DNA of 64,000 nt from a virus. The stretch is from positions 45,601 to 109,600 of the IMG/VR virus record IMGVR_UViG_3300042465_007464. The stretch is one strand, 5' to 3'. The notes beneath the pieces are model-generated. The model did no database searches and had not been told where the DNA came from. It saw only the letters and a program-made list of their open reading frames with translations. How positions within the stretch are numbered: position 1 is the first letter of the stretch; each line of letters begins with the position of its first letter. Position numbers and translations under genes: made by a program. This document shows positions 1 through 64,000 of the stretch, in pieces.

Positions 1-604
1 CATCTTGCATTTCTTCTAATTCTTCTTCCTCTTCTTCTTCACGTAGAATTGATTCAATGATTTCGTCGATGTTGAAGTCTTCAGCTAATTCGTCATCCTT
101 AGGCATATCATAACCTTCAGTTGCCATGTCTTCTTCCATGTCTTCTTCTTCATTAAGATCGCCTTCTAATTCACGAATAATCGCTTCAAGATTCAAATCT
201 TCATTGTACTCGTCAGCCATTTCTTCATCTGATACAGGTGCTTCTTCTTCACCTTCCATTCCAGCTTCAGCTCCTGGCTCTTCTTGAGAAAATATGTCGA
301 ATTCATCAAATTCTCCGTCATTGTTAACGTCAATTGATAAATCACCAACATCTTCTCCAGCACCCATGTCGCCTTCCATTCCTGCATCCATACCTGCTTC
401 AGCACCCATGTCCATGTCATCCATAGCTGGTTCTTCTGCTGGCATTTCTTCGTCTTCTACTTCATTTGTTAACTGAGTTGCTAACATTCTTTCAAGACGA
501 GGAGCGAAAGCTTCTTGTAGTGCAATTTTTGCGTTTGCTAATGCTGTTTCTTTAACGGCACGTGCATCGGCGATTGCTTCTTTTAGCAAATCTGATTTTG
601 CCAT
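1..604 (-). CDS. Prohead core scaffolding protein (T4 gp22-like), runs off the left edge
   Basis: Manual translation from ATG at 604: MAKSDLLKEAIADARAVKETALANAKIALQEAFAPRLERML, then a very acidic E/D-rich region. AAGGAG lies 7 nt upstream. Located in the head gene cluster. Confidence 0.75.
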   Translation of the reverse strand, partial: MAKSDLLKEAIADARAVKETALANAKIALQEAFAPRLERMLATQLTNEVEDEEMPAEEPAMDDMDMGAEAGMDAGMEGDMGAGEDVGDLSIDVNNDGEFDEFDIFSQEEPGAEAGMEGEEEAPVSDEEMADEYNEDLNLEAIIRELEGDLNEEEDMEEDMATEGYDMPKDDELAEDFNIDEIIESILREEEEEEELEEMQD

Positions 605-744
605 AAGTTTTCTCCTTAAATTTGTTTTTTGGAAATAAGATTATTTGAAATCTTAATAGAATATTTTTATTTTATAGTGACGCTATAATAAGAGTGGAAA
701 TAGCGTATTCTACAATAAATATAAGCACGTTTAGAAAAACAGTA

Positions 745-776
745 AAAAAGTCCTAACTTTTTTTAGCTAGGACTTA
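745..776 (-). terminator. Intrinsic terminator after bS21
   Basis: Stem AGTCCTAGCT/AGTTAGGACT followed by a U-tract on the minus strand. Confidence 0.7.
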
Positions 777-794
777 AAATCGGTGTAAGTTGTT

Positions 795-1040
795 TTATTT
801 TGAGTGTTGATCTCGAACCATTTGCATGAATGCAGCTTTAATATTTTGCTGTCTGCGTTGCACACTAGGCTTAATGAATTCTCTGCGATCTTTTGTCGCT
901 TCAAGCACTCCGGCAGATTTTACTTTGCGTTTCCATGCTTTAAGTGCATGTGCTAAATCTTCTCGTTCTGTTCCTACAACTTGTACTGCTAATGCATTAC
1001 CCGGAACAATTTGTTGATGTTGTTTTTGTTTTTTATTCAT
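795..1040 (-). CDS. rpsU: Phage-encoded 30S ribosomal protein bS21
   Basis: ALKAWKRKVKSAGVLEATKDRREFIKPSVQRR matches the bS21 pattern (ALKRFKRK...R.F.KPS..RR). Confidence 0.9.
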   Translation of the reverse strand: MNKKQKQHQQIVPGNALAVQVVGTEREDLAHALKAWKRKVKSAGVLEATKDRREFIKPSVQRRQQNIKAAFMQMVRDQHSK

Positions 1041-1058
1041 ATAACTTGTTTAATAGTA

Positions 1059-1562
1059 TCAAATAGCTTCTGGTGCCGGTGCTTCTGGTTGTGGACGTTG
1101 TCCTCTTACATTGAAACGAAAATGTTTAATTTCTGGCACTTGTGCAACGTATCCTTGAATCTTTTGTGATTCGCGTCCTGGATCTTCTCCTAAACGAAAA
1201 TAGAAATATCCTACTTTACCTGATTTAGATATGTTTTGTTTAACTATAGTAAATCCTTTTCGTTCTGACCAATCTCGTATATCATTTGCAACGTTTTGTG
1301 CCATTGACGGATCTCGCAATACATATTCAACTCCTCCGCGATAATCTGCAATATGATTAACAAGTTGTGCTTCGTCTATTTCAGATTCATTAGCTGTTAT
1401 TCTAACATTACCACCGGCTTTCTTTGCAGCCACTTGTGCTGCAGTTAATGCATTTTTATCTTTTGCAACAGATGCCGCTATTTCAATATCGTTTGGATTT
1501 TGTTTAGTAGTTTGTTCTGTTATTCCGAAAAATTCTTTATATAATTTTTTTAGTGCATTCAT
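1059..1562 (-). CDS. Hypothetical virion/head-associated protein
   Basis: ORF; the likely start is ATG 1562 (AAGGT upstream, promoter directly upstream) rather than 1595. Confidence 0.6.
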   Translation of the reverse strand: MNALKKLYKEFFGITEQTTKQNPNDIEIAASVAKDKNALTAAQVAAKKAGGNVRITANESEIDEAQLVNHIADYRGGVEYVLRDPSMAQNVANDIRDWSERKGFTIVKQNISKSGKVGYFYFRLGEDPGRESQKIQGYVAQVPEIKHFRFNVRGQRPQPEAPAPEAI

Positions 1563-1604
1563 TTTATTACCTTTAATATAAATAAAAAGATTCAAACATC
1601 CAAA

Positions 1605-1976
1605 TTAATTAACATCGAAGTATTTGTTTAATCCTTGTGCGATATCTTCATATGCTGCACTTAAACGTTGTTGCAACATAGCCATTTCTTTTGCAGTTGC
1701 TTCAAATACTTTGTATGAATCGTTTAGATTTTTCATGTGACGTTTAACTGTTACACTATCAAACCAATCGCCTTTTTCCGTTGCAATTTGTTCTGCTTTG
1801 TTAATGATGTCACGTACATGATCGGTTAATTGATCTAAATCACCTTTTCCATATACCGAATCACTCATTTCAGAAAAACGTTTAACGCGTTCAACGAATG
1901 CAGCTTTTTCTTCTTTAGACAATGGTTTTGGTTGTTCGTCTAACAACGTTTCTAGTATGTATTTTAAATTTCTCAT
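1605..1976 (-). CDS. Hypothetical helical head-associated protein
   Basis: ORF directly downstream of the prohead protease; likely start MRNLKYILE. Confidence 0.6.
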   Translation of the reverse strand: MRNLKYILETLLDEQPKPLSKEEKAAFVERVKRFSEMSDSVYGKGDLDQLTDHVRDIINKAEQIATEKGDWFDSVTVKRHMKNLNDSYKVFEATAKEMAMLQQRLSAAYEDIAQGLNKYFDVN

Positions 1977-1978
1977 CT

Positions 1979-2611
1979 TTAAATTATTCTGCATTTACCG
2001 TCTTCGCATAAAATTGAAGTAATAAGTTCATTTACACGTGCGTATTTGTTTGTTTTAACTGTTTTATCTACTGACTCGTGCATGTGCGTAGGCCGCATAA
2101 AAGCCCCATGCGTTGAAGGATTTGATACAAAGTCCCAACATATCAATTCAAAGTCTTCTTGAACTTCAACCGTACCCTCACTGCGTAATTCTTTTACGGA
2201 ACCTAATCCACGGGATGAAATGCCTAATGTGATACCAGCTTTAAAAAGTTCTTTAAGAATTTTTCCTGACGGAGTTTCTAGTATTTGTACTGCTCCTTTT
2301 AAATCATCACCATCCCACCATATTTTTAGTACATTATGAGATACGTTGTTCAAGTTTACTACGGAAGATTCTGGATGATCCAATTCTCCTAGTGCACGAT
2401 GCTGTTGTATGAATTCTTGTTCATATCGTCTACATTCGCGTTCTAGTATGTTTCTTGGATAGATTCTACCATTTTGATTTTTTGCTCCCGCACGTTGTAA
2501 AACTCCTTGAACTACAAAACCACCAGGTATCCCATATGCAGCCCCACTCGATTCAGTAAGTGAACCAATCGGACGAAATGGCATATATTCTACTATTAGT
2601 TGTTTTGACAT
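1979..2611 (-). CDS. Prohead core protease (T4 gp21-like)
   Basis: NQNGRIYP, ALGELDHP, GISSRGLGS and DFVSNPST motifs. Confidence 0.93.
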   Translation of the reverse strand: MSKQLIVEYMPFRPIGSLTESSGAAYGIPGGFVVQGVLQRAGAKNQNGRIYPRNILERECRRYEQEFIQQHRALGELDHPESSVVNLNNVSHNVLKIWWDGDDLKGAVQILETPSGKILKELFKAGITLGISSRGLGSVKELRSEGTVEVQEDFELICWDFVSNPSTHGAFMRPTHMHESVDKTVKTNKYARVNELITSILCEDGKCRII

Positions 2612-2612
2612 A

Positions 2613-3350
2613 TTATTCTCCTAATGCTCTTACGCGTTCCGATATTTTGACTAATCGTTCTGATATTGTTGATAATGCTTTTTTAGTTCGTGCTCCATAT
2701 GAAGATGCAGCTACACCAGATTCTGTTTTTAATCTTGCGTTATGTTTTACTAGTTCATCAATTTCTTGAAGTTTTTTAGCAATTTCTTGAATGGTGCGAT
2801 TCACTTTTTTATCCGGCGATACGTCTTTATCTGCCGTTGCAAATGACCGATAACCTTCAATCAATTCCTCATATTTACGTTCCATAACATCTTCTACTTT
2901 CAAAGCAGATATTTGTTTGCGAACTCCATGTTGTGGTAAATTTCCTATGCGAGTTGTGTTGTCTTCAATATTGTTCGTACCTTCACCATCCGGATAATAT
3001 TTTACCGGAAACTCTTGATCCGATTGCCACCAATATGATGCATCTGGCGAAAAGGGAAACTTATCATTGAAAATTTCTTCATCTGACTCAGGCGCTTGAT
3101 GTCCCGTTGTTTTCCAATCAAATGTCGGTTTAACATTTATAGATTCGTAACGTGCTTCTTTACCTCGCCATTTTCCTGGTTTAGCAAATGCAGCCGGCGT
3201 ATTGAATCCAGCAATGGCACCCGTTACATTTTGTTCGTCAATTTCTTCTTCATCGCAAACACACTTATCCATAGGACGATCACATGCATCGCAATATGAA
3301 TCTTCTATTTCATGGAATCGTTCTTTCATTTCACGTAATATTGACTTCAT
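2613..3350 (-). CDS. Hypothetical head-associated protein
   Basis: 245-aa ORF coupled to the protease gene. Confidence 0.6.
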   Translation of the reverse strand: MKSILREMKERFHEIEDSYCDACDRPMDKCVCDEEEIDEQNVTGAIAGFNTPAAFAKPGKWRGKEARYESINVKPTFDWKTTGHQAPESDEEIFNDKFPFSPDASYWWQSDQEFPVKYYPDGEGTNNIEDNTTRIGNLPQHGVRKQISALKVEDVMERKYEELIEGYRSFATADKDVSPDKKVNRTIQEIAKKLQEIDELVKHNARLKTESGVAASSYGARTKKALSTISERLVKISERVRALGE

Positions 3351-4198
3351 TACTTCAACTCTTTCAATTCGCGAACTAAATCAAAGTAACGTAGTAAATT
3401 TAATACGTGCGATTCTTTGATAGTTTTCATAGATTCTACATTGCATAACATTTCCGACAATTTAGTTACTTTGATTTGTGTAGCAGGATCAGTTATAGTT
3501 TTTGCTTGTGTGGCTAAATCTTTTTTGATTTGTGGTATTATAGTTTCAATGTATTCACGCAATGCAGTTGTATCATTAACGTGAGTAATGTATTTATTTA
3601 ATAGACGTTTTTGTGATTCATCTAATACTGAATATTTTTCATTGAATTTATCAACAATAATTTTATATGTTAATAAACGTATTTCTTTGGGTTGTGATTC
3701 AAATGATTCTAATACCGGGTCTTTTTTCGGTGTAGCACGCTCCGTTACAATGCCATGGTCTATAATTACATTTTTACATTCCATTAATTGTTTTGGATTT
3801 GCTGATTCAGCATATTCAAACAACATGTTGATTGATGCTAATACTTTGTAATTAGTAATATGCATCTTTGCCATATCTGTAAAAACGAATTTTTCAGAAA
3901 TCTCTTTTACTAGATTGTATCTTTGACGTTTCAGTACGCTTTGATTTAATTTATCATACGCAGATTTAACCGTACGTATGTAATCTAATGCTTGTGCTTC
4001 GCTTCGGAATTGTTCTTTAACTAATGCGTTATAGAGTTGCAATTCTTTTGATAACTCTGTATTTCGTCCAAAATATTTTTTGATTATATCTATTGTAACA
4101 GATTTGTTTGACGACAACGTTTCTGAAGTTAATTTGCGTACCAACATTTCAAATAGAATGCCGGTATTTTTATACTTCGAGTGTTTCAATTTCTTCAT
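3350..4198 (-). CDS. Hypothetical protein (head cluster)
   Basis: 282-aa ORF, MKKLKHSKYKNTGILFE N-terminus, between portal and protease. Confidence 0.65.
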   Translation of the reverse strand: MKKLKHSKYKNTGILFEMLVRKLTSETLSSNKSVTIDIIKKYFGRNTELSKELQLYNALVKEQFRSEAQALDYIRTVKSAYDKLNQSVLKRQRYNLVKEISEKFVFTDMAKMHITNYKVLASINMLFEYAESANPKQLMECKNVIIDHGIVTERATPKKDPVLESFESQPKEIRLLTYKIIVDKFNEKYSVLDESQKRLLNKYITHVNDTTALREYIETIIPQIKKDLATQAKTITDPATQIKVTKLSEMLCNVESMKTIKESHVLNLLRYFDLVRELKELK

Positions 4199-4240
4199 GT
4201 TCTGTACAGTGCCTTGTCTTTAATAATAAATATGTTTTAA

Positions 4241-6082
4241 TTACAAAATATTGTTTTCATCTAAAATAGTACCAGCGTCTTTATCAGATTCCGTTGGTAT
4301 TGCTGTTTTTAAAGATTCTGTTATTATGGATGCACCTTTATTTTTTATTTTTAAATGTTTCAATATGTTGTTATGTTCTACGGCAACTGTTGCGTTGTTT
4401 TTAAACTTCGGATCTGGCTGAAATGCTGTTTTTTGATTTTCTGGATTAAATGTTTGCTTAATAGTTTTAATACCCGTTGGATCCCATCCAAATTCATTTT
4501 GATGTTGTCCTGATTTAATTCCTTCTGGTGGACGGCCTCCTAAATCTTTTTCTTCAACGTCATCGCTGGACATGTGCATTGATGCTAAATCATGAGGTGT
4601 TCCAAATGAAACTCCCGTTATAGCAGGATCATTTCCTTCTTGTTCAATCTGATTTTGACGGAAACGAAGTTTAAGATCTTCAATAACATCAACACGTTCT
4701 TGAAGCCATTGTTCTTCGGACATATTGAATATAAACTCATAAATGTAACGATCTGAAACAAGTTTTAAATCTTTCATTGTATTTGCTAATTGAACTTTTT
4801 CATTCATTAAAGCAACTTTTTGTTGATCGTATATAATTGATGGTGCTGTTAATTCTAGTTCAAATCCAATTAAATCTTCGCCTTCAAATCCTTGTGAATA
4901 TAAATGCACTATTCCAATTTTAATAAGTTCCGATGTTACGATTTTTTGAATACGTTCGATAGTTCTGGCAAAACGAATATCCATGGATGCTAACGTAGTT
5001 TTACCTTCAACTGACTCGCTATATCCTAAAAATGGTTTAGGAATTTTAAGTGCAGCCATCATTTTATCTTTTACATATTCAATATCATCCATTCCGGTAA
5101 ATGTCATACCTGGTAATGTATCAATTGTAGTAGAAGACTGACCCCCGCGTACTGGCAAATAATAATCTTCTAACATGTTGTTAAGATTGAATCTCATGTT
5201 GTAATTTCCAGTTTGCGGATCGATGTGTGGAATTTTTTTCATTTTATTGATAATCTGTTCCATGAAATTATCAACTTCATTTGGTGGAATATTACCAATA
5301 TCAATTTTAAAGATTCGTTTTTCTGGTGCACGCATTATACGATGAATAAGCATTGCATCTTCTAACATCATTAATTTTTGAAATTCTTTACGTGCTCCTT
5401 CTAACATAGATCTACCGTACGGTAAAAAGTTTGAATCCGACAACATACGGAAATGTGCTATTTCAAACACATCATATGTCATTTGTTCTGACGCAATATT
5501 TTTAAATTTAATATCATATTCACCCGTCGCTTCATTATATTCTTCCCAACGTTCCATTTCATAACTAGAAAATGGACGTGCATTAACTACTCCGTAAGTG
5601 TCTGCGATATCTAATTTCAAAAAGAAATCACCGTATTTGGTCATGTTGCGTATCCACGTCCACAAATTGAATTCAATGTTCAATACATCATAAAACAAGT
5701 TATAAAGTATTTTTTGAATTTGCGTGTTATTAGTTTTGATTGTAAGTATATCTCCGAATTGATCTGCTAATGTAGATTCATCTGAATAAATATCTAAGGC
5801 AGAAGATATGATTGGATCTTTATCCATCATTTCGTAGTCAGCATATAACTGCATACGATTTTGGTGCATATAATAATTAGAATCATATCCACCCATACCA
5901 CCGACACGGTGTTTGTTTGCACCATGCAGTCGAGTATATCGATCTGCAATTTTACTTTGTGCTAAATTACCAGAACCTTGTAGACGATTTGTATCTACTA
6001 CACGTACCTGATCTTTCCCATATGCCCGAACAATTACGTTGGTGCTAAATAGGTTCTGTAAACGTTTTCTTAATGACGCCAT
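4241..6082 (-). CDS. Portal protein (T4 gp20-like)
   Basis: EDAMLIHRIMRAPEKRIFKIDIGN, LEDYYLPVRGG and IDTLPG motifs. Confidence 0.93.
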   Translation of the reverse strand: MASLRKRLQNLFSTNVIVRAYGKDQVRVVDTNRLQGSGNLAQSKIADRYTRLHGANKHRVGGMGGYDSNYYMHQNRMQLYADYEMMDKDPIISSALDIYSDESTLADQFGDILTIKTNNTQIQKILYNLFYDVLNIEFNLWTWIRNMTKYGDFFLKLDIADTYGVVNARPFSSYEMERWEEYNEATGEYDIKFKNIASEQMTYDVFEIAHFRMLSDSNFLPYGRSMLEGARKEFQKLMMLEDAMLIHRIMRAPEKRIFKIDIGNIPPNEVDNFMEQIINKMKKIPHIDPQTGNYNMRFNLNNMLEDYYLPVRGGQSSTTIDTLPGMTFTGMDDIEYVKDKMMAALKIPKPFLGYSESVEGKTTLASMDIRFARTIERIQKIVTSELIKIGIVHLYSQGFEGEDLIGFELELTAPSIIYDQQKVALMNEKVQLANTMKDLKLVSDRYIYEFIFNMSEEQWLQERVDVIEDLKLRFRQNQIEQEGNDPAITGVSFGTPHDLASMHMSSDDVEEKDLGGRPPEGIKSGQHQNEFGWDPTGIKTIKQTFNPENQKTAFQPDPKFKNNATVAVEHNNILKHLKIKNKGASIITESLKTAIPTESDKDAGTILDENNIL

Positions 6083-6124
6083 ATTTCTTTTTTAATATAA
6101 ATATAACTATGTTAAGATCAGTGG

Positions 6125-7705
6125 TTATTTTATCAACCAAGTTAATGATTCATCGCCTGACCCAGGATTCCAATTCCATCCATTGTCGCTGTTATTACGA
6201 TTGCCAGTATAAATAACTGGACTCGTTTTTTGAAAAGAAGATAGTGCACGTTTATTCAAATCAATACCTTGTTGACGTAATTTTAGTGCAGTATCGCGTA
6301 ACCATAATCCGATACAAAATGACATTACTAAGTCATCGTTATATCCTTGTTGTGCTTGTGCTTTACCATTAAGCCAAACAAACACTAGTAATTCTTGTAT
6401 TAAACGTCGGCTACGAATAAACGGAGTACGATCTCGCATATACATTTCAAGTGCCGATATCATTAATGGACGTGTACGTGTTGTGGTTGATACTCCCGGA
6501 ACCATTTGGCTCTTATCTTTCATATCATAACCTTTTTTCAATTGTACATCGGCATCTGTATATCCGTCATCTTTATATGTATAATGTAAGTTTTGATAGT
6601 TTCTATCAAGTGCCGGCTGAATTGCGGCCCAACCAATGTTTGCATTTTCAATAGCTAATAACGCATTGTTCCATTCCGTTGCAACCGTTACTAACATGTT
6701 TCCAAATTCATTGGGTGGAATCTTTCCTTTAAATTCTGCTACTTGTCGTACCGTTTCAACTTCTAAAACATGAAATGCAGACCAGTCACCACCATCACCC
6801 CGTGCGACGTCAGCTACTACCATGTAATCACGTGCATAGTCCGGATATTCCCAAATCCAATACGCTCCATCAAATCCACGCTTTTCAATTGGTTCTTCAC
6901 ATTTACCTTCATATTCTAAAAGCAAAGGACCATCTACTACAGTATGTCCCGATGATACGAAGTCACAGTCACATTCTTGTGCCGCACCGCGTTCGCCTAA
7001 TAACGATGTTTGTTCATTACGCCACGTTTGGTCGCGTTCTGGGTGCACATCCCAACGCAAACGAATTGTATGGAAACCGTTAATGTCCGCTTCCGCGTCT
7101 GCCCAAGTTTGGTGAAACCAGTTACCAACACCGTTCGGCGTAGATAATACAATAGCACCACCACCCGTTGATAGGGTTGCTTGCGACGCTATCCATATTT
7201 CTTCAATGTTTCGAATAAATGCAGCCTCATCAATGATTAGCAGAGACAACGCTTCTGAACGTGCTCCTGTGGTTGCTGATGAAACGGCTTTGATTTGCGA
7301 ACCATTTTTAAATTTAAGTGATAATTTGTTATCAGCTTCAACCGTACCTTTCAACCAACTTGGCAAGTTATCGTGCATCACCCGTACTTTCGTTACTAGG
7401 TTTTTTGCTACTTCTTGTGTGGTTGCAATAACTAACACGTTGAAATCTTCTTTGAACAACATGCACCAAAGTGCAAAGCCGGCAGATAGAGTTGATATAC
7501 CTAACTGCCGAGACTTTAATATTACATTGTATCGATTATCGCGAAGCTGTGTTAATGAATCTTCTTGGAATGGAAACAAATTAAATTTGATCTTACCACG
7601 TTTAGGATGTTGTATGTAACAATAATTACGCATAAAAAATACAGGATCTTTAGCACATTGCATGTACTGTTGTTGTATTATCTGCTTAATATTTTGTTGT
7701 GCCAT
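6125..7705 (-). CDS. Terminase large subunit (T4 gp17-like)
   Basis: KSRQLGIST Walker A, IIDEAAF Walker B, STPNG, and nuclease motifs DVARGDG and NDDLVM. Confidence 0.95.
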   Translation of the reverse strand: MAQQNIKQIIQQQYMQCAKDPVFFMRNYCYIQHPKRGKIKFNLFPFQEDSLTQLRDNRYNVILKSRQLGISTLSAGFALWCMLFKEDFNVLVIATTQEVAKNLVTKVRVMHDNLPSWLKGTVEADNKLSLKFKNGSQIKAVSSATTGARSEALSLLIIDEAAFIRNIEEIWIASQATLSTGGGAIVLSTPNGVGNWFHQTWADAEADINGFHTIRLRWDVHPERDQTWRNEQTSLLGERGAAQECDCDFVSSGHTVVDGPLLLEYEGKCEEPIEKRGFDGAYWIWEYPDYARDYMVVADVARGDGGDWSAFHVLEVETVRQVAEFKGKIPPNEFGNMLVTVATEWNNALLAIENANIGWAAIQPALDRNYQNLHYTYKDDGYTDADVQLKKGYDMKDKSQMVPGVSTTTRTRPLMISALEMYMRDRTPFIRSRRLIQELLVFVWLNGKAQAQQGYNDDLVMSFCIGLWLRDTALKLRQQGIDLNKRALSSFQKTSPVIYTGNRNNSDNGWNWNPGSGDESLTWLIK

Positions 7706-7707
7706 AC

Positions 7708-8082
7708 TTACTTTACAATTGTTGCAACAAATTTACCTGTTACTACTGCAGTAATGATACCTCCAGTAAACCAAATCATTTTATTGTCATACCAACGTGG
7801 TTTAAGATATTTTTCACGTTCGATGTACAATTCAACGTTTTCTTTTAACAGTTCAATTTGTTTTGATTTATATGCTAACTGCACTGAATCAATTTGTATT
7901 AGTTGTTTTTGAGATTCAATAACTCGTTCATGTTGATATATAATTTCATTGTTCAAAGAATCTAACGCGTATAACGAATCTAAGGTAAATGAAATATCAA
8001 CAATTTCTTCTTGAGTAAAACAAGTGTCAACTTGTCCGTAACTAAAAAATGGAAATAACAATATGATAAATAAACGTTTCAT
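7708..8082 (-). CDS. Exported coiled-coil protein with C-terminal TM (spanin-like candidate)
   Basis: Signal peptide, coiled coil, C-terminal hydrophobic helix. Confidence 0.45.
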   Translation of the reverse strand: MKRLFIILLFPFFSYGQVDTCFTQEEIVDISFTLDSLYALDSLNNEIIYQHERVIESQKQLIQIDSVQLAYKSKQIELLKENVELYIEREKYLKPRWYDNKMIWFTGGIITAVVTGKFVATIVK

Positions 8083-8084
8083 GA

Positions 8085-8441
8085 TTATTTTTTAGTTTTA
8101 GTATTTTTGTTATTTGGTTTACGACCTTTTTTAGTTTTGTTCAAAATATTTGCTTTCGCATCTACAACATCACGAACTTCAACTACTAAATTGTCTTTTG
8201 CTTCTTTAAGATCTTGTACTGCAGTTACTGCATCCGTAATTTGATCGTTAATTGCTTCTCGTTTTTGTTCCATAACTTCAACAGCTTCTTCAATTTTATC
8301 AATTGTGTCGTTGTTGTTTTTGATTTTATCGTTTAATTCTGATTGTTTTTTACTTTTGTTAGAATTAACTAGGTATAAAACTCCAGCAATTGCCGCAAAT
8401 ATACCTACTACTGCTGCTACGATTTTCTTAATTATTTTCAT
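8085..8441 (-). CDS. N-terminal TM coiled-coil protein (i-spanin-like candidate)
   Basis: N-terminal hydrophobic helix followed by a coiled coil. Confidence 0.45.
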   Translation of the reverse strand: MKIIKKIVAAVVGIFAAIAGVLYLVNSNKSKKQSELNDKIKNNNDTIDKIEEAVEVMEQKREAINDQITDAVTAVQDLKEAKDNLVVEVRDVVDAKANILNKTKKGRKPNNKNTKTKK

Positions 8442-9075
8442 CTGTTTCCTTGTCTAAATTGTTTAAAAAATCTTGTTTAAATTTATCAAATTGTTTTTGT
8501 ATTGTTTCATCAAATTCTTCAGCAGTCATTCGAGCCGTCCATGCTTCTTGTTGACCTTCTGAATTAGTTACGAAATTTGATGCTTCGGTATATACTTGTT
8601 TTAACATTGCTACATCGCGTTCTGCAGCTGCTAACCAAGCAAGTTTATTTTCACGAATCTTAGATTGTTCGTATTCTTCAAATTTACCTTCTTTTTTCAA
8701 TTCATGTTCCATTTCAATTGTGCAATCAAAACACATTCCATGAATCTTACGCATTTTTTGGTCCAACTGATGCGTTCCAATGCAAGTGCATGTTTCTTTG
8801 CGACAATTTGGAAATGCGCGAATTTCTTCTCGTATAGATTGAAGTGCGTCGCTGGCTTTGGTTTTCTTAACTCGAAATCCATCACGTTGTTCATAAATGT
8901 AAGTGATGCCGGTACTAGAATCCGTCTCTTCCCATGTGTCACCTACTTCATGCCGTTCGTTGCGTTTTGCAACTTGTTCTGCATCAGAGAACCCAACTGT
9001 TTTTTTAGTTTGGAACTTGTGTGTGCCATCCAACATTTGTTGAATCGCTTTGGTGTTTTGTAACTTTTTTGACAT
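8428..9075 (-). CDS. Hypothetical protein with Cys cluster
   Basis: 215 aa; PNC..TCTC...HGMCFDC. Confidence 0.6.
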   Translation of the reverse strand: MSKKLQNTKAIQQMLDGTHKFQTKKTVGFSDAEQVAKRNERHEVGDTWEETDSSTGITYIYEQRDGFRVKKTKASDALQSIREEIRAFPNCRKETCTCIGTHQLDQKMRKIHGMCFDCTIEMEHELKKEGKFEEYEQSKIRENKLAWLAAAERDVAMLKQVYTEASNFVTNSEGQQEAWTARMTAEEFDETIQKQFDKFKQDFLNNLDKETDENN

Positions 9076-9091
9076 ATAACTTATTTATTAA

Positions 9092-9862
9092 TTATTCAAC
9101 TTCATTGCTTACATTTGCTAATGCAGCCAAGTTTTGAATTATTTTTTTACGTAATAATACATAAAACGTTTTCGCATCTTTTGGATCTACTTCTTTAGTT
9201 AATTTATCAGCTACATTCATTAATGCAGTAACTTGTTTAACCGTTCCGTCAGATTTTAAACTATCAATGAATTTTTGAGTATTGATTGCTTCTTGTTCTG
9301 CAGGTTCTATTTCAGGTGCTGGAGCTGGAGCAGCTGGTGCTTCTGGTGCAGGTGCGGCAGTTGCATCTGGAGCAGGAGCTGCCATTGGATCCGCAGGAAC
9401 TTCTTCTGCCGACGGTTCTTCAATTGGCTCTTCTGCAGGTACGGCTTGTTCTGCTAACACACGTGCAATTTTTCTACGTACATATTCACGTATCACTCGT
9501 TCTTTTTGTTCACGAGTTAGATTTTCAATTTTATCTTTCAATACGTCTTCAACGCTTTTTTCTTCATCGTCTTGACGTTTCTTAAGACGTTTTGCTGCAG
9601 TTTTAGGATCGTAATCTGCATCTTCTAAATCTTTGTATAAACGATCGTCTGCTTCATATTTCGGAATCATTTTTCCGTCATCTTGCATCTCTTTGTCAGT
9701 TTTACGAAGAACGTTAAGTTGTTTGTCTTTTGTAGAATTCGGATTCATTCCTCCATCTTTATCATCTGTAGTATAATCTTTAATGTCTTTGCGAGGTTTT
9801 GGTTTTTGTGATTTTTCCAAATCCTTTGGTGCTTTGTATTTGCTTTTGTGTTTGTCAGCCAT
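9092..9862 (-). CDS. Hypothetical acidic Pro/Ala-rich protein (likely head internal)
   Basis: 256 aa; APAP linker; late-type motif upstream. Confidence 0.55.
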   Translation of the reverse strand: MADKHKSKYKAPKDLEKSQKPKPRKDIKDYTTDDKDGGMNPNSTKDKQLNVLRKTDKEMQDDGKMIPKYEADDRLYKDLEDADYDPKTAAKRLKKRQDDEEKSVEDVLKDKIENLTREQKERVIREYVRRKIARVLAEQAVPAEEPIEEPSAEEVPADPMAAPAPDATAAPAPEAPAAPAPAPEIEPAEQEAINTQKFIDSLKSDGTVKQVTALMNVADKLTKEVDPKDAKTFYVLLRKKIIQNLAALANVSNEVE

Positions 9863-9894
9863 TGATAAAATCCTATATTTTATATAAATATCAG

Positions 9895-10476
9895 TTAAAC
9901 AGATTTAACCGATTTTTTATTTAATAACGCTTTTGAAATATTTTCAGAATGTTTTGCAGTTCGCGGTGGTTTCTTTTTATTTTTAAGTGACTTACTAATA
10001 TTAAGTTTATGTTCATCACTCATTGGCCCACGACTTAAACCAGATTTACCTTTATTCCATGGAATGCGCCCCTTTCCAGCTTTAGAAATTTTTTCTCGAG
10101 TTTCTATAGAATATTTAACGGTTTTTCCTTTATTTTGTTTACCTAATTGTTGTACAATCATTTGTTGCAGTTGTTTACAACGACTATATTCTTTCGAACT
10201 AATGATATAATTTCGTTCATGTTTTGAACTTTGATGATTCATCATTCTCCATAGTGCATAATGCAATTTTGTTTCGTTAAGATAAATTTCACAAAGAAGT
10301 TTATGTGCTATGAAATGTTCTCGAGCTGTAAGTAATACTAAATTAGTTTTATTATTTCGTCCATTTAAACATTTAGGAACGATATGATGTCGTTCGAAAT
10401 ATATGCCGCGACCTTTTTTACGATTCTCAGATTGACATCGCGCTATTAATTGTTCGTATATTTTTTTATAATTCAT
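9895..10476 (-). CDS. Free-standing HNH homing endonuclease with NUMOD3-like repeats
   Basis: ERHHIVPKC..G.N...NLVLLTAREHFIAHKLL; ETREKIS..GKGRIPWNKG; SDEHKLNIS. Confidence 0.88.
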   Translation of the reverse strand: MNYKKIYEQLIARCQSENRKKGRGIYFERHHIVPKCLNGRNNKTNLVLLTAREHFIAHKLLCEIYLNETKLHYALWRMMNHQSSKHERNYIISSKEYSRCKQLQQMIVQQLGKQNKGKTVKYSIETREKISKAGKGRIPWNKGKSGLSRGPMSDEHKLNISKSLKNKKKPPRTAKHSENISKALLNKKSVKSV

Positions 10477-10483
10477 TACTAAA

Positions 10484-13400
10484 TCATCGTGCGTACTTTA
10501 ATACTCCTAGTAACTGATTTACTGGCGCAAAAGCACCTGTCATTTTATATGTATGCCCCTTGTACACAAATACTATGCCTTCTGCTGGTATTATGGCATC
10601 AAATCCTCCAAGCCGTTGTATACGGCGTAATTCCAATTCCAATTTAGATATTGTAGCAGGATTACCTGTTGCTTGTAAATCTTTGATAAGTTCTGCCAAT
10701 TCCGTTTTAATTTGCTGAACTGTTTTATCTGGATTTGCGGCAAGGAAGTTTTCTGCATTTTTCATTACAACTACACCTAATCTTAAAAATATAGATTCAA
10801 ACGGTTCTAAGTTTTGTTTGCGATACGCTTTGAAATCTTTTTTATCGAATTCAGTTACCCATGCGGCAAATTCCGGACTTGCAATTTGTTTTTTAAGCAT
10901 GGCAATATTAGTTGATTTATCATCAAATGACCAACGCAATACGAGTGCATTTAAAACATCTTCTGGAATTTGATATCCCAATTCTTGTGCTTTACTTGCA
11001 ATAACATCGCGCCACCATGCTTTATGATATTCGCGAATCATGTCCTGATCTTTTAATCCGTAACGTTTTTCTAGTTGTTCTATTTCTGCAAAAAATGCTG
11101 CTTGTTGATCTTCGAAATCCACAGCACGTCCCATTTTGATGCGTTGCGGTGGAATAAATGAAAATGTATTTTGCATATGTGCATTTGCATCTTGTATGAT
11201 TCGTTGCATCATTGCGCCCCCACCTAAATCCGTTTCTACAGTATTACCGGCTTCATCATATTCTACTAAATTGTGAAATTGAAGATGTGCTTTGTCATAT
11301 GATATTACGTTTCGAGTTGCTGGATATATTATTTCCATGTTAGCAAATACTCTACCATTTTTGAATATTTGTGCTAATCGTTCTGCAGGTATTTGACGCA
11401 TTGCTTCCGTTAAATCTTCTGCACACGCACGATATGCATCTACGACACGTTGATAATTTGCTCCAGCATCTGCACCATTCTTTTGTGTAGTCTCTTGTTG
11501 TTTGCGTTCAAAATCTGCAATCAATTGATCTGGAGTCATTGGATTAATGATAGTGCCTTTGTTTCTGGCAAATCCTGGCTGTCCATCTTTCCAAGTAACT
11601 TGAATGTTTTGTCCATCAGTTTTTTCAGAAACGGCTTCTTCCATGTCTAATCGACCCGACAATGCACGTGCTACGATTTCTTTCATATCACCAAATGTCA
11701 GTCCGTGATCATCCCATGGATGTGCCATATGCCCTGCTGCGCCTCCGCAAACTAATAATTGTTTAGTTTCGTGTTCAAAAATCATTTCTTGCAATTCGAT
11801 AAAAGAAATAGATGATTTTATATTTTTTGTTTCATTGATTATACTAGGCAATATTTCTAAATTACAGAAATGTGCAATAATATTTGGATCAACATTATTA
11901 ACAAATCCATCGAATATTGAATATTTATGATCTAAATGAAATTTTTTACTTCGTTTCTCTATATCTTTTATTTGATCTTTATATTGTTTTATAGTACGTT
12001 CTGATAGTTTTCTTACTTCATCGCGATATCTAATATATTCTGGTTTTTTATTTGGATCTAAATATCTACCAGATGCATATGCTCGAGTTCGAATTTCTTC
12101 TAATTGTTTTTTCGCGCGTACGATGTTGTGTGGTAATGCTGCAGCATTTGTTACGTTATATTTTTCAAGTAATGTTTTACGTTGTTTTTCAATATTATTG
12201 AAATTCGAATCTCCATACTTATTAAGTTTTGTTTGTTTTATTTTATCTACTAATTGTATATCATTCATTGGATTATTTTCAGATAAGCTTATTCGTAATG
12301 AATCTGAAATAGTTTTTGAATCCGGGAATTGTTTTTTATATTCATTAATTGTAGTTTGATGTTTGAACTTTAAATGATTAGGGGTAATTTGTTTCATAGA
12401 AATGCCACATAATTCACATTTTACGCCTCCTTCTGTTAAAAGTTGTCCTTTGCCCATTGCCGATTCGATACGACTGATACGATAAATAACATCATCTGGA
12501 TCGTTAGATTGCCAGTCTCGACTTTGTGATTTGATAGTACGTGGAATTAATTTAATTTTTCCTTGTTGTCTGTCAAATTCTAATTGGAATGGCATATGTA
12601 TCGGAACATCAAATTTATAATCAGATTCTACACCAGTTAGTTGTTTATTTATAAATTGATCTCTAATTTCTTCACCATATCTATCTGCTAAGTCTTGAAA
12701 TAATAGTTCTAAATCATCCAAACTAATCGGGTCTTCATTTCTAGGATTATTTAATTGATCAATAAAATGCGTAGTTTCGCCTTGAAAATCAACATCGATG
12801 CCATAATCATGAAAGAAACGATCTATGATGGGTTCAATTTCTCGAAGATCCTTGCGCGTAATGTAATCTTCTTTTTCATTGATAATACTTTCAACTAATT
12901 TAGCACCAACCACTGTCTTTGCAAATTTATCAAAATCATATACAAATGATTCGCCGCGATGTTTATCTAAAAATGCACGAAGATGTTTTATTTTTGCGGC
13001 GTGACGTGCCTTCTCTTTTGGAAACATCATGGATTCAACAACATCTTCAACATCTTCTTGCAATTGCGTTTTCCACCACGCTGTTGAAAAAAGTGCAGCT
13101 TCTTGAACTCCGGTTAATATCTGCCAAGCATTTTTTACCGTAGCTTCATCTTGTTCCGGATATGCGTAACGAAATTCGTCATAATTTCTAGTTTGCAATG
13201 CTTGACGAACGTTGGTTGCTGATATCGGTTCTCCCGTTTCATATGTTAATGGCTCAACATCAATCGGCAGTAATGTTGCATCAATACCCGACGGAATTTG
13301 TCGTCCTTTTTTATCTCCAATTGTAGCATATTTGTCTACATTAGGAACGAAATCCATTGCACGAACATAATCATCTCCTTTTTTAGATGCAGCCATTGCA

Positions 13401-13681
13401 TATCGTCCTGTTGCATCTTGCGGCAATGCAAATAAGTATTCATATGCGGCCATGATAGGCGAATTGAATTCGGTAGGTTGCATTTCAATTTTTGGATCTG
13501 AATTCATCAGGTTGAACATTTGCATACTCATTTCGCGAGTAATTCCGTCTCGTTCTTTTGGCCCAATCAACATGATAACACGTCCAACTTGTGGATCTTG
13601 TGCGTAGCGTTGTGCTAATGCTAAATGTGCTCCTGTTAATGGTTTGAATCCTCCCGGGAAAAGTACTGTTATTTTATCCAT
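10484..13681 (-). CDS. Multidomain protein: cytidylyltransferase-like N-terminus, middle domain, inserted Zn-finger/HNH domain, RNA-ligase-like (KxDG) C-terminus
   Basis: FPGGFKPLTGAH and ISATNVR (HIGH-type NTase); GGAAGHMAHP, SEKTDGQN and EGIVF..KMTG (ligase-type nucleotidyltransferase). Confidence 0.7.
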   Translation of the reverse strand: MDKITVLFPGGFKPLTGAHLALAQRYAQDPQVGRVIMLIGPKERDGITREMSMQMFNLMNSDPKIEMQPTEFNSPIMAAYEYLFALPQDATGRYAMAASKKGDDYVRAMDFVPNVDKYATIGDKKGRQIPSGIDATLLPIDVEPLTYETGEPISATNVRQALQTRNYDEFRYAYPEQDEATVKNAWQILTGVQEAALFSTAWWKTQLQEDVEDVVESMMFPKEKARHAAKIKHLRAFLDKHRGESFVYDFDKFAKTVVGAKLVESIINEKEDYITRKDLREIEPIIDRFFHDYGIDVDFQGETTHFIDQLNNPRNEDPISLDDLELLFQDLADRYGEEIRDQFINKQLTGVESDYKFDVPIHMPFQLEFDRQQGKIKLIPRTIKSQSRDWQSNDPDDVIYRISRIESAMGKGQLLTEGGVKCELCGISMKQITPNHLKFKHQTTINEYKKQFPDSKTISDSLRISLSENNPMNDIQLVDKIKQTKLNKYGDSNFNNIEKQRKTLLEKYNVTNAAALPHNIVRAKKQLEEIRTRAYASGRYLDPNKKPEYIRYRDEVRKLSERTIKQYKDQIKDIEKRSKKFHLDHKYSIFDGFVNNVDPNIIAHFCNLEILPSIINETKNIKSSISFIELQEMIFEHETKQLLVCGGAAGHMAHPWDDHGLTFGDMKEIVARALSGRLDMEEAVSEKTDGQNIQVTWKDGQPGFARNKGTIINPMTPDQLIADFERKQQETTQKNGADAGANYQRVVDAYRACAEDLTEAMRQIPAERLAQIFKNGRVFANMEIIYPATRNVISYDKAHLQFHNLVEYDEAGNTVETDLGGGAMMQRIIQDANAHMQNTFSFIPPQRIKMGRAVDFEDQQAAFFAEIEQLEKRYGLKDQDMIREYHKAWWRDVIASKAQELGYQIPEDVLNALVLRWSFDDKSTNIAMLKKQIASPEFAAWVTEFDKKDFKAYRKQNLEPFESIFLRLGVVVMKNAENFLAANPDKTVQQIKTELAELIKDLQATGNPATISKLELELRRIQRLGGFDAIIPAEGIVFVYKGHTYKMTGAFAPVNQLLGVLKYAR
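11740..12430 (-). mobile_element. In-frame 684-nt insert encoding a Zn-finger plus HNH-like endonuclease, flanked by 7-bp direct repeats
   Basis: cgcctcc at 11740-11746 and 12424-12430; AT-rich interior; CELC..HLKFKH and FHLDHKYSI...NLEILP..IN..K. Confidence 0.65.
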
Positions 13682-13717
13682 TACATTTTCTTTTTATATA
13701 AATATATTATTTTCATA

Positions 13718-16700
13718 TTATGCAATTTCGTAACTACCATTCCAAATAAAACGATCGGTGTTTGCCCAAGTAAATGGTTGAGTTGCATTTACATCTAATG
13801 CTGTGCTACCAGTTGATTGGTATTGTATTGCTGTTTTATAATTAAATCCAGCACGTGCACCATTTAATAGGGCATTATACCAAGCAGAACCATTATCTAA
13901 TAAATTTGCTGACATTAATATAGCATCTGCATGTGATGCAGTAAACGGCATCGATACATACCATTCTCCAGATCCAAACGTTGTAGTTGAACCCATTACT
14001 ATGTTGCCTCTAACAAAACATGTTTTACCGACTAATTTATACCACCCTTGTAATGATCCATTTCCAATTGCAGGATTTGAAGATGCGGCTGTCCATGACG
14101 GAGTATATGATGTCCACGCAGTTGTTATGTCTGATCCATTTATCGTTACAGATCCGGTAGATACTATAGATCCTGTTACTCGCAATGATCCAGTAACTAA
14201 AACGCTACCCGTTACATCTAAATTTGCAGATGGTGAAGTTTTACCAATACCAACATTACCTGCAGTATCTATGATAAACGGCGTCGTATCTGGATTTGTT
14301 GAATCTTCTACAAGGAATGATGCTGATGTAGATGTATTGTTGATATGTAATTTTGCCGTTGGTGGATATGCATCGTCACCCATTCCAACGTTACCGTTAG
14401 CCATAATTTGCACCATGGAACTAGTGTAGTTTTGGAACACAAATAAAGGTCTTGTTGATGAACTGGAGATTGCTGTATTATTTGCATATCGAGCTCCCAT
14501 TGATATAAGAGCCGATGTTCCAGTGTCATCTGTTGTTTGTATACGTGTTTGTATACCTAATGCAACTGTGTTTGACCCACTTTGAATTCCTCGTATAAAT
14601 GGAGAAAACACACCGTTAGCAGTAGTACCATTAACTATGTCTAAATATCCATCTGCATCTTGAACTTGTGCTTTGAAAACGTTTTCTGCATTTGCCGATC
14701 CAGATGCAGCTTCTATAGTTAATGGATACGATGATGATGTCGTACGAATACCTATATTACCATTACCTAGCAAAGTCATTGTAGGACGACGTATGCCGTT
14801 ACTACCTACATTTGCAAACATTATTCCACCATCAGGAGTGGTGCCATTGAAATCAGTTTTTTCTATGATTAACCCATCGCCTGAACCTACAGCACCGTTA
14901 TCTTCATATTTAAAACGTGCACCATCTGCCGCAGGAATTCCTGATGATGATTCTGCACCGAAATACAATGCTACATCCCCTACAATACCAGCACGTATTG
15001 AACCACTGACATCTAATAAAGTACTAGCCGGTGGAGTTGTAGTACCAATACCGATATTACCAGCAGCTGTCATCGTCATATAAGTTGTGCCGTTATTTCT
15101 CCATTGAAACAATGGACGGGTTGCGGCTGCGACGGATGAAGCATCAGTTCCAATTCGACTATCAAATACCGTTATTGGAGTTGTTCCAGAATCTACAGCA
15201 CCTCTACCTATTAAAAACGATGCAATTTGTGTTGTTGAATTTTGTCCTAGTATAGTTGGAGTGAAAATACCGTTAGTAGTCGTTCCATTTTGAATTCTTA
15301 AGTAACTGTCAGTATCGTCATCTACTTGGAATCTAGCAATATTTTCTTGTGTACTAGCAACGGCGCTAGTTTGTACATTAAATTGTACTCCGTCGGCTAA
15401 TGCACCAATACCAACTTCTCCAGAACCGGATATCGATAATCTTGGAAAATTATTTGTAATAAGTAATAAATTTCTATCTACAACATTTCCAAAAATAGTA
15501 TTTGTAAGTGAACTATAATCCAATGTTCCAATATGTGAAGATGAGCTCGATTCGATTTGAATTACTGGTCCGTCAGTTTCTAAATTCCGTATATACAATA
15601 TCCCATTTGGATTAGAAACTGATGACGTAAGATAAAAAAATTGAGGATATAATATCGGAATATTAGCATATCCGCCGGCTGGAGATACTTCTAATATTTC
15701 AGATACTTCTACTATGTGTGCAAATTGACGAAATGTTTGTAATGCATTTTCATAATGATTACTTAAATAACTAACAGTCCAAAATTCTGCACTTTGTAAC
15801 AACGTTGCTCGACAATTATAATCTAATGGCATAACCACGCCATCGTAATTTGTTCCCGCAACAGTTGCACGTCCTCTTTGAAATGCAATAGAATAGTTAT
15901 CGTAGCCATCATTGCCTTGAATGTACGAATCGGGCATATTTGGATGTGGTGCATTTTTAGCAAGGTATATCTTATTTGTTTGCGGATATTCCGATTCTAT
16001 AACAATAATTGACCCATATGAACGATATTGTCCAGACGACCCCCAAGAATCTGGATGTATTTTTATAGCACCTATAGGATACATTGTTTGTGATCCGGTA
16101 GAAAAGTTAGCTGGAAATTTTACGAACATTGCCGGCGAGGTACTTCCTGTGTAATTAGAATCGTGACTGCCAGTTAAATTTAAACACATATATGTACGAC
16201 CGCCATACGTATATGTTGACAAATGCGGATCCGAACTACTACTGATTTGTACTACTCGATATACATATAAATCTGCAGTATTAGTTCCTCGAAAATCGCC
16301 ATTACTAGCAGTAATATTTCCTGCACTATCTAAATGAAATCCACTTGATGAAATTTCAATATTACCATTTGCGCCTGATATAAACTGATTAGAACTACCT
16401 ACAAAGAATTTATCCGTACGGATATCTAATTCCGAATCTCGAGTTGAATAACGAAGATAACTTGCGGTATTCGCATACAATTCAATACCTACACCACTAT
16501 ACGCAGCGCCTTTACTTGTAGAACCCGATAATGCAGACCCAGACCATATTAAGAATCCCGGATTGCCTGCATCGAACCCTGTATACCCTAAGGATCTAAC
16601 ATATCCCGTGTTACGTTGTCCGGTAATTGCAATACCTGAACCTAATGCGTCAGCTACATACAATGAACCAGTTATCATAGAATAATCGCCATCTATGTAA

Positions 16701-18391
16701 CGATTTCCACCTTGCCATGATTTATCGTTAACATATGTTATTTGTTTGCTTCGATCTCCAGCTACATTGTAATATTCTATTTTAAATGAAAGTTGATTTC
16801 CTGATTTATGTGCTGTTGGAACTAAACTTCGTATACGAGTGTAATTTGGAGTATATCCTGAATCATTATCCGTTGTAGTTCGTACATCGGAAAATTGCCA
16901 AGTACCATTTTCCAAAACCAATAACAATGTAGCAGTTCCATCTTTATCTGCTTCGAAATTGAATACATAATCATCTAAACGTTGATTATCACTATCTAAT
17001 TCAATTTCTCCAATTCTGCGTCCTAATATAACAGGTAGTTGTTGATTGAATAAATCAGTGGAATCGAAATTGAATGCACTACCAGATAAATATACAGATA
17101 GTTTAGGTAGCAATTCATTATTGCTAGTTCCTATTGCATCAATTGTTATTTTGTATTCAGCTCCGCCAACAAATGTTGCAGCGTACGCAGATTTTATTTG
17201 TGCTACATGAACTGCATCAGATGCAGATACATCCGTACTACTAGAAACTAACATTGCATTGTTAAGTGATGAAGTAGTCCAAGTTAACGTAGGTGCCGTT
17301 GCTGTAGTTTTTCCTATATACGTACGTGCTTCCCAATACGTATCAATTATGCTTTGTGAAGTAAATGAACCGATACTTAAATATGGACTTAATGATGCGG
17401 TGCTACTTACAAACATTTCAGTTTCTACTAGTTCAACATCATTAATCAATTCCCACGTGCCAACAGTACCGTTATTGTTCATAAACGTTTTGATACGTGC
17501 AACATCGCCAGTTGCGGGTTGTAAACCTCGTATTTCTATTGCTGCATACGACTCGGAATTTTGAGTTGCAACATATGTAGGAGTTGCTTCATATGAAATT
17601 GAATATGAAGATGCATCAAAATTTTTGTAAGTATGAACGGTCATACTTGCACTATGTAATACTTGATATTCTGTATCTAATAGTGCTAACGAATCTGATA
17701 GTATTTTTTTTATTGTTGTAGTATACGCAGTTGTAGATAGCGTATAATCGGGAGTTGGAGTAGGATTTTGTGGCGTCGAAACTGTAATAGTTCCACCTAC
17801 CATATCTCTGGTAAATTTTCCGTTGTATAATTGTATAGCTGGTTGTTCTTGATATGATGTATATTGTACGGTGCCTGTTGAATACGTAGGAAATTGACCG
17901 TTCGTATACACGCGGTCTAAATGTACACCTACTTGTTCCGTAATATTTACTGTTGGTAATTCATCAAAAACAATTTCCGTTATATTCGGAGACATCGCAT
18001 TTACCGTAGATTCTCGAGTCCATTTAACGTTAGGAAGTCCTTGCCATTCATCGGGTACGTTAGCTGATTGGCCAATCATCGTAACCGTGCATGCACCAGA
18101 CGGAGTTTCTTCATAAACGTATATGGAAATGATTATGGAACCATCATCTGTTAAATAATCGACTACTTCATAATAAATCGGTTCGCCATTGAAATCAATT
18201 ATTTCAATATCTATAGGACTTCCATAAACAAATGCATCAGGATTACCTTTAAATCTAAATGAATTTTTACCAGCAGTAAATTGCGTAGGAAATTCAGTAA
18301 TTTGAAAATAATCCGGAGAATCTAGTGACGTATCTTCAACGTAAACTGGAGTATTTTGTAAATCTTTATAAATTATTTCTTTGCGTTTCAT
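13718..18391 (-). CDS. Large tail fibre / baseplate-associated protein
   Basis: 1557 aa, S/T/G-rich, repeated GN(I/V)GIG.T.P units, tail-fibre-like C-terminus. Confidence 0.7.
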   Translation of the reverse strand: MKRKEIIYKDLQNTPVYVEDTSLDSPDYFQITEFPTQFTAGKNSFRFKGNPDAFVYGSPIDIEIIDFNGEPIYYEVVDYLTDDGSIIISIYVYEETPSGACTVTMIGQSANVPDEWQGLPNVKWTRESTVNAMSPNITEIVFDELPTVNITEQVGVHLDRVYTNGQFPTYSTGTVQYTSYQEQPAIQLYNGKFTRDMVGGTITVSTPQNPTPTPDYTLSTTAYTTTIKKILSDSLALLDTEYQVLHSASMTVHTYKNFDASSYSISYEATPTYVATQNSESYAAIEIRGLQPATGDVARIKTFMNNNGTVGTWELINDVELVETEMFVSSTASLSPYLSIGSFTSQSIIDTYWEARTYIGKTTATAPTLTWTTSSLNNAMLVSSSTDVSASDAVHVAQIKSAYAATFVGGAEYKITIDAIGTSNNELLPKLSVYLSGSAFNFDSTDLFNQQLPVILGRRIGEIELDSDNQRLDDYVFNFEADKDGTATLLLVLENGTWQFSDVRTTTDNDSGYTPNYTRIRSLVPTAHKSGNQLSFKIEYYNVAGDRSKQITYVNDKSWQGGNRYIDGDYSMITGSLYVADALGSGIAITGQRNTGYVRSLGYTGFDAGNPGFLIWSGSALSGSTSKGAAYSGVGIELYANTASYLRYSTRDSELDIRTDKFFVGSSNQFISGANGNIEISSSGFHLDSAGNITASNGDFRGTNTADLYVYRVVQISSSSDPHLSTYTYGGRTYMCLNLTGSHDSNYTGSTSPAMFVKFPANFSTGSQTMYPIGAIKIHPDSWGSSGQYRSYGSIIVIESEYPQTNKIYLAKNAPHPNMPDSYIQGNDGYDNYSIAFQRGRATVAGTNYDGVVMPLDYNCRATLLQSAEFWTVSYLSNHYENALQTFRQFAHIVEVSEILEVSPAGGYANIPILYPQFFYLTSSVSNPNGILYIRNLETDGPVIQIESSSSSHIGTLDYSSLTNTIFGNVVDRNLLLITNNFPRLSISGSGEVGIGALADGVQFNVQTSAVASTQENIARFQVDDDTDSYLRIQNGTTTNGIFTPTILGQNSTTQIASFLIGRGAVDSGTTPITVFDSRIGTDASSVAAATRPLFQWRNNGTTYMTMTAAGNIGIGTTTPPASTLLDVSGSIRAGIVGDVALYFGAESSSGIPAADGARFKYEDNGAVGSGDGLIIEKTDFNGTTPDGGIMFANVGSNGIRRPTMTLLGNGNIGIRTTSSSYPLTIEAASGSANAENVFKAQVQDADGYLDIVNGTTANGVFSPFIRGIQSGSNTVALGIQTRIQTTDDTGTSALISMGARYANNTAISSSSTRPLFVFQNYTSSMVQIMANGNVGMGDDAYPPTAKLHINNTSTSASFLVEDSTNPDTTPFIIDTAGNVGIGKTSPSANLDVTGSVLVTGSLRVTGSIVSTGSVTINGSDITTAWTSYTPSWTAASSNPAIGNGSLQGWYKLVGKTCFVRGNIVMGSTTTFGSGEWYVSMPFTASHADAILMSANLLDNGSAWYNALLNGARAGFNYKTAIQYQSTGSTALDVNATQPFTWANTDRFIWNGSYEIA

Positions 18392-18418
18392 CCACAGATA
18401 TTCTTTTTATATAAATAT

Positions 18419-21400
18419 CTATGCGTGTTGAATATGGCTGAATCCGTTTATCTTATTTACTTCAATTAAATTATCAACCATGTCTCGCATAGTATCAACG
18501 TGTGAAATAATGATTGAGAAATCAAATTTAGTTCGGAAATAATCAAATAAATTTACTACCGAAGAAATGTGTTCTGCATCTAATGAACCCCACCCTTCAT
18601 CTATTGCAATGAAATTTGGACGAGGCAATGCTGATACATTGATAAGCGCAATTCGTATTGCAAGTGATGAAATGAATCGTTCCATACCACTTGTTAATTC
18701 TAATGGCCAAAAATTATCTTCATCATATATAATGTATCCATTGATGTTTTTTCCATCACTTTGAAGCACCATGTTGAAATCTACAACTTGATTGAGAACA
18801 TTGTTTATTTCAGTTTCAATTTTAGGCATCGCTTTTGTGATTAATTCATATGGCACGCCATCACGTTTAACTGAATCTAAATAATATTCGTATGCTTTGT
18901 ATTCCGTTTCAAGTTGTTTGTACGTTTCAAGTTGTTGCAATGCCGTTTTCTTTTCAGTCTTTGCAACTTCAATTGCCCCATGTTTGCTTCGAATCGTACC
19001 AGTTATAGTTTTTATTTGTGTTGCAATTTCATCGATACGTCCTCGTTTAGTTTCAATTTTCGTATCAACCGTTTTATTGTGTTTGATTGAAGTTTCATTA
19101 GCACGGAATGATTCTTGTCGTTCTAAACATGTTTCTAGTTCAGATTCGCGAGTTTGCAAATCATTTTCTAAAATTTGCAATTGCAATTCTTTGCGTTCCA
19201 TGTTATTTTTATCTGTTACAATTCCTCGTTGCAATGCAACAACTTCACGTTGTGTTTCATATACTGATTGTAATTTTGAAATTGCATCAAACACCGAATC
19301 GCGTTCCGTTTGCAATGTATTCAGTAACTGCAAATCTGCAACAATCGTATTTTGGGCTTCGATTGCATTTTGTACGAAAACGTTAGATGTACAGTATTGG
19401 CAGTTCGGATCGTATTCATGTTCGGCAAGGTGTTCAATTTTTTCTTGTTTTGCATCGATAATTCCTTGTTGTGTCTTAATTTGTTTGTTCGAATCGTTTA
19501 GTTGTGTGTTTAGTTTATCACAAATTTCAATATCCGTTTCAATTTGTTTAACGTCGTATTGTTTGAGTGTGGCTTTATTAGTATTGATTACAGATTCTAA
19601 ATTTTCAATTTCAGCTTCCGCAGTTTCAATTTCAGATTGTAGTTTTGTTATTTTTTGTGTCAGTGCCGTTTCAACGCGTTCCAATTCCGTTACATCTGGA
19701 CCTGTGTAAGTTGTTGGTAATTTAGTTTCAATCAATGCAAGAATGTCATTCTGTAACATGTTGCGTTCTTCTTGCAATGCATCTTCTTCCGTTTCTAAAT
19801 TGTTGATATCATCCTGATTTGCTGAGATAATTTCATCAGCTTCTGTAATGATAATATCGAATTTTGTTTGTTTAAACGTTTTTAATTTACCTGCAGTTTC
19901 TTTGATTTCATCTGCGGCAAGTTGATACAATTGTTCAAACACCGTAATGTCTAAGAATTGTGAAAGCAAATCTTTGCGTTCTTTTTGTGACTTTTCAATG
20001 AAATTGTTGTTGTCAGCTTGAAGTGAAAATGCAGTTAAAATGAAATCATCGTACGTACCTAAATAGCGACGTATTGCTTTATTTGTATCGCTACGTTCTT
20101 CGCCGTTCAAGTTTTCCGATTCAGTATAAAAATCAACATCTACTTTAACGTGCGATTCTTTTTTCTTGTTTTGTAATCCGCGACGTTCAATTGTGTAAGT
20201 AACGCCGTTCATTTCAAACTTAAACGCTCCACGAAACCAATTCTTCTTGTTGTTTAAAACTTCATTCGCTTTACCCGTTTTGCTACATTTATCAAATATA
20301 GTATACGTAATCGCATCTAACAAAGAAGATTTACCAGATGTATTTGCTGCGAATAAACCGCATACGTCTTTTAAATTATCAAAATGTATAACGTTACCTT
20401 CGCCATACGAAAACATGTTATCAAATTCAAAACTTATCGGATGCCACGTTGTGTGACGAATTGATTCAACTGCTGGCAATTTTGAATTGATTGTTCGATT
20501 GATGTGACGTATTGCATCTAGTTCAGCTGGAGTGGCTTGCGGATAATTAACTTCAATGTAATCTGTTATTAGCGTATTCTGATATTCAGCATCGCGAACA
20601 TTACCAATGCTAAATGATGATGTTGCGTTTGAATTTGAAATTGCAGAACTGCGTTGCACCGTAATGTCTTGTACATTGTATTTTTTACGGATAGTTGCAA
20701 TTAATTTTTGCATATCTGCTGCACTCGTATCATGAAACTTGATTCTGATGCGAGGCTTATTTGGCATTCGATGTGGAGATGCTACTATAGAAGTTCCATT
20801 GGTTTCGATAGTTACATAACCGTAATCATTTTGAATTTCAACAAACTCAGCACGCCGAGCTTCAACGTCCCATACCAATATTCCATGGTCCAATGCTTCG
20901 CCGTGATTTTGTTGAATTAATGAACCCGGATATGCAACTGTATGTTCATCATCTAAGAATTGTGCCGGTTTATGAATATCACCTAACAACGTAATGTCAT
21001 GTCCTTTAAACATATCAACCGTTACATGTTCATTTGATATTTGATAACCAATATCAGTTTTTGCAGTATTCACAGCGCCATGATGCAACGCAATTTTATA
21101 AGGAGCGTCGAAATCTGCAGCTTTGATGTATTCTGCCGGAGCTACGTCAACTGCCATGTGATTCCAAGTCACGCCACCAAATTCAAACAAACCATTTTCT
21201 TTTATGAAAATGATATTGTCGTTGTTGATAACATCTAACACGGGGCTAACAGCATCGACACGATGCATATTATTCAAATTCATGTCGTGATTACCTAGTA
21301 TAACAATTGTAGATATTTTGAAGCCGTTAAAGAACTCCACAAGCATTTGCACTAACTCTGGCGACATATCTAACTTACTATGAACAATGTCCCCAGTGAC

Positions 21401-21565
21401 TACTACGATGCTGTTACATGTAGAGTTAGCATCTATATACGCAAACATATTCTTAAACACTTCACGGTATTCCGTGTGTCGTTTTAAGGTACGTATGTGA
21501 ATATCTGATACGTGAAATATTTTGTCAATTCTTTCAATTGTGCTTGGTATCTTTTTTATGCCCAT
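18419..21565 (-). CDS. SbcD-SbcC (Mre11-Rad50; gp47-gp46) fusion recombination nuclease
   Basis: SDIH, GDIVH, GNHD, GDIH and YPGS phosphoesterase motifs; NTSGKSS Walker A, CQYC zinc hook, SGMERF signature, IDEGWG Walker B. Confidence 0.9.
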   Translation of the reverse strand: MGIKKIPSTIERIDKIFHVSDIHIRTLKRHTEYREVFKNMFAYIDANSTCNSIVVVTGDIVHSKLDMSPELVQMLVEFFNGFKISTIVILGNHDMNLNNMHRVDAVSPVLDVINNDNIIFIKENGLFEFGGVTWNHMAVDVAPAEYIKAADFDAPYKIALHHGAVNTAKTDIGYQISNEHVTVDMFKGHDITLLGDIHKPAQFLDDEHTVAYPGSLIQQNHGEALDHGILVWDVEARRAEFVEIQNDYGYVTIETNGTSIVASPHRMPNKPRIRIKFHDTSAADMQKLIATIRKKYNVQDITVQRSSAISNSNATSSFSIGNVRDAEYQNTLITDYIEVNYPQATPAELDAIRHINRTINSKLPAVESIRHTTWHPISFEFDNMFSYGEGNVIHFDNLKDVCGLFAANTSGKSSLLDAITYTIFDKCSKTGKANEVLNNKKNWFRGAFKFEMNGVTYTIERRGLQNKKKESHVKVDVDFYTESENLNGEERSDTNKAIRRYLGTYDDFILTAFSLQADNNNFIEKSQKERKDLLSQFLDITVFEQLYQLAADEIKETAGKLKTFKQTKFDIIITEADEIISANQDDINNLETEEDALQEERNMLQNDILALIETKLPTTYTGPDVTELERVETALTQKITKLQSEIETAEAEIENLESVINTNKATLKQYDVKQIETDIEICDKLNTQLNDSNKQIKTQQGIIDAKQEKIEHLAEHEYDPNCQYCTSNVFVQNAIEAQNTIVADLQLLNTLQTERDSVFDAISKLQSVYETQREVVALQRGIVTDKNNMERKELQLQILENDLQTRESELETCLERQESFRANETSIKHNKTVDTKIETKRGRIDEIATQIKTITGTIRSKHGAIEVAKTEKKTALQQLETYKQLETEYKAYEYYLDSVKRDGVPYELITKAMPKIETEINNVLNQVVDFNMVLQSDGKNINGYIIYDEDNFWPLELTSGMERFISSLAIRIALINVSALPRPNFIAIDEGWGSLDAEHISSVVNLFDYFRTKFDFSIIISHVDTMRDMVDNLIEVNKINGFSHIQHA

Positions 21566-22500
21566 AGCATTCCCATTTTTAATTCCATCAAACGTTCAAA
21601 AGTTAAAACGTCTGTATTTGCTAGTATTTCTGTTATGCGTTGAAATCCTAATTCGGACGCATCGTCGTCTTGTAACTCCACGAAATAAACATTTAAGCCT
21701 TCTCCCATGAATCGTTCTGCAATTTGAATTGCTTTTGATAACGCATCGGCATCCAAGCAAATATAAATATTTTTTACGCGTTCTTCGATTATTTTTCTTT
21801 GCAATGCCGGTTGAATGATTTTACCAAACAACGGAATTGCATTGCGTTTAATTGCAATCGCATCAAATGAACCTTCACATAGTATAATCGGTTCAGCCCA
21901 ATTAACAAACATTTCGAAACCAATGATGTCTTTAGATATTTTTGGATTTTTATGTTTTTGGGTATCTGCTTTGTAAAATGCACGAGTTACAAAATAATTC
22001 AATTGTCCCGTTGCATCATAACTAGGTATTACAACTTTACCGGCATATTCTCCTGATTCGCAATAACCGATTCGATACTTGATAATATCAAATACAGTTA
22101 TGCCACGAGTTGTAACATAATGCAAAGCATTTCGATAATCCGGAGTAGATTTTTTTATCCAAAGTGGTCGATAATCTGCAGGTAATTGTATTGCAGCTGG
22201 TTTTTCAACCGTTGCATCTTGTTGTCGATAACGAGTTGATTCAACTATGCGTTGAAGTTGTTCAAACTTTTCTTTGGGTAAATTTAATTGTTTGAATAGA
22301 GACGCAATGCTTCGTCCTTTACGATCTGATATCCAACAATGCCAAGCATTTTCGCCAGCGTGATTTGTTTTGATATCAATTTCTAATTTTGGTTTGTAAT
22401 GAGAAACAAACGGAGAAAAGAAAGCAATGTTATCACCTGAAGTAGGTTTACCTTTTCCTAATACCGATTCCAGTAATTGTAATAACTTAAGATTCTTCAT
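21556..22500 (-). CDS. DNA primase (Toprim)
   Basis: WHCWIS zinc-binding region, VIPSYD, LCEGSFDA, CLDADA. Confidence 0.88.
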   Translation of the reverse strand: MKNLKLLQLLESVLGKGKPTSGDNIAFFSPFVSHYKPKLEIDIKTNHAGENAWHCWISDRKGRSIASLFKQLNLPKEKFEQLQRIVESTRYRQQDATVEKPAAIQLPADYRPLWIKKSTPDYRNALHYVTTRGITVFDIIKYRIGYCESGEYAGKVVIPSYDATGQLNYFVTRAFYKADTQKHKNPKISKDIIGFEMFVNWAEPIILCEGSFDAIAIKRNAIPLFGKIIQPALQRKIIEERVKNIYICLDADALSKAIQIAERFMGEGLNVYFVELQDDDASELGFQRITEILANTDVLTFERLMELKMGMLWA

Positions 22501-22689
22501 TACTATAATATAATGAAATACTGTAATGATTCCAATTAATTATAATAATATTAATTAATATATTTATCGTTCATTGCATACATTTCATTTCTGAATGAAC
22601 GAATGATTCAATTAATCATCATTCCTTTAATTAAATAAATTTCATTAAATCTTCATGAATATATTAAATTTTTCCCACATTTCAAACCG

Positions 22690-23172
22690 TTATGCGAAAA
22701 AAGTTTTAATCGATCGAGGTTCTTCACCAGATTTCACACATTCTGCGAGCCATTCATCAGGAATATCCTTTTTTGCAACATGTTTTATGCCCAGCTTCAA
22801 TGCGTAAGATTCATATGTAGTGTTGCTACCTTTTGATATTTTTTGTGTAGGCGATTGAAACACCATGCGAATATCTATTCCAGGATTACTTGCAAGTACA
22901 TGTTTCATTTTTAAACGATCTGCACTAGTCCAACGTCCTTTTGTTTCTACATACATGATTTCTCCGTTGCGTTTTGTAAATACGAAGTCGGGAGTATATT
23001 TTGCTTTACGCTCTGGTACTATATAATTTAATGTTTCCGTCTCGTAATTCAAATCATATTCAGTACTTTTTATGCGTTCCGCGACTGTATGTTCTAATCC
23101 AGATTTATAACCGTATTTCAATGCGTTTGCTCGTTTCGAATTAGCCGCACTGTGCCAATGATTTTTTGCCAT
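22690..23172 (-). CDS. T7 endonuclease I-like Holliday junction resolvase
   Basis: GYKSGLE, YTPDF, VETKGRW...DRLKM, DIRMVF. Confidence 0.85.
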   Translation of the reverse strand: MAKNHWHSAANSKRANALKYGYKSGLEHTVAERIKSTEYDLNYETETLNYIVPERKAKYTPDFVFTKRNGEIMYVETKGRWTSADRLKMKHVLASNPGIDIRMVFQSPTQKISKGSNTTYESYALKLGIKHVAKKDIPDEWLAECVKSGEEPRSIKTFFA

Positions 23173-23175
23173 AAC

Positions 23176-23736
23176 TTATTTTATTTTGTATATAATGTAT
23201 TGTCTGTCTGTTCCTTTGTATGTTGCAATAGCACCAGTTGAATCTAATTCAAATTCATCTGCTTTTACATACACTTCTGGATGTAATGCTAAATGTCTAG
23301 GATTTTCAATTTTCAAATAACTACCATCTTCCGAACGACCTAATACTGCAACTTCCGGATGTCTTCGTGCATTAACGAGATCAAGCATTTTTTTTATTTT
23401 TGCATTATCGTAATCAATTTTAAATATGTCTGGTTGTTTTTTTGTATTTATATCTGAATCTACTTTAACAACAGTTCCTTCAGCTTTATTTCTAGCATCA
23501 ACATATGTTTGTATTACATTGATAGCTTTATCATAATTCTCCGGAGACAATGCTATTTTCATGTTTTTCCAAGATCCTGATCCTTTTTTTCGTGTAAACC
23601 AAGCTCCATTTTTTTGTACGTATTGCCATGGATCATTTCCAGGATTAATTTGAGTTCCATTTGATGCCGGATCTGTAGTTGAAAATGGTTTAGTTGTATC
23701 AAATGCTTCAAATAGCAAATTTTTTAATTTAATCAT
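23176..23736 (-). CDS. Hypothetical protein with MIKLKNLLFE leader
   Basis: 186 aa; DPWQY..KNGAWF module shared with the neighbouring gene. Confidence 0.65.
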   Translation of the reverse strand: MIKLKNLLFEAFDTTKPFSTTDPASNGTQINPGNDPWQYVQKNGAWFTRKKGSGSWKNMKIALSPENYDKAINVIQTYVDARNKAEGTVVKVDSDINTKKQPDIFKIDYDNAKIKKMLDLVNARRHPEVAVLGRSEDGSYLKIENPRHLALHPEVYVKADEFELDSTGAIATYKGTDRQYIIYKIK

Positions 23737-23748
23737 GATATCCTTTTA

Positions 23749-24468
23749 TTACGCTACGTCGATATACGATGTAGGAATCCATCCTTTAACTTTACCACCA
23801 ACGTAAACTACAGAACATTCAAACTTAGCAGTTACATTAGAATCTCTATCTATTGTGTAACTCATTAAAACATAAACATCGCCAACACGTTGTCCTGATA
23901 TTGTTGCAGGTTTAAATGTACTTTGATCTGCGTCAGTTGGCCAACCTCTTTCATTAAATTCTGATAAATCATACTGACGCCAATCTTCATTAAAAACTGG
24001 AACGTATTTATCTGGATAACGAACTTTAATTGTTTTACCAACTAACTGTTGTTTTAATTCATTTTTAGCTGCGATAACCGCATCGTCAAATAATTTACGC
24101 CAATTTGTAGTATATGATTTTGCAGATAATTTTTGTATTTCGATTTTCGGAGACATCCAACCATTTTTATTTCTACGTACTGCTAACGGTTGTATGTTGT
24201 TATCCGTATTATTGTTATCTGTATTATCGGTATTTGCTTGTTGTTTCCGCGCCTGTGCTGCTTTTGGAAACTTTTTATCTAGTTTATCTATAGAAGATTT
24301 CCAAGCTGGATTAGTAGATATATTAAATTCTTTTCCTGTTTGTCTATTTTTTGACCACCATTCTCCATTTTTAATAGCATAAATATATGGATCTTTATCG
24401 TCATAGTTATAAACGTAACCTTTGTATAGCGTGGCTTGTTCCGTTAATATGCGTTTCAATTTTATCAC
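23749..24468 (-). CDS. Hypothetical protein with MIKLKRILTE leader (GTG start)
   Basis: 239 aa; DPYIY..KNGEWW module. Confidence 0.65.
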   Translation of the reverse strand: MIKLKRILTEQATLYKGYVYNYDDKDPYIYAIKNGEWWSKNRQTGKEFNISTNPAWKSSIDKLDKKFPKAAQARKQQANTDNTDNNNTDNNIQPLAVRRNKNGWMSPKIEIQKLSAKSYTTNWRKLFDDAVIAAKNELKQQLVGKTIKVRYPDKYVPVFNEDWRQYDLSEFNERGWPTDADQSTFKPATISGQRVGDVYVLMSYTIDRDSNVTAKFECSVVYVGGKVKGWIPTSYIDVA

Positions 24469-24490
24469 AGCATTTCCTTTTTAATAAATA

Positions 24491-25033
24491 TCACCAATCA
24501 ACTAAAACTAATTTTCCATTCCAGGTCATGATGTTATCGGATTTGAAATCTAAATCCAAATCCAAATCTTCAATTCCTAAACGACGTACATCAGTTTGCA
24601 ATGCACGTAAAAATGTAACTAGTTGCGGATCTGTGTTACGTGCACCGTCGGCATCTAAATAATCGAAGATGCTAGCATCTCCACCTGACGAACGTGCATA
24701 TTGTTTGTATCGTTCGTGAAATGAATCTATTTTTTGTTTAACAACATCTGGCAATGTTTCTGCATTTGCCATTATGTACATGTTTTTATCATTAGTATAA
24801 TATACAGGAATGAATGTAGATATCAATGATGTTTTGCCTATGAGTTCTTGTGCAACTTCGAATTCAGCTGGTTCTGTAGTAATCTTAAAAACTTTGTCTT
24901 CGCCGTTGATTTCATATACTTTACCATTATCACCTGCGGCAACGAAACTATATTCTTTGTTACGAATTTTATCTAAACAACGCTTAATGTCTGTATCTTC
25001 CATTTCGCGAAGTAATTGTTTTAATCGTATCAT
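24491..25033 (-). CDS. Minimal protein-kinase-like enzyme with MIRLKQLLRE leader
   Basis: G-loop AAGDNGKVY, VFKIT lysine, DFKSDNIM catalytic loop, LVLVDW. Confidence 0.75.
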   Translation of the reverse strand: MIRLKQLLREMEDTDIKRCLDKIRNKEYSFVAAGDNGKVYEINGEDKVFKITTEPAEFEVAQELIGKTSLISTFIPVYYTNDKNMYIMANAETLPDVVKQKIDSFHERYKQYARSSGGDASIFDYLDADGARNTDPQLVTFLRALQTDVRRLGIEDLDLDLDFKSDNIMTWNGKLVLVDW

Positions 25034-25035
25034 AG

Positions 25036-26592
25036 TTATCCTTTAATTACATTGCGATCCAAATCAATTCGAATTAAGAAATTCGTATCAACATCTTCTC
25101 GTTTACGTATTGGCTGTGCTAATTTACCAACAGCTATTAAATCTAAATTTGAATTATATAAACCAATTGTAGTGACATATGGATCAAACGAACTACCTGT
25201 TGCAAATGATTGATATGTTTCTAAATCATCTAACAATAATGAACGATTTTGTGATATATTAAAATCACCCCCATCTACTTTAACTAATATATTTAATTCG
25301 TAAATCGTTTTAGTGCTATTCCACGATGCGGTTGCGTATGTATTAATTGCATCATTGTATGTGGAATTTGGAGATGAAATAACTGCTATTCCATGTTTAG
25401 TAAAAATATTACCTACTACATTAGTTTGCAAACATGTAGAATATGTTCCTAACGATGTTATGTTTGATGTCGACAACGAACTATTATATATTCGTATTTC
25501 ATCTAAAACTACATCGGATAAATTTTTACTACTAGTGTCGTAACCTCCGATAAATATGTCATGATTGTTACTAATATTAGTAGATTGAGTTGTAGCAGTA
25601 TTTGGTTTTGTTAATATAGTTCCAGATCCTGACGATTCTAATACGCCATCGACATACAATAATAATTTACCCGTGCTAGTTACTTTTTGACAAACAACAT
25701 GATGCCACGAACCAGTAACTTGAGTACTTGATGAAATACTAACAGAATTAGTACCACCTTGTGCCGAGAACACGATTTGATTAGAACCGCTTAATTCTAT
25801 GCGAAATGGATATTGTGGTGTTATGCTACTAGATGCTTTAGTGAGTATTAACGTATTATCAGTTGCTACATTTGAACTGGATATCCAAAACGAAATAGCA
25901 TAACTATTATCTCGATCATACCGTCCATCAATATCAGTTTTAATATATCCAGCTCCAGAAAATTTAGCACCTAATCCAAAAGAAACGGATGCAGATACGA
26001 TGCCGGGTACATATGTTACGCCTGCAGATTCATATGTAATACGAGATGTGTCAAAATATTCATTAAATCCTTCATACAACTTACAATACAATGGCATTGA
26101 ACCAGTATTAATTGATTCATCGTATACATTACCATAACGATCTGATTTCAATGTTCCGAACGTTCCTACTAATTGAAATGATGCCGGTTTAACGCCTTCT
26201 CCGATTTTAATGCTAGGAATAGAAAATACGGAAGCAGATTGATATAGATATTTTGTAGTTCGACTCAAATCCGTAGGTCCATATGATGCCATTGGATTTG
26301 ATTTATGCTTATAATATAAATGATTGATAGATTGATAAATAGTACTTTGTAATTTTCCATTAAGGTTAGTAGCATCATTGTACGTTAAATTGGTGCCTAT
26401 AGCCGGTAATTCTTCAACATAAACTCCTGCTAATGGTAATAAACTACTAGTAGAACTGCCAGATGTAACAGTCCAAGTTTTATATGCTTTAAATGATTCA
26501 ATTGTTATGTCAGATGCATCTATTTTTTTAAAAACCGTTGGATATGCATCATCATTGAATAGATCGTCATTTGAATTTTTTATTTCAGCCAT
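25036..26592 (-). CDS. Virion structural protein with LamG/concanavalin domain
   Basis: WHHVVC...LYVDG...IGG...LDEIRIYN; C-terminal YVTTIGLYN...AVGKLAQP. Confidence 0.75.
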   Translation of the reverse strand: MAEIKNSNDDLFNDDAYPTVFKKIDASDITIESFKAYKTWTVTSGSSTSSLLPLAGVYVEELPAIGTNLTYNDATNLNGKLQSTIYQSINHLYYKHKSNPMASYGPTDLSRTTKYLYQSASVFSIPSIKIGEGVKPASFQLVGTFGTLKSDRYGNVYDESINTGSMPLYCKLYEGFNEYFDTSRITYESAGVTYVPGIVSASVSFGLGAKFSGAGYIKTDIDGRYDRDNSYAISFWISSSNVATDNTLILTKASSSITPQYPFRIELSGSNQIVFSAQGGTNSVSISSSTQVTGSWHHVVCQKVTSTGKLLLYVDGVLESSGSGTILTKPNTATTQSTNISNNHDIFIGGYDTSSKNLSDVVLDEIRIYNSSLSTSNITSLGTYSTCLQTNVVGNIFTKHGIAVISSPNSTYNDAINTYATASWNSTKTIYELNILVKVDGGDFNISQNRSLLLDDLETYQSFATGSSFDPYVTTIGLYNSNLDLIAVGKLAQPIRKREDVDTNFLIRIDLDRNVIKG

Positions 26593-26654
26593 AATCAGTA
26601 AAAACCCTGCTACATTTATAATAAATATAACAGGGCTTAAATCAGTTCGTTATT

Positions 26655-27890
26655 TTAGAAATCTAATTTAACTCGTATCAATGATTCTCTAGTAAATGAT
26701 TTCAACAATGGTTTACTTAGTTTAGCGACTGCTAATAGTTCTTGATTATCATTGTATAATCCAACCGTAGTAATATAAGTTTTAGGATCTGCTTGGAATG
26801 GTGTAATTACGCTACCATTACTTCCGGTTACGAATGATGGATTATTTGAAAAATTATACAATCCATTTTTTACTCGTACGAAATAATGCGTACTTGAAAT
26901 TTTTTCTGAATTTCTTGCTTGGAATCCAAATTTATCGCCAGCAGTATTTGTAAAGATTGCAGATCCGGATAATGAATGAAATAGTACAAAATGATTATTT
27001 GCTTCTGAACTAGAAGATACGTTAGTTTTAAATCCTAATTGTTGATCTAACATTTTTCCATCTAATATCATAGTACCATAATCTGGATATACTAATCCAT
27101 AGTAAATAGGTGAAGTTGAATTATATACTCCATTACTAATAGAACCTGATACGATATTATAAACACGGCCAGCTTCTGTAACGGTTGTTGTCGACGCAGA
27201 AACTGAATCATCGATTAAAGTAATTATTCCGGAGCCAGTAACAACACTTCCTGTTGCGTTAGTAGTTCTTGATGTAATTGCAACCAATGGAATTTCAAAA
27301 TTACCCGGATCCATACGTTCTTTGATACGATCTCGTTTAAATGTAATTACATAAATTGAGTTAGTACTTCCAGAACCTGCTGTTGTAAATTGAGTATCTC
27401 CTGGTGGAAGTAATACTTGTCGATATTGCGAATATACCGCACGTGACGGAGAATCATTCAATTGACCTACAGAATTAGAACCACTACCTAATCTATGTCC
27501 GTATGCAATAGAAAATTGTACTGCAGAACCCGTTGCAGTTGGAGTTAAATTTAAAACATCAACATAATATTGTCTCTGAGAATTGGTTTGAGTAGATGAT
27601 GTAAAATACGTAGTTAACGATGCCGCATTATTAGACCACATTCCTCCGGTTACCGTTTCTTTTTGTTGAGTAACAATATCATCATTTGCAAAAACCGTAT
27701 AAGTTGGGGTACTAATCGGAGTAGGGGTAGCTACAGTTGCACTAACGTTTGTAGTAGCGGTAGTTGTCGTTGTAGTTGCAGTAGGAACGCTTATTGGATT
27801 TCCTGCAGCATCTCTCGTAATACCATCCCTTCCGGTAGTTTGACCTAGACGCGGTTGTTGTTTTAATTTATTATACAATGTTGTTGTCAT
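26655..27890 (-). CDS. Virion structural protein (tail/baseplate)
   Basis: C-terminal YITTVGLYND..ELLAVAKLSKP, similar to the C-terminus of the 25036..26592 protein. Confidence 0.7.
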   Translation of the reverse strand: MTTTLYNKLKQQPRLGQTTGRDGITRDAAGNPISVPTATTTTTTATTNVSATVATPTPISTPTYTVFANDDIVTQQKETVTGGMWSNNAASLTTYFTSSTQTNSQRQYYVDVLNLTPTATGSAVQFSIAYGHRLGSGSNSVGQLNDSPSRAVYSQYRQVLLPPGDTQFTTAGSGSTNSIYVITFKRDRIKERMDPGNFEIPLVAITSRTTNATGSVVTGSGIITLIDDSVSASTTTVTEAGRVYNIVSGSISNGVYNSTSPIYYGLVYPDYGTMILDGKMLDQQLGFKTNVSSSSEANNHFVLFHSLSGSAIFTNTAGDKFGFQARNSEKISSTHYFVRVKNGLYNFSNNPSFVTGSNGSVITPFQADPKTYITTVGLYNDNQELLAVAKLSKPLLKSFTRESLIRVKLDF

Positions 27891-27909
27891 ATTTCTTATA
27901 TCTTTATAA

Positions 27910-28560
27910 TTACAAAGTTACTTTTTTAACTGTTATTTTTACAGTAACTGAACCACCGGTTTCATTACCAATAATAGTAACGGTAGCGGTACGATCGGCA
28001 TCTGTAAATTGTTTTGCAGTTATAGAAAATTCTAGACCTGTTTTATAATCAGTGGTAGCATCTGCATTAGCACTATCTCCAGTAAAACTAACCGTAGTTC
28101 CTGTCGAAACTAATGGTGCGTCTTTAGCAACAGTTAACGTTGCGACTGATGTATCTGATAATATAGCAGTATAACCATAATTTGAATTACCAATTGTAGT
28201 TGTACCATTTGTTGTACTAGGTACTATTTTACTAGATGCGCCAGATTTAATTGTCAATGCAGTTGATGCTACAGAAATTATTGGTATTTGTTTAGTATTT
28301 TTTGGCAATGTAATCAATTTATATTTCAATGCCTGCGTTTCATCAGGAACTGCTTCAAGAATTGGCATATTATCAATAATAGTTCCATAATATGCAGAAC
28401 CTAATGGATGATCTGTATTCCATAACGAATAATCAATTTCATCATCACCTAACGCAAATTGCGTAATTTTAAATTGATCTGTACCTTTTGCTAATAATTC
28501 GCGTCCTTTCAATGTCAAAATTGCATCAATTGTTATGCTACTATTATCTAAATATCCCAT
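27910..28560 (-). CDS. Virion structural protein
   Basis: MGYLDN..IDAILT.KGRELLA...FALGDDEIDY. Confidence 0.7.
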   Translation of the reverse strand: MGYLDNSSITIDAILTLKGRELLAKGTDQFKITQFALGDDEIDYSLWNTDHPLGSAYYGTIIDNMPILEAVPDETQALKYKLITLPKNTKQIPIISVASTALTIKSGASSKIVPSTTNGTTTIGNSNYGYTAILSDTSVATLTVAKDAPLVSTGTTVSFTGDSANADATTDYKTGLEFSITAKQFTDADRTATVTIIGNETGGSVTVKITVKKVTL

Positions 28561-28595
28561 GTTTTAACCTTATTTTTAAATAAATATAAACAACG

Positions 28596-31500
28596 TTACT
28601 TTTTACCTATGTTTCCTTTACCTCCTTGCGGTTGATAAAACAGCTGCGTTCCTTTTATGTTTCGCCATTCTACAACCGGACCTCCATCTATAGTTTGTTT
28701 AGAAACTACGTTGAATGCTGGCGAAGAAATACGAGTACCAGCGAATTTACTTCTGTATAATCCTGTTGGTTGTAATCCTCGTGCAACGGATCCTGTAATT
28801 ACAGGTGCCAATACTTCATTTATCCAATACGGCGTATCCGCTTCAATCCATGTGCTACCTGAACGAATTAAACTAGTTCGCGTATATGTAAATCCAGAAT
28901 AACGAGAACCGGTTAAATATCCTTGCAATTGGTCATCGTCATATCCGGTTAATGATGTTATTTTCGTTATTTCAGCATCGTATGTTGAATATTCACTCGA
29001 TGCAGTTGGAACCATGTCAATTACAACCGTATTCATATTGTATGAATCAACTTCATATGATACATCAAGTAATATAGTATCTTTGCTACGTTCTAGAACG
29101 TTTGGTTGTATTAATAATCCAGTTAATTTATTAGCACGTGCTGGTAATAATTGTTCCAATTGTTTAAAAAATGATAAATCGAACAATATAAACATGTTTA
29201 TGTACGCATTGATATCATTACGAGATGAATATTTTTTCCAATACGTTTGTGCAAATTGTTGCAATTCAGGATATGATTTTTCATTAACCGTTCCAGGATC
29301 GCCAACATATTCATCCAATGAAATATATCCAAATTGTGCGAATATATCTTCATTTATCATAGTTTGTGGAGAAAAATAAACTCCCAATCTATTACTGTCT
29401 AACGGTGCTTTATCAAATTGACTGCGTTCCGCACGAGTTATAACATCTAGCGGCCCAATTAATTCATTATCTTCAATACGTATTTTGTTATCATCGTGAG
29501 TTCCTGATCCTAGTGATACTGCGTCATAATAATATGTTTCTTCTATAGAATCATATGGATATGTATTTGTCCAACCAACAAATGATGCTGATATATTAGA
29601 TGATACGGGTTGTATACCTGTTAAACTACTAGTTGCATTATGATTGATATTTTCAGTTAATGGTAAACGAAAAATCAATTCATCATATGAATTCGCATTA
29701 CCATCATAAGCAGCAGGTGCTTTAACGTGATTGTTAAATGCTGCATCTTGCAAACTGCTAGTCCACAAACGAAGTTCTTGAAGTTGTCCTTGTATTCTTG
29801 AATAACCAACTGAACTGCTTGCCAATGTAAGTGTACTTGTACTAGCAAATGATGCCGTTGCTGACGCGGACACTGCGGCTACAATTTTACCATACTTAGA
29901 ACGTTTTGCCACAAAATCTAAATTAGTTCCGTTAGTTCTTAATACGGTAGATATCCAACCTCCGTCAAACATTTCCATGTTAGCAGATGCAGTACCATTG
30001 ATTTGAAATTTACCTAATGTACCACTTGCAAAATCAATATCTATCGTATTCGAACCAATAGTATATAAATTCATTTTGCTTGACATTGTTGGATTTGTAA
30101 CAACATTATCTAATCGAAAACGAAGTTCTACGGATTGTATCGGTTTAGTATAATTTACCGTAACAGATCCTGATGGATTTTTTATAGCATCTAACGCATA
30201 ATCAAAATTCAATTTTTGATATACAGGCGCTCTTTCAATACGAGGACCGCCATATTCGTTGATACTTATAAATGATTGTGGAATACCATAACAAGAAAGT
30301 AATGCTTGTACGCTTCGTTTAGTTCCTTTACTTTTAAGAAGCATTGGCAAATTATTTACGATGCGTCGCCATACTGCATAAGTTTGTTCATTGCCTGGTA
30401 ACGAAGAACCTTTAACTGAGTTTGATCCGGTTAATGGAGTTCCATTTTCGTCAGTACCTAATATATATTTCCATAAATCAGCTGACTGTTTGCCGTTTGT
30501 TAAATTCCAACCAAATTGTTTTGCGACTGAATATAACAATTCATTCGGCATACCTAATTTAGGATTTTCTTCACGTTTATTGATTTGGGTCATGTGATTA
30601 ATATACGTATATATTATATCGTAATGATGACCTAACATGTTAACGAATGTAGTTAAATCTAAATTCAATTCATCTAAACGCATATATTCTGGTATTGCGT
30701 TGATTAATTGATTGTTATTCAAAGAATCATAAAGTGATGCCGTTTCGTACAATGCATTGTACCAAGCATCAAATGTAGATGTAGTCGTTGCAACTAACGT
30801 ATATGGGTATGTAGTGTTTGTTTTTGGAACTGGTAATATGTAACTACCTGTTACCGTCGCAACGTTTGGCGAAGGATGTGGGGCATCATATGTAGTTAAA
30901 TTAGAAGATCCAGATTGATAATACAAGTATTGTTCGAATGCATCAAATCCGCTAATTAAGTTAGTTCTTTGATTAGCATAATCTGCGGCATTTGTAGTTG
31001 CAACACTTCCAGAAATTGCTAATATTGCTGAACGTTGACTTGCATAATATTCTAGCAATTCTAATTTGTATCTAAAATTAGCTAAACGTTCCGTTGCTGA
31101 ACTATAAAATATGAAATTATTAAAATCGGAATAATCAATATTCAATTTTATTCCAGATAAACTTCCAGAAAAATACGTATCTACAATCTGTTGTGATGTT
31201 TGTGTCGAAGAACCAAGTAATTGATTCCACGTCTTGAATCCAGTTGCGGCAGATGTATCATATGAATAATTTGCTTGCCAATTTGGATTTGCTAATTTAT
31301 TGTATTTAGTTTCTTCACTACGCGTAGAAATTGTTACGGTATCTACGTACGGTGCTTTTTGTTCTAAAACTACCCAACATTTAAAATCAACTGCAATTGT
31401 ATCATCTAACGGCTGTTTTAATTTAACGTATAGATAATCACCAACCACTACACTATTAACATATGTAGCCGTACGGTTTCTGCTGAAGTTTAATAAATAT

Positions 31501-32003
31501 GTTTCGAAATACGGACTTGATGTTTGTTTGACCGTATTGATGTAAGTTGAAATTTGTTTTAAGAATGTAGGATTATTATCATCGATAGCACGTAAACGTA
31601 CTTCCGTGCGATCTGGAGAAATTTCATCAATTCTTAAATATTGTTCTTCATAACTACCAATTAAATTTTTAAAGAAATTAATTACAATTCCAAAATTTCC
31701 TGAAGTTAAATTTAAACTTTCGAATTGTGTGTATAAGTCTATTGCGACTGGCACAGATACATATGTAATTTCAGCACCTGTTTTTTTATCGCGATATGTT
31801 GGAATATTTTGTACTAATGGCGTTTTATGTATACCAGTAATCCACGTATCTTCTGCATATACGTGCATTTCAATTCGAGAATTGGTAGTTTGTTGTACAA
31901 TGCTAGGATCTACAATTCCAATGTTAGTTGTCAGAAACTGCGATTTTGCCGGCTCTATACGAGCTGGAAATGTTTTAACGATATTTCTTAGTTGTTTTGC
32001 CAT
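28596..32003 (-). CDS. Large baseplate structural protein
   Basis: 1135 aa; KSKGT.RS wedge-like motif; LamG-like LQELRLW segment. Confidence 0.65.
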   Translation of the reverse strand: MAKQLRNIVKTFPARIEPAKSQFLTTNIGIVDPSIVQQTTNSRIEMHVYAEDTWITGIHKTPLVQNIPTYRDKKTGAEITYVSVPVAIDLYTQFESLNLTSGNFGIVINFFKNLIGSYEEQYLRIDEISPDRTEVRLRAIDDNNPTFLKQISTYINTVKQTSSPYFETYLLNFSRNRTATYVNSVVVGDYLYVKLKQPLDDTIAVDFKCWVVLEQKAPYVDTVTISTRSEETKYNKLANPNWQANYSYDTSAATGFKTWNQLLGSSTQTSQQIVDTYFSGSLSGIKLNIDYSDFNNFIFYSSATERLANFRYKLELLEYYASQRSAILAISGSVATTNAADYANQRTNLISGFDAFEQYLYYQSGSSNLTTYDAPHPSPNVATVTGSYILPVPKTNTTYPYTLVATTTSTFDAWYNALYETASLYDSLNNNQLINAIPEYMRLDELNLDLTTFVNMLGHHYDIIYTYINHMTQINKREENPKLGMPNELLYSVAKQFGWNLTNGKQSADLWKYILGTDENGTPLTGSNSVKGSSLPGNEQTYAVWRRIVNNLPMLLKSKGTKRSVQALLSCYGIPQSFISINEYGGPRIERAPVYQKLNFDYALDAIKNPSGSVTVNYTKPIQSVELRFRLDNVVTNPTMSSKMNLYTIGSNTIDIDFASGTLGKFQINGTASANMEMFDGGWISTVLRTNGTNLDFVAKRSKYGKIVAAVSASATASFASTSTLTLASSSVGYSRIQGQLQELRLWTSSLQDAAFNNHVKAPAAYDGNANSYDELIFRLPLTENINHNATSSLTGIQPVSSNISASFVGWTNTYPYDSIEETYYYDAVSLGSGTHDDNKIRIEDNELIGPLDVITRAERSQFDKAPLDSNRLGVYFSPQTMINEDIFAQFGYISLDEYVGDPGTVNEKSYPELQQFAQTYWKKYSSRNDINAYINMFILFDLSFFKQLEQLLPARANKLTGLLIQPNVLERSKDTILLDVSYEVDSYNMNTVVIDMVPTASSEYSTYDAEITKITSLTGYDDDQLQGYLTGSRYSGFTYTRTSLIRSGSTWIEADTPYWINEVLAPVITGSVARGLQPTGLYRSKFAGTRISSPAFNVVSKQTIDGGPVVEWRNIKGTQLFYQPQGGKGNIGKK

Positions 32004-32007
32004 TATG

Positions 32008-33033
32008 TTATTCTATAGGAAAAAATTTATTTTCCGATATCGTTCCTGCATTATTATTAAATTTAAACTTTTGTCCCGTAGCAAGTGTTTTTTGTCCAAC
32101 TTTTGGGCCTCTGCCTTGCAAAGCAGCCCCACGACCGTTTGATTTGAATAGTACCGTATCATCGCCTATCATCCATATACCTGCATTCTTTTCTGTATTA
32201 GCAGGATACCACCCAAATAAACATGGACTGGTCGGTGCATCTACTACTTCAATGATCCAATATGCTGCATCGTTTAATGAATATGCAGTTCTTCCAGCAA
32301 CTACTTCAATTAAGTAAGTATCATCCGTAACAACATCATTCATATCTACAAAATATTGAAATTGTATAGTAGGATATTGTCGATTAGGCGAAAATCCATA
32401 AGTATTAGAATCTCCTGGATATTCTGCTGTGTATAATACTACTTCTGAATGAAATGTTCTAGGCGATTTTTTATTTCTGCGTTGAAATAATAAATTATAA
32501 CCAGTAGCTTTGCCATCTACCGAAGCATCGACTCTAAATTGAGTTTGTATAGTAAAACGAAGCGTTTTTCCTTGTTCGCGTAATGTGTCAATTGTTTCTC
32601 TAGTTAATGTATATGCGTTAGTTGTAATTTGATTAGCATAAAACCAAGGCAATTCTTTATATCCGCTTGATGAAGTTATGCCATCAAAATACCACCATAA
32701 TGATGGAGATATAGTATCTATTCGTTCGTATGGTTGCGGTTGATTTCTACTATCTACGGGTACGGGTAAAGATAATTCCGTTTTAGGTATTGTTTGTTCG
32801 AATTCAGCAATTGCCAATTCGTCTGTTGCCGTTACAAGTGTTGTAACTGGAAATTTAAAATATCGAAATTGTGTATCTAAAACTCGCAATGCAGACTTAG
32901 TAGTAATTTGATTAGTTACCGGATCAATTAACAGTAATGGATTATCTGTTGCTCCTTCTTGCATTGCAATATTACCTGCTGCATCTCTAGGAACGATATT
33001 TGGATCTTTTGAACTATTTTTAGTTTGTGCCAT
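32008..33033 (-). CDS. Hypothetical structural protein
   Basis: 341-aa ORF in the baseplate cluster. Confidence 0.55.
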   Translation of the reverse strand: MAQTKNSSKDPNIVPRDAAGNIAMQEGATDNPLLLIDPVTNQITTKSALRVLDTQFRYFKFPVTTLVTATDELAIAEFEQTIPKTELSLPVPVDSRNQPQPYERIDTISPSLWWYFDGITSSSGYKELPWFYANQITTNAYTLTRETIDTLREQGKTLRFTIQTQFRVDASVDGKATGYNLLFQRRNKKSPRTFHSEVVLYTAEYPGDSNTYGFSPNRQYPTIQFQYFVDMNDVVTDDTYLIEVVAGRTAYSLNDAAYWIIEVVDAPTSPCLFGWYPANTEKNAGIWMIGDDTVLFKSNGRGAALQGRGPKVGQKTLATGQKFKFNNNAGTISENKFFPIE

Positions 33034-34151
33034 TATCTAACTACTTTAAAATAAACTTTATCGTCTACGTATTGCTCCATGAATCCATCTTTGATTTTGA
33101 ATTCTAAACGATAATATCGTTCCGGCATAAACCCGTTCATATCAATATGAATGTAATTACTGGTGCTATCGCAACTTAATTTATTATAAATATTATCGTA
33201 CGGAATAATGGCTTCATCCGTAGCAGCATCAAATACTGCGTAATACGATGATGTAGGAAGATATTTAACTGTTTGTGTAGGGAATAGATTGGTAGGAGAT
33301 TTTCTCGGATATTTGTCTCGTGCATACACCCTAATTTTAGCAATCTCAGTATCTTTATATTCAGGTTTTACTTTGCTGTAAATTAAGTATGATTCAAGAT
33401 CAGCCTGTGTTAATGATCCTGTTGTAAATGTACTGTTATCCCAATATGCTGTTATTTTAGGAACATATATAGTATGCGTATCTCTACTAAAAAATCTTAC
33501 ATAACCAGACACATTAGGATCTAATTCATCTGTGTCAGAAAATTGTAGTAAGAAACCATAATTAGGTATAGATGCGCCACCACTACCACTCAACCAAACT
33601 TTTACAGCAGCCGTAACATCCATATTAATATCAGTTGTGCGATATGAAAATGATTCAGATGTAATTAGTCCCGCAGTGCTACCATTCGATGCTGATTGAA
33701 ACATCCACGAACTACCAGTACCGCTACCTGATATGTATAGTGTACTAGTACCAATTCTTTGTTGTTGACTCGATGATATCCAAGAAGATCCGGATTGCGG
33801 ACCATTCCAAGTTACACCATCTGTTGTAGTCGCAGCTTCATATCCGGTACCATTTTTCCATGTTTCGCCTACTAATTTAGCATATATTGCATATTCAGAT
33901 GGCAAATTTTTTGCGTGTGTAGTATATAATTGTAACATGAACTTACAATCATTTACCGTTTTTCCATATGTAGACAATGATGCAGAAATTTCAGACATAT
34001 CAAATTTGATAAGACTTCGAGATTTTAACAAAGTCTCCCCTTGCGTGTCTAAACGTTTTCCGATTTCTAATACTTCATCTAAACCAACGTTGCCATCCGG
34101 TGTTGTTTCGTATAAAGTGGCATCTTTTTCTGCATAAAATATTCTAAACAT
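33033..34151 (-). CDS. Virion structural protein (DNRLRE-like)
   Basis: KDATLYE, SRSLIKFD, NYGFLL, FFSRDT. Confidence 0.6.
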   Translation of the reverse strand: MFRIFYAEKDATLYETTPDGNVGLDEVLEIGKRLDTQGETLLKSRSLIKFDMSEISASLSTYGKTVNDCKFMLQLYTTHAKNLPSEYAIYAKLVGETWKNGTGYEAATTTDGVTWNGPQSGSSWISSSQQQRIGTSTLYISGSGTGSSWMFQSASNGSTAGLITSESFSYRTTDINMDVTAAVKVWLSGSGGASIPNYGFLLQFSDTDELDPNVSGYVRFFSRDTHTIYVPKITAYWDNSTFTTGSLTQADLESYLIYSKVKPEYKDTEIAKIRVYARDKYPRKSPTNLFPTQTVKYLPTSSYYAVFDAATDEAIIPYDNIYNKLSCDSTSNYIHIDMNGFMPERYYRLEFKIKDGFMEQYVDDKVYFKVVR

Positions 34152-34161
34152 TTATTTTCCT

Positions 34162-36042
34162 TTAATAATTAACTACGCGTCCTCTAATATCACTGTTTGG
34201 AAATTTTATTTCAAATATGCTTGGATCTAGAGATGGATAAATAATTCCGGTTTTTGTAGCACCTTTTAAATCGTAAGTATTTCCAGAATATCCATCTGTA
34301 GTTTTATATAAATTTTTGAAATTAACTGCAATTACACTTTGTACGCCTTTAATATTTGCTACGGTAGTAATTACATCCGTTTTGATTATAGGTTGGTTGA
34401 TTTGCCAACGATCCGTATCGAAATATGTTTTCAATGCATCAATACATTTTAATAAAACTTCATTGCTATTGTAATTTGAAAGAACTGAAATTTCAAAATC
34501 AATTCCAAAATTTATGATAAATGCATCTTTTATATTTACGGCATCTGTTAAAATACGATAATAATCTAAATACGTTTTGAGATTTTCTTTAACTGCTTGA
34601 TTCAATTCCGTTAATTGTTTAGAAGCATTGTAGCCTAATACATATAAATTTAACGCATACGGATTAGGCACGCGTGCTTGTTGAAAACTTTGTTGAGAAA
34701 TTTGGTCATCGGGTACTATATATGCTTTTGCAACACTACCAAATTTTGCTGGCATTGAATATGCACGAATTATGTAATCTTCTCGAGTTACTAAACGATT
34801 TTGAGTTGCAAAATTAGCTAATGCATTATTTTTAATATCTTGCAACGTGTCTGCAGTTTTTCCTCCTGTTGCTGGAACACTATTAGAAGCAGCTATTGTA
34901 CTTTTAACAAAATTTACCATAGCACCCGCAGCAGTAGTATTAATATCATCATCGTATAAGACTAATTTTATATCAGTTAATACGCCGCTTGGAATATTAT
35001 CAGTTATACCATTTCCGATAGTATACGTTACAGTTAATGTAGTATTTGATGGAGCTTGTCCGTAAGTTCTAGTATATAAAAAATTTGACGGATCTAAATC
35101 TACATTAACTTCTTTTCTAACTCCCGATAAACCATTACCTACATTGGTAGGATTTGGAACTAGCTCTTCATCATTGTTATCAGATATACCAGCACCAAAT
35201 TGTAGTTCTAAACGATTATCGCTTCGTAATCTAGTAATGAATCGTTTAGCAGTTTTCTTCATTTTAAGTAAACTAGGAGCAGATGCTCGATATTGTGATA
35301 AAGTTGGATCATTTTCTGCCAAATTCGGAACTGATTCAAAAATAGTATCTTGTGCTAAATATGGAACTTCATACCAATTATCGCCATCTGATTCAGTTAT
35401 CGAAACAATTTCAATTACATTAGTTTCTGGTAAAACAATTTTATCGTATGCAACTGGAGTTGTAAATGTATATGTTGCAGTTTTTACTTCACCTGAAACG
35501 GCTTTAACTTGTTTTTTCAATAAATAATACGTAGGTTGTTTAGTAGCATCATCAGTTTGATATACGGTAACTTCCGTTGTATTTATAGAAGATGAATATT
35601 TGAAATCAACTGCATCTAATGTTCTAAATATCGCAGCACCATTATTTTGTTTTACTTGCATTCCCGGTTTTATCGACAATGCATACGTATAATCGGGACG
35701 ATTAGATGTACCAGTACCAATTGATGGAACTAATTGAAATATATCCAATGTTACATATGCAGGAACTGCATTTCTTGCTGAATAACCTAAAGAACGAGCC
35801 AAATCATAAATATTTGAACGTTCCGTAGCTTGTTCTAACATAGATTCTTTTAAATTGGTATCAGCATAATATGATAGTACATCACCAACATACGCAGCCA
35901 ATTCAATAAACAACGTACCTGGAGATGAATCGCTAAAATCAGTATAAGTGTTCGGAAAATACTGTTTAGTAAAATCAATTAAGTTTTTTCTAAACTGACC
36001 GAAATCCTTATTTACATATGTTACATCTTTTTTTACGTTCAT
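34162..36042 (-). CDS. Baseplate wedge subunit (gp6/baseplate J-like)
   Basis: KDF..FRKNLI, ELAAYVGDVLSYY, FATQNRLVTREDY. Confidence 0.85.
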   Translation of the reverse strand: MNVKKDVTYVNKDFGQFRKNLIDFTKQYFPNTYTDFSDSSPGTLFIELAAYVGDVLSYYADTNLKESMLEQATERSNIYDLARSLGYSARNAVPAYVTLDIFQLVPSIGTGTSNRPDYTYALSIKPGMQVKQNNGAAIFRTLDAVDFKYSSSINTTEVTVYQTDDATKQPTYYLLKKQVKAVSGEVKTATYTFTTPVAYDKIVLPETNVIEIVSITESDGDNWYEVPYLAQDTIFESVPNLAENDPTLSQYRASAPSLLKMKKTAKRFITRLRSDNRLELQFGAGISDNNDEELVPNPTNVGNGLSGVRKEVNVDLDPSNFLYTRTYGQAPSNTTLTVTYTIGNGITDNIPSGVLTDIKLVLYDDDINTTAAGAMVNFVKSTIAASNSVPATGGKTADTLQDIKNNALANFATQNRLVTREDYIIRAYSMPAKFGSVAKAYIVPDDQISQQSFQQARVPNPYALNLYVLGYNASKQLTELNQAVKENLKTYLDYYRILTDAVNIKDAFIINFGIDFEISVLSNYNSNEVLLKCIDALKTYFDTDRWQINQPIIKTDVITTVANIKGVQSVIAVNFKNLYKTTDGYSGNTYDLKGATKTGIIYPSLDPSIFEIKFPNSDIRGRVVNY

Positions 36043-36044
36043 GA

Positions 36045-36503
36045 TTAACCTCTATATTCTAATACTTGTTGTACATTCAATGTGCCAGATTCATTGGCGT
36101 TTATTTGCATCATATATATTCGTTCGCTATTCAATGAAAATGTGATAGTAACTTGTACATCATTTGCAATTGTAGGATCTTCATACGACGTTTTACTATC
36201 AATTGAAACTAAATTAATTTCCGGTATCCAACGATTTACCGCATCTGAAATAATTTCATTGATATCTTGTTTTAAAAAATCATTGCTTGGCTCGAATATT
36301 ACATCTAATAGTTTTGTACCAAATGTAGGATTATTATATCGTTCTCCAACTCTAGTTAGTAGTAAATTTTTTAAATTACTTATTACTGCGTCTGCAGAAG
36401 TACGCGTTGATACAAATACAGCCGATCCATTGAAGTTTGAACTAACTCCAATTGAATTATCATTAGAAACATTATCATCTACAAGCTGTATTTTATATGC
36501 CAT
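36045..36503 (-). CDS. Baseplate wedge gp25-like protein
   Basis: NLKNLLLTRVGER..PTFGT.L..FEP. Confidence 0.85.
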   Translation of the reverse strand: MAYKIQLVDDNVSNDNSIGVSSNFNGSAVFVSTRTSADAVISNLKNLLLTRVGERYNNPTFGTKLLDVIFEPSNDFLKQDINEIISDAVNRWIPEINLVSIDSKTSYEDPTIANDVQVTITFSLNSERIYMMQINANESGTLNVQQVLEYRG

Positions 36504-36988
36504 TATTTGCCTTTCTTAGCATCAATTGCTTTCATTAACGCAGAATAATCACGTGTCATTGCCGCAGCAACTTCAGGTTTAACTTCATAAACTTTACCAG
36601 TTTCAGGATCTTCCATTACTTTAGGAGTTGCAGTAGGTTGCATCATGTTTTGACGCATTACGCCGAATCCTATAGCATCTCGAGATGTCATTCGAATTTC
36701 ATCCATACCTTCTGTCATCATGTCTCGAAAATTACTCATTGGTTGGTTTTCACGAAGTGGCTCAGTTTCATTAAGAATGTCTGCAAATGGAGTATCTGTA
36801 AATACTGCAGTTGATTTTTTTCTTGAAGGTGTAACTGTTTTAGAAACTGGCTTTGATGATTGTTTCATTTCAGTAATTGTAGACTGTAATCCTTCTTGCA
36901 AGATTTCAGTAAGTTCTTGCTTAATTGCCATTCGTATTTCTTCACGAATAACTTTTCGAAGAATTGTTGCAAATGTTTTTGAATCCAT
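36503..36988 (-). CDS. Hypothetical protein
   Basis: 161 aa; C-terminal TRDYSALMKAID. Confidence 0.6.
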   Translation of the reverse strand: MDSKTFATILRKVIREEIRMAIKQELTEILQEGLQSTITEMKQSSKPVSKTVTPSRKKSTAVFTDTPFADILNETEPLRENQPMSNFRDMMTEGMDEIRMTSRDAIGFGVMRQNMMQPTATPKVMEDPETGKVYEVKPEVAAAMTRDYSALMKAIDAKKGK

Positions 36989-37016
36989 ATGTACTTTTTT
37001 TATATAAATATTGTAA

Positions 37017-37874
37017 TTATAAATTTACGGGGTCACCCCAAGCATCAATCGCAGGTTTAGGTCCATAAATCTTATTATTAGTTATATTAATGTAATAATC
37101 GCCGACTTTACCTAAATCAGCCGAAGGAATTCCAGCTTGTTGATATACTTTGCTAGGTGCTTCAAGCAACGACGTTAATAAATTTTGTTGTTGTTCTAAC
37201 AATTGTTCTATAGTATCGGATCTTTGTTGTAAATCACTTTCAGACACATTAATATCTTTATAAAATTCAGTAGGAACTAAATCATTGTAATCAGTATTAC
37301 CATCGGCACCTAAACTAGTATCATCGAATGACCCAGATGGCAATGATATTGCATCTACATTTCCATTACATACAGCTGAAATTTTTTCTAAACTAGCAAC
37401 TAATGGTGGAGATATTGTTTGCAATTTTGATGTAATAGAACCAGGAACTGTTGAAAATTGTTCTAAACTAGATAACGCATTAACTATAGTAGCATCCTGT
37501 ATTGCCGTTAATTGCGTTGCTATGAATAGCGGCGCAGTTACTGGATTAGATAATTGTGCAATTGCAATTGAATTTTTAATAGCAACCGCAACTTTTACAG
37601 CAGATTGTATTTTATTAATAGTTTGTTGTATTTTAGGAATTGCTGTTTGTACGTCTGTAATTTGTTTTTGTATGTCAGTTAACTGTTTTTTAATTTGTTG
37701 AACTCTAGGATCATCACATTTCGCATCAGCTGGTAATTTTATAGAATCTTGCACAGTTTTTGATACATCTTGCAACAATTTATCTGTTTGTTGATCAATT
37801 TGTTTCATTGCGGCACTCACAGCTTTTGCTGGAAGTTTTGGTATAAAATCTAATGGTGGTACTATTGCACTCAT
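37017..37874 (-). CDS. Coiled-coil baseplate/tail-associated protein
   Basis: C-terminal G.P...G..GDYYIN.....IYGPK motif typical of tail fibres. Confidence 0.55.
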   Translation of the reverse strand: MSAIVPPLDFIPKLPAKAVSAAMKQIDQQTDKLLQDVSKTVQDSIKLPADAKCDDPRVQQIKKQLTDIQKQITDVQTAIPKIQQTINKIQSAVKVAVAIKNSIAIAQLSNPVTAPLFIATQLTAIQDATIVNALSSLEQFSTVPGSITSKLQTISPPLVASLEKISAVCNGNVDAISLPSGSFDDTSLGADGNTDYNDLVPTEFYKDINVSESDLQQRSDTIEQLLEQQQNLLTSLLEAPSKVYQQAGIPSADLGKVGDYYINITNNKIYGPKPAIDAWGDPVNL

Positions 37875-37883
37875 AACTTATCC

Positions 37884-38891
37884 TTAATATGTTTGTTTCT
37901 TTATAAAATATTTGGAACTTAATAATTTTTGTAGTTGAGTTTGTGCACTAGTAACATTTGATTTGTCAATAAATGTCCCTGTCATCGTTCCGCATTGTAT
38001 TGGAGAATTTAGTTGATTAATTATTTTTTGAAGTATAGATAATAATTCATCTCCATGCACCATGGATTGGTTAGCATCATCAGCTCCTACTTTAATTTCA
38101 CCCGTTGTGTTTAAAACGATAGCTTTTGGAGAATCGATAACTGCAATATCTGTTTTTGCTTTTAATATGATTCTATCTGCAACTGCAATACATTGTGATG
38201 ATTGATATTGAGATTCCGATGGTAAAAAACAAGTTAATGGATTTGGTTTATTTGATTCGCCTAAAAGCAATGTTGGTATGTTTTGTTTGCTAGTTAAATA
38301 AATAGAAGATGCATCTCGTTTAACATCTTCAACGATAAATTGTTTTCCTATAGCAGATTCCGGCGAATTTGATATTATTATAATAGGATCTCCTGCATCA
38401 TTACCTGACCAACTAGGTTTCTGATCATACGAATTGGTAGTAGTTATAGTGCTACCTAATCTAATAGAATTGCCCCAACGACCTTCATATAATATATCTC
38501 CTTTAAAAGGCTGTAATGAAGAAACAACTCGTTCAGGTACTGTAGAATCCGCTTCAAATGTGTTTGAAGTAGTAGGCAATACATTGGAATTAACGGATGA
38601 TTGGATTCCTATAGGAGTTAAATAATACCATTGACGTCGTTTTTTAGCAAATGATGTGGTATGATCATATCCTTGGAATATCAAGACATTTTCACCCTTA
38701 ATTGGTATTTGTTTTGAATTGTTAGATGCCGGTTTACAATTTATAATTTTTTCATTGTTATGTTGTACAATTTTAACGTCAATTGCAAATAATTCATTCA
38801 CATCGGAATTATCATCTTTACGTTTATACGTGCTAGCACCATTGTCAATTACTTCACCAAAATAAAAATTAATTAAACCAACATCAAGCAT
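37884..38891 (-). CDS. Baseplate hub/spike (gp5-like) protein
   Basis: GD..YEGRWGNSIRLGS, SSIYLTS, DRIILKAK. Confidence 0.6.
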   Translation of the reverse strand: MLDVGLINFYFGEVIDNGASTYKRKDDNSDVNELFAIDVKIVQHNNEKIINCKPASNNSKQIPIKGENVLIFQGYDHTTSFAKKRRQWYYLTPIGIQSSVNSNVLPTTSNTFEADSTVPERVVSSLQPFKGDILYEGRWGNSIRLGSTITTTNSYDQKPSWSGNDAGDPIIIISNSPESAIGKQFIVEDVKRDASSIYLTSKQNIPTLLLGESNKPNPLTCFLPSESQYQSSQCIAVADRIILKAKTDIAVIDSPKAIVLNTTGEIKVGADDANQSMVHGDELLSILQKIINQLNSPIQCGTMTGTFIDKSNVTSAQTQLQKLLSSKYFIKKQTY

Positions 38892-39318
38892 CAGCGTCCT
38901 TTTCTAACTTGCTTTTAGCTGTTGCAATTTTTTGTTCCAATTCTGTATCTTCTGCATCAAATGAATCCAGTTCATCTGTCAATTCGTCTGTCATCGTTTT
39001 TTCTGCCAATTTAAGAAGTTGATCTTTTTCTTCATCACTTAGTAAACCGTCAGCACCAGATATAGTTTGTTTGGTGGAAATATATCGTTGTACAATCGAA
39101 GTTAATTTAACAAGATGATCGTCATTTTTAACTGCAACATCTAAATATTCTTTAATCAACGGAACAATGACAGTAGCATCAGATGCATTGCGTATAAGCG
39201 GTTGCAACTGAGAAATTAATTGATTGATCTGTCTATCTTTCTTTTTAGAATTATGATAAACATCGGACATTAAGTCGGCAAAACTAGTTCCTTTGAATAG
39301 TTCATCATTTTTGTCCAT
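38884..39318 (-). CDS. Hypothetical protein
   Basis: 144 aa; IVPLIKEYLDVAVKNDDHLVKL. Confidence 0.6.
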   Translation of the reverse strand: MDKNDELFKGTSFADLMSDVYHNSKKKDRQINQLISQLQPLIRNASDATVIVPLIKEYLDVAVKNDDHLVKLTSIVQRYISTKQTISGADGLLSDEEKDQLLKLAEKTMTDELTDELDSFDAEDTELEQKIATAKSKLEKDADA

Positions 39319-39342
39319 AACGCAAATCCTTTAATATAAATA

Positions 39343-40047
39343 TCAAAAAGGCAGATTTACGAAGTTTGATTGTTCATATTCAAGAAATTTGGTTTCGTAG
39401 ATTTGTTTGAGAGTTTTAATAACTCGAGTAATGTTAGTAGTTTCAAGTCCCGTACGTTCTCGAATAAAGATATACAACGCTTTTTTGTTGAAATCTTCAA
39501 TATTTTCACGCGTTTCAAAAATATGTAAAACTGAATCAGCTACGTGGATATCCGTTGGATTTGTAAAAATGTAATTCAAATTATCATAACAATAATCAAC
39601 ATATGCATCCATAAAATATTGAAGCGTTTCTTGCATTTCATCGTTATGTATCTCAATCAACACGTTACGCTGTTCATCTACATCTAATTCTTCTCTGTCA
39701 TTTTTTAATTTGCTATATGCTTTTTGATTTTCAGCAATTAGATAATTGAATGACGTTCTAGTATAATAAGAATATGCCTTTCCTGCTTCAGGATTGAATT
39801 TTCTTAAACGTTCAGTTAAGAACGTAACTAAATCGGTTTGTAAATCTTGAAATGAAGAATCAATATAAGTAGGTTTTACTTTGTTAATTAAGTTTTCCGT
39901 TAATTTCATGAAAGCCGGATATATGAATCGTCGATATATTTTTTCACGTTTAATAGAATCTTCTTCAATTCGATTATATGCCGATATTGCAAGATCCGTT
40001 ATTTTGGTAAAGTAATTGTTACTTTTTTTCTTCGCTCGCTTCGCCAT
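39343..40047 (-). CDS. Late-transcription sigma factor (T4 gp55-like)
   Basis: NYFT; KFNPEAGKAYSYYT...NYLI region-2-like motif. Confidence 0.7.
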   Translation of the reverse strand: MAKRAKKKSNNYFTKITDLAISAYNRIEEDSIKREKIYRRFIYPAFMKLTENLINKVKPTYIDSSFQDLQTDLVTFLTERLRKFNPEAGKAYSYYTRTSFNYLIAENQKAYSKLKNDREELDVDEQRNVLIEIHNDEMQETLQYFMDAYVDYCYDNLNYIFTNPTDIHVADSVLHIFETRENIEDFNKKALYIFIRERTGLETTNITRVIKTLKQIYETKFLEYEQSNFVNLPF

Positions 40048-40327
40048 CGAATGTTTCTTTAAGTTCGGTTATTGTTTGCAAAAGCAATTTGAATGTGGTT
40101 CCTGCTTCATCTTCGGCTTCGAAAGATCCTAAACGATCTATCTCTTGCATTGTATTGTATGAATCTACAATTCGGGTATACATGTAAGTGTTAGTAACTT
40201 CTAATTCTTCTATGTATTCTTGTGCATCAGCTACAGAACCAGCTAAATAATAGGCTCTATATCCCAAATACCCTGCAACTGCAATGCTTACTATCAATAA
40301 AAATATAAGTGCTATAATCATAATCAA
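40019..40327 (-). CDS. Membrane-anchored hypothetical protein
   Basis: N-terminal TM helix. Confidence 0.55.
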   Translation of the reverse strand: MIMIIALIFLLIVSIAVAGYLGYRAYYLAGSVADAQEYIEELEVTNTYMYTRIVDSYNTMQEIDRLGSFEAEDEAGTTFKLLLQTITELKETFDGEASEEKK

Positions 40328-41109
40328 TCTTCGTTAAATGCTCCGAAAATGCTAGATATGTCATTCAATGTTTGTGCAACATCTGGATTTGAATCCGCTA
40401 AATTCTTTAATCCGTTACTTTTTGTCATTTTTGACTTTTCAACTACCGGAGCTGGAGTTGCTTGTTTGAAATTTCTCCAACGTTCATATTCAATCTGAGA
40501 TGCCATATGATCTGCATGATGCAAAAGCAATGGTAAATTGGTTTTCAATTTAGCTTGTGCGGATCTTGCTATGAAATACGGCTTATTAGCATCATCATAC
40601 ATTCCGTCGTGGATTCGAATTGCTTGATATTCATTCCAAGACGTTTTAACATCGTATTGTTGTAACAGCCAAAGAGAAAGATCTGGCACCATTGTGAACG
40701 GAATACTTTCATTGTGTTTATACATTTTGTTTTGATTCTTGCGATGCCAATCTGAAGTTTCAACTTGATATACTTCATTACCATCACCCGGAAAGCCCAT
40801 TTTACCTAAGTCATGATGCATTGCCGCAAATAACAGTTCTTCTTCAGTATAACCAGACATATCAGATCCTTGTGAACGCCAAGTAAAATGTAATGCTGTA
40901 GCACATTCTATTACTCGAAGTATATGGTCTACATATCCTCCGGCAAATGCATTATGAAAATGTGCAACTGATGAAGCCGGCATAAATATCAAGCGTTCTT
41001 CAAAATCATCATACATTCGATTCAATGCATCTTTACGGGTAGGAAAACTAGTATTAACAATTTCGCGATACTTTTCCCAATTCGATTTTATTTTTTCTGC
41101 TTCTAACAT
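40324..41109 (-). CDS. HD-domain phosphohydrolase
   Basis: PAS...HNAF.GGYVDH, HHDLGK, HDG, HHAD. Confidence 0.85.
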   Translation of the reverse strand: MLEAEKIKSNWEKYREIVNTSFPTRKDALNRMYDDFEERLIFMPASSVAHFHNAFAGGYVDHILRVIECATALHFTWRSQGSDMSGYTEEELLFAAMHHDLGKMGFPGDGNEVYQVETSDWHRKNQNKMYKHNESIPFTMVPDLSLWLLQQYDVKTSWNEYQAIRIHDGMYDDANKPYFIARSAQAKLKTNLPLLLHHADHMASQIEYERWRNFKQATPAPVVEKSKMTKSNGLKNLADSNPDVAQTLNDISSIFGAFNED

Positions 41110-41138
41110 AAATTCGTTTTTATGTAAAATATAATGAA

Positions 41139-41300
41139 TTACTTGCGTAACTCCAAAACTTTACCATCTACTAGTTTTTGAGTGCATTCCCAACATGTAA
41201 TGGCTGTTGCTTTTTCATCGACGCGTTCAGATACGTTCTCACAATATTTACATTGCAGACGTTTAAATCCTTTTGCCGGTTGGTGTTTTGATTTTGACAT
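41139..41300 (-). CDS. Small zinc-finger protein (53 aa)
   Basis: Manual translation: MSKSKHQPAKGFKRLQCKYCENVSERVDEKATAITCWECTQKLVDGKVLELRK. Confidence 0.65.
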   Translation of the reverse strand: MSKSKHQPAKGFKRLQCKYCENVSERVDEKATAITCWECTQKLVDGKVLELRK

Positions 41301-41476
41301 TATCTTTGTGTAATTACTCGTTTCAATTCTTCTAGTTTTCTCATTGCAATGAACAAGTTGTTTAACGCAGCTTCTTTGTCTATCGTTCCCGTTTCAATTG
41401 AACGTCCTAAAATTCTGATAACTTCGATTACATCATCGATTCTGTCCGTAACTGGTGTGTTTGTGTTTGTTGCCAT
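41300..41476 (-). CDS. Small hypothetical protein (58 aa)
   Basis: Manual translation MATNTNTPVTDRIDDVIEVIRILGRS...; AAGGA and the late motif upstream. Confidence 0.6.
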   Translation of the reverse strand: MATNTNTPVTDRIDDVIEVIRILGRSIETGTIDKEAALNNLFIAMRKLEELKRVITQR

Positions 41477-41506
41477 AACTTTATTTTTCCTTTATTATAA
41501 ATATGT

Positions 41507-42529
41507 TTATCCTAAAATCAATGGTGTTGCGTGACAATCGATGCCTACATTCAATAACGCTTGTTCTTTTGCTTTAGCTTCGATAACAACGTCAAGTGCA
41601 TCGACACCGTAAGTGTCAGGTAATGATAAAATGAAGTCGGCATGAGCCTGCTCCTTGATCTTGCTAAATTCTTTGTACATCTTAGCAAATGTCGGCCATT
41701 TCGGTAAATCGTCCCATGCAATATTATGCTTGTCGCAAATGCCTTCGATAAGACGTTGTGCTTCGCGTCGACGAGACTCGCTGTAATGAGTACACTGCGT
41801 AACACCATGCCGTTGCCAAGTCTCACGTGCCATGAAAAATGCTTCTTGTTCTGACAAATCGCCGGTATTGAATGTATGATGCCAATAGTCAAATGTAATA
41901 GGAATAGCAATATCAGCGTGTAACATTTCATACAAGTCACGCACCGAATACATAGATGCTTTGTCGTCATTTTCTATAACGAGACGACTCTTACATGAAT
42001 CTGATAATCTATCCCAATTGCGTAACCATCGTGCAATAGTCGATGTCTTATCGCCGTAAGTCGCACCTACATGTATGTTGATCTTGTTCTCGAAACTAGG
42101 AGCAAAACCCATAAGGTCAAACATCTCGCTATGGCGTTCTAAACCAATGATAGAATTGTCAACTACTTTGGCATCGGCACTACCTAAGATATGAAACGGA
42201 CCAGGATGCGTAGTAACGCGATGACCATGCGCACGTGCATAATCACCTGCCGCACGAAGATGTTTAGCAATTTCATCGATACCTGGCAAATCTTCTAACC
42301 GATAATGATTCCAACGCGGAAACAATTCGCTACCAATACGGAACAGTCGAATATCGTGCTGTTCGTTCCACTGCAAGATAGGCAGCAAGTCACGTGCATT
42401 TGCTAAAGAAATGTCAGAAGCAAGTTGCAAACCACCAAGCTGAAATTTGCGGTCAATCATTGTGCGACCCGTACGGATCTTTTGTTCACTCAACTGCATA
42501 TTGATGCAGGCATAACCATAACGTATCAT
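41507..42529 (-). CDS. uvsE: UV-damage endonuclease (UvsE/UVDE)
   Basis: GYACIN, LFRIGSELFP, HPGPF, INIHVG, RLVIENDDK, FDYWHH, EAKAKE. Confidence 0.92.
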   Translation of the reverse strand: MIRYGYACINMQLSEQKIRTGRTMIDRKFQLGGLQLASDISLANARDLLPILQWNEQHDIRLFRIGSELFPRWNHYRLEDLPGIDEIAKHLRAAGDYARAHGHRVTTHPGPFHILGSADAKVVDNSIIGLERHSEMFDLMGFAPSFENKINIHVGATYGDKTSTIARWLRNWDRLSDSCKSRLVIENDDKASMYSVRDLYEMLHADIAIPITFDYWHHTFNTGDLSEQEAFFMARETWQRHGVTQCTHYSESRRREAQRLIEGICDKHNIAWDDLPKWPTFAKMYKEFSKIKEQAHADFILSLPDTYGVDALDVVIEAKAKEQALLNVGIDCHATPLILG

Positions 42530-42629
42530 AGACTTTTTTTATAATATAAGAAATAAAATGCAATAATCCTAATTTCGGCGATTTTTAATGCGTATATATT
42601 TATATGAAAGAAACCTTTAAGGATATGCA

Positions 42630-43310
42630 ATGAAAATTAATTTAGCAGAAAATTTGCTTCGTTTTGGAGTAAAAAATTTATCGGAATCTGATTACGAAAA
42701 AATACAAGAACAAACTGCTGCAAAAATATCCATAGCACCAATTAATGTATCGCGTAAGTTTGGAACAAGTGCAACCCCAGTCGTTATTAATGATTTGGAA
42801 GGATATTTAGGCGTACGAACAGATAAAGGTGCTGAATATTGGTTTCCATCTGGAAAAGTAGTTACATGTATTGGCAGTAATGATATATTTAATTTATTAA
42901 TAGGTCCTGCAGGTGTTATTAATGATACTGTATATACACCAAAGTATGAATTATTAGTAATGGTTATTGCCTTAGGGAATGCTGTAAATTCTATGAAACA
43001 AGCAATAGCAAATAATACTGCAACGGGAACAAAACAAGCAGAGGTATCAACTATGAAAGCTAGATCGATAGCAACTTTCGATTTAACGAAAAAAATGAAT
43101 AATACGCCTTACGTAGCAGCATTTATTTTAAAACTATTACAAATTGATATGGAACTAAGACAATCGGTAGATAAAGTATTACTACCAAAAGTTGTTGATA
43201 TCATCAATCTTTTAAATCAAATAGGCGTATATTCAAATACAATTAATATTGATACGGACAAACAAACAATTGACAATTTTTTTATAAAAATGGGTGGAAA
43301 ATTAGTTTAA
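42630..43310 (+). CDS. Hypothetical protein with MKINLAENLLRF leader (cassette 1)
   Basis: Late motif TATTTAT and AAGGA upstream; N-terminus shared with 43790. Confidence 0.7.
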   Translation: MKINLAENLLRFGVKNLSESDYEKIQEQTAAKISIAPINVSRKFGTSATPVVINDLEGYLGVRTDKGAEYWFPSGKVVTCIGSNDIFNLLIGPAGVINDTVYTPKYELLVMVIALGNAVNSMKQAIANNTATGTKQAEVSTMKARSIATFDLTKKMNNTPYVAAFILKLLQIDMELRQSVDKVLLPKVVDIINLLNQIGVYSNTINIDTDKQTIDNFFIKMGGKLV

Positions 43311-43321
43311 TCACCCACCCA

Positions 43322-43663
43322 TTAATGTGTAGAATTAAAATAATATTGTTCAAGTTTATTTTCCTTGAATGCATTATTAATATCAGTTAATCCGGTAATA
43401 AATCCCATTTCGGAATCTTCTGAATATATTTCAATAATTACATCAGAAACAAACGTTGTAGTATCATTCCAAACTATACTTTTAATAACATATCCATTTA
43501 CAGAATATTTTGCTTTAATGATATCAAAAAATTGAGCAACGTGAATATAATCGCTATTTAACGGAACTACGATACCTAAATCATTTGAATTATATGATTC
43601 GCGATCTTGACTAAATACAATACCACTAACTAAAACTGCTACGATTACAATTAACTTTTTCAT
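43322..43663 (-). CDS. Secreted hypothetical protein (cassette 1 partner)
   Basis: Signal peptide MKKLIVIVAVLVSGIVFS-Q. Confidence 0.7.
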   Translation of the reverse strand: MKKLIVIVAVLVSGIVFSQDRESYNSNDLGIVVPLNSDYIHVAQFFDIIKAKYSVNGYVIKSIVWNDTTTFVSDVIIEIYSEDSEMGFITGLTDINNAFKENKLEQYYFNSTH

Positions 43664-43789
43664 CTCTCTTTATTTAATTGGTTTCTATATTATAAAAATA
43701 AGGAAAAAATCAGTACGATCCAACCTTTTTACTAACTTTAATGAAAGTTTTTTTATTGATATTTATATGAAAGAAACCATAAAGGATAC

Positions 43790-44416
43790 ATGATGAAAAT
43801 TAATTTAGCAGAAAATTTGCTTCGTTTTGCACCAAAAAACTTGGATGCTAAAACTATCGAAAAAATACAAGAATTGGCAGAACAAACTGCAACTACATCT
43901 AACATACCGGCTAACGTAGCACAAATTCCAAATTGGAAAACTGTAGCCACGTGGTTTAAAACAAATGCACACGATAAAGGAATTAAAACTGCCGCTTTAG
44001 CATATGGAGATTTTTTATATCAAGCTGAACCAGCTGGTCAAGATTTTCGTTTATCCGTTTATCAAGCACAACAATGCCAATATGGCACATTCCCATTTAT
44101 AGCATTACAACGTTATGCAGATTTAAGTACCGATGGAATGGGAAATATTAAAGATGCAGAAACAACGCCAATGCAAGCACTAGTTAGTTTGCAAAATGTA
44201 TCCAATCAAGTAAGTGCCGGTATACAAGAAGTTAATGATAATTGGAATAATAGTATACCACAAACAAATACAGCCGTTGCACGACAACATATAAAATTAA
44301 GAAAACCTGCATTACAAAACACGATTAATGTTATAAAACAACAATCGAATTTAGCTGAAATAGGTAGCAAATTAACAGGTACTGCTAAAGGTGCATACGA
44401 AGAAATAATTTCATAA
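43790..44416 (+). CDS. Hypothetical protein with MKINLAENLLRF leader (cassette 2)
   Basis: Same upstream region and leader as 42630; unrelated body. Confidence 0.7.
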   Translation: MMKINLAENLLRFAPKNLDAKTIEKIQELAEQTATTSNIPANVAQIPNWKTVATWFKTNAHDKGIKTAALAYGDFLYQAEPAGQDFRLSVYQAQQCQYGTFPFIALQRYADLSTDGMGNIKDAETTPMQALVSLQNVSNQVSAGIQEVNDNWNNSIPQTNTAVARQHIKLRKPALQNTINVIKQQSNLAEIGSKLTGTAKGAYEEIIS

Positions 44417-44437
44417 TATTATTGTATAAACAGTATG

Positions 44438-44468
44438 AATGGGGTAGCTAAAAACTACCCCATTTTTT
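44438..44468. terminator. Terminator hairpin between convergent genes
   Basis: aatggggtag-ctaaaa-ctaccccatt followed by a T-run on the + strand. Confidence 0.8.
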
Positions 44469-45001
44469 TATTTATTAGTTAATAATTCTGTAACTCCTTC
44501 GAAATTTGTAAAAAATATAATCGATCCAAATCCACCTTTACCTCGTGCAATGTATACTTCTAAAATATCAATTGATTTTACATTTGATTTTTTATCATTA
44601 ACTTCGATATGTGCAAAGTTTACGATTTTTTCATGTTTCGTACTAACAGCTCCAAAAGCAAATGCCGTCGCATCTTCTAAAACTTTATCGGAAAAATAAG
44701 TTTCGAAACTTAATACTTGATTGGTATCGGGTAACGTTTTAAATCTATATGGAGCCCAATTAACAAATTTTGCATATTCGCTTCTAAGTTCTTTAGAGAT
44801 ATCTGAGTTAGGACCTGCAGGTAAACTATCAACATAACCCGATTCAACTAAATATCTATCATGCGAACCTATATAAAATATGTCATATCGATTCAAAAAA
44901 TCAATTTGTGAAAAAAAGATAGCTTCATATCTTTGATCAATGTTCTGTGCATTAACAATGCCACTAACTAAAACTGCTACGATTACAATTAACTTTTTCA
45001 T
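44468..45001 (-). CDS. Secreted hypothetical protein (cassette 2 partner)
   Basis: Signal peptide MKKLIVIVAVLVSGIVNA-Q. Confidence 0.7.
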   Translation of the reverse strand: MKKLIVIVAVLVSGIVNAQNIDQRYEAIFFSQIDFLNRYDIFYIGSHDRYLVESGYVDSLPAGPNSDISKELRSEYAKFVNWAPYRFKTLPDTNQVLSFETYFSDKVLEDATAFAFGAVSTKHEKIVNFAHIEVNDKKSNVKSIDILEVYIARGKGGFGSIIFFTNFEGVTELLTNK

Positions 45002-45092
45002 CTCTCTTTATTTAATTGGTTTCTTATATTATAAAAATAAGGAAAAAACCAATACAATCCAACCGAATCATAAAAAAAGTTTCGAAAAAGTT

Positions 45093-45665
45093 TTATTTCT
45101 TTACGAACCCATTAAGGAAATCACGTTGCTTTTGAATAGCATCATTTAGGCTTGATTCCGTAGAATCTTTTCGCTTTTTTGAATTGCCGTTACGCACTCC
45201 TGCAGTGCTAGGTTTAACAACATTCGATTTGCTAGATCCTCGCTTTTTATTTGTTGGTATCGTTCCACTATCGGCGTCATCAGTTCCTGGGAGTATTGAA
45301 TCGTCATCTCTGCTAGCATCTTCTTTCCCTCCGGCGTTGATAGAAACTGTTGCAATTCGCGTTGGTTTAACGAAGGTTTCAATGCGTTTAATGATTTCAT
45401 CTTGGCCGATGGATTTTGTGTCTTCGAAGAAGATATATCCCGTATGATACGCTGTCTTTTGCCCCTCAATCTGGATACCGCACGGGTAATTGACTCCATC
45501 TGACGACGTAACCATGTATTGAACGCCCCACCCTGTATTTTTATGTTTTTTGACATAACCATATTTCTTTTGACCAAGCCAAGAAAAGAAAACCGCTGCT
45601 CCTACGCGGAACTGCGGTTTATTGAACTTTGCTTGTAATTTATCTGATACTTTTTGTTTTGCCAT
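45093..45665 (-). CDS. Hypothetical protein
   Basis: 190-aa ORF, AAGG upstream. Confidence 0.6.
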   Translation of the reverse strand: MAKQKVSDKLQAKFNKPQFRVGAAVFFSWLGQKKYGYVKKHKNTGWGVQYMVTSSDGVNYPCGIQIEGQKTAYHTGYIFFEDTKSIGQDEIIKRIETFVKPTRIATVSINAGGKEDASRDDDSILPGTDDADSGTIPTNKKRGSSKSNVVKPSTAGVRNGNSKKRKDSTESSLNDAIQKQRDFLNGFVKK

Positions 45666-45671
45666 TTGCCT

Positions 45672-46106
45672 TTAATTAATGCAAATTGAATCCGTTTGGT
45701 TGATAATACGAAATATTCGCAAATATCTAGTAACTTTATCCCGTTTGAATGTTTTTTCCATGTTTTTATCACGTTGAATGATATATCCCGATTCCATGAA
45801 CTTGTATATGATATGTCGGGTAGCACGAAGGCTATTAGATTCAATCATAATGTTTTCATCGTCAATCATCACTTCAACAGCATCTTCCGGCAATTCCGTT
45901 TTAGATGAGTGCACGGATTCTGATTCTTGTTGAATAAATTGGTCGCGCAATGATTCAAAAAACGAGGTTAAATTCAACCCGGAACTACGAATCAATTCAG
46001 CTTCATATAATTCAAAGAAGAATTTTACGCGTTCTGCTTTTTTTAATTGTTTGAAGTAACTATACTCTGCATAGTTAACTTGCATTACATCAAATACTGT
46101 TTTCAT
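45672..46106 (-). CDS. Hypothetical protein
   Basis: 144-aa ORF, AAGGA upstream. Confidence 0.6.
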   Translation of the reverse strand: MKTVFDVMQVNYAEYSYFKQLKKAERVKFFFELYEAELIRSSGLNLTSFFESLRDQFIQQESESVHSSKTELPEDAVEVMIDDENIMIESNSLRATRHIIYKFMESGYIIQRDKNMEKTFKRDKVTRYLRIFRIINQTDSICIN

Positions 46107-46266
46107 GAGACAATTCCTTTATTACAAACAATTCTACAATCATATCAACTGTTAATTGTTTTCGTAGTGCAACAAATTCACGTGCCTCGGACAAACTCGT
46201 TGCCATTACACGTCCTATGGGTTCACATTTCTTATCCGTTTTAGAATAGTATACAAATGTTTTCAT
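46090..46266 (-). CDS. Small hypothetical protein (58 aa)
   Basis: Manual translation MKTFVYYSKTDKKCEPIGRV...; AAGGA and the late motif upstream. Confidence 0.55.
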   Translation of the reverse strand: MKTFVYYSKTDKKCEPIGRVMATSLSEAREFVALRKQLTVDMIVELFVIKELSHENSI

Positions 46267-46280
46267 AGGTACATCCTTTA

Positions 46281-46673
46281 TTATAAATATAGGCCTAGTT
46301 CGTAAGCTCTCATGGTAGAATTCATTGCGTCTGTGATAGTTTCGGATAATTTACCGATTTCTGTCTTGTTTAGCATGAATGTTCTGCCACGCAATGAAAC
46401 TTCAAATGTTTCTGTTTTACCAACTCTTTCAGCATACAGGTTATTTGATAACGTTTCAATTGATTTAGCGTAATTTAATAAATCTTTGTAACGCATAGGA
46501 ATTACAGCGCCAGCAACGTGCATTTCGCCGATTAATGTCCCTAATGGTTCGGATCTAAAATTGTCTGCAGATATTTTGTCTTGAAAAACAAAATCTAATT
46601 CTGCCCAAGTGTTGCCATAGCGCGTTCTAAATTTGTCGCTAATTGCCCATGGCTGATTGATACTTTTTTTCAT
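46281..46673 (-). CDS. Hypothetical protein
   Basis: 130-aa ORF. Confidence 0.6.
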   Translation of the reverse strand: MKKSINQPWAISDKFRTRYGNTWAELDFVFQDKISADNFRSEPLGTLIGEMHVAGAVIPMRYKDLLNYAKSIETLSNNLYAERVGKTETFEVSLRGRTFMLNKTEIGKLSETITDAMNSTMRAYELGLYL

Positions 46674-46684
46674 GTTTTTATGTT

Positions 46685-46969
46685 TTAACGTTTATGAATT
46701 CGATTTGCAATTCGTTCTTTATTTTGACGTTTTCTCTCTGCCGGCATCATTTTCTTCAAAGGATGGGTTCGATTCATGTTACGTTCGGTTTGCACGGTTA
46801 AAAGTGCGTTATTCCAAGCATCTTCCGGCGTATCACAATCTGGCAATAAGAAAATATCATTAAGATTTTGTTCGTTCCACAAAACAAAGTATTTACCAAA
46901 GGCAGATGCGATATCTGCCCCTGGATAAAATTGATTTACTTTGCGTTGTATGGATTCTAGCTTATGCAT
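46685..46969 (-). CDS. Hypothetical protein
   Basis: 94-aa ORF in an operon. Confidence 0.55.
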   Translation of the reverse strand: MHKLESIQRKVNQFYPGADIASAFGKYFVLWNEQNLNDIFLLPDCDTPEDAWNNALLTVQTERNMNRTHPLKKMMPAERKRQNKERIANRIHKR

Positions 46970-47237
46970 GGCATATTGGTAATGCTTCTTCTGCTACTAG
47001 ATCCTTGTAAGGTATGGTGCATTCGATAGCACCACTATCAACTAGCTTCTCAGTAAGCGTTTTGTTGATATAAGTTTGGTTTGATTGGGAAGTTCCTACA
47101 TAAACCACCGCACTTCGGTTCTCAAGCAATACATCATAAACCGTTTGTTTGCTAACAATGTGTTTATCTAATACTACTCCTACTCGATGCGTGTCTCCCT
47201 GGGTAACGATTACCGTATTTCCTGCTCTGTATCCCAT
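46962..47237 (-). CDS. Hypothetical protein (SH3/KOW-like beta pattern)
   Basis: 91-aa ORF in an operon. Confidence 0.5.
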   Translation of the reverse strand: MGYRAGNTVIVTQGDTHRVGVVLDKHIVSKQTVYDVLLENRSAVVYVGTSQSNQTYINKTLTEKLVDSGAIECTIPYKDLVAEEALPICHA

Positions 47238-47446
47238 TATTCTAAGATTTTGATGATTTTACTTGCAGTCACTGACTTAACTTCGAAGTCGAATGTGTAA
47301 CCGGTAAAGTCTTTTACAACTTTTGCTTCCGCTTCGGTAACTGACATAGCTTCTACTAGGTAAGTTTCGGTAATTTTCTTGATTTTCGGGCCTTTCGGCG
47401 TGTCAACTTCATCTGTAAGTTGAATTTTTGCTACGTAATAACTCAT
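47237..47446 (-). CDS. DUF4494-like protein
   Basis: KKITETYLVEAMSVTEAEAKV, a Bacteroidota-type family signature. Confidence 0.75.
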   Translation of the reverse strand: MSYYVAKIQLTDEVDTPKGPKIKKITETYLVEAMSVTEAEAKVVKDFTGYTFDFEVKSVTASKIIKILE

Positions 47447-47506
47447 TTGTTTAAAAATTTTATAACTTATTTAAAATATAAGGAAAAAAAAGCAAGTTTC
47501 AAATGT

Positions 47507-48325
47507 TTACTTGCTTTTTTCCAATGATTTTTGCAAACGTTTTTGATTTTTATGGAATTCGTAAGACTTACGTATATCTTTTGGATCCAATTTCAAAGTT
47601 AACTGCAATGTATCTAATATGTCAGCAATGATACGTTGCTTTTCGTTGGCAGTTTTGGTTTTTTTATCAATCATATCAATGATTTTGTTCAATTGATAAA
47701 CATACCCTTTTGGTAATCTTTTTAAAATGCGAGAACGTTCTACTGCAATGTCTGTTAATGTAGTAGTTTTCTTGTCATTTTTAGTTTTTTCGCTGATAAG
47801 TTGCTTTGCAATGGTTACTGATTCTTTAAGAATATCGCCGTAACGAACAACCCACGCAACTTCTGGTGCGGGTGCTGGTGGCATTTCCGATCCACCACCC
47901 ATTGCTGCCCCAGATGCAGATGAACCTTTTTCAATTTCGGCTTTATCATCAGCACCTAATCCTTTCACAGCATTAAGACTTAGATTTAATTGTATGGTAT
48001 AATCATTATTACGACCAAAGCCACCATATGGTACAATGGAAATAATTTTTCTTTTGATTAATCCGTTTAATATTTCCGGAGTTAAATTCAAGTCTCGGCC
48101 CGAACGTGCAATGAATTCTTCAATGCCAGCATTCGATTTAGAATACAAAATTCCAATATGGTTTGTACCATATGCATCAAACTTTCCAAGAAACTTTTCT
48201 TCTGCAGGAGTAAATGGAGAATTTTTAGCATCTTTAGGTGCATTATCGGTTTCTCGCTTTACGGGTGCTTCTGGCTGTTCTTGTTCAGCTATGATGCGAC
48301 GAATTATGTGTTCTAGTGGTTTCAT
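47507..48325 (-). CDS. Hypothetical protein (probable head-packaged)
   Basis: 272 aa; leader ending IIAE-Q. Confidence 0.55.
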   Translation of the reverse strand: MKPLEHIIRRIIAEQEQPEAPVKRETDNAPKDAKNSPFTPAEEKFLGKFDAYGTNHIGILYSKSNAGIEEFIARSGRDLNLTPEILNGLIKRKIISIVPYGGFGRNNDYTIQLNLSLNAVKGLGADDKAEIEKGSSASGAAMGGGSEMPPAPAPEVAWVVRYGDILKESVTIAKQLISEKTKNDKKTTTLTDIAVERSRILKRLPKGYVYQLNKIIDMIDKKTKTANEKQRIIADILDTLQLTLKLDPKDIRKSYEFHKNQKRLQKSLEKSK

Positions 48326-48510
48326 TTTCCAGCTTTTGCTTCTGCTAATTGAGTTGAACGATACTTGCTAACTAATTTTTTCATCTCATTGATTGATTTT
48401 CTAGCTCTAACGCCAGCAGCTTTAACTTGTTTTTCTTGGAAACGGGCATGGTTTTCTTTAAACTCTGTCCAATGTGCTTCCATTGCTTCATAGATTTCTT
48501 GTGATGTCAT
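48322..48510 (-). CDS. Histone H1-like (Hc1 family) small protein
   Basis: KAAGVRARKSINEMKKLVSKYR matches the KAAG.RARK...YR pattern. Confidence 0.7.
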   Translation of the reverse strand: MTSQEIYEAMEAHWTEFKENHARFQEKQVKAAGVRARKSINEMKKLVSKYRSTQLAEAKAGK

Positions 48511-48538
48511 ATTAACCTTTTTTTATTTATTATAAATA

Positions 48539-48736
48539 TCATTGTCGTACAAAACGGTCCATAAACGCATAAATGTTATCTGATTTAACTTTAAGCGTAG
48601 TATAATCTGTTAATTCGATTATGATATTTTCTTTTTCTTCGTAAACTCGTTGTATATGTATTTGATTGACAAACTGTATGGATTCTGTGCCTTTATCTGA
48701 AATTACAGTAACTGCCACAAAATCCGTTCTCATCAA
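48539..48736 (-). CDS. Hypothetical protein
   Basis: 65-aa ORF. Confidence 0.5.
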   Translation of the reverse strand: MMRTDFVAVTVISDKGTESIQFVNQIHIQRVYEEKENIIIELTDYTTLKVKSDNIYAFMDRFVRQ

Positions 48737-49167
48737 TCTCCAGTATATCTACTTCCTAAATGACCTTTTGATACGTAACTAGGAGAATCGTATGGATTCG
48801 CCGATGTACGTATTCCGGTATCTGGATTTCTTTTTTGCAATTTGTTACCTACTGCTACTCGCAAATCCATCATGCTACTAGGATTTTCTGTTGCATATTG
48901 ATATAGTTCGTCTGCTAACGTTTTTAGATCATCATCAGTACCATTGATTTCACCTTTCAACCAAACACATACTTCAGCAGTATTTGCAAAACGATTTTCT
49001 TTATCTCGCAACATATGCATGATTCCGCGATAATATAAATCTGCATCATTTGGTAAACCTTCTGCAAGTGTACGGCGACCATGTTCTTTGATAATGCGTT
49101 TAGCACGACTTAATTCTTCTCGTAGAATTTCAATGTGTCTCGGATCGTTAAAATCAAAAAGTTTCAT
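48733..49167 (-). CDS. Hypothetical protein
   Basis: 144-aa ORF. Confidence 0.55.
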   Translation of the reverse strand: MKLFDFNDPRHIEILREELSRAKRIIKEHGRRTLAEGLPNDADLYYRGIMHMLRDKENRFANTAEVCVWLKGEINGTDDDLKTLADELYQYATENPSSMMDLRVAVGNKLQKRNPDTGIRTSANPYDSPSYVSKGHLGSRYTGD

Positions 49168-49544
49168 TATTTCAAGTTTTCTAATTTATAAATGGTTGAA
49201 TAAATCAATTCTTTAACATTATCCATTTGATTTAAAATGTATGTATCTTTGGCATCTAATTTATCGTATGCACGTTCAACGAATTGAGCTAGTGCTTTGA
49301 AATACTTAAGTTCATTTCCATTGTTAGTGTTATCATCAAATTTTTCAGCCGGAGAATATCCTTTAACGATTCCATGTTTTCCTTGATATGCTTCCACTAA
49401 TACATCAGTTAATCCTGGTATTGCATCATAGTATGTGTTGAGTGCTAAGTGACGTGCTAAAGATCCATCACCTTCAGTTTGCCAATGGAAAATATGAGCT
49501 TGGTCTCTCGAAGCCATTAAAGTTGATATTAATTTTTCAAACAT
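49167..49544 (-). CDS. Ferritin/Dps-like protein (DUF5856-type)
   Basis: HIFHWQT...ARHLALN.YYD...D.LVEAYQGKHG...TIYKL. Confidence 0.75.
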   Translation of the reverse strand: MFEKLISTLMASRDQAHIFHWQTEGDGSLARHLALNTYYDAIPGLTDVLVEAYQGKHGIVKGYSPAEKFDDNTNNGNELKYFKALAQFVERAYDKLDAKDTYILNQMDNVKELIYSTIYKLENLK

Positions 49545-49562
49545 TGAGTTCCTTTATTATAA

Positions 49563-50645
49563 TTATGATTTGTATGACTTAAAAAATGTTTCCGCAGCAG
49601 CCATTCTCTTTGGACTTATTTCACTAGGTCTTTCAAAATATTTTGCAAATGCATAAGCAGCATCGGATGGTGTTGAAGTAGATTTTATTTTAGATAACGA
49701 TCTAGATTCGGTAGTATTCATTTCGTGCCATAGATATTCCAATTGACCTTCTACTGAATTTGGATCAAATCCATTTTCTTTACACCATTTTTCTAAATTA
49801 GTCCAACGTTCATTATGCCATTGTGCTAATCCACGAGATGTACCATTATCGCCAACAGCAGCTGTATTGAATGCAGATTCCTGATTAATGTTACCGGCAA
49901 TACCAGCTGCTTGTTCTGGAGTTAAACCTTTTCCAACAAAGAATTTAATTACATCAGTACCTTTAGTTACAACGCCAGCTGACAATGTTGCAGCAGCAAC
50001 CGATCCGCCACTATAACTAGATCTAGCCGATGCAACAGAAGATCCTGGAGTTCTGTTATTTACCGCATTGGCTGGTGCCGTTTCTGAACCAAGTACTTGT
50101 TTTTTCCATTGATTTGCTAAAGATATATGTGCATCTGGATTCAAATGTACGTGATCTTTACCGAATGCACGTTGTCCGTATGAATTAGTATCTATAGTTA
50201 CATCAGATATATTTTGTGCATTAACCCAACGTGCAATTGCATCATTTGATGGATATCCCGAAGGGCTATAATATTTATCGCCTTGCACTACGAATTGTTT
50301 TGTTGGATTTGATATAGCAATTACCCGTGCTCCACTTTGTTTTGCTATGTTGTACGCATCGGAAAGATTTTTAATTGCCGCATCTGCAGTTTTTGCCGCA
50401 CCATCATTTCCTCCGCCCATAATTGTTATGACATCATATTTCTTATCGGCATTGGCTTTAACTTTTTGTAATATCCACGCGGTAGATGCTCCATTTTTTG
50501 CAGCAATTGCACCGGATACTACTCCGCTACGCAATATGTTATACGCATAGCTGTATTTAGCTGCGGTTTGCGAATCACCAACAAACAACACTCGAAGTTT
50601 TTTCGGTTCGGTTTGTTCTGACAATAAATCTTTTAATCGTATCAT
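49563..50645 (-). CDS. SGNH hydrolase fused to phage tail lysozyme, with MIRLKDLLSE leader
   Basis: FVGDS, GGND, DHVHLN; AAGIAGNINQES, GLAQW..ER, QLEYL, FERP. Confidence 0.85.
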   Translation of the reverse strand: MIRLKDLLSEQTEPKKLRVLFVGDSQTAAKYSYAYNILRSGVVSGAIAAKNGASTAWILQKVKANADKKYDVITIMGGGNDGAAKTADAAIKNLSDAYNIAKQSGARVIAISNPTKQFVVQGDKYYSPSGYPSNDAIARWVNAQNISDVTIDTNSYGQRAFGKDHVHLNPDAHISLANQWKKQVLGSETAPANAVNNRTPGSSVASARSSYSGGSVAAATLSAGVVTKGTDVIKFFVGKGLTPEQAAGIAGNINQESAFNTAAVGDNGTSRGLAQWHNERWTNLEKWCKENGFDPNSVEGQLEYLWHEMNTTESRSLSKIKSTSTPSDAAYAFAKYFERPSEISPKRMAAAETFFKSYKS

Positions 50646-50788
50646 TTTCCTTGACCTACGTACGCTTTTTTGTAGTTAGTTGCATTTTTGCTACCACTTC
50701 GTTTTGTCTTGGCATGAATTCCAGGACGTTTAACTTTTGGTTTTGCAATATGCAATTTTACATTTGTTTGTTTTTTTACAGCTGCCAT
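50642..50788 (-). CDS. Small basic protein (48 aa)
   Basis: Manual translation: MAAVKKQTNVKLHIAKPKVKRPGIHAKTKRSGSKNATNYKKAYVGQGK. Confidence 0.65.
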   Translation of the reverse strand: MAAVKKQTNVKLHIAKPKVKRPGIHAKTKRSGSKNATNYKKAYVGQGK

Positions 50789-50864
50789 TACTTGTTCTTT
50801 CGTTTATAACATGTAACCATTAAATGCAACGTAACTGATTAATTTAATATAAATATAGAACAGT

Positions 50865-50891
50865 AAAAAAGCCCCTCGAAACGAAGGGCTT
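50865..50891 (-). terminator. Intrinsic terminator
   Basis: AGCCCTTCG-TTT-CGAGGGGCT plus U-tract on the minus strand. Confidence 0.75.
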
Positions 50892-50912
50892 AATTTGATT
50901 GAATAAAATTAC

Positions 50913-51140
50913 TTAATCGAATGCGTTTTGCAATTCCCGAGTAACTGGATTCACTTCTTGCTGAACATATTTAATAACATTGGTAGATTCTGTTACCAAC
51001 GTTCCATGTTCCCCGTGAGTAACAACGCCACGCGTACCGGTTTTAATTTTAAGGATACCTTGCCCTAAGTCTTGCACTTCAACAGTTTCAGATTCTAAAC
51101 GGTGAGTGTTTGTGCTTGGTTCTAAAACAACAACTTGCAT
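50913..51140 (-). CDS. Small His-containing protein, probable partner of the adjacent DUF6745-like gene
   Basis: THRL...THGEHG...QQEVNP...AFD. Confidence 0.5.
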   Translation of the reverse strand: MQVVVLEPSTNTHRLESETVEVQDLGQGILKIKTGTRGVVTHGEHGTLVTESTNVIKYVQQEVNPVTRELQNAFD

Positions 51141-51204
51141 ATGAATAAAAATTAAAGGTTACAAATAAAAATAAGAAAATAAAATTAAAATTCCAACCGA
51201 ATTA

Positions 51205-51993
51205 TTAACTTTGTGCGGTTAATAATCCAAAATACATTTCTTTGCTTAAAGAAACCAATTGGCCACGTGGTTCGACATCATCTGTCAATTCTACAAGCAA
51301 TACATCGCCTTGCCGTTTTAATTCTTTGATAAATGGAATTAAATTTTCATGTATAAAAAAGGTACGTGCAATTGCTTCCAACGGATCATCTTTATATTTG
51401 GAATCAATCCAAAGCCAATGTTCATTTTCCGTTGTAGTGCACCAACATCGAACTGCATATATTGGTTGCGATAATCCTAATTTATCTCCAGATACTTCGT
51501 GGGTTTCGAAAATCACATCGTATTCTTTATATCCTAAAAATTCTCCAGACTTTGAAAATTGTTTATGCCGAACTGGTTGTCCTGCAACTGCAAGTCTCTT
51601 ATGACCCATTTCTTTAATCATTTCAGGAACGCGAATACTTCCAAAAACAAGTGATCTGAAACCTTCATTCTGCAAACGGAATGCTTCTACATAACTATAC
51701 GGCATAGCGTCTACATATAAATTGCTTAGAGTTTTAGTCATCTCGAAGACGCCATTAGCCATTTCATCGTATGCTGCTAATAATTCACTATGAGTTTGAC
51801 CAACCAATTGCGTTATCGGTTTAATGAAATTAGAATGAAAACGTTCTTTGTTAGTATAACGAGTTCGAAGATACCGTATCATTTGATCCATTGTAATTTC
51901 ATTTCGGCTCCGGCCCCACGTACGATCGAAAAACGTTTTCTCGTCTGTGCAATAATATAAATCTGGCAAATTTGAAAAAAGTCTAATTTTCAT
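51205..51993 (-). CDS. DUF6745-like hypothetical protein
   Basis: AVRCWCTTT.NEHWLWI...PLEAIARTF. Confidence 0.5.
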   Translation of the reverse strand: MKIRLFSNLPDLYYCTDEKTFFDRTWGRSRNEITMDQMIRYLRTRYTNKERFHSNFIKPITQLVGQTHSELLAAYDEMANGVFEMTKTLSNLYVDAMPYSYVEAFRLQNEGFRSLVFGSIRVPEMIKEMGHKRLAVAGQPVRHKQFSKSGEFLGYKEYDVIFETHEVSGDKLGLSQPIYAVRCWCTTTENEHWLWIDSKYKDDPLEAIARTFFIHENLIPFIKELKRQGDVLLVELTDDVEPRGQLVSLSKEMYFGLLTAQS

Positions 51994-52004
51994 GTTTAAT
52001 TGGA

Positions 52005-52238
52005 TTAAATATTACAATAAAATTCATAACAACTATCTGCAGGATTTTTACGATCGTAAAAACACCATAGTCCCACCGGGTTTCCATTTTGTAAAGATCC
52101 TTTCCAGGCTACGGAACCGTTATCCCAATAACCTTTAAAGTTTCCTGTTTTTGGAGTACTTGCACGTTTACTAAAACGTCCTGGATGTCCAAATTGCATA
52201 GCTTTTTGTTTCGCTCTCGATATTTCTATATCAGTCAT
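52005..52238 (-). CDS. Small MORN-variant repeat protein
   Basis: GYWDNG..AWKG...NG.PVGLW.FYD; start chosen at GAGATAT-ATG downstream of a TTGACA promoter. Confidence 0.55.
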   Translation of the reverse strand: MTDIEISRAKQKAMQFGHPGRFSKRASTPKTGNFKGYWDNGSVAWKGSLQNGNPVGLWCFYDRKNPADSCYEFYCNI

Positions 52239-52321
52239 ATATCTCATTTTAACTATATAATAAAGATAATGAAAAAAACCGCACGTGTCAAGCATTTTGC
52301 CGAAAAAGTTTGCATAAACAG

Positions 52322-52351
52322 TAAAAAAGTGCTAACAGCGACGTTAGCACT
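52322..52351 (-). terminator. Intrinsic terminator
   Basis: AGTGCTAAC stem plus U-tract on the minus strand. Confidence 0.75.
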
Positions 52352-52397
52352 CTATACGCTTGCCTCTAAACGTATCGCCTAAGGTAGCAGGCTATCT

Positions 52398-52901
52398 TTA
52401 ATATCTTCGAGCTGACTCGTTCAAGTTCTTTTTGAATTTAGCAATCAAATTCAAATCACGTTTAGTTAAACCTTCATTTTGTTTTCTGCTTTTTAATTCG
52501 GCTTGCATTTCTTCTAAATCTTGTTGAAGAAGTTTAATTTCTTTTGCACTTAACTTGCTATCTTTCATTGCAGATTTCAATTGTCCTATGTGCGATGCTA
52601 ATTCGTTGTTTGTAGAATTTTTATAAGCATGTTCGCCTTCAGCCTGCATTTCTTTGTCATGTGCAGCTTTTTTCATAGTTTCTGTTTCATTGCCATCGCC
52701 ATCTAAGTCGATATAATCTGGTTTAGCCGTTTCATCCATTTCAGTCTCATCATCAGACAATCCTGGCATATTTAATTCTGCTTGTTCTGCTACATTGGCT
52801 GCGTGTGTAGCTATCGCATCCTTAAGGGTAGGCAAAGACCCATCTGCGTTACGTTCCCACGCATATCCCTCTAAAAGTGATTTCAATTTAAGTTTTGACA
52901 T
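52398..52901 (-). CDS. Head-associated protein with EF-hand-like DxDGDG motif
   Basis: Likely start MSKLKLKSLLE; KPDYIDLDGDGNETE. Confidence 0.6.
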   Translation of the reverse strand: MSKLKLKSLLEGYAWERNADGSLPTLKDAIATHAANVAEQAELNMPGLSDDETEMDETAKPDYIDLDGDGNETETMKKAAHDKEMQAEGEHAYKNSTNNELASHIGQLKSAMKDSKLSAKEIKLLQQDLEEMQAELKSRKQNEGLTKRDLNLIAKFKKNLNESARRY

Positions 52902-52917
52902 TGTTATTGTTTCTATA

Positions 52918-53292
52918 TTAAAAATATCCTGTTGTAGGTTTAAAATTATTTGTAGTTTTTTGTAAACCATTAATCAATTGCTGCGTATATTTTTCTGCAT
53001 ATTTAAGACGTTTGCCTATATATTCAGCTCCGGGTATTGGTTTATTTTCTTTAATCGATTTGACAAATGTTTGTAACATGTTAATATCTGAATTTTCTTC
53101 ATTGCTAACTCCATTCATTTTATTAACTAGCATTTCAGCTTTACTAACATTAGCTTTAACCAACGTTATTACCAAATTGTATAGTTCGGAATTAGACATT
53201 TGTGATACCGGTTTAACTTGCTCTGCTAAATTCTTTGTACGGAATCTACGCATATTTTCCGCTAAAAAGTTTTTATCATTTTTATTTGTCAC
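52918..53292 (-). CDS. Hypothetical protein with LAENMRRF leader (GTG start)
   Basis: GGAG upstream; leader resembles 42630 and 43790. Confidence 0.6.
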   Translation of the reverse strand: MTNKNDKNFLAENMRRFRTKNLAEQVKPVSQMSNSELYNLVITLVKANVSKAEMLVNKMNGVSNEENSDINMLQTFVKSIKENKPIPGAEYIGKRLKYAEKYTQQLINGLQKTTNNFKPTTGYF

Positions 53293-53371
53293 GTTTTCTC
53301 CGATTTTAATATAAATATAAGATGAATGAAAAGAAAAAATTTTTTAGTACGTTAGTACGGCTTAGTATATA

Positions 53372-53480
53372 GTGCGCCCTTCCAGGAGCGCACAGGTTAT
53401 CCCTTCCAGGAGCGCACGGGTTATCTTCCAGCATCGCACCGATTCGTTTCCAGCATCGCACAGGCTCGTTTCCAGGCGTA
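53372..53480. repeat. GC-rich degenerate tandem repeat (5 TTCCAG cores, 22-24 nt period)
   Basis: cccttccaggagcgcacRggttat x2, ttccagcatcgcac x2, ttccagg. Confidence 0.8.
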
Positions 53481-53999
53481 TTACTCGATACCCGTTGCGT
53501 CTGCATCTTGTTTGCGTACTATCCATAATTTGCCACCAATCTCACGTGTTACATATCCCAATGAAATTAGTTTTGTCGCATTAGCCGCCAACAAGGCTTT
53601 ATATATGCGAGTCTTTTGCTGGTCTTTTTCTGCAGATGCAGTGTCAGCTCCAGTTACATCTACAGCTTCAGGTTGATGTTGTGCCAGAAAATCGCTTATA
53701 GCTTCTGCCGCAGTACTCATGAGACGTAGATAATTAACATGTCCCACTGCTGCTGAACGTGCGTGATTAACTGTCCAATTCAAATCTGCAGCGTGACGCG
53801 TATCTGGCGTTTGTGTTAAAATACCAAAACCCCATTCTCTGCGTTGTAAAAGTGTGAACACAAACAAGATGCGTTGACCATTCACTTCAATTTCAGTTTC
53901 ATAGCCATTCATATCGTTATCTTGCCATGTGAATTGGGTCGCGTAGGGCGTTACGCTCCCCAAAGTGATTTCTGTTAAAAGTTGTTTTAATCGTATCAT
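53481..53999 (-). CDS. Hypothetical protein with MIRLKQLLTE leader
   Basis: 172-aa ORF. Confidence 0.65.
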   Translation of the reverse strand: MIRLKQLLTEITLGSVTPYATQFTWQDNDMNGYETEIEVNGQRILFVFTLLQRREWGFGILTQTPDTRHAADLNWTVNHARSAAVGHVNYLRLMSTAAEAISDFLAQHQPEAVDVTGADTASAEKDQQKTRIYKALLAANATKLISLGYVTREIGGKLWIVRKQDADATGIE

Positions 54000-54484
54000 A
54001 GCATACCTGTTGGTGCTGGTGCGTAACGTGAAGCCGCAGGATTAAGATGTTTTATTGAATTCCATAAGCTATCCCAAGACAAACCTGCTTCTGCAGATAT
54101 GTCTACAAGCAAATCTGTTTTATATGTATGTTTATACGTTGCAATAACATTGCTTAATTCTTGCAAAGTTTTAATGCTTTTTAAAACATTGAGTACTTGT
54201 GAGTTTCCGCCTATACCCGTAACCAATTGATTTAATTGTTGTGCTTTGCGTCGCGAAGTTGTATCTCCCGTAGTCTTGATGCGTTTAGCTTGTTGATAAG
54301 TTTGTGTGAAACGTTGTTGTGGAGTAGTTTGTTTTGGCATAGTCGCCCCAAAATCTGTTGGTGCATCCGCTTCTACCCCGGGAGTTTTACCCGCAGGTGT
54401 ACCCGAAGCCTTGCTTAGATTGAATGCATTGTTACTACTCAATGCAAATCCTAGTTGTTCTATTAACGTCTTAAGGCGTATCAT
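53996..54484 (-). CDS. Protein with MIRLKTLIE leader and annexin-repeat-like C-terminus
   Basis: GIG...VLNVL....L..V.ATYKHTYKTDLLVDISAE. Confidence 0.55.
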   Translation of the reverse strand: MIRLKTLIEQLGFALSSNNAFNLSKASGTPAGKTPGVEADAPTDFGATMPKQTTPQQRFTQTYQQAKRIKTTGDTTSRRKAQQLNQLVTGIGGNSQVLNVLKSIKTLQELSNVIATYKHTYKTDLLVDISAEAGLSWDSLWNSIKHLNPAASRYAPAPTGML

Positions 54485-54524
54485 GGAATCCTTTTTTATA
54501 ATAAATATGCCATGCCAGTATAGT

Positions 54525-54836
54525 GCCTAAGACTTCTAGGGTGACAGGGGTTACTAGGGTGGCTAGGGTGACAGGAGCGCTCCTAGGACTTCTAGGGTGG
54601 TACAGAGTGGGTATGGCTCAGCCATATACAATATAGAAGCAAGGTTGTCCCAAAAAAATCTCCCCGTGCAAGGAAAACATATATAACCACTCCATCCAGA
54701 CCAGGGGGTCTACACCCCCTTAACGAAACCCTCCCCCACCCCCTGGTTTTGGGGGGGCTAACGGGGGTCAAAGCAAGGGGGGTCACCCATGAAACGAGGG
54801 GGGCATTTACACCCCCCATCACTACCCCTTAGGGCT
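54525..54836. other. GC-rich non-coding region with CTAGGGTG repeats and G/C homopolymer tracts
   Basis: ctagggtg x4; G5-G7 runs at 54751-54803; C5-C6 runs. Confidence 0.7.
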
Positions 54837-54850
54837 TATGCTTGATAATG

Positions 54851-55069
54851 CTATGCGGTCTCCACTGTCTCTAACAGGTCCTTAACGGATTGCAATGCTA
54901 CCTTCGCACCATACTGGATAGCCATTTGCATTAGGATGATGTCCATGCTGCCTTGGTTTGCTAGGGCAAATGCTTGCAATGCCTCTAGGCTCTCTGGTGT
55001 TGCTACGAAGCCTCTGTCTAGGCCTTTCAACTCTGCTGCTACAAATTCTTTTACGTCTACTGCTTTCAT
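54851..55069 (-). CDS. Early hypothetical protein
   Basis: Own promoter and AAGAGAGA start motif. Confidence 0.65.
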   Translation of the reverse strand: MKAVDVKEFVAAELKGLDRGFVATPESLEALQAFALANQGSMDIILMQMAIQYGAKVALQSVKDLLETVETA

Positions 55070-55135
55070 TGTCTCTCTTTTTAATTTATATAAATATAAT
55101 GAATTAATCGGTGCGTGTCAAGCCCTTTGTGTATA

Positions 55136-55369
55136 TTATGCTTCTTGATTGATTTGTTGAAGTACTTCGGCTGCTTCTACATTATCCGGAAGCGTGTTGT
55201 CCATACCAATTTTCAATTCATGCATCAACTCATATACTGCTGAATAAGATGCGCGACAACTCTTAGTGAATGCGTGGTCTGCGCCGAAGTCGCGAGTTGC
55301 CTCTTTTAATGTTAACCATAACCGCGCCTCTTGTTTTTGGATCCCTTGGATCATTGCTGCTTTTGTCAT
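55136..55369 (-). CDS. Early hypothetical protein
   Basis: 77 aa; AAGAGAGAT-ATG. Confidence 0.65.
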   Translation of the reverse strand: MTKAAMIQGIQKQEARLWLTLKEATRDFGADHAFTKSCRASYSAVYELMHELKIGMDNTLPDNVEAAEVLQQINQEA

Positions 55370-55392
55370 ATCTCTCTTTTTATATTAGGTTA

Positions 55393-55524
55393 TTACTTAC
55401 TCTTAATAATTGCATCTAATTGTTGTTTCAATTGGTCGATGTCTTTCTTAGTTAATTTAGTGATTTTCAGGTTAGCTGCTGCTGCTTTGAAATCGAAAAA
55501 AGCTTTTGGATCAATTTGTTTCAT
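55393..55524 (-). CDS. Early small protein (43 aa)
   Basis: Manual translation MKQIDPKAFFDFKAAAANLKITKL...; AAGAGAGAAC-ATG. Confidence 0.6.
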   Translation of the reverse strand: MKQIDPKAFFDFKAAAANLKITKLTKKDIDQLKQQLDAIIKSK

Positions 55525-55644
55525 GTTCTCTCTTTTTTTAAATTAATGCTTAGGGCCTTTCCCTAATTGCTATACATAAAGATAAGAATAATCGCAATAC
55601 AAACCTAATCTTTTTGCAACTTTTTTTAACTTTTTTTACAGTAG

Positions 55645-55670
55645 AAAACCGACACCATCGCTGATGCCGG
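55645..55670 (-). terminator. GNRA-loop terminator after the AAA gene
   Basis: CCGGCAUCA-GCGA-UGGUGUCGG-UUUU. Confidence 0.75.
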
Positions 55671-55695
55671 ATCCTTATTTGAGAGATATGTTCGC

Positions 55696-56646
55696 TTATT
55701 CTGCGGCGATGATTTGTTCTGCTACCATCTCCTCTACATTGTCAAAGCCCATTGCACATATTCTTGCCGCTTTGATGAAGCTTCTAAGGTTGATGTCAAC
55801 TCCTCCAAACTTAGCATCCAAGCTTTTCATTACATCCAATGCTTGACGCTTAGCCGCTACCGGTATGGTTGGCTCCATAGACTCAAGCAATTGCTCCATG
55901 CGTTGGAACATTTGCGTGGTGTTCATTGTTATGTCTGCTACAAAGCTACGGCTTCGGATTGCTGCATCCAATTTGCTTTGGCTGATGTTGCTGACAAAGA
56001 TTATTTTGCCGGTAAACTCAAAGTGTGCTGGGATCGGTTCACCAAACTCATCTTTAAGGGGCTTGGTAGAGATATAAGATATCTTGCGAGTGTCATAGCT
56101 ATCCAAAGCCGCTTTGAGGATGTTAACCGCATCGTCGTCTTTGAATACAGAGTCACAGTCATCCAACACTACTATCTTGTCGGAGTTTTGGTACAAGGTA
56201 ATAAACAAGCCGGCTGCGGTAGCTTTGCCTTTGAAGTGCTCAAACTCGTAAGACTCTCGCAATCCCATCGCCTTAAGTGTCTCCTTAACCAAGTGCGTCT
56301 TACCTACACCTGCCATACCCGTGATAACCAAAGAGGGTTGGATCCCACGTCCTACCATCTTAGTAAGGCGCTCCAAGTTACCAAACATTACTTGTGGATC
56401 TCTGCTATCCAATACGGAAAGGAAAGACATTTTGCTTGGAGCTGCCGGTGCCATTGTTACACCTGCTTGGTCCGCTGCTACTCGCGTTACTCGGCCGTTG
56501 CCATTAACCATTAGCACTTCGCGGTTCTTCTCTGCGTTCAATAGCTGAACGTGACGGATTAGATCCTTTGTTGCAAACTCTCCGGTTTTGATGTTCTTCG
56601 CCATCAATTTTCCTTTTACTCTTACTGGTTCAAATACATTTAACAT
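55696..56646 (-). CDS. AAA+ family ATPase
   Basis: GMAGVGKT Walker A; VVLDDCD Walker B; NILKAALD; AIRSRS. Confidence 0.85.
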   Translation of the reverse strand: MLNVFEPVRVKGKLMAKNIKTGEFATKDLIRHVQLLNAEKNREVLMVNGNGRVTRVAADQAGVTMAPAAPSKMSFLSVLDSRDPQVMFGNLERLTKMVGRGIQPSLVITGMAGVGKTHLVKETLKAMGLRESYEFEHFKGKATAAGLFITLYQNSDKIVVLDDCDSVFKDDDAVNILKAALDSYDTRKISYISTKPLKDEFGEPIPAHFEFTGKIIFVSNISQSKLDAAIRSRSFVADITMNTTQMFQRMEQLLESMEPTIPVAAKRQALDVMKSLDAKFGGVDINLRSFIKAARICAMGFDNVEEMVAEQIIAAE

Positions 56647-56719
56647 ATCTCTTATTTTTTAATTATAATATAAATTTAATGAAATTATCCGTGCGTGTCA
56701 AGCCCTTTGGCAACTTTTT

Positions 56720-56848
56720 TTAAACTTTTTTCATGTCGTGGAAAACTAGGATTCCTGCTGGGATCAACCCTAATAGACCTAAGTCATTACCAAATGCTAC
56801 TAGTACCAATCCGATCCCTAATGCTAATGCTGTCAATGTTGTTCTCAT
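56720..56848 (-). CDS. Early small membrane peptide (42 aa)
   Basis: Manual translation MRTTLTALALGIGLVLVAFGNDLGLLGLIPAGILVFHDMKKV; own promoter. Confidence 0.6.
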   Translation of the reverse strand: MRTTLTALALGIGLVLVAFGNDLGLLGLIPAGILVFHDMKKV

Positions 56849-56930
56849 ATATCTCTCTTTTTAATTTATATAAAGATAAGGATATTATCCGTGCGTGTCA
56901 AGCTTTTTTGAAACTTTGTTTAAACTTTTT

Positions 56931-57095
56931 TTATCCGAAGAATCCACCCGCAGTCAGGATCCAAATTAAGATTGCAGTGTCAATTAAACCCATAAACAAG
57001 TTATGTCGTCCCTCGCGAGGCTTACCGTGCAAGAAGGATACTAACAACAATTGGATCCCTAATAAGGTTAATAAGATAATTTGTGGTGTTCCCAT
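56931..57095 (-). CDS. Early small membrane protein
   Basis: Start MGTPQIILL at AAAGAGAT-ATG; two hydrophobic helices. Confidence 0.6.
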   Translation of the reverse strand: MGTPQIILLTLLGIQLLLVSFLHGKPREGRHNLFMGLIDTAILIWILTAGGFFG

Positions 57096-57174
57096 ATCTC
57101 TTTGTTTTAGATTGTTTCTCACGTCCGCATGGGCCAACATTTCTGCTGGCCCGGGACTATGTTGAGAGATATGT

Positions 57175-57549
57175 TTACTCTGTTAATGTTGCCTCATATT
57201 GTTCATCGCTGTCATCAACAATTTCAAAGCATCTGTCTAAGGCATTTTGGATGGCATCAAAGATGTTGTCACTCTCGACGTCGACATTTACCAACCTTAC
57301 TGTGTTGTGATAATCCATTTCAAACTCAGCTGATGACAAAGCAACAACGTCATCATTGTCCATGTTATTGATTGCGGATTCAATCACATCACCGATTGCA
57401 TCAAACATTGATTGCGTCATGCGCAACTCTGTCTTTGTCACTACCTCAGGATCCAAGCCTTGGATAAGTGCAATCACATTGTCAATTGATACTACTGAAG
57501 TCAACGCCTTTGCTGCTTCTAACTGTGCTACTAATTCTTCTTTTCTCAT
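57175..57549 (-). CDS. Early acidic hypothetical protein
   Basis: 124 aa; own promoter. Confidence 0.65.
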   Translation of the reverse strand: MRKEELVAQLEAAKALTSVVSIDNVIALIQGLDPEVVTKTELRMTQSMFDAIGDVIESAINNMDNDDVVALSSAEFEMDYHNTVRLVNVDVESDNIFDAIQNALDRCFEIVDDSDEQYEATLTE

Positions 57550-57633
57550 CTCTCTTATTTTTTAATTATAATATAAATTTAATGAATTAATCGGTGCGTG
57601 TCAACCGTTTTGACAACTTTTTTTAAACTTTTT

Positions 57634-57840
57634 TTACAGGCCGGAAAACTCCCCATCAACAAACAATAATGCTTCTCCGGAGCCTAATCCATCCACGCAT
57701 ACATTAAAGTATCCGTCATTGGCATCCATAATGTTGTCCTGGTCTAGGATCTCGGTAGCTACTCGTTTGCTGTCCATCAACTTCATGAAGTCTGATGCGT
57801 TGAGGCTACTTGCTGCTTTGATAATTTGATTTCGTGTCAT
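57634..57840 (-). CDS. Early hypothetical protein
   Basis: 68 aa; own promoter. Confidence 0.6.
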   Translation of the reverse strand: MTRNQIIKAASSLNASDFMKLMDSKRVATEILDQDNIMDANDGYFNVCVDGLGSGEALLFVDGEFSGL

Positions 57841-57924
57841 ATCTCTTATTTTTTAATTATAATATAAATTTAATGAATTAAATGATGCGTGTCAAGCTTT
57901 TTTGAAACTTTTTTGAAACTTTTT

Positions 57925-58011
57925 TTAATTAAACAATTCAACATAAATTATTGCGTCAATCGCCAAAGTTGCTTGGCATACAATCATCTGGATTTTTTTT
58001 ATCTCTTTCAT
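57925..58011 (-). CDS. Early micro-peptide (28 aa)
   Basis: MKEIKKIQMIVCQATLAIDAIIYVELFN; own promoter and AAGAGAT-ATG. Confidence 0.45.
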   Translation of the reverse strand: MKEIKKIQMIVCQATLAIDAIIYVELFN

Positions 58012-58089
58012 ATCTCTTAATTTTATAATATAAAGATAAGCAAAATAACCATGCGTGTCAACCGTTTCGGCAACTTTGTTTGAAAAAAG

Positions 58090-58830
58090 TTACAGGTACT
58101 GAGCCAATAACTCAATACCCGGTAAACTTGCCAATGCCGTCTCTGCCTGTCGAACTAATTGTCTTGCACGTTCATTCGTCACATTCATCTCCTCAGCAAT
58201 TTGATCCATGCATTGTGCATACTCTCGTCCGATCCCGTAGAATCTCTCCAATGCTTCGCGTTGCTTTGGTTTAAGCATACTCATAGCACGTTGCAAATCG
58301 AATTGCATATCTTGCACGTCACGGCGTGATACGGTGCTATCCGCAGCCAAGTAACGATCCGCATAGGTTTCTTTGTTCTCGTCGTCACCTACCGGAGTGG
58401 ATATGCTTTTGGTGCTATACTCCTCAGTAGCCGTACGGTGGCTTGGGATCCTTACTGTGCGGGACATATCATTCAATGCCTTTTGCAACTCGGCACGGAT
58501 ATACCATACCGCAAAGGTAATGAACTTAACGCCTTTGGTTGGATCGTAACGTTCAGCGGCTTCAAACAAACCTACATTACCAAACCCAATGAGATCCTCC
58601 AATTCCAAACCCATTCCCTGATACTGTCGTGCTACTTGGATAACGAATCGCAAATTGCTTTCCACCAACTCATTGATTGCACGTCGGTCTCCTTGCTGTG
58701 CGCGTTCTCCTAATACGATCTCTTGTTCTCGAGTCAATGTGCCTGCCTTGCGCACTTCTTGCATGTATCTTACTGTAGACTCTGCTGTGGCTACTACTGC
58801 GCCGGTTGTGATGAATTTTCTTTTTGACAT
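58090..58830 (-). CDS. RNA polymerase sigma70-family factor (RpoD/RpoS-like)
   Basis: NLRFVIQVARQY, EDLIGFGNVGLFEAAERYDP..G.KFITFAVWYIR, region 4 ERARQL. Confidence 0.92.
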   Translation of the reverse strand: MSKRKFITTGAVVATAESTVRYMQEVRKAGTLTREQEIVLGERAQQGDRRAINELVESNLRFVIQVARQYQGMGLELEDLIGFGNVGLFEAAERYDPTKGVKFITFAVWYIRAELQKALNDMSRTVRIPSHRTATEEYSTKSISTPVGDDENKETYADRYLAADSTVSRRDVQDMQFDLQRAMSMLKPKQREALERFYGIGREYAQCMDQIAEEMNVTNERARQLVRQAETALASLPGIELLAQYL

Positions 58831-58872
58831 ATAACTCTTTTTTAATTAATAAAACGTAACCAATGCAACCGA

Positions 58873-59070
58873 CTACTTGCCGGTTGCTAAGAATTTAAAA
58901 CTTACTCTTACTGGAGCGGTTTGCTTTGCGACATACTCTGCCTTTCTTTTACCCAACTCAATTGCTTGTGCTACGGTTGTGGTATTACCTCCGGTTCTTG
59001 CGTCTTTAGACATTTGTGCCATTACCGCTCCTTGTCTTTCAAATCCTGAATTTCTTTTTCCTTTTGCCAT
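58873..59070 (-). CDS. Early small basic protein
   Basis: 65 aa; own promoter. Confidence 0.6.
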   Translation of the reverse strand: MAKGKRNSGFERQGAVMAQMSKDARTGGNTTTVAQAIELGKRKAEYVAKQTAPVRVSFKFLATGK

Positions 59071-59169
59071 ATCTCTTATCTTTTTAATTATAATATAAAT
59101 TTAATGAATTAAACCATGCGTGTCAAGCATTTTTGAAACTTTTTTACAACGGATCCAATACTATTGGGT

Positions 59170-59391
59170 TCACATTTCTAATGAGTCAATCACTTGGTTC
59201 CATGCATCGGTTTGCTTTGCTTCTCCCTCTGCATTTAGAATGAATCGAAAATTAAAATCTGCATTAGGATTGATTACATAATGTTTGCCATTGTCAGCTT
59301 GAATTAAAAGCATTTCATGATTATACATTTCAGTAACGGTACCAAATAGAACTTCGTTAACATTTAATAAATTTGTGAATTTTACTCTCAT
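59170..59391 (-). CDS. Early hypothetical protein
   Basis: 73 aa; own promoter. Confidence 0.6.
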   Translation of the reverse strand: MRVKFTNLLNVNEVLFGTVTEMYNHEMLLIQADNGKHYVINPNADFNFRFILNAEGEAKQTDAWNQVIDSLEM

Positions 59392-59474
59392 ATCTCTCTT
59401 TTTAAATTAATACTTAAATATAATAAAAAAAGGGATGCGTGTCAAGCATCCCGGTAACTTTTTTCAAACTTTTT

Positions 59475-59732
59475 TTAATAATGCGGATTAACAAAGTCGA
59501 TCCCAATAGCTTTGTAATACACAGCCAATCCTTCAACCAACCTTTCTTCCAAGCCATGCTCAAGATGTTTTTCAATTTCAGCCACCATTACCTCATTGTC
59601 ATCGCAAACCTCTTCTGCAACATGGATCCCTTCGAATTCCAATTCACCATTCTCACCACCCGAGTAGTTCACTTCCAATTCAACCATCATTCCATTCAAT
59701 TGAACTGTCAATCCATAAATTACACCTTCCAT
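59475..59732 (-). CDS. Early acidic hypothetical protein
   Basis: 85 aa. Confidence 0.6.
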   Translation of the reverse strand: MEGVIYGLTVQLNGMMVELEVNYSGGENGELEFEGIHVAEEVCDDNEVMVAEIEKHLEHGLEERLVEGLAVYYKAIGIDFVNPHY

Positions 59733-59753
59733 ATATTTGTTTTTAATTTGTTA

Positions 59754-59948
59754 CTACATTTCGCCTTCAACAACGTCAGTTACTGTAAAATAAGCTACCC
59801 GTTCTATAAAATCAACAACGTCTTCCGGCTCAAAGCCTTCAACATTAATAAGATCCTCAGCAATTGCCTTAATTGCTTGTTCCAATTTTTCCTGTGCCAT
59901 AGTGGGAGTTAAACCCAACATTCTGTCAAATGCTTCCATTGATACCAT
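59754..59948 (-). CDS. Early acidic hypothetical protein
   Basis: 64 aa; own promoter. Confidence 0.6.
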   Translation of the reverse strand: MVSMEAFDRMLGLTPTMAQEKLEQAIKAIAEDLINVEGFEPEDVVDFIERVAYFTVTDVVEGEM

Positions 59949-60032
59949 AATCTCTCTTTTTAAATTAATACTTAAAGATAATAAAAATAACCGTGCGTGT
60001 CAAGCATTTTGCTAAAAAAGTTTACGGAAAGT

Positions 60033-60305
60033 TTATTCCTCTTCGTCCCATTCATCACATTCGTCGCCATATTCAAAATCCAACTCGTCGATTATGTCTT
60101 CAAATGTGGCACACAATGCTTCGGCTTCTGCGTCTGTGATAGTGGATCCCGCCTGTTCCATGTTCTCGCCATCCAGCCAACGTTCAAATACTTCGGTTAA
60201 GTCGGATTCCGCTAAGCGTGCATCCATAATCTCTAACGCGTCGTCGTTAGCTACATCGGTGAAGTCGTAAATTCTTCCGTAAAGGTCTTGCAATTTTTCT
60301 CTCAT
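60033..60305 (-). CDS. Early highly acidic protein (possible DNA mimic)
   Basis: 90 aa, very D/E-rich; own promoter. Confidence 0.55.
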   Translation of the reverse strand: MREKLQDLYGRIYDFTDVANDDALEIMDARLAESDLTEVFERWLDGENMEQAGSTITDAEAEALCATFEDIIDELDFEYGDECDEWDEEE

Positions 60306-60391
60306 ATCTCTCTTTTTAAATTATACTTAAAAATAATAAAAATAACCGTGCGTGTCAAGCATTTTGACAACTTTTTTCGAACTTTTTTTAA

Positions 60392-60547
60392 TTAAAATTC
60401 AACAAAGTCTATTGCCATTTCTCCGATACCCTTTCCGTCACGGGTAATCTCATAATTGGGATCCATACCGGAAATCATGATGTGGGCGATAAGGTCTCCT
60501 ATCGTCGGAAACTCTGCTGTGTAATAATCACAATTTAAACTATACAT
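60392..60547 (-). CDS. Early small protein (51 aa)
   Basis: Manual translation MYSLNCDYYTAEFPTIGDLIAHIMISGMDPNYEITRDGKGIGEMAIDFVEF. Confidence 0.65.
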   Translation of the reverse strand: MYSLNCDYYTAEFPTIGDLIAHIMISGMDPNYEITRDGKGIGEMAIDFVEF

Positions 60548-60606
60548 ATCTCTCTTTTTAAATTAATACTTAAAGATAAGGTTTATAAAGTTAGGATCCT
60601 AATTTT

Positions 60607-61005
60607 TTAGGAGAAAAGTTTCGAAAATGTTTCTGCTCGTTTTAAGCATTCAAATTTGCCGGAATCATTCTTTCCCCATATTTCAGCTTTGCCGGAATGA
60701 CTACATTTGGGAATTACTGTGAATAAAACTTCGTTCTCGTTACATATGCGGAAATCGTCATACAACGGTCCTTGACCCGGACAATTATTCTTAAAGAACA
60801 CATATGTCTCTAGGATGTCAATCTCCGGATTTGCTGCAATAAACTTTTTTACCTTAGGGAATAACACATTTGCTTTACGCTCCAATGATGAATCTTTGCA
60901 AAACCAATCATAAAAGTTAAAACAATCATTTTGATCTCCTTCGCTGTCAATTATTCTTCCTGACGCAAATGCATTCAACTGTTCTGCTAAACTTACTTTT
61001 TTCAT
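60607..61005 (-). CDS. Early hypothetical protein
   Basis: 132 aa; FYDWFCKD, YVFFKNNCP..GPLYDDFRIC. Confidence 0.65.
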   Translation of the reverse strand: MKKVSLAEQLNAFASGRIIDSEGDQNDCFNFYDWFCKDSSLERKANVLFPKVKKFIAANPEIDILETYVFFKNNCPGQGPLYDDFRICNENEVLFTVIPKCSHSGKAEIWGKNDSGKFECLKRAETFSKLFS

Positions 61006-61085
61006 AACTCTCTCAATTTATAACATGTTGTGGGAATATTCCCTTCTTATTAATACTTAAAGATAAGGATAATAAAGTTAGGATC

Positions 61086-61280
61086 CTAATTTATTTGCAA
61101 CTTTTTTTGCAATCTTTTCAACTTTGTTTTAAGCTTATTACGCTCCAACTTGCGAAAGTAATTGCCGTGGTTATACGGAGTGCATCCGTCGGGTTGAGCA
61201 AATGCACTAACCCATTTTGTGGTATCCGTCTTTAGGAATTCCAATCTTGCTTCAATAGCTTTAATTTGTTCTTGTATCAT
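61086..61280 (-). CDS. Early hypothetical protein
   Basis: 64 aa; own promoter. Confidence 0.55.
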   Translation of the reverse strand: MIQEQIKAIEARLEFLKTDTTKWVSAFAQPDGCTPYNHGNYFRKLERNKLKTKLKRLQKKLQIN

Positions 61281-61526
61281 ATCTCCCTTTTAATTTTAAT
61301 AAAGATAAGTATAATAATGATAGGATCCTAATTTTTTGGCAACTTTGTTTGAACTTTTTTCAACTTGAAAAAACAGCCCGTCATATAAAGATAAGTATAA
61401 TAATGATAGGATCCTAATCTTTTCGAAACTTTTTTCAAACAAAGTTAAGGGAATTATAACCGACTATTTCTATTATGGCAGACTCGCCTCGGTTTATTTT
61501 TTTAACTTCCCTTTAACTTTGTTTTG

Positions 61527-61628
61527 AAGTCGGGACAGGATTTGAACCTGCATGGTGGAGACTATTATTCGATCTTATACACTCCACCTTATCTTCCTTC
61601 GACAGCGTTACCATTCCGCCTCCCGACT
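61527..61628 (-). ncRNA. tRNA-like RNA (Leu-type acceptor/D/T arms, non-canonical anticodon region, long extra arm)
   Basis: AGTCGGG/CCCGACT acceptor; GGCGGAATGGTAACGC D-arm; GCAGG-TTCAAAT-CCTGT T-arm; GGTGGAG/CTCCACC extra stem; no CCA. Confidence 0.7.
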
Positions 61629-61640
61629 CGAGGTTGCTGG

Positions 61641-62021
61641 CTAATTAAAGCCAACAAACCCTTTTTCCAATTTTATATCTAAATCCTCCACCATTTCCTT
61701 TAAACGGTAATAAGGAGCGGCTTCCAATTCATCTTCGAATATGTCACATATTCTTTCAATTGTGTAACCAAATCCATATCCGCAAATAGTAACGGCTTTC
61801 TGAATGGCAATCATTTCGTCGGATGCACATTCCCAATCCAATTCAGACAATTCGCCATCTTCTTCATCCAACTCAGCTTCTGCGGCATCCAATGCATCCA
61901 TCCACAGACTATAAATTGCATTCTTTACTATCTCAGCCACTGCATCATTGTGGTCATACATTTCGCGGCTCCAAGGTTTAACAATTTGGGTCCCGTACTC
62001 TACTTTTGGTTCTTTTTTCAT
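61641..62021 (-). CDS. Early acidic hypothetical protein
   Basis: 126 aa; own promoter. Confidence 0.65.
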   Translation of the reverse strand: MKKEPKVEYGTQIVKPWSREMYDHNDAVAEIVKNAIYSLWMDALDAAEAELDEEDGELSELDWECASDEMIAIQKAVTICGYGFGYTIERICDIFEDELEAAPYYRLKEMVEDLDIKLEKGFVGFN

Positions 62022-62092
62022 ATCTCTTATTTTTTTATATACTTAAAGATAAGTAAAAAAGAGATGCGTGTCAAGCATCTCCCTAACTTTTT

Positions 62093-62347
62093 TTAAACTT
62101 TTTTTGCATCCGTAACAAGCTTGTTACGGAGCTTGTCTACTAACTTTTTAAAATTAGTAACTGCATCCCAATTCCCGGTGTCTATGGGAGCTGTTAACCC
62201 GAAATACCCGTCGGGAGCGTAATGCATATTAAGCAACTGCATACGCGGACTTGCTTTGCGCAATGCTACTTGTTGTGCTGCTACACGTGCAGCTACTTGC
62301 TTAAGCTCTACATCTGTAAGCAATGTGACATTAAAACTTTCTTGCAT
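62093..62347 (-). CDS. Early hypothetical protein
   Basis: 84 aa; own promoter. Confidence 0.6.
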   Translation of the reverse strand: MQESFNVTLLTDVELKQVAARVAAQQVALRKASPRMQLLNMHYAPDGYFGLTAPIDTGNWDAVTNFKKLVDKLRNKLVTDAKKV

Positions 62348-62437
62348 ATCTCTATTTTTAAATTATACTTAAATATAATAATAAAAAGCACGCGTGTCAA
62401 GCAAAATGCAAACTTTTTTTAACTTTTTTTTTACAGC

Positions 62438-62675
62438 AAAAAACAGCGCTGCTAGGTGAGAGATCCTAACAACGCTGTTGGGCACCTGGAAAGAGAGAAA
62501 CCCTACCTAACTTGCCGATCCGCCGACCATCGTAGCTTGTTGCTGACCCTGAGGTGTGCGAAGCTTGTTGTGGTCGGACCCCGTCGGCATTTGAATCGAT
62601 CCACGTATCATTAACCTGTCGCCAGATCCTTTGGTCGCCTAGCATACGGCATTTGGTTGGATCAACCTTCCTACA
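62438..62675 (-). ncRNA. Candidate structured small RNA (~235 nt)
   Basis: TTGGA...TATTATAT promoter at 62679-62709; 13-bp terminator stem at 62444-62477 plus U-tract; ~80-nt imperfect hairpin at 62513-62589; no credible ORF. Confidence 0.65.
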
Positions 62676-62724
62676 TCTATATAATAAGAAATAATACGCA
62701 CATATCCAACCTTTACGCGCACTT

Positions 62725-63150
62725 CGTACGTGTCGCTATAGCTAGGTCATCAAAGCGTACGTGCATATAGTGCAGATTTCATCTAAAACCTGAAAGCAAT
62801 CTAAAGGTCAATTCGCCTAAAAATCAACTAAAAATAGCCGGGGAGCGGAGGATTCTTCTAAAAATCGTCTAAAAATAGCAGCATCGGACTAAAAATCAAC
62901 TAAAAATAGGACTCGCTATAGCTAGCGATTTCACCAGGATCGCGTCATACGTGTGTATAGTGCAGGTCATGATGGTCTCGCATAAGCCGCAAGATCACAT
63001 ACGACACGACGTATCTGGCGTAGGGAGGAGAGGATGCATCTAAAAATCAACTAAAAATAACGTCACCCGTTTCTGTTTATAATAAGGAATTCCGTCCAAA
63101 AATCAAACCAAATTCATCTAAAAGTCCCCTAAAAATCGTCTAAAAATAAC
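62725..63150. repeat. Iteron-like CTAAAAAT repeats (paired, 11-bp period) in a non-coding region
   Basis: ctaaaaatcaactaaaaata x3 and ctaaaaatcgtctaaaaata x2; tcgctatagctag x2; tatagtgcag x2. Confidence 0.8.
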
Positions 63151-63571
63151 ATGGGGCATACAGTGCGTATACGTGCTTCCAGGCCTTAACGGATATCAAG
63201 TATCCAGTGCATGTGCAATAAAGACGCTAAGGCGCTAGGAAATGGTGTATAGGGAGAGCGATATATATATCTGTACTACCACCCACGTTCTATTCACTCT
63301 TCCGCCTGGATCGCATCATCCCATGACTCAAACTTTTAACGCATTCTTTCGGGTTGACGCCTCTCCTGGATAAAGGACAAGACACTGGGATGCTGTCACC
63401 ATGACCCCTAACTAATTCATACAATGACGTGCTTCGTACATATACTTGCATTACTTACATTACTTCGAGTATTACTTGTCGTCTTCGTGTTCTTTGCTAG
63501 GTTCTTGGGCATAGATCCGTAACGTACTGTGTTGGAACTTTAGTTAGGGCAATGCGGTGTCTGCTTGGATA

Positions 63572-63736
63572 TCAATTCAATATTTTAAATCTCAACCAAA
63601 TTCTAAACTTTGCCAATAACAAAAACAAAGGCATATCCGTATAAGAAGTACATAAGGTTACGTCGTTGCAAGTACCACTTAATCCTTCCTTAAAGGAATA
63701 GCCTTCGAAATCGAATGTGTTCCATTTAATTTTCAT
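63572..63736 (-). CDS. Small hypothetical protein (54 aa)
   Basis: Manual translation MKIKWNTFDFEGYSFKEGLSG... Confidence 0.45.
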   Translation of the reverse strand: MKIKWNTFDFEGYSFKEGLSGTCNDVTLCTSYTDMPLFLLLAKFRIWLRFKILN

Positions 63737-63749
63737 ATCATTTTTTTAG

Positions 63750-63861
63750 TAGTCAGGACAAGATTCGAACTTGCACGTGGACCTTGTGTGTATCTCAACT
63801 ATACTGCGGTTATTCCACTCCGTTTAACTATTCAGTGCGTTTACCATTCCGCCACCTGACT
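63750..63861 (-). ncRNA. tRNA-like RNA with an expanded, non-canonical central region
   Basis: AGTCAGG/CCTGACT acceptor; TGGCGGAATGGTAAACGC D-arm; GCAAG-TTCGAAT-CTTGT T-arm; GTGGA/TCCAC extra stem; no CCA. Confidence 0.7.
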
Positions 63862-63864
63862 ATT

Positions 63865-64000
63865 TTATTCAAATCTTTTGTCTAGTCCTATTAAACTAAC
63901 AGCTGCGATAATAGGTATTGTAGTAATGTACCCAGTAAGAATCGTTACAGCAAAAAGGTATGGTGCAGTTTCCCATGCTTGTTTATTTTTTGTAACCCAT
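63865..64000 (-). CDS. Partial membrane protein (3' end)
   Basis: ...WETAPYLFAVTILTGYITTIPIIAAVSLIGLDKRFE-stop. Confidence 0.45.
   Translation of the reverse strand, partial: WVTKNKQAWETAPYLFAVTILTGYITTIPIIAAVSLIGLDKRFE

Follow-up and report, generated by a model that had tools for sequence, protein, structure and literature searches.

The genes of this large, T4-like phage begin with different translation-start signals according to the promoters that they lie behind, and short Shine-Dalgarno (SD)-like motifs are concentrated before genes of the late type. These motifs hold a fixed position relative to the start codon, are conserved in orthologues, and are distributed among related phages together with a gene for ribosomal protein bS21. 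We propose, tentatively and with somewhat less than even confidence, that the signals mark expression classes and that the late SD sites become usable through a late change to the ribosome, of which the phage bS21 would be the likeliest agent. The assignment of genes to temporal classes, the identity of the host, the pairing, and a part for bS21 are predictions from sequence.

Gene set and probable host

The window is the whole 64,000-nt stretch that was analysed (IMGVR_UViG_3300042465_007464:45601-109600), and the coordinates of its features are collected in Table 1. Starts were taken from a mechanical gene set of 118 starts (119 in the positional count of AAGG) and compared with 2612 non-start ATGs on the coding strand, and temporal class was assigned from promoter motifs alone. 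Only two genes, with starts at 42630 and 43790, lie on the plus strand.

The host is probably a Flavobacteria-type bacterium with ribosomes that are normally blind to SD sites. We take it to belong to the Bacteroidota because of the early promoters (TTG-N20-TAHHTTTA, identical in architecture to those of the Flavobacterium phage immuto) and the Bacteroidia-like bS21. The early promoters have a -10-like hexamer 24-26 nt before the ATG; the -7 element of F. johnsoniae is TAHHTTTG, 4-5 nt from the transcription start (PMC6847099). Scans of bacterial genomes for clues to the host picked up only a phage-specific N-terminal pattern with the bS21 alignment, and gave no match with a Gfo/Idh/MocA-like protein. 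A megablast search of 16 kb against a phage collection gave no match, and no T9SS sorting domain, bS18 homologue, bS6 homologue or tRNA was found in the 109.6 kb searched.

Start signals and promoter classes

SD-like 4-mers precede 41 of the 118 starts (35%), compared with 187/2612 non-start ATGs (7%; p = 4e-18), and the stricter pattern AAGG[AT]|AGGAG is found at 32/118 starts and 2.6% of non-start ATGs (p = 1e-23). The first G of the motif falls at -8 to -12 from the start, and AAGG start positions cluster at -14 to -9 (34/119 genes), with about 0.5 per position elsewhere. The motif thus has the fixed spacing (about 5-10 nt upstream) and the enrichment at true starts expected of an SD. Enrichment of AAGG in late leaders over background, on which the sequence-only reading had staked its case beforehand, was strong, and the idea survived. 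All 22 starts that it had named carry AAGG, AGGA or GGAG; 21 are in the mechanical gene set (AAGG/AGGA/GGAG/GAGG at -15 to -4), and the remaining one, at 1562 (TTATTTATATTAAAGGTAATAAA-ATG), is preferable to the mechanical TTG start at 1595. The consensus (A)AAGGA(G) complements UCCUUU/CUCCUU in a 16S tail of the Bacteroidia type (residues from PMC7797042), which may not be the tail of the host, and a G that could pair with C1535 is present in just 4%. Pairing energy to the typed Bacteroidia tail, which had been suggested as a check, failed to separate early from late leaders, and was dropped as a classifier because early AGAGAG scores equal to AAGGA.

The claim that start signatures divide by promoter class was borne out. 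SD-like motifs were found in 16/24 genes proximal to late ATATTTATA promoters, in none of 11 genes behind the host-type promoters of the early cassettes, in 2/14 genes of the TTGG/TTCATTA type, and in 25/75 genes for which no promoter motif lies within 60 nt (Fisher's exact test: late versus early, p = 2e-4; late versus TTGG-type, p = 2.5e-3). The exceptions had also been named correctly: the early start at 61280 is SD-like (AAAAGGGAGAT), and the structural genes at 27890 and 32003 have no SD. Late genes that lack the motif include portal, TerL, bS21, 13681 and 18391.

The motif ATATTTAT occurs in 41 copies on the coding strand and 6 on the other, and 24 copies lie at most 70 nt upstream of starts. 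As a short, strand-specific A/T motif that has no -35 element and stands upstream of late genes, it is by sequence a putative T4-type late promoter. The SD-like motif lies 4 to 17 nt from this promoter and is held at 3-8 nt from the ATG; because the first distance is variable and the second constant, we rejected the idea that AAGGA belongs to the late promoter. The SD-like motif of about five late genes is just 4-6 nt past the promoter motif, and their mRNA may therefore begin at the SD-like motif or downstream of it.

Early-type genes were said to use a start motif of their own instead of an SD, and this holds. AAGAGAG/U, a signal of the early type, stands 0-3 nt before the ATG at 12 starts; RAGAGAK is found within 11 nt of the start at 12/118 starts, compared with 6/2612 non-start ATGs, all 12 at window position 43663 or beyond. 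Two of them, 43663 and 45001, lie behind TTGG-type promoters, as had been noted. The early motif adjoins the ATG although its distance from the promoter ranges from 23 to 55 nt, and it is kept in orthologues of the relative G001. The possibility that it is a mere duplicated promoter cassette was rejected on this adjacency and on its presence at the operon-internal start 55369.

Genes behind TTGG-type promoters mostly lack an SD, as the counts above confirm. In four of them, including the primase gene at 22500 (the other three are left of the window), a -10-like hexamer stops 5-7 nt short of the ATG, a geometry from which we infer that their mRNAs are probably leaderless. The relative G001 has the same promoter-to-ATG geometry at its primase gene.

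Table 1. Start signals, promoters and associated genes in the window
Feature	Coordinates	Strand	Details
Intrinsic terminator	748..775	-	after bS21; followed by late-type motif TTATATTTATTG about 110 nt before scaffold ATG
bS21 gene, 81 aa	795..1040	-	Pfam PF01165, 45.9 bits; last gene of late head operon
Portal (start 6082) and large terminase (start 7705)	4241..7705	-	late genes without SD-like motif
SD-like AAGGAG	612..617	-	7 nt before scaffold start 604; kept in 24/25 orthologues
SD-like AAAGGT	1569..1574	-	before ATG 1562; late-type motif TATTTATA upstream
SD-like AGGAG	2618..2622	-	before prohead protease start 2611; 37/45 orthologues
SD-like AAGGA	8447-8451	-	start 8441
SD-like AGGA	9871-9874	-	start 9862
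SD-like sites	23741..25044	-	AAAAGGA (start 23736), AAAAAGGA (GTG start 24468), AAAGGA (start 25033)
SD-like AAGGT	28567..28571	-	before start 28560, downstream of ATATTTAT
SD-like sites, given as seven	34158..39332	-	starts 34151, 36042, 36503, 37874, 38891, 39318; motifs in order AAAGGA, AGAGG, AAAGG, AAGGA, AAAAGGA, AAAGGA
SD-like sites	42619..43786	+	AAGGA (start 42630), AAAGGA (start 43790); both downstream of ATATTTAT
SD-like sites, given as nine	45669..54496	-	starts 45665, 46106, 46266, 48510, 49544, 50645, 53292 (GTG), 54484; four sites directly behind ATATTTAT
AAGAGAG-ATG	43664..45008	-	starts 43663 and 45001, behind TTGG-type promoters
AAGAGAG/AAGAGAU, 0-3 nt before ATG	55372..62028	-	starts 55369, 55524, 56646, 57549, 59391, 59948, 60305, 60547, 61005, 62021
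Host-type early promoters	56647..62420	-	AAAAAAAGTT repeats, then TTGACACGC, N, TA(H)(H)TTTA
TTGGAA-N17-TATATT promoter	22501..22535	-	ends 6 nt before primase ATG 22500; mRNA probably leaderless
TTGGAG-N17-TATATT promoter	41110..41160	-	18 nt before ATG 41109; A/T-rich leader, no SD

The phage-encoded bS21

The bS21 gene is set within the conserved block of TerL, portal, protease and MCP genes; its neighbours at 1059..1595 and 1605..1994 had no match in PHROGs or Pfam. Its own leader (UAUUAAACAAGUUAU-AUG) has no SD. By its PF01165 fold, its aromatic residue in place of Tyr54 and its weakly basic C-terminus, the predicted protein is a bS21 of the Bacteroidia type. Its best relative of solved structure is F. 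johnsoniae bS21 (7JIL_z), in which Tyr54 aligns with Phe71 of the phage protein; KAAYIQ of F. johnsoniae is matched by KAAFMQ, a conservative change of Tyr to Phe, with Phe-Met at Tyr54-Ile55. This Phe-Met pair and the Bacteroidia-like C-terminus are features thought to hold the anti-SD, and Chen et al. read an aromatic residue at the Tyr54 position as ASD-blocking (PMC9723584). The N-terminal extension of 17 aa contains KKQKQHQxIVPG, which had no bacterial match among species representatives and is phage-specific. A tblastn search of phage records with bS21 gave no match, and a protein atlas search returned viral clusters only.

Conservation among relatives

The SD-like motif is gene-specific and kept across orthologues although the flanks diverge. 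It precedes MCP in 25/25 orthologues and neck in 13/13, and scaffold and protease in the numbers given in Table 1; the counts are 1/73 for portal, 0/63 for gene 9075, 8/64 for TerL and 0/32 for bS21. The class split recurs in G001 and in the distant relative G005, where SD-like motifs follow 0/12 host-type and 12/16 late promoters, so that early genes lack the motif in three genomes including this one. The temporal split is not universal: Mel-JY01, which is deposited as a Microcystis phage and is the nearest bS21-positive relative in culture, has SD-like leaders in all classes, also behind host-type promoters.

On the TerL tree, SD-like leaders in the bS21-encoding clade stand before 38% of genes (bS21 in 26/26 loci) and 55% of genes (bS21 in 9/9 loci). 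The sister clade, which includes immuto, has the same late promoter, bS21 in 0/29 loci, and 4% SD-like leaders; the control window gave 5-6%. That relatives without bS21 would show no SD enrichment, a further test set by the sequence-only reading, was confirmed in the 29 immuto-like loci (18/501 genes) and in the complete genome of immuto (8/215). Late promoter and leader length are kept in immuto, and AAGGA is absent from its sheath, tube and neck orthologues; its orthologue of gene 28560 has the promoter and no SD. The bS21-positive outgroup LR756508 has no SD-like leaders, and the link between bS21 and SD sites is one independent phylogenetic contrast.

Proposed mechanism and alternatives

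In the mechanism that we propose, early genes would be expressed from host-type (Bacteroidota-like) promoters with purine/A-rich leaders of about 18-20 nt that end in AAGAGAG/U-AUG and contain no SD, and such leaders would suit ribosomes with the anti-SD locked away. Transcripts of some genes behind TTGG-N17-TATAAT promoters would begin at or beside the ATG. Late genes would be expressed from ATATTTATA promoters or within late operons, and those with abundant products (scaffold, MCP, protease, neck, sheath and tube) would be read from a short SD, (A)AAGGA(G), which lies at the canonical distance and is able to pair with UCCUUU in the 16S 3' tail. The host ribosome would undergo a change late in infection that leaves this tail free for pairing, and the SD sites would then work. 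The phage bS21, made from an SD-less message of the late head operon, would be the most likely agent, and the altered ribosomes would prefer SD-led virion messages over the SD-less messages of the host and the early genes. A stronger form holds that phage bS21 itself turns SD-blind Bacteroidota ribosomes into SD-reading ones, giving virion genes a private channel and starving SD-less messages, within a three-tier start code (host-like purine leader for early genes, leaderless for some replication genes, SD for late genes); it is possible, and we regard it as doubtful. Of the shift in ribosome specificity put forward by the sequence-only reading, the AAGG enrichment and the SD-poor leaders of bS21-less relatives stood; because the contrast is single, LR756508 has bS21 and no SD sites, the Phe that would hold the anti-SD is kept, and the host is deduced, the switch itself is plausible but unproven.

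In a different account the SD sites are real and phage bS21 is not needed: during infection the loosely bound host bS21 would be lost or no longer made, and the resulting ribosomes with free anti-SD would accumulate and favour SD-led late messages. When the bS21 pocket of F. johnsoniae ribosomes is not functional, they do have a freed anti-SD, and are better at translating SD-led mRNA and worse at SD-less mRNA (PMC9976891; PMC13000457), which is in keeping with the proposed mechanism as well as with this account. The phage protein might then keep enough ribosomes replete to serve those late genes that have no SD (portal, terminase, bS21) or counter a host defence, and the host-like residues of phage bS21, the many late genes without SD, and LR756508 agree with this. 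The bS21-less, Flavobacterium-infecting sister clade has the same late promoters and would profit equally, yet has no SD sites, and we judge such a loss unlikely. Hosts of the bS21 clade that are not SD-blind (moderate SD users, related to Bacteroidota or other), with the motif marking strong expression and the link to bS21 coincidental, are a rather unlikely explanation too. The fruitless genome scans for the host, the SD-like leaders in all classes of Mel-JY01, the single contrast, and the way in which SD presence tracks the likely copy number of the product are consistent with it. It is opposed by the SD-less early genes of three genomes. Lytic phages whose hosts use SD normally carry it on the majority of their genes. 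The early promoters, moreover, correspond to the Bacteroidota -33/-7 type as well as to promoters of a Flavobacterium phage, and the set A bS21 has the Bacteroidia signature (PMC7797042).

It is improbable, finally, that AAGGA does not pair with the ribosome at all and instead belongs to the late promoter or to the first transcribed stretch, or is bound or cut by a phage RNA-binding protein or nuclease. T4 provides a precedent, since its RegA repressor, which binds start regions, and its RegB nuclease, which cuts GGAG in early start regions, time translation, and several motifs here lie very close to ATATTTAT. Against this, spacing is constant to the ATG and not to the promoter, many sites are operon-internal with no promoter near (23736, 25033, 34151, 2611), and the consensus AAAGGAG is the complement of the Bacteroidia-type 16S tail.

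Comparison with known systems

Phages encode bS21 more often than any other ribosomal protein, and in F. johnsoniae it decides whether SD sites can be read. A clade that pairs its own bS21 with late-only SD sites, and a sister on Flavobacterium with neither, would make the role of phage bS21 directly testable. If our reading is true, this would be a new viral way of timing gene expression and of shutting off host protein synthesis. Gene callers that are tuned to Bacteroidota phages without SD will put starts of the bS21 clade in the wrong place.

The freshwater Bacteroidetes myophages of Chen et al. 2022 (ISME Commun 2:31, PMC9723584) are likewise T4-like and have bS21 in the head module, among TerL, portal, protease and MCP; they share with this phage an aromatic residue at the Tyr54 position and a bS21 most like that of Flavobacteriia. 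In those phages bS21 and the structural genes are encoded on opposite strands, whereas here bS21 is on the same (minus) strand and ends the late operon. Chen et al. proposed that phage bS21 joins host ribosomes late and favours phage messages, and concluded that it blocks the anti-SD like the host protein; leaders, UTRs and ribosome-binding sites are not analysed in their paper (PMC9723584). The class-specific SD pattern and the sister clade lacking both bS21 and SD are absent from their study, and our literature search found no report of SD-led late genes in bS21 phages or Flavobacterium phages.

Autoregulation of rpsU in F. johnsoniae (PMC7797042, PMC9976891, PMC13000453, PMC13000457) is similar in that ribosomes change between SD-blind and SD-reading with their bS21 status, and SD-led and SD-less messages respond oppositely. 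There, however, a single host gene has an SD of 9-13 bp that is read by bS21-free ribosomes, whereas here dozens of late genes have SDs of 5-7 bp, which are short compared with the 13-bp helix needed in F. johnsoniae to expel bS21. The phage bS21 gene, having no SD, would stand outside feedback of the rpsU type.

Among cultured relatives that have a Bacteroidota host, vB_FspM_immuto (NC_055915; TerL 56% identical, head and tail module syntenic) is the closest, and it resembles this phage in its late motif ATATTTATA, early promoter architecture and RGTT-ATG start context. It differs in having no bS21 and no SD-like leaders on its sheath, tube, neck or MCP orthologues. As in T4, start regions differ by temporal class, which would here too shut off early and favour late synthesis; in T4, however, all classes have an SD and control is exerted by proteins that bind or cut mRNA, whereas here the classes differ in the presence of the SD itself.

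Many late genes carry an SD-like motif

The source record is a 109.6-kb IMG/VR phage, about 65% complete by CheckV, of which the window takes in bases 45601-109600. The minus strand carries nearly all genes, which are transcribed from about 63.7 kb down to position 1 and beyond it into the record's left part. PHROGs assignments include large terminase, portal, prohead protease, primase, an SbcC-like nuclease and endonucleases; scaffold (start 604) was named by orthology to Flavobacterium phage immuto (NC_055915), as were MCP, neck protein, sheath, tube and baseplate hub just left of the window. Genes were called mechanically, as the longest ORF with selection by codon log-odds, and their starts are therefore independent of leader sequence.

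An SD-like 4-mer was present in the interval -15..-4 at 41 of 118 starts, compared with 7.2% of 2612 same-strand non-start ATGs (p = 4e-18), and the pattern AAGG[AT]|AGGAG preceded 27% of starts versus 2.6% of non-start ATGs (p = 1e-23). In 34 of 119 genes an AAGG begins within -14..-9, compared with about 0.5 at each other position; the motif takes the form (T/A)AAAGGA(A/T) and ends 3-8 nt upstream of the start. All 22 starts listed as SD-bearing in the sequence-only reading were confirmed, and its ATG at 1562 is preferable to the TTG called mechanically at 1595. That reading had also claimed that more than 20 late genes carry the motif, that early genes almost never do and that genes behind TTGG-type promoters mostly have A/T-rich leaders only, and the counts bear this out: 16/24 late-promoter-proximal genes, 0/11 early genes and 2/14 TTGG-type genes, with 25/75 among genes that have no nearby promoter (Fisher's test, late vs early p = 2e-4, late vs TTGG-type p = 2.5e-3). 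The motif is found on likely abundant late products (scaffold, MCP, protease, neck, sheath, tube and hub); portal, terminase, bS21 and the genes for very large proteins lack it. Logos of own-like loci (set A) and L083-like loci (set C) gave the consensus AGGAG-A. A following G, the would-be partner of C1535, is seen at no more than about 4% of these sites, indicating that the full GGAGG is avoided.

Promoter classes and start signals

The early promoter architecture is identical to that of immuto and fits the Bacteroidota -33/-7 type. In F. johnsoniae the -7 element is TAHHTTTG, and transcription starts 4-5 nt beyond it (PMC6847099), a spacing that predicts early leaders of about 18-20 nt. The early leaders close with AAAAAGAGAGAU-AUG or AAUAAGAGAU-AUG, the AAGAGAG/U signature, as in the early leader AAGAGAGAU. 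This signature, present at 12/118 starts versus 6/2612 other ATGs, adjoins the ATG even where the promoter lies 31-55 nt off (45001, 43663, 61005, 55524), and also occurs at the operon-internal start 55369, indicating that it is part of the start site rather than of the promoter. Allowing one G-U pair, AGAGAG in early leaders (55372-62028) could anneal to CUUUCU, the last six bases of a Bacteroidia-type 16S tail; the duplex energy is close to that of AAGGA, but the motif lies only 0-3 nt before the ATG. Four copies of GAGAGATATG serve as early start context and two lie antisense on the mRNA strand (six in all versus 0.11 expected); the antisense copies could pair with early start regions.

The second promoter type is TTGGAN-N17-TATAAT-like, frequently with TTCAT upstream. 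It lies 18-32 nt from the ATG in some genes, and only 5-7 nt from it at primase (22500) and, left of the window, at three further genes. Judged by this geometry, in which transcription is predicted to begin at the ATG itself, the messages of these four are probably leaderless. The late motif, ATATTTAT(A), has 41 copies on the coding strand versus 6 on the opposite one. Starts of this phage, of the related genome G001 and of bS21-less immuto show a 5-9-fold enrichment of a further context, RGTT(AT)-ATG; across relatives it is conserved as the context of bS21 and gene 8428..9075.

Positions of features in the window
Feature	Position	Strand	Description
bS21 gene	795..1040	-	
bS21 N-terminal extension	980-1040	-	residues 1-20; K3, K6, H8, P13 and G14 invariant in set A
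Early genes	55.3-62.3 kb		phased AAAAAAAGTT repeats, then TTGACACGC, TA(H)(H)TTTA 20 nt past TTG, ~24 nt, ATG
Antisense GAGAGATATG copies	55681-55690, 57164-57173	+	directly past the stop codons of 55696..56646 and 57175..57549, both early genes
RGTT(AT)-ATG sites	1041-1050, 9076-9085, 23173-23180, 37875-37881, 58831-58840		

Conservation and co-distribution with bS21

Three TerL scans of IMG/VR yielded 237 related loci. Among orthologues whose N-termini match, the motif is conserved in a gene-specific manner despite diverging flanks: it precedes MCP in 25/25 orthologues, scaffold in 24/25, neck in 13/13 and protease in 37/45, and is mostly or wholly missing from portal (present in 1/73), TerL (8/64), gene 9075 (0/63), bS21 (0/32) and gene 18391 (0/21). 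The class split recurs in two more genomes. In G001 (112 kb, TerL 89%) early leaders are again AAGAGAGA; in G005, a distant set C genome of 133.7 kb, SD-like motifs occur at 0/12 host-type and 12/16 late promoters, and in 75/155 genes overall. Early leaders of G005 end in (A)CACUAC(U), which replaces AAGAGAG (e.g. 78227, 78570, 85657, 88082, 88894); the early start signature seems to be particular to each subclade.

Of the cultured relatives that have a Bacteroidota host, immuto (160 kb, complete, TerL 56%) is the closest. A six-frame Pfam search of its complete genome found no bS21, and it has no SD-like peak (8/215 genes). The two phages have the late promoter and even leader lengths in common, but in immuto the sheath, tube, neck and MCP genes have plain A-rich leaders. 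Among loci spanning the protease-to-MCP interval, bS21 was present in 26/26 own-like loci (set A, 38% SD-like leaders), 9/9 L083-like loci (set C, 55%) and 0/29 immuto-like loci (set B, 4%), the control-window rate being 5-6%; equal SD enrichment in bS21-less relatives, which would have counted against the sequence-only reading, was not seen. The association is perfect among these sets but amounts to one evolutionary contrast, because bS21-positive and bS21-negative loci form two well-supported sister clades on the TerL tree. The outgroup LR756508 (484 kb) has bS21 and no SD-like leaders. Mel-JY01, whose deposit names it a Microcystis phage, encodes bS21, and 32% of its leaders are SD-like, some of them downstream of perfect Bacteroidota-type promoters. 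Its promoters (PP395634.1, e.g. 63040-63110, 98278-98350) fit Bacteroidota TTG-N19-TAnnTTTG with AAAAAAGTT upstream, as in immuto; either the host assigned to Mel-JY01 or its transcription should be re-examined.

The bS21 gene is the last of the late head operon, followed by a terminator, and in nearly all relatives its start context is the SD-less AAGUUAU-AUG. Set A proteins, including that of our phage, have Tyr or Phe at the position of F. johnsoniae Tyr54, thought to hold the anti-SD, and a short, weakly basic C-terminus. At the N-terminus they carry in addition a conserved extension specific to phages, M(S/N)KKQKQHQxIVPGN, of which KKQKQHQxIVPGN was found in no bacterial bS21 among species-representative genomes. 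In the proteins of set C, Mel-JY01 and LR756508 the Tyr54 position is taken by Arg, Lys, Val or Met, and the C-terminus is basic and drawn out into a long tail. These proteins resemble F. johnsoniae mutants with a compromised pocket, in which the anti-SD is freed (PMC13000457).

Proposed mechanism and alternatives

Replete F. johnsoniae ribosomes are SD-blind; without working bS21 the 3' tail is freed, and SD-led mRNA is read better and SD-less mRNA worse. If the phage changed the bS21 status of ribosomes late in infection, this preference predicts that SD-led virion genes would be boosted and host and early messages depressed simultaneously. The leader division in our phage is exactly what such a change would call for, and we consider this the best reading, at somewhat less than an even chance. 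Against it stand the fact that there is just one phylogenetic contrast, the exceptional LR756508, the likeness of the phage's own bS21 to the host protein at the residues that hold the anti-SD, and the shortness of the SDs. Loss of host bS21 during infection, independently of the phage protein, is a rival explanation that starts from the same behavior of F. johnsoniae ribosomes.

Another is that the host is SD-competent. Promoter type, bS21 type and kinship to a Flavobacterium phage point to a Bacteroidota host; the best solved bS21 match is F. johnsoniae 7JIL_z, and the signature region of the phylum (PMC7797042) is present. Two bacterial-genome scans, a T9SS-domain search and tRNA scans gave no host clues. 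The motif could also have a non-ribosomal role: in about five genes AAGGA lies very near the late promoter motif and may sit at the extreme 5' end of the message, a caveat to a role at the start site. Against such a role, its spacing to ATATTTAT is variable (4-17 nt) and its spacing to the ATG constrained, and numerous copies are operon-internal.

Comparison with known systems

In the literature searched we found no report of SD-led late genes in bS21 phages, and Cellulophaga phages are reported to be without SD features (bioRxiv 10.1101/2021.04.21.440840). Exchange of bS21 by phages was speculated on by McNutt et al. 2023. Chen et al. 2022 proposed a role for phage bS21 in selecting phage messages at late stages of infection, and concluded that the protein blocks the anti-SD; leaders were not part of that analysis. 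In their phages, unlike in ours, bS21 lies on the opposite strand.

What the first reader, a model, noticed from the sequence alone, without database searches (positions are those of the whole stretch)
42597..45064. Tandem convergent two-gene cassettes with conserved outer ends and unrelated interiors: candidate polymorphic effector/exclusion pairs
Seen: two units of [late promoter, MKINLAENLLRF..KNL...KIQE..EQTA leader, variable body] facing [variable body, identical signal peptide MKKLIVIVAVLVSGIV, AAAGAGAG-AUG, TTGGA promoter]. Upstream DNA is nearly identical between units (42597-42668 vs 43759-43830; 43623-43725 vs 44961-45064), while the interiors share nothing obvious. These are the only credible + strand genes in the window. 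Inference: recombination between conserved ends swaps both bodies together, as expected for cognate pairs. One possibility is a virion-delivered protein and an early periplasmic partner providing allele-specific superinfection exclusion or immunity.
Basis: partly seen in the sequence, partly recalled or inferred. Interest (0 to 1): 0.78.

Follow-up and report, generated by a model that had tools for sequence, protein, structure and literature searches.

The report
Capsid-cargo genes paired with secreted partners
A T4-like phage of Flavobacterium-type hosts carries two copies of a two-gene cassette: a late gene whose product bears a probable "load me into the capsid" tag, facing a non-late gene for a secreted protein. 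The same pairing recurs, with dozens of unrelated protein bodies, in about a hundred uncultured phage contigs, so it looks like one undescribed functional module.

Summary
Two + strand genes (A1 42630-43310, A2 43793-44416) share a late-type promoter box, an AAGGA ribosome site and a ~30-residue leader. Two facing - strand genes (B1 43322-43663, B2 44468-45001) share an identical signal peptide, start region and promoter. The bodies are unrelated.

The phage is T4-like, with a Peptidase_S77 prohead protease and a gp23 capsid protein. The leader heads at least 99 distinct proteins in IMG/VR, and 94 of 98 end it with [LI]-x-Glu, the T4 protease rule. I read A as T4-style capsid cargo. This scan has seen such leaders before on other DNA.

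The pairing is new. Of 83 convergent neighbours of leader genes, 69 have a Bacteroidota-type signal peptide, against ~7% of other ORFs (p = 1.5e-54). Of 79 such secreted ORFs, 67-73 face a leader gene. A and B families co-occur (37/41 against 3.2 shuffled). B is more conserved than A in 11 of 12 comparisons.

A close relative lacks unit 2, and its junction lies inside the ~110-nt repeated signal-peptide/promoter segment.

No Pfam or PHROG family matches any A (0 of 39). The two folded window proteins, A2 and B2, have no PDB fold match. No sequenced isolate carries the leader. Packaging, cleavage, export and any A-B interaction are untested. Superinfection exclusion or sensing remains a hypothesis (~0.3).

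The parts
42596..42629 (+). Late-type promoter box ATATTTATAT (42596-42605) and AAGGA ribosome site of A1
   Evidence: The 10-mer occurs 12 times in the window against 1.3 expected. It sits 10-25 nt upstream of the portal and other structural genes. Close variants of the box precede the sheath, tube and hub genes.
42630..43310 (+). A1, 226 aa. The leader is residues 1-27 (nt 42630-42710), with L-A-E at 5-7, L-S-E at 17-19 and I-Q-E at 25-27. The body is an ORFan with predicted mature pI 9.1.
   Evidence: No Pfam or PHROG family. ESM Atlas uninformative.
43289..43323 (.). Hairpin (GGGTGG...CCACCC) between the convergent genes A1 and B1
   Evidence: Inverted repeat I9
43322..43663 (-). B1, 113 aa. 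Signal peptide MKKLIVIVAVLVSGIVFS followed by Q. The mature part is acidic (pI 4.4) and an ORFan.
   Evidence: (Q invariant in 39 partners)
43617..43725 (-). Repeat copy 1: signal-peptide codons, AAAGAGAG-ATG start region and GGTTGGA...TATAAT promoter-like region of B1
43759..43792 (+). Late-type promoter box (43759-43768) and AAGGA site of A2
43793..44416 (+). A2, 207 aa (208 from the ATG at 43790). The leader is residues 1-30 (nt 43793-43882), with L-A-E at 5-7, I-Q-E at 25-27 and L-A-E at 28-30. The body belongs to a ~205-aa family ending in LTGTAK.VYD.IAA.
   Evidence: AlphaFold2 pLDDT 86. No PDB fold match.
44437..44465 (.). Bidirectional terminator-like hairpin between A2 and B2
   Evidence: flagged on both strands
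44468..45001 (-). B2, 177 aa. Same signal peptide (…SGIVNA followed by Q). Acidic alpha+beta body.
   Evidence: AlphaFold2 pLDDT 78. No PDB fold match.
44955..45064 (-). Repeat copy 2 (as 43617-43725). Recombination between the two copies accounts for the presence or absence of unit 2.
41507..42529 (-). UvdE UV-damage endonuclease gene flanking the locus (context). In T4, denV likewise sits next to ipII and ipIII.
   Evidence: PF03851, E 1.3e-57
1979..2611 (-). T4-type prohead core serine protease, the presumed processing enzyme of the leaders
   Evidence: PF03420, E 8.9e-32

Best explanation
Each unit is a two-gene module of a T4-like phage of Flavobacteria-type hosts.

Gene A is transcribed late. 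Its product begins with a ~30-residue tag, MK(N/I)xLAEN(L/M)LRFGxKNL...(L/I)xE. The tag most likely docks the protein to the scaffolding core of the prohead. The phage's gp21-type protease then cuts it off after Glu, leaving a mostly basic cargo protein in the capsid that leaves with the DNA at infection. This is how T4 handles IPI-III and Alt.

Gene B lies on the opposite strand and converges on A across a hairpin terminator. It has a non-late promoter and the start-site signature of the phage's early genes. It encodes a small, mostly acidic protein with a Bacteroidota-type signal peptide, so it is exported to the periplasm or beyond.

The conserved 5' ends serve as homology handles. These are the late promoter plus leader codons on one side, and the promoter, start region and signal-peptide codons on the other. 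Whole units are gained, lost or replaced through them.

Shown: the anatomy, the motifs, the genome-wide association, the co-inheritance and one recombination junction. Inferred: packaging, cleavage, export and timing. Why A and B stay together is not known. My leading guess (about 0.3) is that B meets the A-type cargo of a superinfecting related phage in the periplasm, either to exclude it or to sense it.
For: T4-like head machinery:
- Peptidase_S77 protease, gp23 capsid protein, portal and large terminase are present.
- All 5 long leader-bearing contigs tested also encode S77.

The leader:
- A degenerate DNA pattern for LAEN[LM]LRFG found 106 IMG/VR stretches holding 114 good in-frame N-terminal leaders, 99 of them distinct proteins. 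Their bodies range from about 100 to 700 aa.
- Positions outside the search pattern are also conserved: K in 96 of 99, N in 98 and L in 87.
- 94 of 98 have [LI]xE at +17 to +31 after AEN, against 1-5% in later windows of the same length. Q follows in 54.
- Genomes carry 1-6 such genes, clustered.
- In 596 Gb of prokaryote genomes only 1 of 120 pattern hits is a real leader.

Timing:
- ATATTTATAT occurs 12 times in the window against 1.3 expected, upstream of structural genes and of both A genes.
- Across loci the late box precedes 88% of A genes and 29% of B genes. AAGG precedes 79% and 0%. TATAAT precedes 7% and 66%.

Comparison with T4:
- ipII and ipIII share MKTYQEFIAE and nothing else, and lie beside the UV-repair gene denV. 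Here the locus lies beside uvdE.
- Predicted mature A has median pI 9.0 and B has 5.2.

Pairing:
- 69 of 83 convergent neighbours are signal-peptide-like, against 55 of 824 other ORFs (Fisher p = 1.5e-54).
- 67-73 of 79 secreted ORFs in these loci face a leader gene.
- Q after the signal peptide is invariant in 39 partners.
- Pairs that share an A cluster also share a B cluster in 37 of 41 cases, against 3.2 when shuffled.

Cassette behaviour:
- Relative L092 is 90-95% identical by nucleotide but lacks unit 2. Its single signal-peptide end is a hybrid of unit 1 and unit 2.
- Between the two phages dS is 0.59 for A1 and 0.36 for B1, against 0.04-0.17 for the flanking genes.
- The unit 2 pair recurs in L090 with no homologous flanks.
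Against: - No experimental datum exists. The leader is absent from every sequenced isolate searched and from PHROGs, so there is no virion proteome to consult.
- The leader shows no sequence similarity to the T4 tag beyond the hydrophobic-x-Glu pattern.
- The ATATTTATAT box also precedes a ribonucleotide reductase gene, so 'late' is an inference from a motif.
- The pairing is not obligatory. The third leader gene in this genome and its relatives sit beside gp32 without a partner. Some arrays are A-A-B.
- One B family goes with several A families that are not detectably related.
- The loci were collected through the leader, so the B-side count is not an independent sample.
- The signal peptide was called by a home-made heuristic, not a trained predictor.
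Confidence: 0.6

Rival explanations
1. A and B have no functional link. Both are independent accessory genes that pile up in one hyperplastic region beside uvdE. A genes lie on the minority strand, so they must converge on something. The repeated 5' ends make any two bodies between them travel together, so co-occurrence reflects linkage alone.
For: - The locus is hypervariable and its indels are bounded by repeats, as at PeSL sites in T4-type phages (PMC2839356).
- Many pairs that share an A family also share flanking genes, so descent explains part of the co-occurrence.
- B families pair with several unrelated A families.
- A genes without a B exist.
Against: - Linkage does not explain why the neighbour is a secreted protein in 83% of cases against ~7% background.
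- It does not explain why the only two clear signal-peptide proteins found in 109.6 kb are the two B genes.
- It does not explain why the architecture persists across 38 A and 23 B sequence clusters and with different flanks.
Confidence: 0.3
2. The leader is not a capsid-targeting tag. It could be a docking peptide for another virion part such as the baseplate or neck, or a recognition site for a modifying enzyme. The conserved Glu sites would then serve another purpose.
For: - The tag is three times longer than T4's and unrelated to it in sequence.
- An earlier case in this scan (e1-127136) showed that a shared N-terminal tag on T4-type phage proteins can belong to an enzyme system instead.
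- The A2 model shows weak resemblance to a pilin-like helix-plus-sheet arrangement (best Z 4.8, below the noise level).
Against: - The [LI]xE motif sits exactly at the boundary between conserved and variable sequence in 96% of leaders.
- S77 is present in every genome tested.
- There are 1-6 tagged genes per genome, with late promoter boxes and basic bodies.
- Head-module proteins of the same phage start with similar sites, for example ...FFGITE followed by Q in the 178-aa protein beside the protease.
- I did not test for a conserved enzyme neighbour.
Confidence: 0.12
3. A and B form a classical toxin-immunity (polymorphic effector) pair, in which B protects the producing cell from A.
For: Variable bodies behind conserved ends, tight linkage, and opposite predicted charge.
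Against: - A has no export signal and B has one, so they sit in different compartments of the producing cell.
- The genes are convergent and carry promoters of different classes.
- None of 39 A proteins has a known toxin domain.
Confidence: 0.03

Closest known systems
T4 internal proteins IPI, IPII, IPIII and Alt, with their capsid-targeting sequence, processed by the gp21 prohead protease (PMC3012670, PMC5694885; Repoila et al. 1994 as cited there)
   Same: - Otherwise unrelated proteins of one phage share a short N-terminal tag that ends in hydrophobic-x-Glu.
- The phage has a T4-type S77 protease.
- Several tagged genes occur per genome, at a polymorphic locus.
- The bodies are basic.
- The locus lies next to a UV-repair gene: denV-ipII-ipIII in T4, uvdE-A1-A2 here.
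- Multiple cleavage sites within propeptides are known (PMC5694885).
   Different: - The tag is ~30 residues, not 10, and is unrelated in sequence.
- The genes lie on the strand opposite to the rest of the genome.
- Each gene, or the last of a run, faces a gene for a secreted protein. T4 ip genes have no such partner.
- Packaging and cleavage are not demonstrated here.
PeSL mobile regulatory cassettes of T4-type phages (Arbiol et al. 2010, PMC2839356; PMC4122927)
   Same: Short repeated regulatory sequences in hyperplastic regions flank ORFan genes. Recombination between them explains insertions and deletions between close relatives.
   Different: - Here the repeat is a promoter plus start region plus signal-peptide codons. 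On the other side it is a late promoter plus leader codons. So the homology handles extend into coding sequence.
- The terminator hairpin lies between the two genes, not within the repeat.
- The shuffled unit is a gene pair.
- Mini-circles were not examined.
T4 Spackle (gp61.3) and the gp5 tail lysozyme: superinfection exclusion (PMC7677548, PMC7650644)
   Same: An early, periplasmic phage protein waits for a virion-borne protein of a superinfecting related phage. This is the only compartment logic under which an exported B could meet A.
   Different: - Spackle's target is a tail-spike lysozyme, not head cargo.
- The two T4 genes are unlinked and not polymorphic as a pair.
- No lysozyme or other known domain is found in any A.
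- No interaction has been tested here.
[quoted passage not shown]
   Same: A periplasmic phage protein would detect capsid contents that a superinfecting phage ejects into the periplasm.
   Different: This is purely an analogy. No B resembles RI, no holin link was examined, and the T4 signal itself is unresolved.

Membership tests
T4-type capsid-targeting-sequence (CTS) head cargo | The same short N-terminal peptide on otherwise unrelated proteins of one phage | tested here: met
   Three genes in this genome. 99 distinct tagged proteins in IMG/VR. T4 comparison.
T4-type capsid-targeting-sequence (CTS) head cargo | The peptide ends at a prohead-protease site (cleavage after Glu; (L/I)-x-E in T4) | tested here: met
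   Met at motif level only. 94 of 98 have [LI]xE at the conserved/variable boundary, against 1-5% elsewhere. Cleavage itself was not observed.
T4-type capsid-targeting-sequence (CTS) head cargo | The phage encodes a gp21-type (Peptidase_S77) prohead protease and a gp23-type capsid | tested here: met
   Also 5 of 5 other long leader-bearing contigs.
T4-type capsid-targeting-sequence (CTS) head cargo | The protein is present in the mature capsid with the tag removed | not testable with these tools
   No isolate with the leader exists in the collections searched, so there is no proteome.
T4-type capsid-targeting-sequence (CTS) head cargo | Sequence relatedness of the tag to T4 MKTYQEFIAE | tested here: not met
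   By eye, comparing, only the ...hydrophobic-A-E pattern is shared (ILAE against FIAE). The tag is a lineage-specific analogue, not a homologue.
PeSL-type mobile regulatory cassette | A repeated promoter-bearing sequence flanking ORFans, with indels between close relatives bounded by the repeats | tested here: met
   The L092 junction is a unit 1/unit 2 hybrid inside the ~110-nt repeat.
PeSL-type mobile regulatory cassette | A composite of a sigma-70-like early promoter and a stem-loop terminator in one short unit | tested here: not met
   The repeat holds a promoter-like region, the start region and signal-peptide codons. The hairpins lie at the 3' ends of the genes.
Spackle/gp5-type exclusion pair | An early periplasmic protein | tested here: inconclusive
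   Signal peptide followed by an invariant Q, and non-late promoter and start motifs. Localisation and timing were not measured.
Spackle/gp5-type exclusion pair | The virion partner is a cell-wall lysozyme | tested here: not met
   No Pfam or PHROG family in 39 A proteins. The A2 fold has no lysozyme match.
Polymorphic toxin-immunity pair | The immunity protein shares a compartment with the toxin and is encoded co-directionally just downstream | tested here: not met
   B is convergent, has its own promoter class and carries a signal peptide. A has none.

The most novel reading that the evidence does not exclude
The A-B pair is a polymorphic kin-recognition device. B is made from a non-late promoter and exported. 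In the periplasm it binds the cognate A cargo that a superinfecting phage of the same type ejects there. The outcome is either a block on the newcomer (exclusion) or a report of its arrival (a lysis-inhibition-type signal). Competition among related phages then drives the rapid diversification of A, with B following.
Probability: 0.27. Interest if true: 0.9.

Novelty: new variant of a known kind. Interest (0 to 1): 0.7.

Why it matters
T4 is the only phage in which the capsid-targeting route for injected proteins has been worked out, and there the cargo genes stand alone. Here a whole lineage of uncultured T4-like phages of Bacteroidota uses its own longer tag. It nearly always keeps each cargo gene face to face with a gene for a secreted protein, across dozens of unrelated protein families.

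If the two products interact, this would be the first genetically linked pair of head cargo and periplasmic partner. It would give a concrete candidate for how an infected cell recognises or rejects a second phage, a question still open for T4 lysis inhibition.

If they do not interact, the locus still shows that conserved coding 5' ends (tag codons and signal-peptide codons) can act as recombination handles for swapping gene bodies. It also yields about 40 new families of probable injected proteins with no known domain.

Tried and rejected
Searches that found nothing:
- Megablast of the 8-kb region against sequenced phages: no match.
- tblastn of A1 and of a 28-aa consensus leader against 50,697 phage records: nothing real.
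- The closest isolate, Flavobacterium phage immuto (capsid protein 56.5% identical), has no leader pattern.
- Pfam and PHROGs on the four window proteins and on 39 A and 39 B representatives: no family for any A. Among B, only 6 CAP, 2 DUF2927 and 4 hits to a PHROG labelled 'sporulation protein'.
- ESM Atlas on A1 and B1: uninformative.
- Homologue searches: B1, B2 and A2 have only a handful of relatives. The exhaustive search gave about 10 full-length A2 relatives.
- Foldseek and VIA-align on confident A2 and B2 models: best E 0.1-0.45 and best Z 4.8 and 3.2, all below noise. I claim no fold assignment.

Tests that could not be extended:
- The reverse census from the B2 family in IMG/VR returned only loci already known.
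- The leader pattern in prokaryote genomes gave chance hits only, 1 of 120 real. That served as a control.
- The 18-mer upstream motifs are not shared with other genes. Only the 10-mer core is.

Ideas rejected:
- A as tail fibre or adhesin with B as chaperone: B is exported and A carries protease-type sites.
- A classical toxin-immunity pair: the compartments do not match.

Not checked: the cleavage site of the capsid protein, because no alignment to T4 gp23 was made.
Full report
**Observation**

The window is the 3' 64 kb of a 109.6-kb IMG/VR viral contig, estimated 65% complete. Almost every gene lies on the - strand.

At 42.6-45.1 kb there are two units:
- Unit 1 is A1 (42630-43310, +, 226 aa) facing B1 (43322-43663, -, 113 aa).
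- Unit 2 is A2 (43793-44416, +, 207 aa) facing B2 (44468-45001, -, 177 aa).

42596-42679 matches 43759-43842. 43617-43709 matches 44955-45047, and these two are near-identical once a 1-nt indel is allowed.

BLASTP aligns only the first ~45 residues of A1 and A2 and the first 20 residues of B1 and B2. The bodies are unrelated.

A third leader gene lies outside the window, beside a gp32-like SSB gene. It has no partner.

**What the phage is**

The head module is T4-like. It has a portal and large terminase, a Peptidase_S77 prohead protease at 1979-2611 and a gp23-family capsid protein just upstream of the window, and sheath, tube and hub genes.

The nearest isolate is Flavobacterium phage vB_FspM_immuto, with a capsid protein 56.5% identical.

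The B signal peptides end in ...FS or ...NA followed by Q, and Q is invariant in 39 partner proteins. From my own knowledge, this fits the Bacteroidota rule that signal peptidase I substrates begin with Gln.

**The leader**

A degenerate DNA pattern for LAEN[LM]LRFG found 106 stretches in IMG/VR. Of the in-frame matches, 114 are good N-terminal leaders, and 99 of those are distinct proteins. Their bodies range from about 100 to 700 aa.

Positions outside the search pattern are conserved as well, for example the K-N-L after RFGx and the M-K-N-I before LAEN.

The same pattern in 596 Gb of prokaryote genomes gave 120 listed hits, of which one is a real leader. That one lies on a 3.7-kb MAG contig. 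The tag therefore appears phage-specific.

In 94 of 98 leaders an [LI]-x-E tripeptide lies at +17 to +31 after AEN. That is exactly where conservation ends. The frequency in later windows of the same length is 1-5%. Q follows in 54 cases. L-A-E at residues 5-7 is fixed, although that tripeptide was part of the search pattern.

[quoted passage not shown] Multiple sites within propeptides are known (PMC5694885). The (L/I)xE rule for T4 comes from my own knowledge.

All five long leader-bearing contigs tested encode S77. They carry 1-6 clustered leader genes, on the strand opposite to the protease gene.

Head-module proteins of this phage begin with comparable sites. One example is ...YKEFFGITE followed by Q in the 178-aa protein next to the protease, which recalls T4's YQEFIAE.

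T4 ipII and ipIII share MKTYQEFIAE and nothing else, and they lie next to the UV-repair gene denV. Here the locus lies next to uvdE.

Predicted mature A proteins are mostly basic, with median pI 9.0.

I conclude that A genes most likely encode T4-style capsid cargo carrying a lineage-specific tag. Nothing physical has been shown.

**Timing**

ATATTTATAT occurs 12 times in the window against 1.3 expected. Most copies, those before the portal, baseplate or fibre-sized genes and both A genes among them, sit 10-25 nt upstream of a start codon. Close variants precede the sheath, tube and hub genes outside the window. It also precedes a ribonucleotide reductase gene, so it is not a perfect marker.

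The A genes have an AAGGA ribosome site. The B genes have GGTTGGA...TATAAT and the AAAGAGAG-ATG start that marks the array of small early genes at 55-62 kb.

The split holds across about 57 non-identical loci:

| Motif | Before A genes | Before B genes |
|---|---|---|
| Late box | 88% | 29% |
| AAGG | 79% | 0% |
| TATAAT | 7% | 66% |

**The pairing**

Of 95 leader genes with enough downstream DNA, 83 converge on an ORF within 200 nt. Of those ORFs, 69 have a signal-peptide-like N-terminus. Six further leader genes are followed by another leader gene. The background among other ORFs of the same loci is 55 of 824, giving Fisher p = 1.5e-54.

In this genome's 109.6 kb, the only clear signal-peptide proteins are B1 and B2.

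Seen from the B side, 67 of 79 distinct secreted ORFs face a leader gene. Four to six more face genes with diverged leaders.

BLASTP clustering of 71 pairs gives 38 A clusters and 23 B clusters. Pairs that share an A cluster at under 90% identity also share a B cluster in 37 of 41 cases, against 3.2 when shuffled.

B is more conserved than A in 11 of 12 independent comparisons, for example 93% against 31%.

Several A clusters that share one B cluster are not detectably related. Even so, weak profile similarity is enriched among them. For unit 2, the A clusters paired with the B2 family do align and share a C-terminal LTGTAK.VYD.IAA motif.

**Cassette behaviour**

Contig L092 is 90-95% identical to the window by nucleotide. 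It has unit 1 only.

Its single signal-peptide end matches unit 1 on the coding side and unit 2 on the upstream side. The crossover therefore lies inside the ~110-nt repeat.

Between the two phages the flanking genes are 95-100% identical, with dS 0.04-0.17. A1 is 65.5% identical (dS 0.59, dN/dS 0.39). B1 is 83% identical (dS 0.36, dN/dS 0.28).

The divergent tract begins exactly at the end of the leader and ends inside B1.

The unit 2 pair recurs in L090 with unrelated flanks.

This matches the logic of PeSL-mediated shuffling in T4-type phages (PMC2839356). The difference is that here the homology handles extend into coding sequence.

**What the bodies are**

No Pfam or PHROG family matches any of 39 A proteins. 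Among the B proteins, 6 have a CAP domain and 2 have DUF2927.

The A2 model (pLDDT 86) has a two-helix leader of low confidence, then a helix, a four-stranded sheet and a helical bundle. The B2 model (pLDDT 78) has a helical half followed by a four-stranded sheet.

Neither model has a PDB match above noise.

**Mechanism and its limits**

A has no export signal and B has one. In the producing cell they therefore sit in different compartments, which argues against a toxin-immunity pair.

They could meet only in the periplasm, if a superinfecting phage ejects its cargo there. T4 offers two precedents for that logic:
- Spackle, an early periplasmic protein, inhibits the incoming gp5 lysozyme (PMC7677548).

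This remains a hypothesis. I put it near 0.3. The main rival, also about 0.3, is that the pair is held together only by cassette architecture. That rival does not explain why the neighbour is so consistently a secreted protein.

**Novelty**

Capsid-targeting tags and promoter-mediated shuffling are known. This scan has also reported other T4-like leaders on other DNA.

Three things are new here: this widespread 30-residue tag, its near-constant pairing with a convergent secreted-protein gene, and the use of tag and signal-peptide codons as recombination handles.

I found no paper containing the leader sequence. No sequenced isolate carries it.

Noticed in passing
window 1059-1595 (-): The 178-aa protein next to the prohead protease reads, from its internal Met, MNALKKLYKEFFGITE followed by Q. 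This is closer to the T4 tag MKTYQEFIAE than the A leader is. It may be a second, T4-like class of head cargo or core protein in the same phage.
   Followed up: partly
window 2613-3350 (-): The 245-aa protein between the portal and protease genes starts MKSILRE..., close to the MKNILAE start of the widespread leader. It holds the position of a T4 gp67/gp68-type core protein.
   Followed up: no
window 54800-62400 (-): An array of small genes, each preceded by a near-identical cassette: AAAAAGTTTCAAAAAAGTT ... GCTTGACACGCA ... TATATTATAAT ... AAGAGAGAT-ATG. It looks like a PeSL-type early promoter array.
   Followed up: no
L099:2969-3667 and L085:3463-4173 with their convergent neighbours: Two secreted ORFs face large genes that start ...LKQ(I/L)(L/I)LE..GKRLIEAGE. 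This may be a second, unrelated leader type with I/L-x-E sites in the same kind of module.
   Followed up: no
G000:C1 about 20230-20600 (-), = L003:1195-1650: The third leader gene of this genome lies just upstream of the gp32-like SSB gene, on the majority strand and without a secreted partner. The same arrangement is seen in L079 and L083. Its leader has L-S-E followed by Q but lacks the usual distal site.
   Followed up: partly
L068 and L076: In these contigs a leader gene converges directly on the uvdE homologue. The association of uvdE with the leader-gene locus is therefore conserved, but the arrangement differs from the window.
   Followed up: no
IMGVR_UViG_3300008267_000155 (L065, L090, L082): At least three leader genes lie in tandem within about 10 kb of one 40-kb contig. 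Two were seen with secreted partners. The third is cut by a locus boundary.
   Followed up: partly
window 42536-42553 (+) and 45020-45037 (-): A perfect 18-nt inverted repeat, TTTTTATAATATAAGAAA. The B-type -10 region also occurs upstream of A1 pointing towards it, so A1 may also have a non-late promoter.
   Followed up: no

Follow-up and report, generated by a model that had tools for sequence, protein, structure and literature searches.

Stop-adjacent anti-start elements as candidate start masks in early mRNAs of uncultured T4-like phages

In phage T4, hairpins hide the starts of e, soc, 49 and I-TevI in read-through transcripts, and a late promoter inside the hairpin gives release; in MS2, a start is masked by long-range pairing of the Qbeta type. 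To our knowledge, pairing between the 5' and 3' ends of a bacterial mRNA is represented by very few cases, icaR and hbs, and none has been described for phage mRNAs or for Bacteroidota. Masking of a start region by long-range pairing is documented for Qbeta (PMC2978339). In Staphylococcus aureus, icaR transcripts carry the motif UCCCCUG in their 3'UTR; it base-pairs with their own Shine-Dalgarno region, thereby blocking the initiation complex and creating an RNase III substrate (PMC3868564). The hbs mRNA of Bacillus subtilis contains a 14-bp interaction between its 5' and 3' UTRs (PMC5737220). Moreover, an 8-nt complement of the ribosome-binding site located hundreds of nucleotides downstream pairs, blocks initiation and speeds decay in vivo in B. 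subtilis, where long-range anti-Shine-Dalgarno-like sequences repress expression and are depleted from genes (PMC12697547).

Here we analyse two short elements of an uncultured phage, each lying against a stop codon and complementary to an early translation start. A literature search found no description of such a stop-adjacent anti-start element.

The elements and their setting in an early gene array

The window, meaning the whole 64-kb stretch of DNA that was analysed, is the last part of the 109.6-kb IMG/VR record IMGVR_UViG_3300042465_007464, whose completeness is estimated at about 65%. The phage is T4-like, and its hosts are probably of the Flavobacterium type (Bacteroidota). The nearest named phages, the Flavobacterium 'immuto' myoviruses, are distant and were recognised through a 518-aa protein of the late-gene region of the window, whose few cultured matches are these phages and one Microcystis phage. 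No cultured close relative was found: the 2.4-kb region, used as a nucleotide query against the genomes of cultured phages, gave 0 matches. Complete relatives measure 158-160 kb and possess terminal repeats.

The genes between 55 and 62.4 kb constitute an array of small early genes on the minus strand, eleven of which carry a near-identical promoter-leader module in consensus scans (AAAAAGTTTAAAAAAAGTT..GCTTGACACGCA..TAnnTTTA..AAAAAGAGAGAU-AUG), so that the early start signature common to the array, (A)AGAGAU-AUG, can be accepted as real. Shine-Dalgarno sites are absent from the early starts, and most early genes share the start region AGAGAUAUG. The minus strand contains 12 copies of AGAGATATG and the plus strand two, both plus-strand copies being the anti-start elements.

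These elements are two exact copies of a 13-mer, TGAGAGATATGTT on the + strand, at 55680-55692 (site 1) and 57163-57175 (site 2); because the genes lie on the minus strand, the mRNA reads AACAUAUCUCUCA. They are the only exact copies in the 109.6-kb record. The original prediction, which had located both copies and described their surroundings, proved accurate in these details: element 1 starts 3 nt past the stop codon (55696-55698) of an AAA-type ATPase gene, element 2 shares 1 nt with the stop codon (57175-57177) of a gene for a 124-aa protein, and 3' of each element lies a hairpin capped by a GNRA loop (GCGA, 55649-55670; GAAA, 57131-57152). Both hairpins have 9 bp. Equally correct were an 11-nt complementarity between element 1 and the AAA gene's own start (56642-56652), a 9-nt complementarity between element 2 and the next gene start (57093-57101), and the presence of a third core, AUCUCUCA, in the 62.4-kb RNA (62457-62464).

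Counted in this one genome, short anti-start k-mers on the sense strand were neither enriched nor depleted at lengths of 6 to 8 nt (ATCTCT, 10 observed against 11.4 expected), and the 9-mer ATATCTCTC was observed twice against an expectation of 0.2, a count that 2 of 200 shuffles reached. The genome-wide count of TGAGAGAT on each strand, which had been proposed together with the prediction, gave three copies on the + strand and none on the minus strand, numbers too small to decide the matter alone. Exact 13-mer direct pairs number 1075 in the window and are mostly promoter repeats. The single-genome statistics are thus borderline and only suggestive. Judged by its sequence conservation in related IMG/VR phages, the feature is real. 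The identity over the full 13 nt is partly coincidence, the core CAUAUCUCU(CA) being under constraint, since the 5' AA is supplied by the UAA stop at site 2 and reflects pairing with AUG-UU at site 1. Unlike the anti-Shine-Dalgarno-like sequences of B. subtilis, which are selected against, the phage element is positively conserved at a fixed place, and there is no genome-wide depletion of anti-start sequences in this phage. Rfam 15 returned no family match to either module within 54500-64000 at E values up to 1.

The end of the AAA gene and its own start

The AAA-type ATPase gene (55696-56646, minus strand, 316 aa) is preceded on the same strand by an early promoter and leader module (AAAAAAGTTTAAAAAAAGTT..TTGACACGCA..TAAATTTA..) at 56655-56730, which was recognised by consensus scans only. 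Its product belongs to phrog_1250, listed in PHROGs as of unknown function, and gave weak AAA and STAND matches in Pfam and PHROGs. Element 1 (minus strand) occupies the 3'UTR of this gene. Beyond it, the GC-rich 9-bp GCGA hairpin is followed by UUUUC (tail TTTTCTACTG), a terminator-like combination of hairpin and U-tract that was found at site 1 only; the putative intrinsic terminator as a whole, with its tail UUUUCUACUG, spans 55639-55670 on the minus strand, and its hairpin covaries in relatives.

The AAA gene and its flanks were taken from IMG/VR relatives (loci L0xx), and 35 orthologs were analysed. An anti-start element lies just after the AAA stop codon in 25 of the 35, down to about 50% protein identity; its presence in orthologous 3'UTRs, a check named by the original prediction, is borne out to this extent. 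In the 25 carriers the duplex with the gene's own start is 8-14 bp long (11 bp in the window), and a median gap of 3 nt (range -1 to 7) separates the stop codon from the first base that pairs. The AUG falls within the span of the helix in 22 carriers, G.U pairs occur in 7 of the 25 start/anti-start helices, and helices with bulges were found in L017, L018 and L013. About ten orthologs have lost the element (e.g. L008, L010, L015/L057, L049, L060, L028 and L070/L073), with about ten losses placed on the tree, and it is therefore dispensable.

Several differences between start regions are mirrored in the element at the other end of the gene. A start reading AUGUU is matched by the anti-start AACAU in the window and in L004-L006, AUGAU by AUCAU in L007, L009, L013, L017 and L018, and AUGCA by UGCAU in L026. 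Longer matched changes link the start GAGAGAGUUAUGA to the anti-start UCAUAUCUCUCUC in L069 and, with a G.U pair included, GAUAUAUG to CGUAUAUC in L019, while in L074 a divergent start, AAAGAUAUAGAU, faces the anti-start AUCUAUAUCUUU. Compensation is incomplete, with mismatches at +4/+5 in L011, L014, L022, L042, L064 and L065, and the +4/+5 association carries only modest statistical weight by itself, AUGAU being the state found in the majority.

The start/anti-start helices were evaluated with RNAduplex, by permutation and with the partition function. Own-start duplexes were stronger than permuted pairings (mean -12.0 versus -10.4 kcal/mol; permutation p 5e-5, uncorrected for phylogeny). The start of the next gene was rejected as the site-1 partner, the own start forming the stronger duplex in 20 of 24 loci. 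In full-length mRNAs of about 1020 nt, the partition function gave a probability of 0.52-0.999 that the AUG is paired with the element in all 14 carriers folded (0.999 in the window, with AGAGAU-AUG-UU at 56642-56652, minus strand, as the partner), compared with at most 0.014 in three orthologs without the element; these thermodynamic folds leave ribosomes and co-transcriptional kinetics out of account and take transcription start sites from consensus scans.

In its architecture, site 1 resembles icaR: in the window and in its orthologs alike, a short, pyrimidine-rich 3'UTR motif complements the mRNA's own initiation region, with the entire coding sequence in between. Unlike icaR, the target contains no Shine-Dalgarno sequence, the helix covering AGAGAU-AUG-NN from -6 to +5 with the AUG included; the mRNA is an early phage transcript, and the pairing is predicted here. 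Moreover, the 3'UTR at site 1 measures about 50 nt with the motif 0-7 nt from the stop codon, whereas the icaR motif lies deep in a long 3'UTR. The comparison with hbs is similar in that the two ends of a monocistronic mRNA are held together by a long-range duplex of comparable length, mRNA stability in hbs being linked to initiation; the hbs duplex, however, modulates RNase Y cleavage in the leader and leaves the start codon uncovered. The original prediction had named 5'-3' end pairing as one possibility, and for the AAA mRNA this fits, the complementarity to the own start being conserved and partly compensatory and the full-length folds joining the two ends.

The end of the 124-aa gene and the downstream start

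At site 2, the upstream cistron is the early gene for the 124-aa protein (57175-57549, minus strand), for which neither Pfam nor PHROGs gave a function, and the downstream cistron, with a predicted masked start, encodes a small hydrophobic protein of 54 aa (56931-57095, minus strand; phrog_5479). Consensus scans found no promoter belonging to the 54-aa gene itself, and between 57175 and 57095 these scans, the only method applied here, revealed neither an early-promoter motif nor a terminator-like site. Element 2 (minus strand) overlaps the UAA stop of the 124-aa gene. It is followed by a conserved two-tier hairpin, GUCC-(GGGCCAGCA-GAAA-UGUUGGCCC)-GGAC, at 57123-57157 on the minus strand, which is not a terminator since it has no U-tract.

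The 12-mer ACAUAUCUCUCA and the hairpin GUCC-GGGYCAGCA-GNRA-UGUUGGCCC-GGACGU are near-invariant 3' of the orthologs of the 124-aa gene, despite flanking proteins that are only 43-76% identical and downstream genes that differ between phages. The 12-mer was invariant in 9 of the 10 relatives first examined, and the module subsequently turned up at about 25 loci. A covariance model of it detects one high-scoring copy per relative, on the gene strand every time. The same model also matches the site-1 modules, at a lower score, so that the modules of the two sites are homologous; they have ACAUAUCUCUCAA(C/A)AUAG in common, and chimeric site-1/site-2 forms occur in L007, L064 and L065. In the hairpin alignment, 98% of cells are paired and 12 of the 13 pairs show changes on both sides, with numerous G.U pairs; these values carry some bias because the alignment was fitted to the model. 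That the conserved hairpin is an RNA structure on the mRNA strand is well supported by these patterns of substitution. The near-invariance of the module could also reflect protein binding or recent horizontal spread.

In the window, element 2 and the start region AGAGAUAUG of the 54-aa gene (57093-57101, minus strand) form a 9-bp basal stem, which places the downstream start in a stem with the end of the upstream reading frame; the minimum-energy fold has a z score of -4.3, and the AUG is paired with a predicted probability of 0.92. When bicistronic transcripts were folded, the downstream AUG was paired with the anti-start in seven of eight loci (probability 0.64-0.995), and the own start of the upstream gene was not the partner. 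In L034, which has no downstream gene, the fold pairs the element with the own start. Two loci with the same downstream ortholog, L042 and L009, differ by a compensatory C/G change (start and anti-start AGAGACAUGA/UCAUGUCUCU versus AGAGAUAUG/CAUAUCUCU). In the closest relative, L030, the downstream start has a G-to-A substitution with which the predicted pairing is lost.

As in MS2, Qbeta and T4, the start of a downstream cistron is predicted to be locked in a stem with upstream sequence until a defined condition arises, and the lineage itself is T4-like. Unlike these systems, the upstream arm at site 2 abuts a stop codon, the stem encloses a separate conserved GNRA hairpin, and the same portable module serves different downstream genes. 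No late promoter of the T4 kind was seen inside the hairpin. Masking of the next start with termination-coupled unmasking, a further possibility put forward in the original prediction, is consistent with site 2, where the element pairs with whichever start follows and the L042 change is compensatory.

Probable start masking in cis and competing explanations

The complementarity of the elements to start regions, their conservation, the partly compensatory changes, the strand-specific hairpin and the predicted thermodynamic dominance of the pairing are established here. From sequence comparison and folding models, we consider it probable that both 13-mers are cis-acting masks of a start region, with an icaR-like 5'-3' closure at site 1 and a coupling hairpin at site 2. 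Two of the three alternatives offered by the original prediction are thereby supported, one at each site, the third being the production of antisense RNAs from the 3'UTR.

Such an action in trans would have the anti-start and the terminator hairpin persist as a stable 3'UTR-derived RNA, or operate jointly with the 62.4-kb non-coding RNA, pairing with the AGAGAUAUG starts of many early mRNAs in a global early shut-off. The partner sequence AGAGAUAUG is indeed not unique, the consensus early start that the 13-mer complements belongs to about 12 or more genes, the pairing of some other starts is no weaker than that of the own start, and the terminator hairpin of site 1 would stabilise a 3' fragment. 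Furthermore, homologs of the 62.4-kb RNA in two relatives contain a full internal anti-start, AACAUAUCUCUCAA or AACAUGUCUCUCAA, which lends some support to the earlier suggestion that this RNA belongs to the same circuit. However, the changes at +4/+5 and in repeat length track the gene's own start, and in L074 the gene's own unusual start is the only one that the element complements. At site 2 there is no terminator, the element there follows the start that lies immediately downstream, and the strict placement next to a stop codon would be unneeded for an RNA acting in trans; on this evidence, we regard the explanation as unlikely. The modules might also be the product of chance or hitch-hiking, as a pyrimidine-rich spacer before the hairpins that was copied together with them as a terminator module. 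This would agree with the weak single-genome statistics and with the evident homology of the modules (the common ACAUAUCUCUCAA(C/A)AUAG, the chimeras in L007, L064 and L065, and the single covariance model that finds both), but copying explains neither the element-specific changes that match each gene's start nor retention through 50% protein divergence. As a specificity control, the gene start was paired with the 24 nt from the stop codon onward in 420 distinct gene instances from these loci. The median duplex energy was -3.4 kcal/mol, and 21 instances reached -12 kcal/mol or lower, 16 of them AAA orthologs and three orthologs of the 124-aa gene. Strong scorers are thus nearly confined to two gene families, and an origin by chance or hitch-hiking is very unlikely.

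Similarly low is the probability we assign to a function at the DNA level, as inverted repeats for recombination or inversion or as a protein-binding site, kept alike by gene conversion. Inverted repeats of 11-13 bp do flank the AAA gene, and the near-invariant 12-mer of site 2 would suit a sequence-specific binding site, yet the AAA gene is inverted in none of the relatives and its promoter lies upstream in 35 of 35. Bulged helices (L017, L018, L013) fit RNA better than the core site of a recombinase, and G.U pairs are present both in the start/anti-start helices (7 of 25) and, abundantly, in the adjoining hairpin, which therefore would form only on the mRNA strand. Read on the + strand, each 13-mer is GAGAGAU-AUG at the head of a 52- or 66-aa frame, as might be a ribosome-binding motif with the start codon of a gene that lies antisense to the early genes. 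On that strand, an upstream promoter of the early type is missing, and in the orthologs the frames that begin at the mirrored ATG vary in register and range from 3 to 132 aa. The original prediction had named such genes as its own refuting case, and they were rejected; we hold them to be extremely unlikely.

Masking of starts in cis would proceed differently at the two sites, although both elements lie 0-7 nt past a stop codon with a stable GNRA hairpin immediately 3'. At site 2, the element and AGAGAUAUG (57093-57101) would form the basal 9-bp stem of a long hairpin that hides the start of the small hydrophobic protein. A ribosome terminating at the adjacent UAA would melt this stem, and the 54-aa gene would be translated only in step with the 124-aa gene; the module may thus provide translational coupling by unmasking for small, often hydrophobic proteins. 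At site 1, where the AAA gene is the last before the terminator, the element would reach back over about 950 nt to pair with positions -6 to +5 of the gene's own start, the AUG included, and close the finished AAA mRNA on itself. Ribosomes would load during mRNA synthesis, and loading may be repeated whenever the duplex is opened by a ribosome that terminates. When the flow of ribosomes ceases, the mRNA would lock, and the duplex may also mark it for decay. The expected outcome is self-limited and time-limited expression.

Repression of initiation, opening of the duplex by the terminating ribosome and the biological purpose of the elements are what we infer from these data. Occlusion of the start would be a natural control lever, since ribosomes of Bacteroidota, as described for Bacteroidia, make no use of the Shine-Dalgarno sequence and initiation is tuned by mRNA structure (PMC6847099). 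This property, together with the repression that distal anti-RBS sequences exert in vivo in other systems (PMC12697547, PMC3868564), makes a block of initiation plausible. A more elaborate arrangement at site 1 can be conceived as a termination-gated closed loop, in which the stop codon is held opposite the gene's own start, the terminating ribosome unmasks that start and hands itself over, translation sustains itself for as long as traffic continues, and the mRNA locks irreversibly when traffic lapses. It would serve as an early-gene timer in a host that does not recognise Shine-Dalgarno sites and, with the anti-start-bearing ncRNA upstream of the early array, as a shut-off circuit; we put it forward as a speculative and rather doubtful extension.

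A whole group of uncultured T4-like phages has conserved a portable module in which an anti-start, set against a stop codon, is followed by a GNRA hairpin. The module appears to have two roles, closing one mRNA on its own start and coupling a small hydrophobic protein to the upstream gene. Since the host ribosomes probably ignore the Shine-Dalgarno sequence, accessibility of the start would be the main control point in these phages, and the module may offer a natural and clean setting in which to study the gating of initiation by structure and termination. With an element so short and well delimited, compensatory mutants can readily be designed, and the idea can be tested directly with reporters in Flavobacterium johnsoniae.

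A non-coding unit preceding the early genes

The non-coding unit that lies upstream of the minus-strand array of small early genes (window 62438-62710, minus strand) has co-linear homologs in two related phages (L120:1216-1576, minus strand of the locus; L121:1501-1830, plus strand). A full anti-start, AACAUAUCUCUCAA or AACAUGUCUCUCAA, lies within these homologs, and GGGUUUCUCUCUCUUAUUCCCGGG is conserved at their 3' end. The internal full anti-start is absent from the window copy, the terminator loop of which contains AUCUCUCA (62457-62464). A search of Rfam with the unit matched no family.

Stop-adjacent elements, leaders and tRNA-like sequences

In a third gene family a stop-adjacent element was seen once: a 235-aa gene (L026:2763-3490, plus strand) has UAAAUCAUAUCUUUU, to which its own start, MNKIYVTTGAVA, is complementary (duplex of -12.9 kcal/mol). 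Downstream of the terminator of the AAA-type ATPase gene in the window, the leader of a 43-aa gene holds a small hairpin, UUAGGG-AAAGG-CCCUAA (55550-55566, minus strand), and leaders of a similar 'ttagggcctttccctaa' type recur in relatives (e.g. L033, L007, L013).

Following the ATPase gene in L007 (4949-5190, plus strand), a hairpin of the type found after the 124-aa early gene of the window is succeeded by an apparent tRNA gene, judged by eye from its GGTTCGAATCC T-arm; beyond it lie a further anti-start, AUCAUAUCUCUCA, and then a terminator. The anti-start in L074 likewise seems to adjoin a tRNA gene directly. Two minus-strand segments of the window matched the Rfam tRNA model above its gathering score (61527-61628, 102 nt, 35.6 bits; 63750-63861, 112 nt, 41.1 bits), and ARAGORN called no tRNA at either; they may represent tRNA genes that contain an insertion or an intron, or else tRNA-like elements.

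Inverted repeats in the early promoters

Early promoters on the minus strand (window ~59432-59455, ~62060-62085 and others) share a conserved TTGACAC box placed between inverted-repeat arms, the sequence of which varies among copies (GGGATGC..GCATCCC; GGGAGATGC..GCATCTCT; CGGT..ACCG). This arrangement suggests that these promoters incorporate a hairpin or an operator.

Follow-up and report, generated by a model that had tools for sequence, protein, structure and literature searches.

The c4 antisense RNA of phages P1 and P7 is a structured RNA whose loops pair around a ribosome-binding site and block translation (PMC12197685). In phage T4, RegB cuts GGAG motifs, RegA binds initiation regions, and many early mRNAs are inactivated (PMC3014915). 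The main text of a 2025 review on phage sRNAs contains neither the term 'early gene' nor 'lytic phage' (PMC12197685). Literature searches for an RNA that silences a phage's own early regulon were carried out and none was found. To our knowledge, little has been learned about regulatory RNAs in lytic phages, and phages of Bacteroidota have no described example.

Two groups of bacterial RNAs are also relevant for comparison. The C-rich-loop sRNAs of Firmicutes (RNAIII and those of the RsaE/RoxS type) expose pyrimidine loops, often the terminator loop, that pair with the purine-rich initiation regions of many mRNAs; in these hosts, which use Shine–Dalgarno (SD) sequences, UCCC is directed against the GGGA of the SD element. 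The sRNAs derived from 3′ UTRs carry a single-stranded seed just before the terminator hairpin.

The locus described here belongs to a virus record of 109.6 kb in IMG/VR, the final 64 kb of which were analysed and are called the window. It specifies a candidate RNA that resembles c4 (Rfam family C4) in being phage-encoded and structured, with loops complementary to an initiation region. The statement of the initial annotation that no phage system of this kind was known was overstated, as c4 already masks a ribosome-binding site with its loops (PMC12197685). The RNA of the window is nevertheless a different RNA, without a match to the Rfam model. Whereas c4 maintains the immunity of a temperate phage and has a single operon (ant) as its target, the RNA proposed here belongs to a lytic, T4-type phage and would reach about 20 early genes, at dispersed sites, by way of the start signature that they share. 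In contrast to the C-rich-loop sRNAs, it displays CU repeats without C runs, its target abuts and includes the start codon, and its likely host is SD-blind. The likeness to RegA and RegB is a functional analogy only, since both of these are proteins whereas an RNA is proposed here, and the motif in this phage is AGAGAU-AUG. Two 13-mers elsewhere in the window, and a variant of the RNA in one relative, have the layout of 3′-UTR-derived sRNAs. By sequence model, the RNA fits none of the compared systems; the regulatory principle itself is already known.

The features of the locus are listed in Table 1. On the minus strand, the unit consists, in this order, of a GGTTGG box, a spacer, a TATA-rich box, a body of about 240 nt, a 15-bp hairpin and a U-tract. 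The GC content of the body is 0.48–0.50, against about 0.33–0.40 in its surroundings, and the fold of the unit is better than that of 200 out of 200 shuffled sequences (z = −3.1). The terminator hairpin (62479–62442), with 7 GC pairs in its 15-bp stem and the U-tract right behind it, is of the intrinsic type. A single copy of the RNA gene is present in the genome record.

Table 1. Features of the RNA locus and of related elements in the 64-kb window (positions are those of the window).
Feature	Positions	Strand	Basis
Promoter-to-terminator unit, ~240 nt	62711–62436	−	
Promoter-like element, GGTTGG class: −35-like box, 13–15 nt spacer, TTYCWTAT running into a TATA-rich −10-like region	62684–62711	−	Pattern count
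All four GGTTGG-class sites (the RNA and three protein genes)	43698–43725, 45037–45064, 51171–51198, 62684–62711	−	
Non-coding RNA, ~235–240 nt	62437–62676	−	5′ end inferred from onset of family conservation, 3′ end from terminator
Conserved 5′ domain: GGAAGG, then GGUUGAUCCAACCAAAUGC, short hairpin, GCGACC, AAGGAUC	62620–62674	−	Alignment A3, 27 members
Hairpin displaying the CU-repeat loop; CU motif UUUCUCUCUUU in the loop (62500–62490)	62474–62514	−	Match to model R1, 21.5 bits, E = 6e-4
Intrinsic terminator hairpin with 8-nt loop, the CU motif AUCUCUCA (62464–62457), then U-tract	62436–62479	−	Terminator scan
First early promoter (TTGACA, 17 nt, TATATT), immediately behind the RNA	62372–62400	−	Promoter scan, 11 of 12 positions matched
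First early gene, start signature AGAGAUAUG, putative target	62093–62353	−	
Field of paired iterons (ATTTTTAG) preceding the RNA promoter	62790–63150	−	
Full anti-start 13-mer, between stop codon and terminator hairpin; motif as in the RNA of relatives	55680–55692	−	
Second anti-start 13-mer, directly behind a stop codon and before a GC-rich inverted repeat	57163–57175	−	Repeat by eye, not called by terminator scan

Open reading frames of 59, 52, 34 and 33 aa lie within the unit, counting both strands; they are not preserved in relatives, in which indels are not multiples of three. A protein-coding gene was rejected because no reading frame is kept among the homologues, and coding on the opposite strand because the 52-aa frames of the window and of the related contig L002 are unrelated to each other. 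A search of the unit against Rfam 15 gave no family at gathering score (C4, 6S, tmRNA, RsaE, CsrB-type and GOLLD/ROOL included), and at E values up to 10 the only match was at chance level, with 19 bits against a gathering score of 90, and clipped the last 20 bases of the unit. Distant blastn of positions 62300–63800 against 50,697 phage records gave no match, and IMG/VR contained no exact copy of a 19-mer taken from the loop region.

These data agree with the initial annotation in that a promoter-to-terminator unit without credible reading frame and two CU motifs on the minus strand are found at the positions it gave. It had also proposed to check for a known RNA family and for CU motifs that are buried or lost in relatives; no Rfam match explains the structure, and the motifs are conserved in relatives and predicted to be unpaired. 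The RNA gene is very likely real and conserved.

The pattern GGTTGG-N13-15-TTYCWTAT occurs four times in the genome, always on the minus strand, against 0.01 copies expected, and boxes of this class are also located upstream of the homologues in L005, L026, L034, L045 and L055. The class is distinct from the early and the late consensus: early promoters fit TTG, about 20 nt and TAnnTTT, and late genes stand behind ATATTTATATAAA-type boxes. The distinction drawn by the initial annotation between a TTGGA-type promoter and the early type is thus well founded. An early gene (58090–58830) encodes a sigma-70-family protein with regions 2 and 4, and we infer that this phage sigma factor reads the GGTTGG class. 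Two of the three protein genes with such a promoter themselves carry a target-like leader, which weakens the simple picture of a temporal switch.

The TTGACA box of two early promoters (59432–59452 and 62058–62084, minus strand) is situated in the loop of a terminator-like hairpin, and the same element may there both terminate a transcript and initiate the following one.

About 30 distinct homologues of the window RNA were recovered from IMG/VR and metagenome contigs, searching with the iteron pair first and then with the conserved 5′ segment. The iteron pattern gave many chance matches, true relatives being only about 10 contigs; the first related contig, L002, was reached through a neighbouring early protein. 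The order iterons, promoter, RNA and first early promoter was the same in 10 of the 10 viral contigs inspected, and the window RNA conforms to it, with the iteron field on one side, the first early promoter on the other and a GGTTGG-type promoter ahead of it. The RNA family is new and uncatalogued.

Members of the family are 210–500 nt long and modular. They comprise, in order, the 5′ domain, a second helix with A/C-rich internal loops, optional inserts, an anti-start motif (AACAUAUCUCUCA or a close variant, in 20 members), a UUAGGUAAGG box and the CU-loop hairpin, usually followed by a U-tract. The loop of this hairpin has 13–17 nt, reads UUUCUCUCUCUUAUU or a close variant, and is almost invariant across the family, far better kept than the surrounding stems. 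The 5′ domain, in which the window sequence aligns with 26 other members, is nearly invariant as well, although this is partly due to the search pattern, which included part of the domain. Compensatory changes affect one of its eight predicted pairs (alignment A3); with almost no covariation on folding, no consensus structure is claimed for it. The description of the RNA as stand-alone holds in the window, but not throughout the relatives, in which the RNA may carry a tRNA-like insert or follow a small ORF.

A tRNA-shaped element of 112 nt is located in the window at 63750–63861 (minus strand; 41 bits with the Rfam tRNA model), and elements of the same kind, of 113 nt, lie inside the CU-loop RNA units of L063 (2228–2340, plus strand) and L116 (1101–1213, minus strand). 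With ARAGORN, neither the window nor any of the eight relative loci scanned gave a tRNA call; in a search of eight relatives, Rfam gave only tRNA-model matches, two of them on the embedded inserts of L063 and L116. Because of these embedded elements, the family RNA may be a precursor cut by tRNA-processing enzymes. In another relative, L039, a 138-aa ORF is inserted right behind the CU-loop hairpin (5786–6202, minus strand; flanks 5760–6260) and is followed by a 22-nt duplicate of the 3′ half of the hairpin; the arrangement resembles a homing-type mobile insertion, and a Pfam search of the inserted ORF gave no match. An insertion of this type exactly at the hairpin suggests that the hairpin site is highly conserved.

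The CU-loop hairpin was found in 31 members with the covariance model R1. In the fitted alignment, compensatory changes are present in 9 of the 11 stem pairs, and the covariation score is 0.374, against 0.184 in shuffles, none of 500 shuffles being as high; the maximum falls at the true register. The many G–U pairs of the stem are consistent with an RNA of the minus, transcribed strand. Of the 29 relatives scored, 20 have a CU loop whose predicted unpaired probability exceeds 0.9; the mean over the whole RNA is about 0.44. The hairpin of the window belongs to this type, with a loop two bases shorter than the family norm and the second-lowest R1 score among the members. Its loop (loop 1) is partly paired, with an unpaired probability of 0.64 and an opening cost of 3.9 kcal/mol, and the terminator loop has a probability of 1.00. 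A weak R1 match (19.6 bits) at 46715–46755 on the plus strand of the window lies on the non-transcribed strand inside a coding region and is probably due to chance.

Two further RNA architectures occupy the same genomic position. L002 has iterons, a similar promoter and then, before the early genes, a minimal RNA of 100 nt (3495–3612, plus strand) composed of a hairpin, a single-stranded seed of 16 nt and a terminator; the 16-nt stretch is the exact complement of the start signature of that phage, AUG included. In L010 and L018 (oriented, about 900–1170 and 480–700, respectively), a small ORF is followed by two CU-loop hairpins and the anti-start motif. The three architectures, including the main family, all retain an anti-leader motif and have only these motifs in common.

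The shared start signature of the early genes, as proposed in the initial annotation, is clearly overrepresented: AGAGATATG occurs 14 times in the window, against 0.58 expected, with 12 occurrences on the minus strand, 11 of which fall in the early region. A looser filter for purine-rich leaders gave 25 gene starts, and the 14 listed, the first of these, are all early. Early leaders are present in every phage in two variants, ...AAUAAGAGAUAUG (variant A) and ...AAAGAGAGAUAUG or ...AAAGAGAGAUAUAUG (variant B). Variant A is complementary to the family CU loop over 9 nt, and variant B is complementary over 9–10 nt to the loop forms found in the L005 group and in L084 and L089. The AUG-containing motif is the complement of 10 nt, namely the start codon and the 7 bases upstream of it. 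With composition-preserving shuffles, P was 0.04–0.07 for the CU loops, 0.0004 for the AUG-containing motif and 0.0006 for the L002 seed (11 nt); the terminator loop of the window, a 7-nt complement of GAGAGAU, had P = 0.008 against shuffles. Pyrimidine richness explains much of the CU-loop match, and the AUG-containing motif is clearly non-random.

The AUG-containing motif is missing or mutated in L065, L107, L125 and the L005 group; in L026 it carries an A-to-G change that still allows a wobble pair with the target U. The CAU-containing form AACAUAUCUCUCA was looked for in the window RNA and is absent, and only AUCUCUCA, in the terminator loop, is found. ATCTCTC has only three copies on the transcribed strand of the window, all of them non-coding and beside or inside a terminator hairpin: one forms part of the terminator loop of the unit, and two stand behind stop codons and ahead of hairpins at 55.7 and 57.2 kb. 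The AUG-complement motif was also considered as the start of a divergent gene, which was rejected because the antisense ORFs have only 2–46 aa.

Pairing was predicted along the minus strand of the 64 kb. With queries restricted to the loops, 11–15 of the top 25 sites fell on ORF starts, against a baseline of 4%, and the gene starts listed among these top sites were mostly those of early genes. Shuffled loops placed 0–3 of the top 25 on starts unless the CU repeat was retained. When stem nucleotides were added to the loop, the duplex scan of the same strand gave no enrichment at starts. Net energies (duplex formation plus opening of both partners) ranged from about −2 to −16 kcal/mol in the relative L067, most of them between −6 and −14. 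In the window RNA, matches are of 7–9 nt only and net energies are about +3 to −8 kcal/mol, the weakest of the family. For the proposal of a trans-acting sRNA directed against the early regulon, the conserved non-coding RNA and its exposed loops are in favour, while the short and weak pairings of the window copy and the modest P values of the CU loops are not.

The host is probably a member of the Bacteroidota. A structural protein has distant matches in Flavobacterium phages, and the early promoter pattern TTG ... TAnnTTT was counted as host context. Ribosomes of Bacteroidia ignore Shine–Dalgarno sequences, and initiation needs an unstructured region with upstream adenines (PMC7797042). Given this dependence on an unstructured, A-rich region, pairing across −12 to +3 should block initiation, and masking the initiation region of SD-blind ribosomes would be effective.

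On this basis, a mechanism is proposed in which the RNA would be transcribed from the GGTTGG promoter, unlike the host-type early promoters, would end at the intrinsic terminator and would accumulate as a non-early transcript. Its open CU loops and, in most members, the anti-start motif would then form trans duplexes with the leader shared by about 20 early genes, a purine-rich stretch from −12 to +3, leaving a double-stranded initiation region and less early translation. RNAs derived from 3′ ends and carrying the two 13-mers behind stop codons (55.7 and 57.2 kb) may have this effect as well. That the RNA is made, pairs and represses, and when it would act, are all read from sequence features. 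Pairing with the shared early leaders and a reduction of early translation are accordingly put forward tentatively, with a likelihood that we place a little short of even. The large and strongly conserved 5′ domain has no role in the pairing model.

This 5′ domain bears on the alternative that survives best, an RNA that binds protein or acts as a sponge, its CU loops and 5′ domain being bound by a host or phage protein (for example S1 or a KH-type protein) and its complementarity to leaders being a by-product of composition. Both the 5′ domain and the UUAGGUAAGG box are conserved in sequence with little covariation, a pattern typical of contacts with protein or of tertiary contacts; in complementarity the CU loops exceed shuffles only modestly, and for the window copy weak pairing is predicted with most leaders, particularly through loop 1. 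Such a role is unlikely: the second motif is an exact complement of AUG and the 7 upstream bases (P = 0.0004), the unrelated architectures at the same position share only anti-leader motifs, and no candidate protein was identified.

A base-pairing RNA could also be directed at the host, with AG-repeat mRNAs or the pre-16S leader as targets in place of the early genes of the phage. An AAGAGA-type purine box was observed in 23 of the 48 Bacteroidota rRNA leaders scanned, and in roughly a dozen Flavobacteriales (leaders within L133–L205) it lies about 72–90 nt before the 16S 5′ end; in one Flavobacterium leader (L202, 2654–2673), 12 nt situated about 74 nt ahead of that end are perfectly complementary to the CU loop of the family. 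The box is, however, short and not universal, and the AUG-containing motif matches the early starts of the phage in particular, so host targets are considered improbable.

It is improbable to a similar degree that the family is real while the two CU motifs of the window are decayed remnants, the anti-start function being exerted in this phage through the 13-mers at 55.7 and 57.2 kb. The window copy has the lowest R1 score but one, lacks the CAU part and shows the weakest energies, and full 13-mers are present elsewhere in the window. The near-identical L077, its closest homologue, nevertheless keeps both loops. L077 differs by insertions and deletions, including one deletion of 19 nt; as its CU loop is longer by one CU repeat and its stem is changed by an insertion, the loop appears to be maintained.

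An origin or terminus transcript (a primer or R-loop former at the iterons) or a cis-acting leader of the first early gene is less probable again. The unit abuts the iteron field and is located 95 nt upstream of the first early gene, and several relatives have an iteron within the spacer of the promoter (L026, 1040–1120; L045, oriented, about 60–110). The strong intrinsic terminator, the structured and conserved body, the invariant loop with its covarying stem and the presence of the anti-start motif at two other 3′ ends argue against both versions, and a pyrimidine-rich RNA is a poor former of stable R-loops. Given these iterons within promoter spacers, the RNA promoter may be under the control of a protein that binds iterons, and the iteron field may serve as more than an origin.

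An SD-like word (AGGA, GGAG or GAGG; by eye mostly AAGGA) was observed at −16 to −5 in 13 of the 54 late or middle genes (those below 54.6 kb) and in none of the 8 early genes, compared with 5% of background windows; such words are odd in a phage whose likely hosts ignore Shine–Dalgarno sequences. In L055, L045, L026, L039 and other relatives, a module between the 5′ domain and the anti-start motif looks like helix 45 of Bacteroidota 16S rRNA together with the 3′ tail and shares a 9-mer with this tail (AACACCUCC); the sequence of the tail was confirmed in more than 100 Bacteroidota genomes.

A positive action on translation, either as the ribosome-recruiting adaptor offered as a second option by the initial annotation, which found no direct support, or as an imitation of the 3′ end of 16S rRNA by which ribosomes are retuned, could draw on this module, present in most relatives, and on the SD-like words of late and middle genes, but it is very unlikely: the module was looked for in the window RNA and in L077 and is missing from both, stem covariation has changed it in L005, base pairs take up half of the tail-like sequence, and a 9-mer match is weak evidence. 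Slighter still is the chance of a device with two functions that reprogrammes SD-blind ribosomes, in which the anti-start loops would silence the early regulon while the 16S-like module of most members, imitating helix 45 and the 3′ tail, would draw off bS21, bS18 and bS6, the proteins hiding the anti-SD, and so make host ribosomes available for the AAGGA-type sites of the phage's late genes.

The family is large, easily recognised and uncatalogued, and can enter RNA databases now; its invariant loop is a sharply defined experimental handle. If the RNA does silence about 20 early genes through their start signature, it would be an RNA counterpart of T4 RegA and RegB, and it would provide a natural tool for turning off translation on SD-blind ribosomes.
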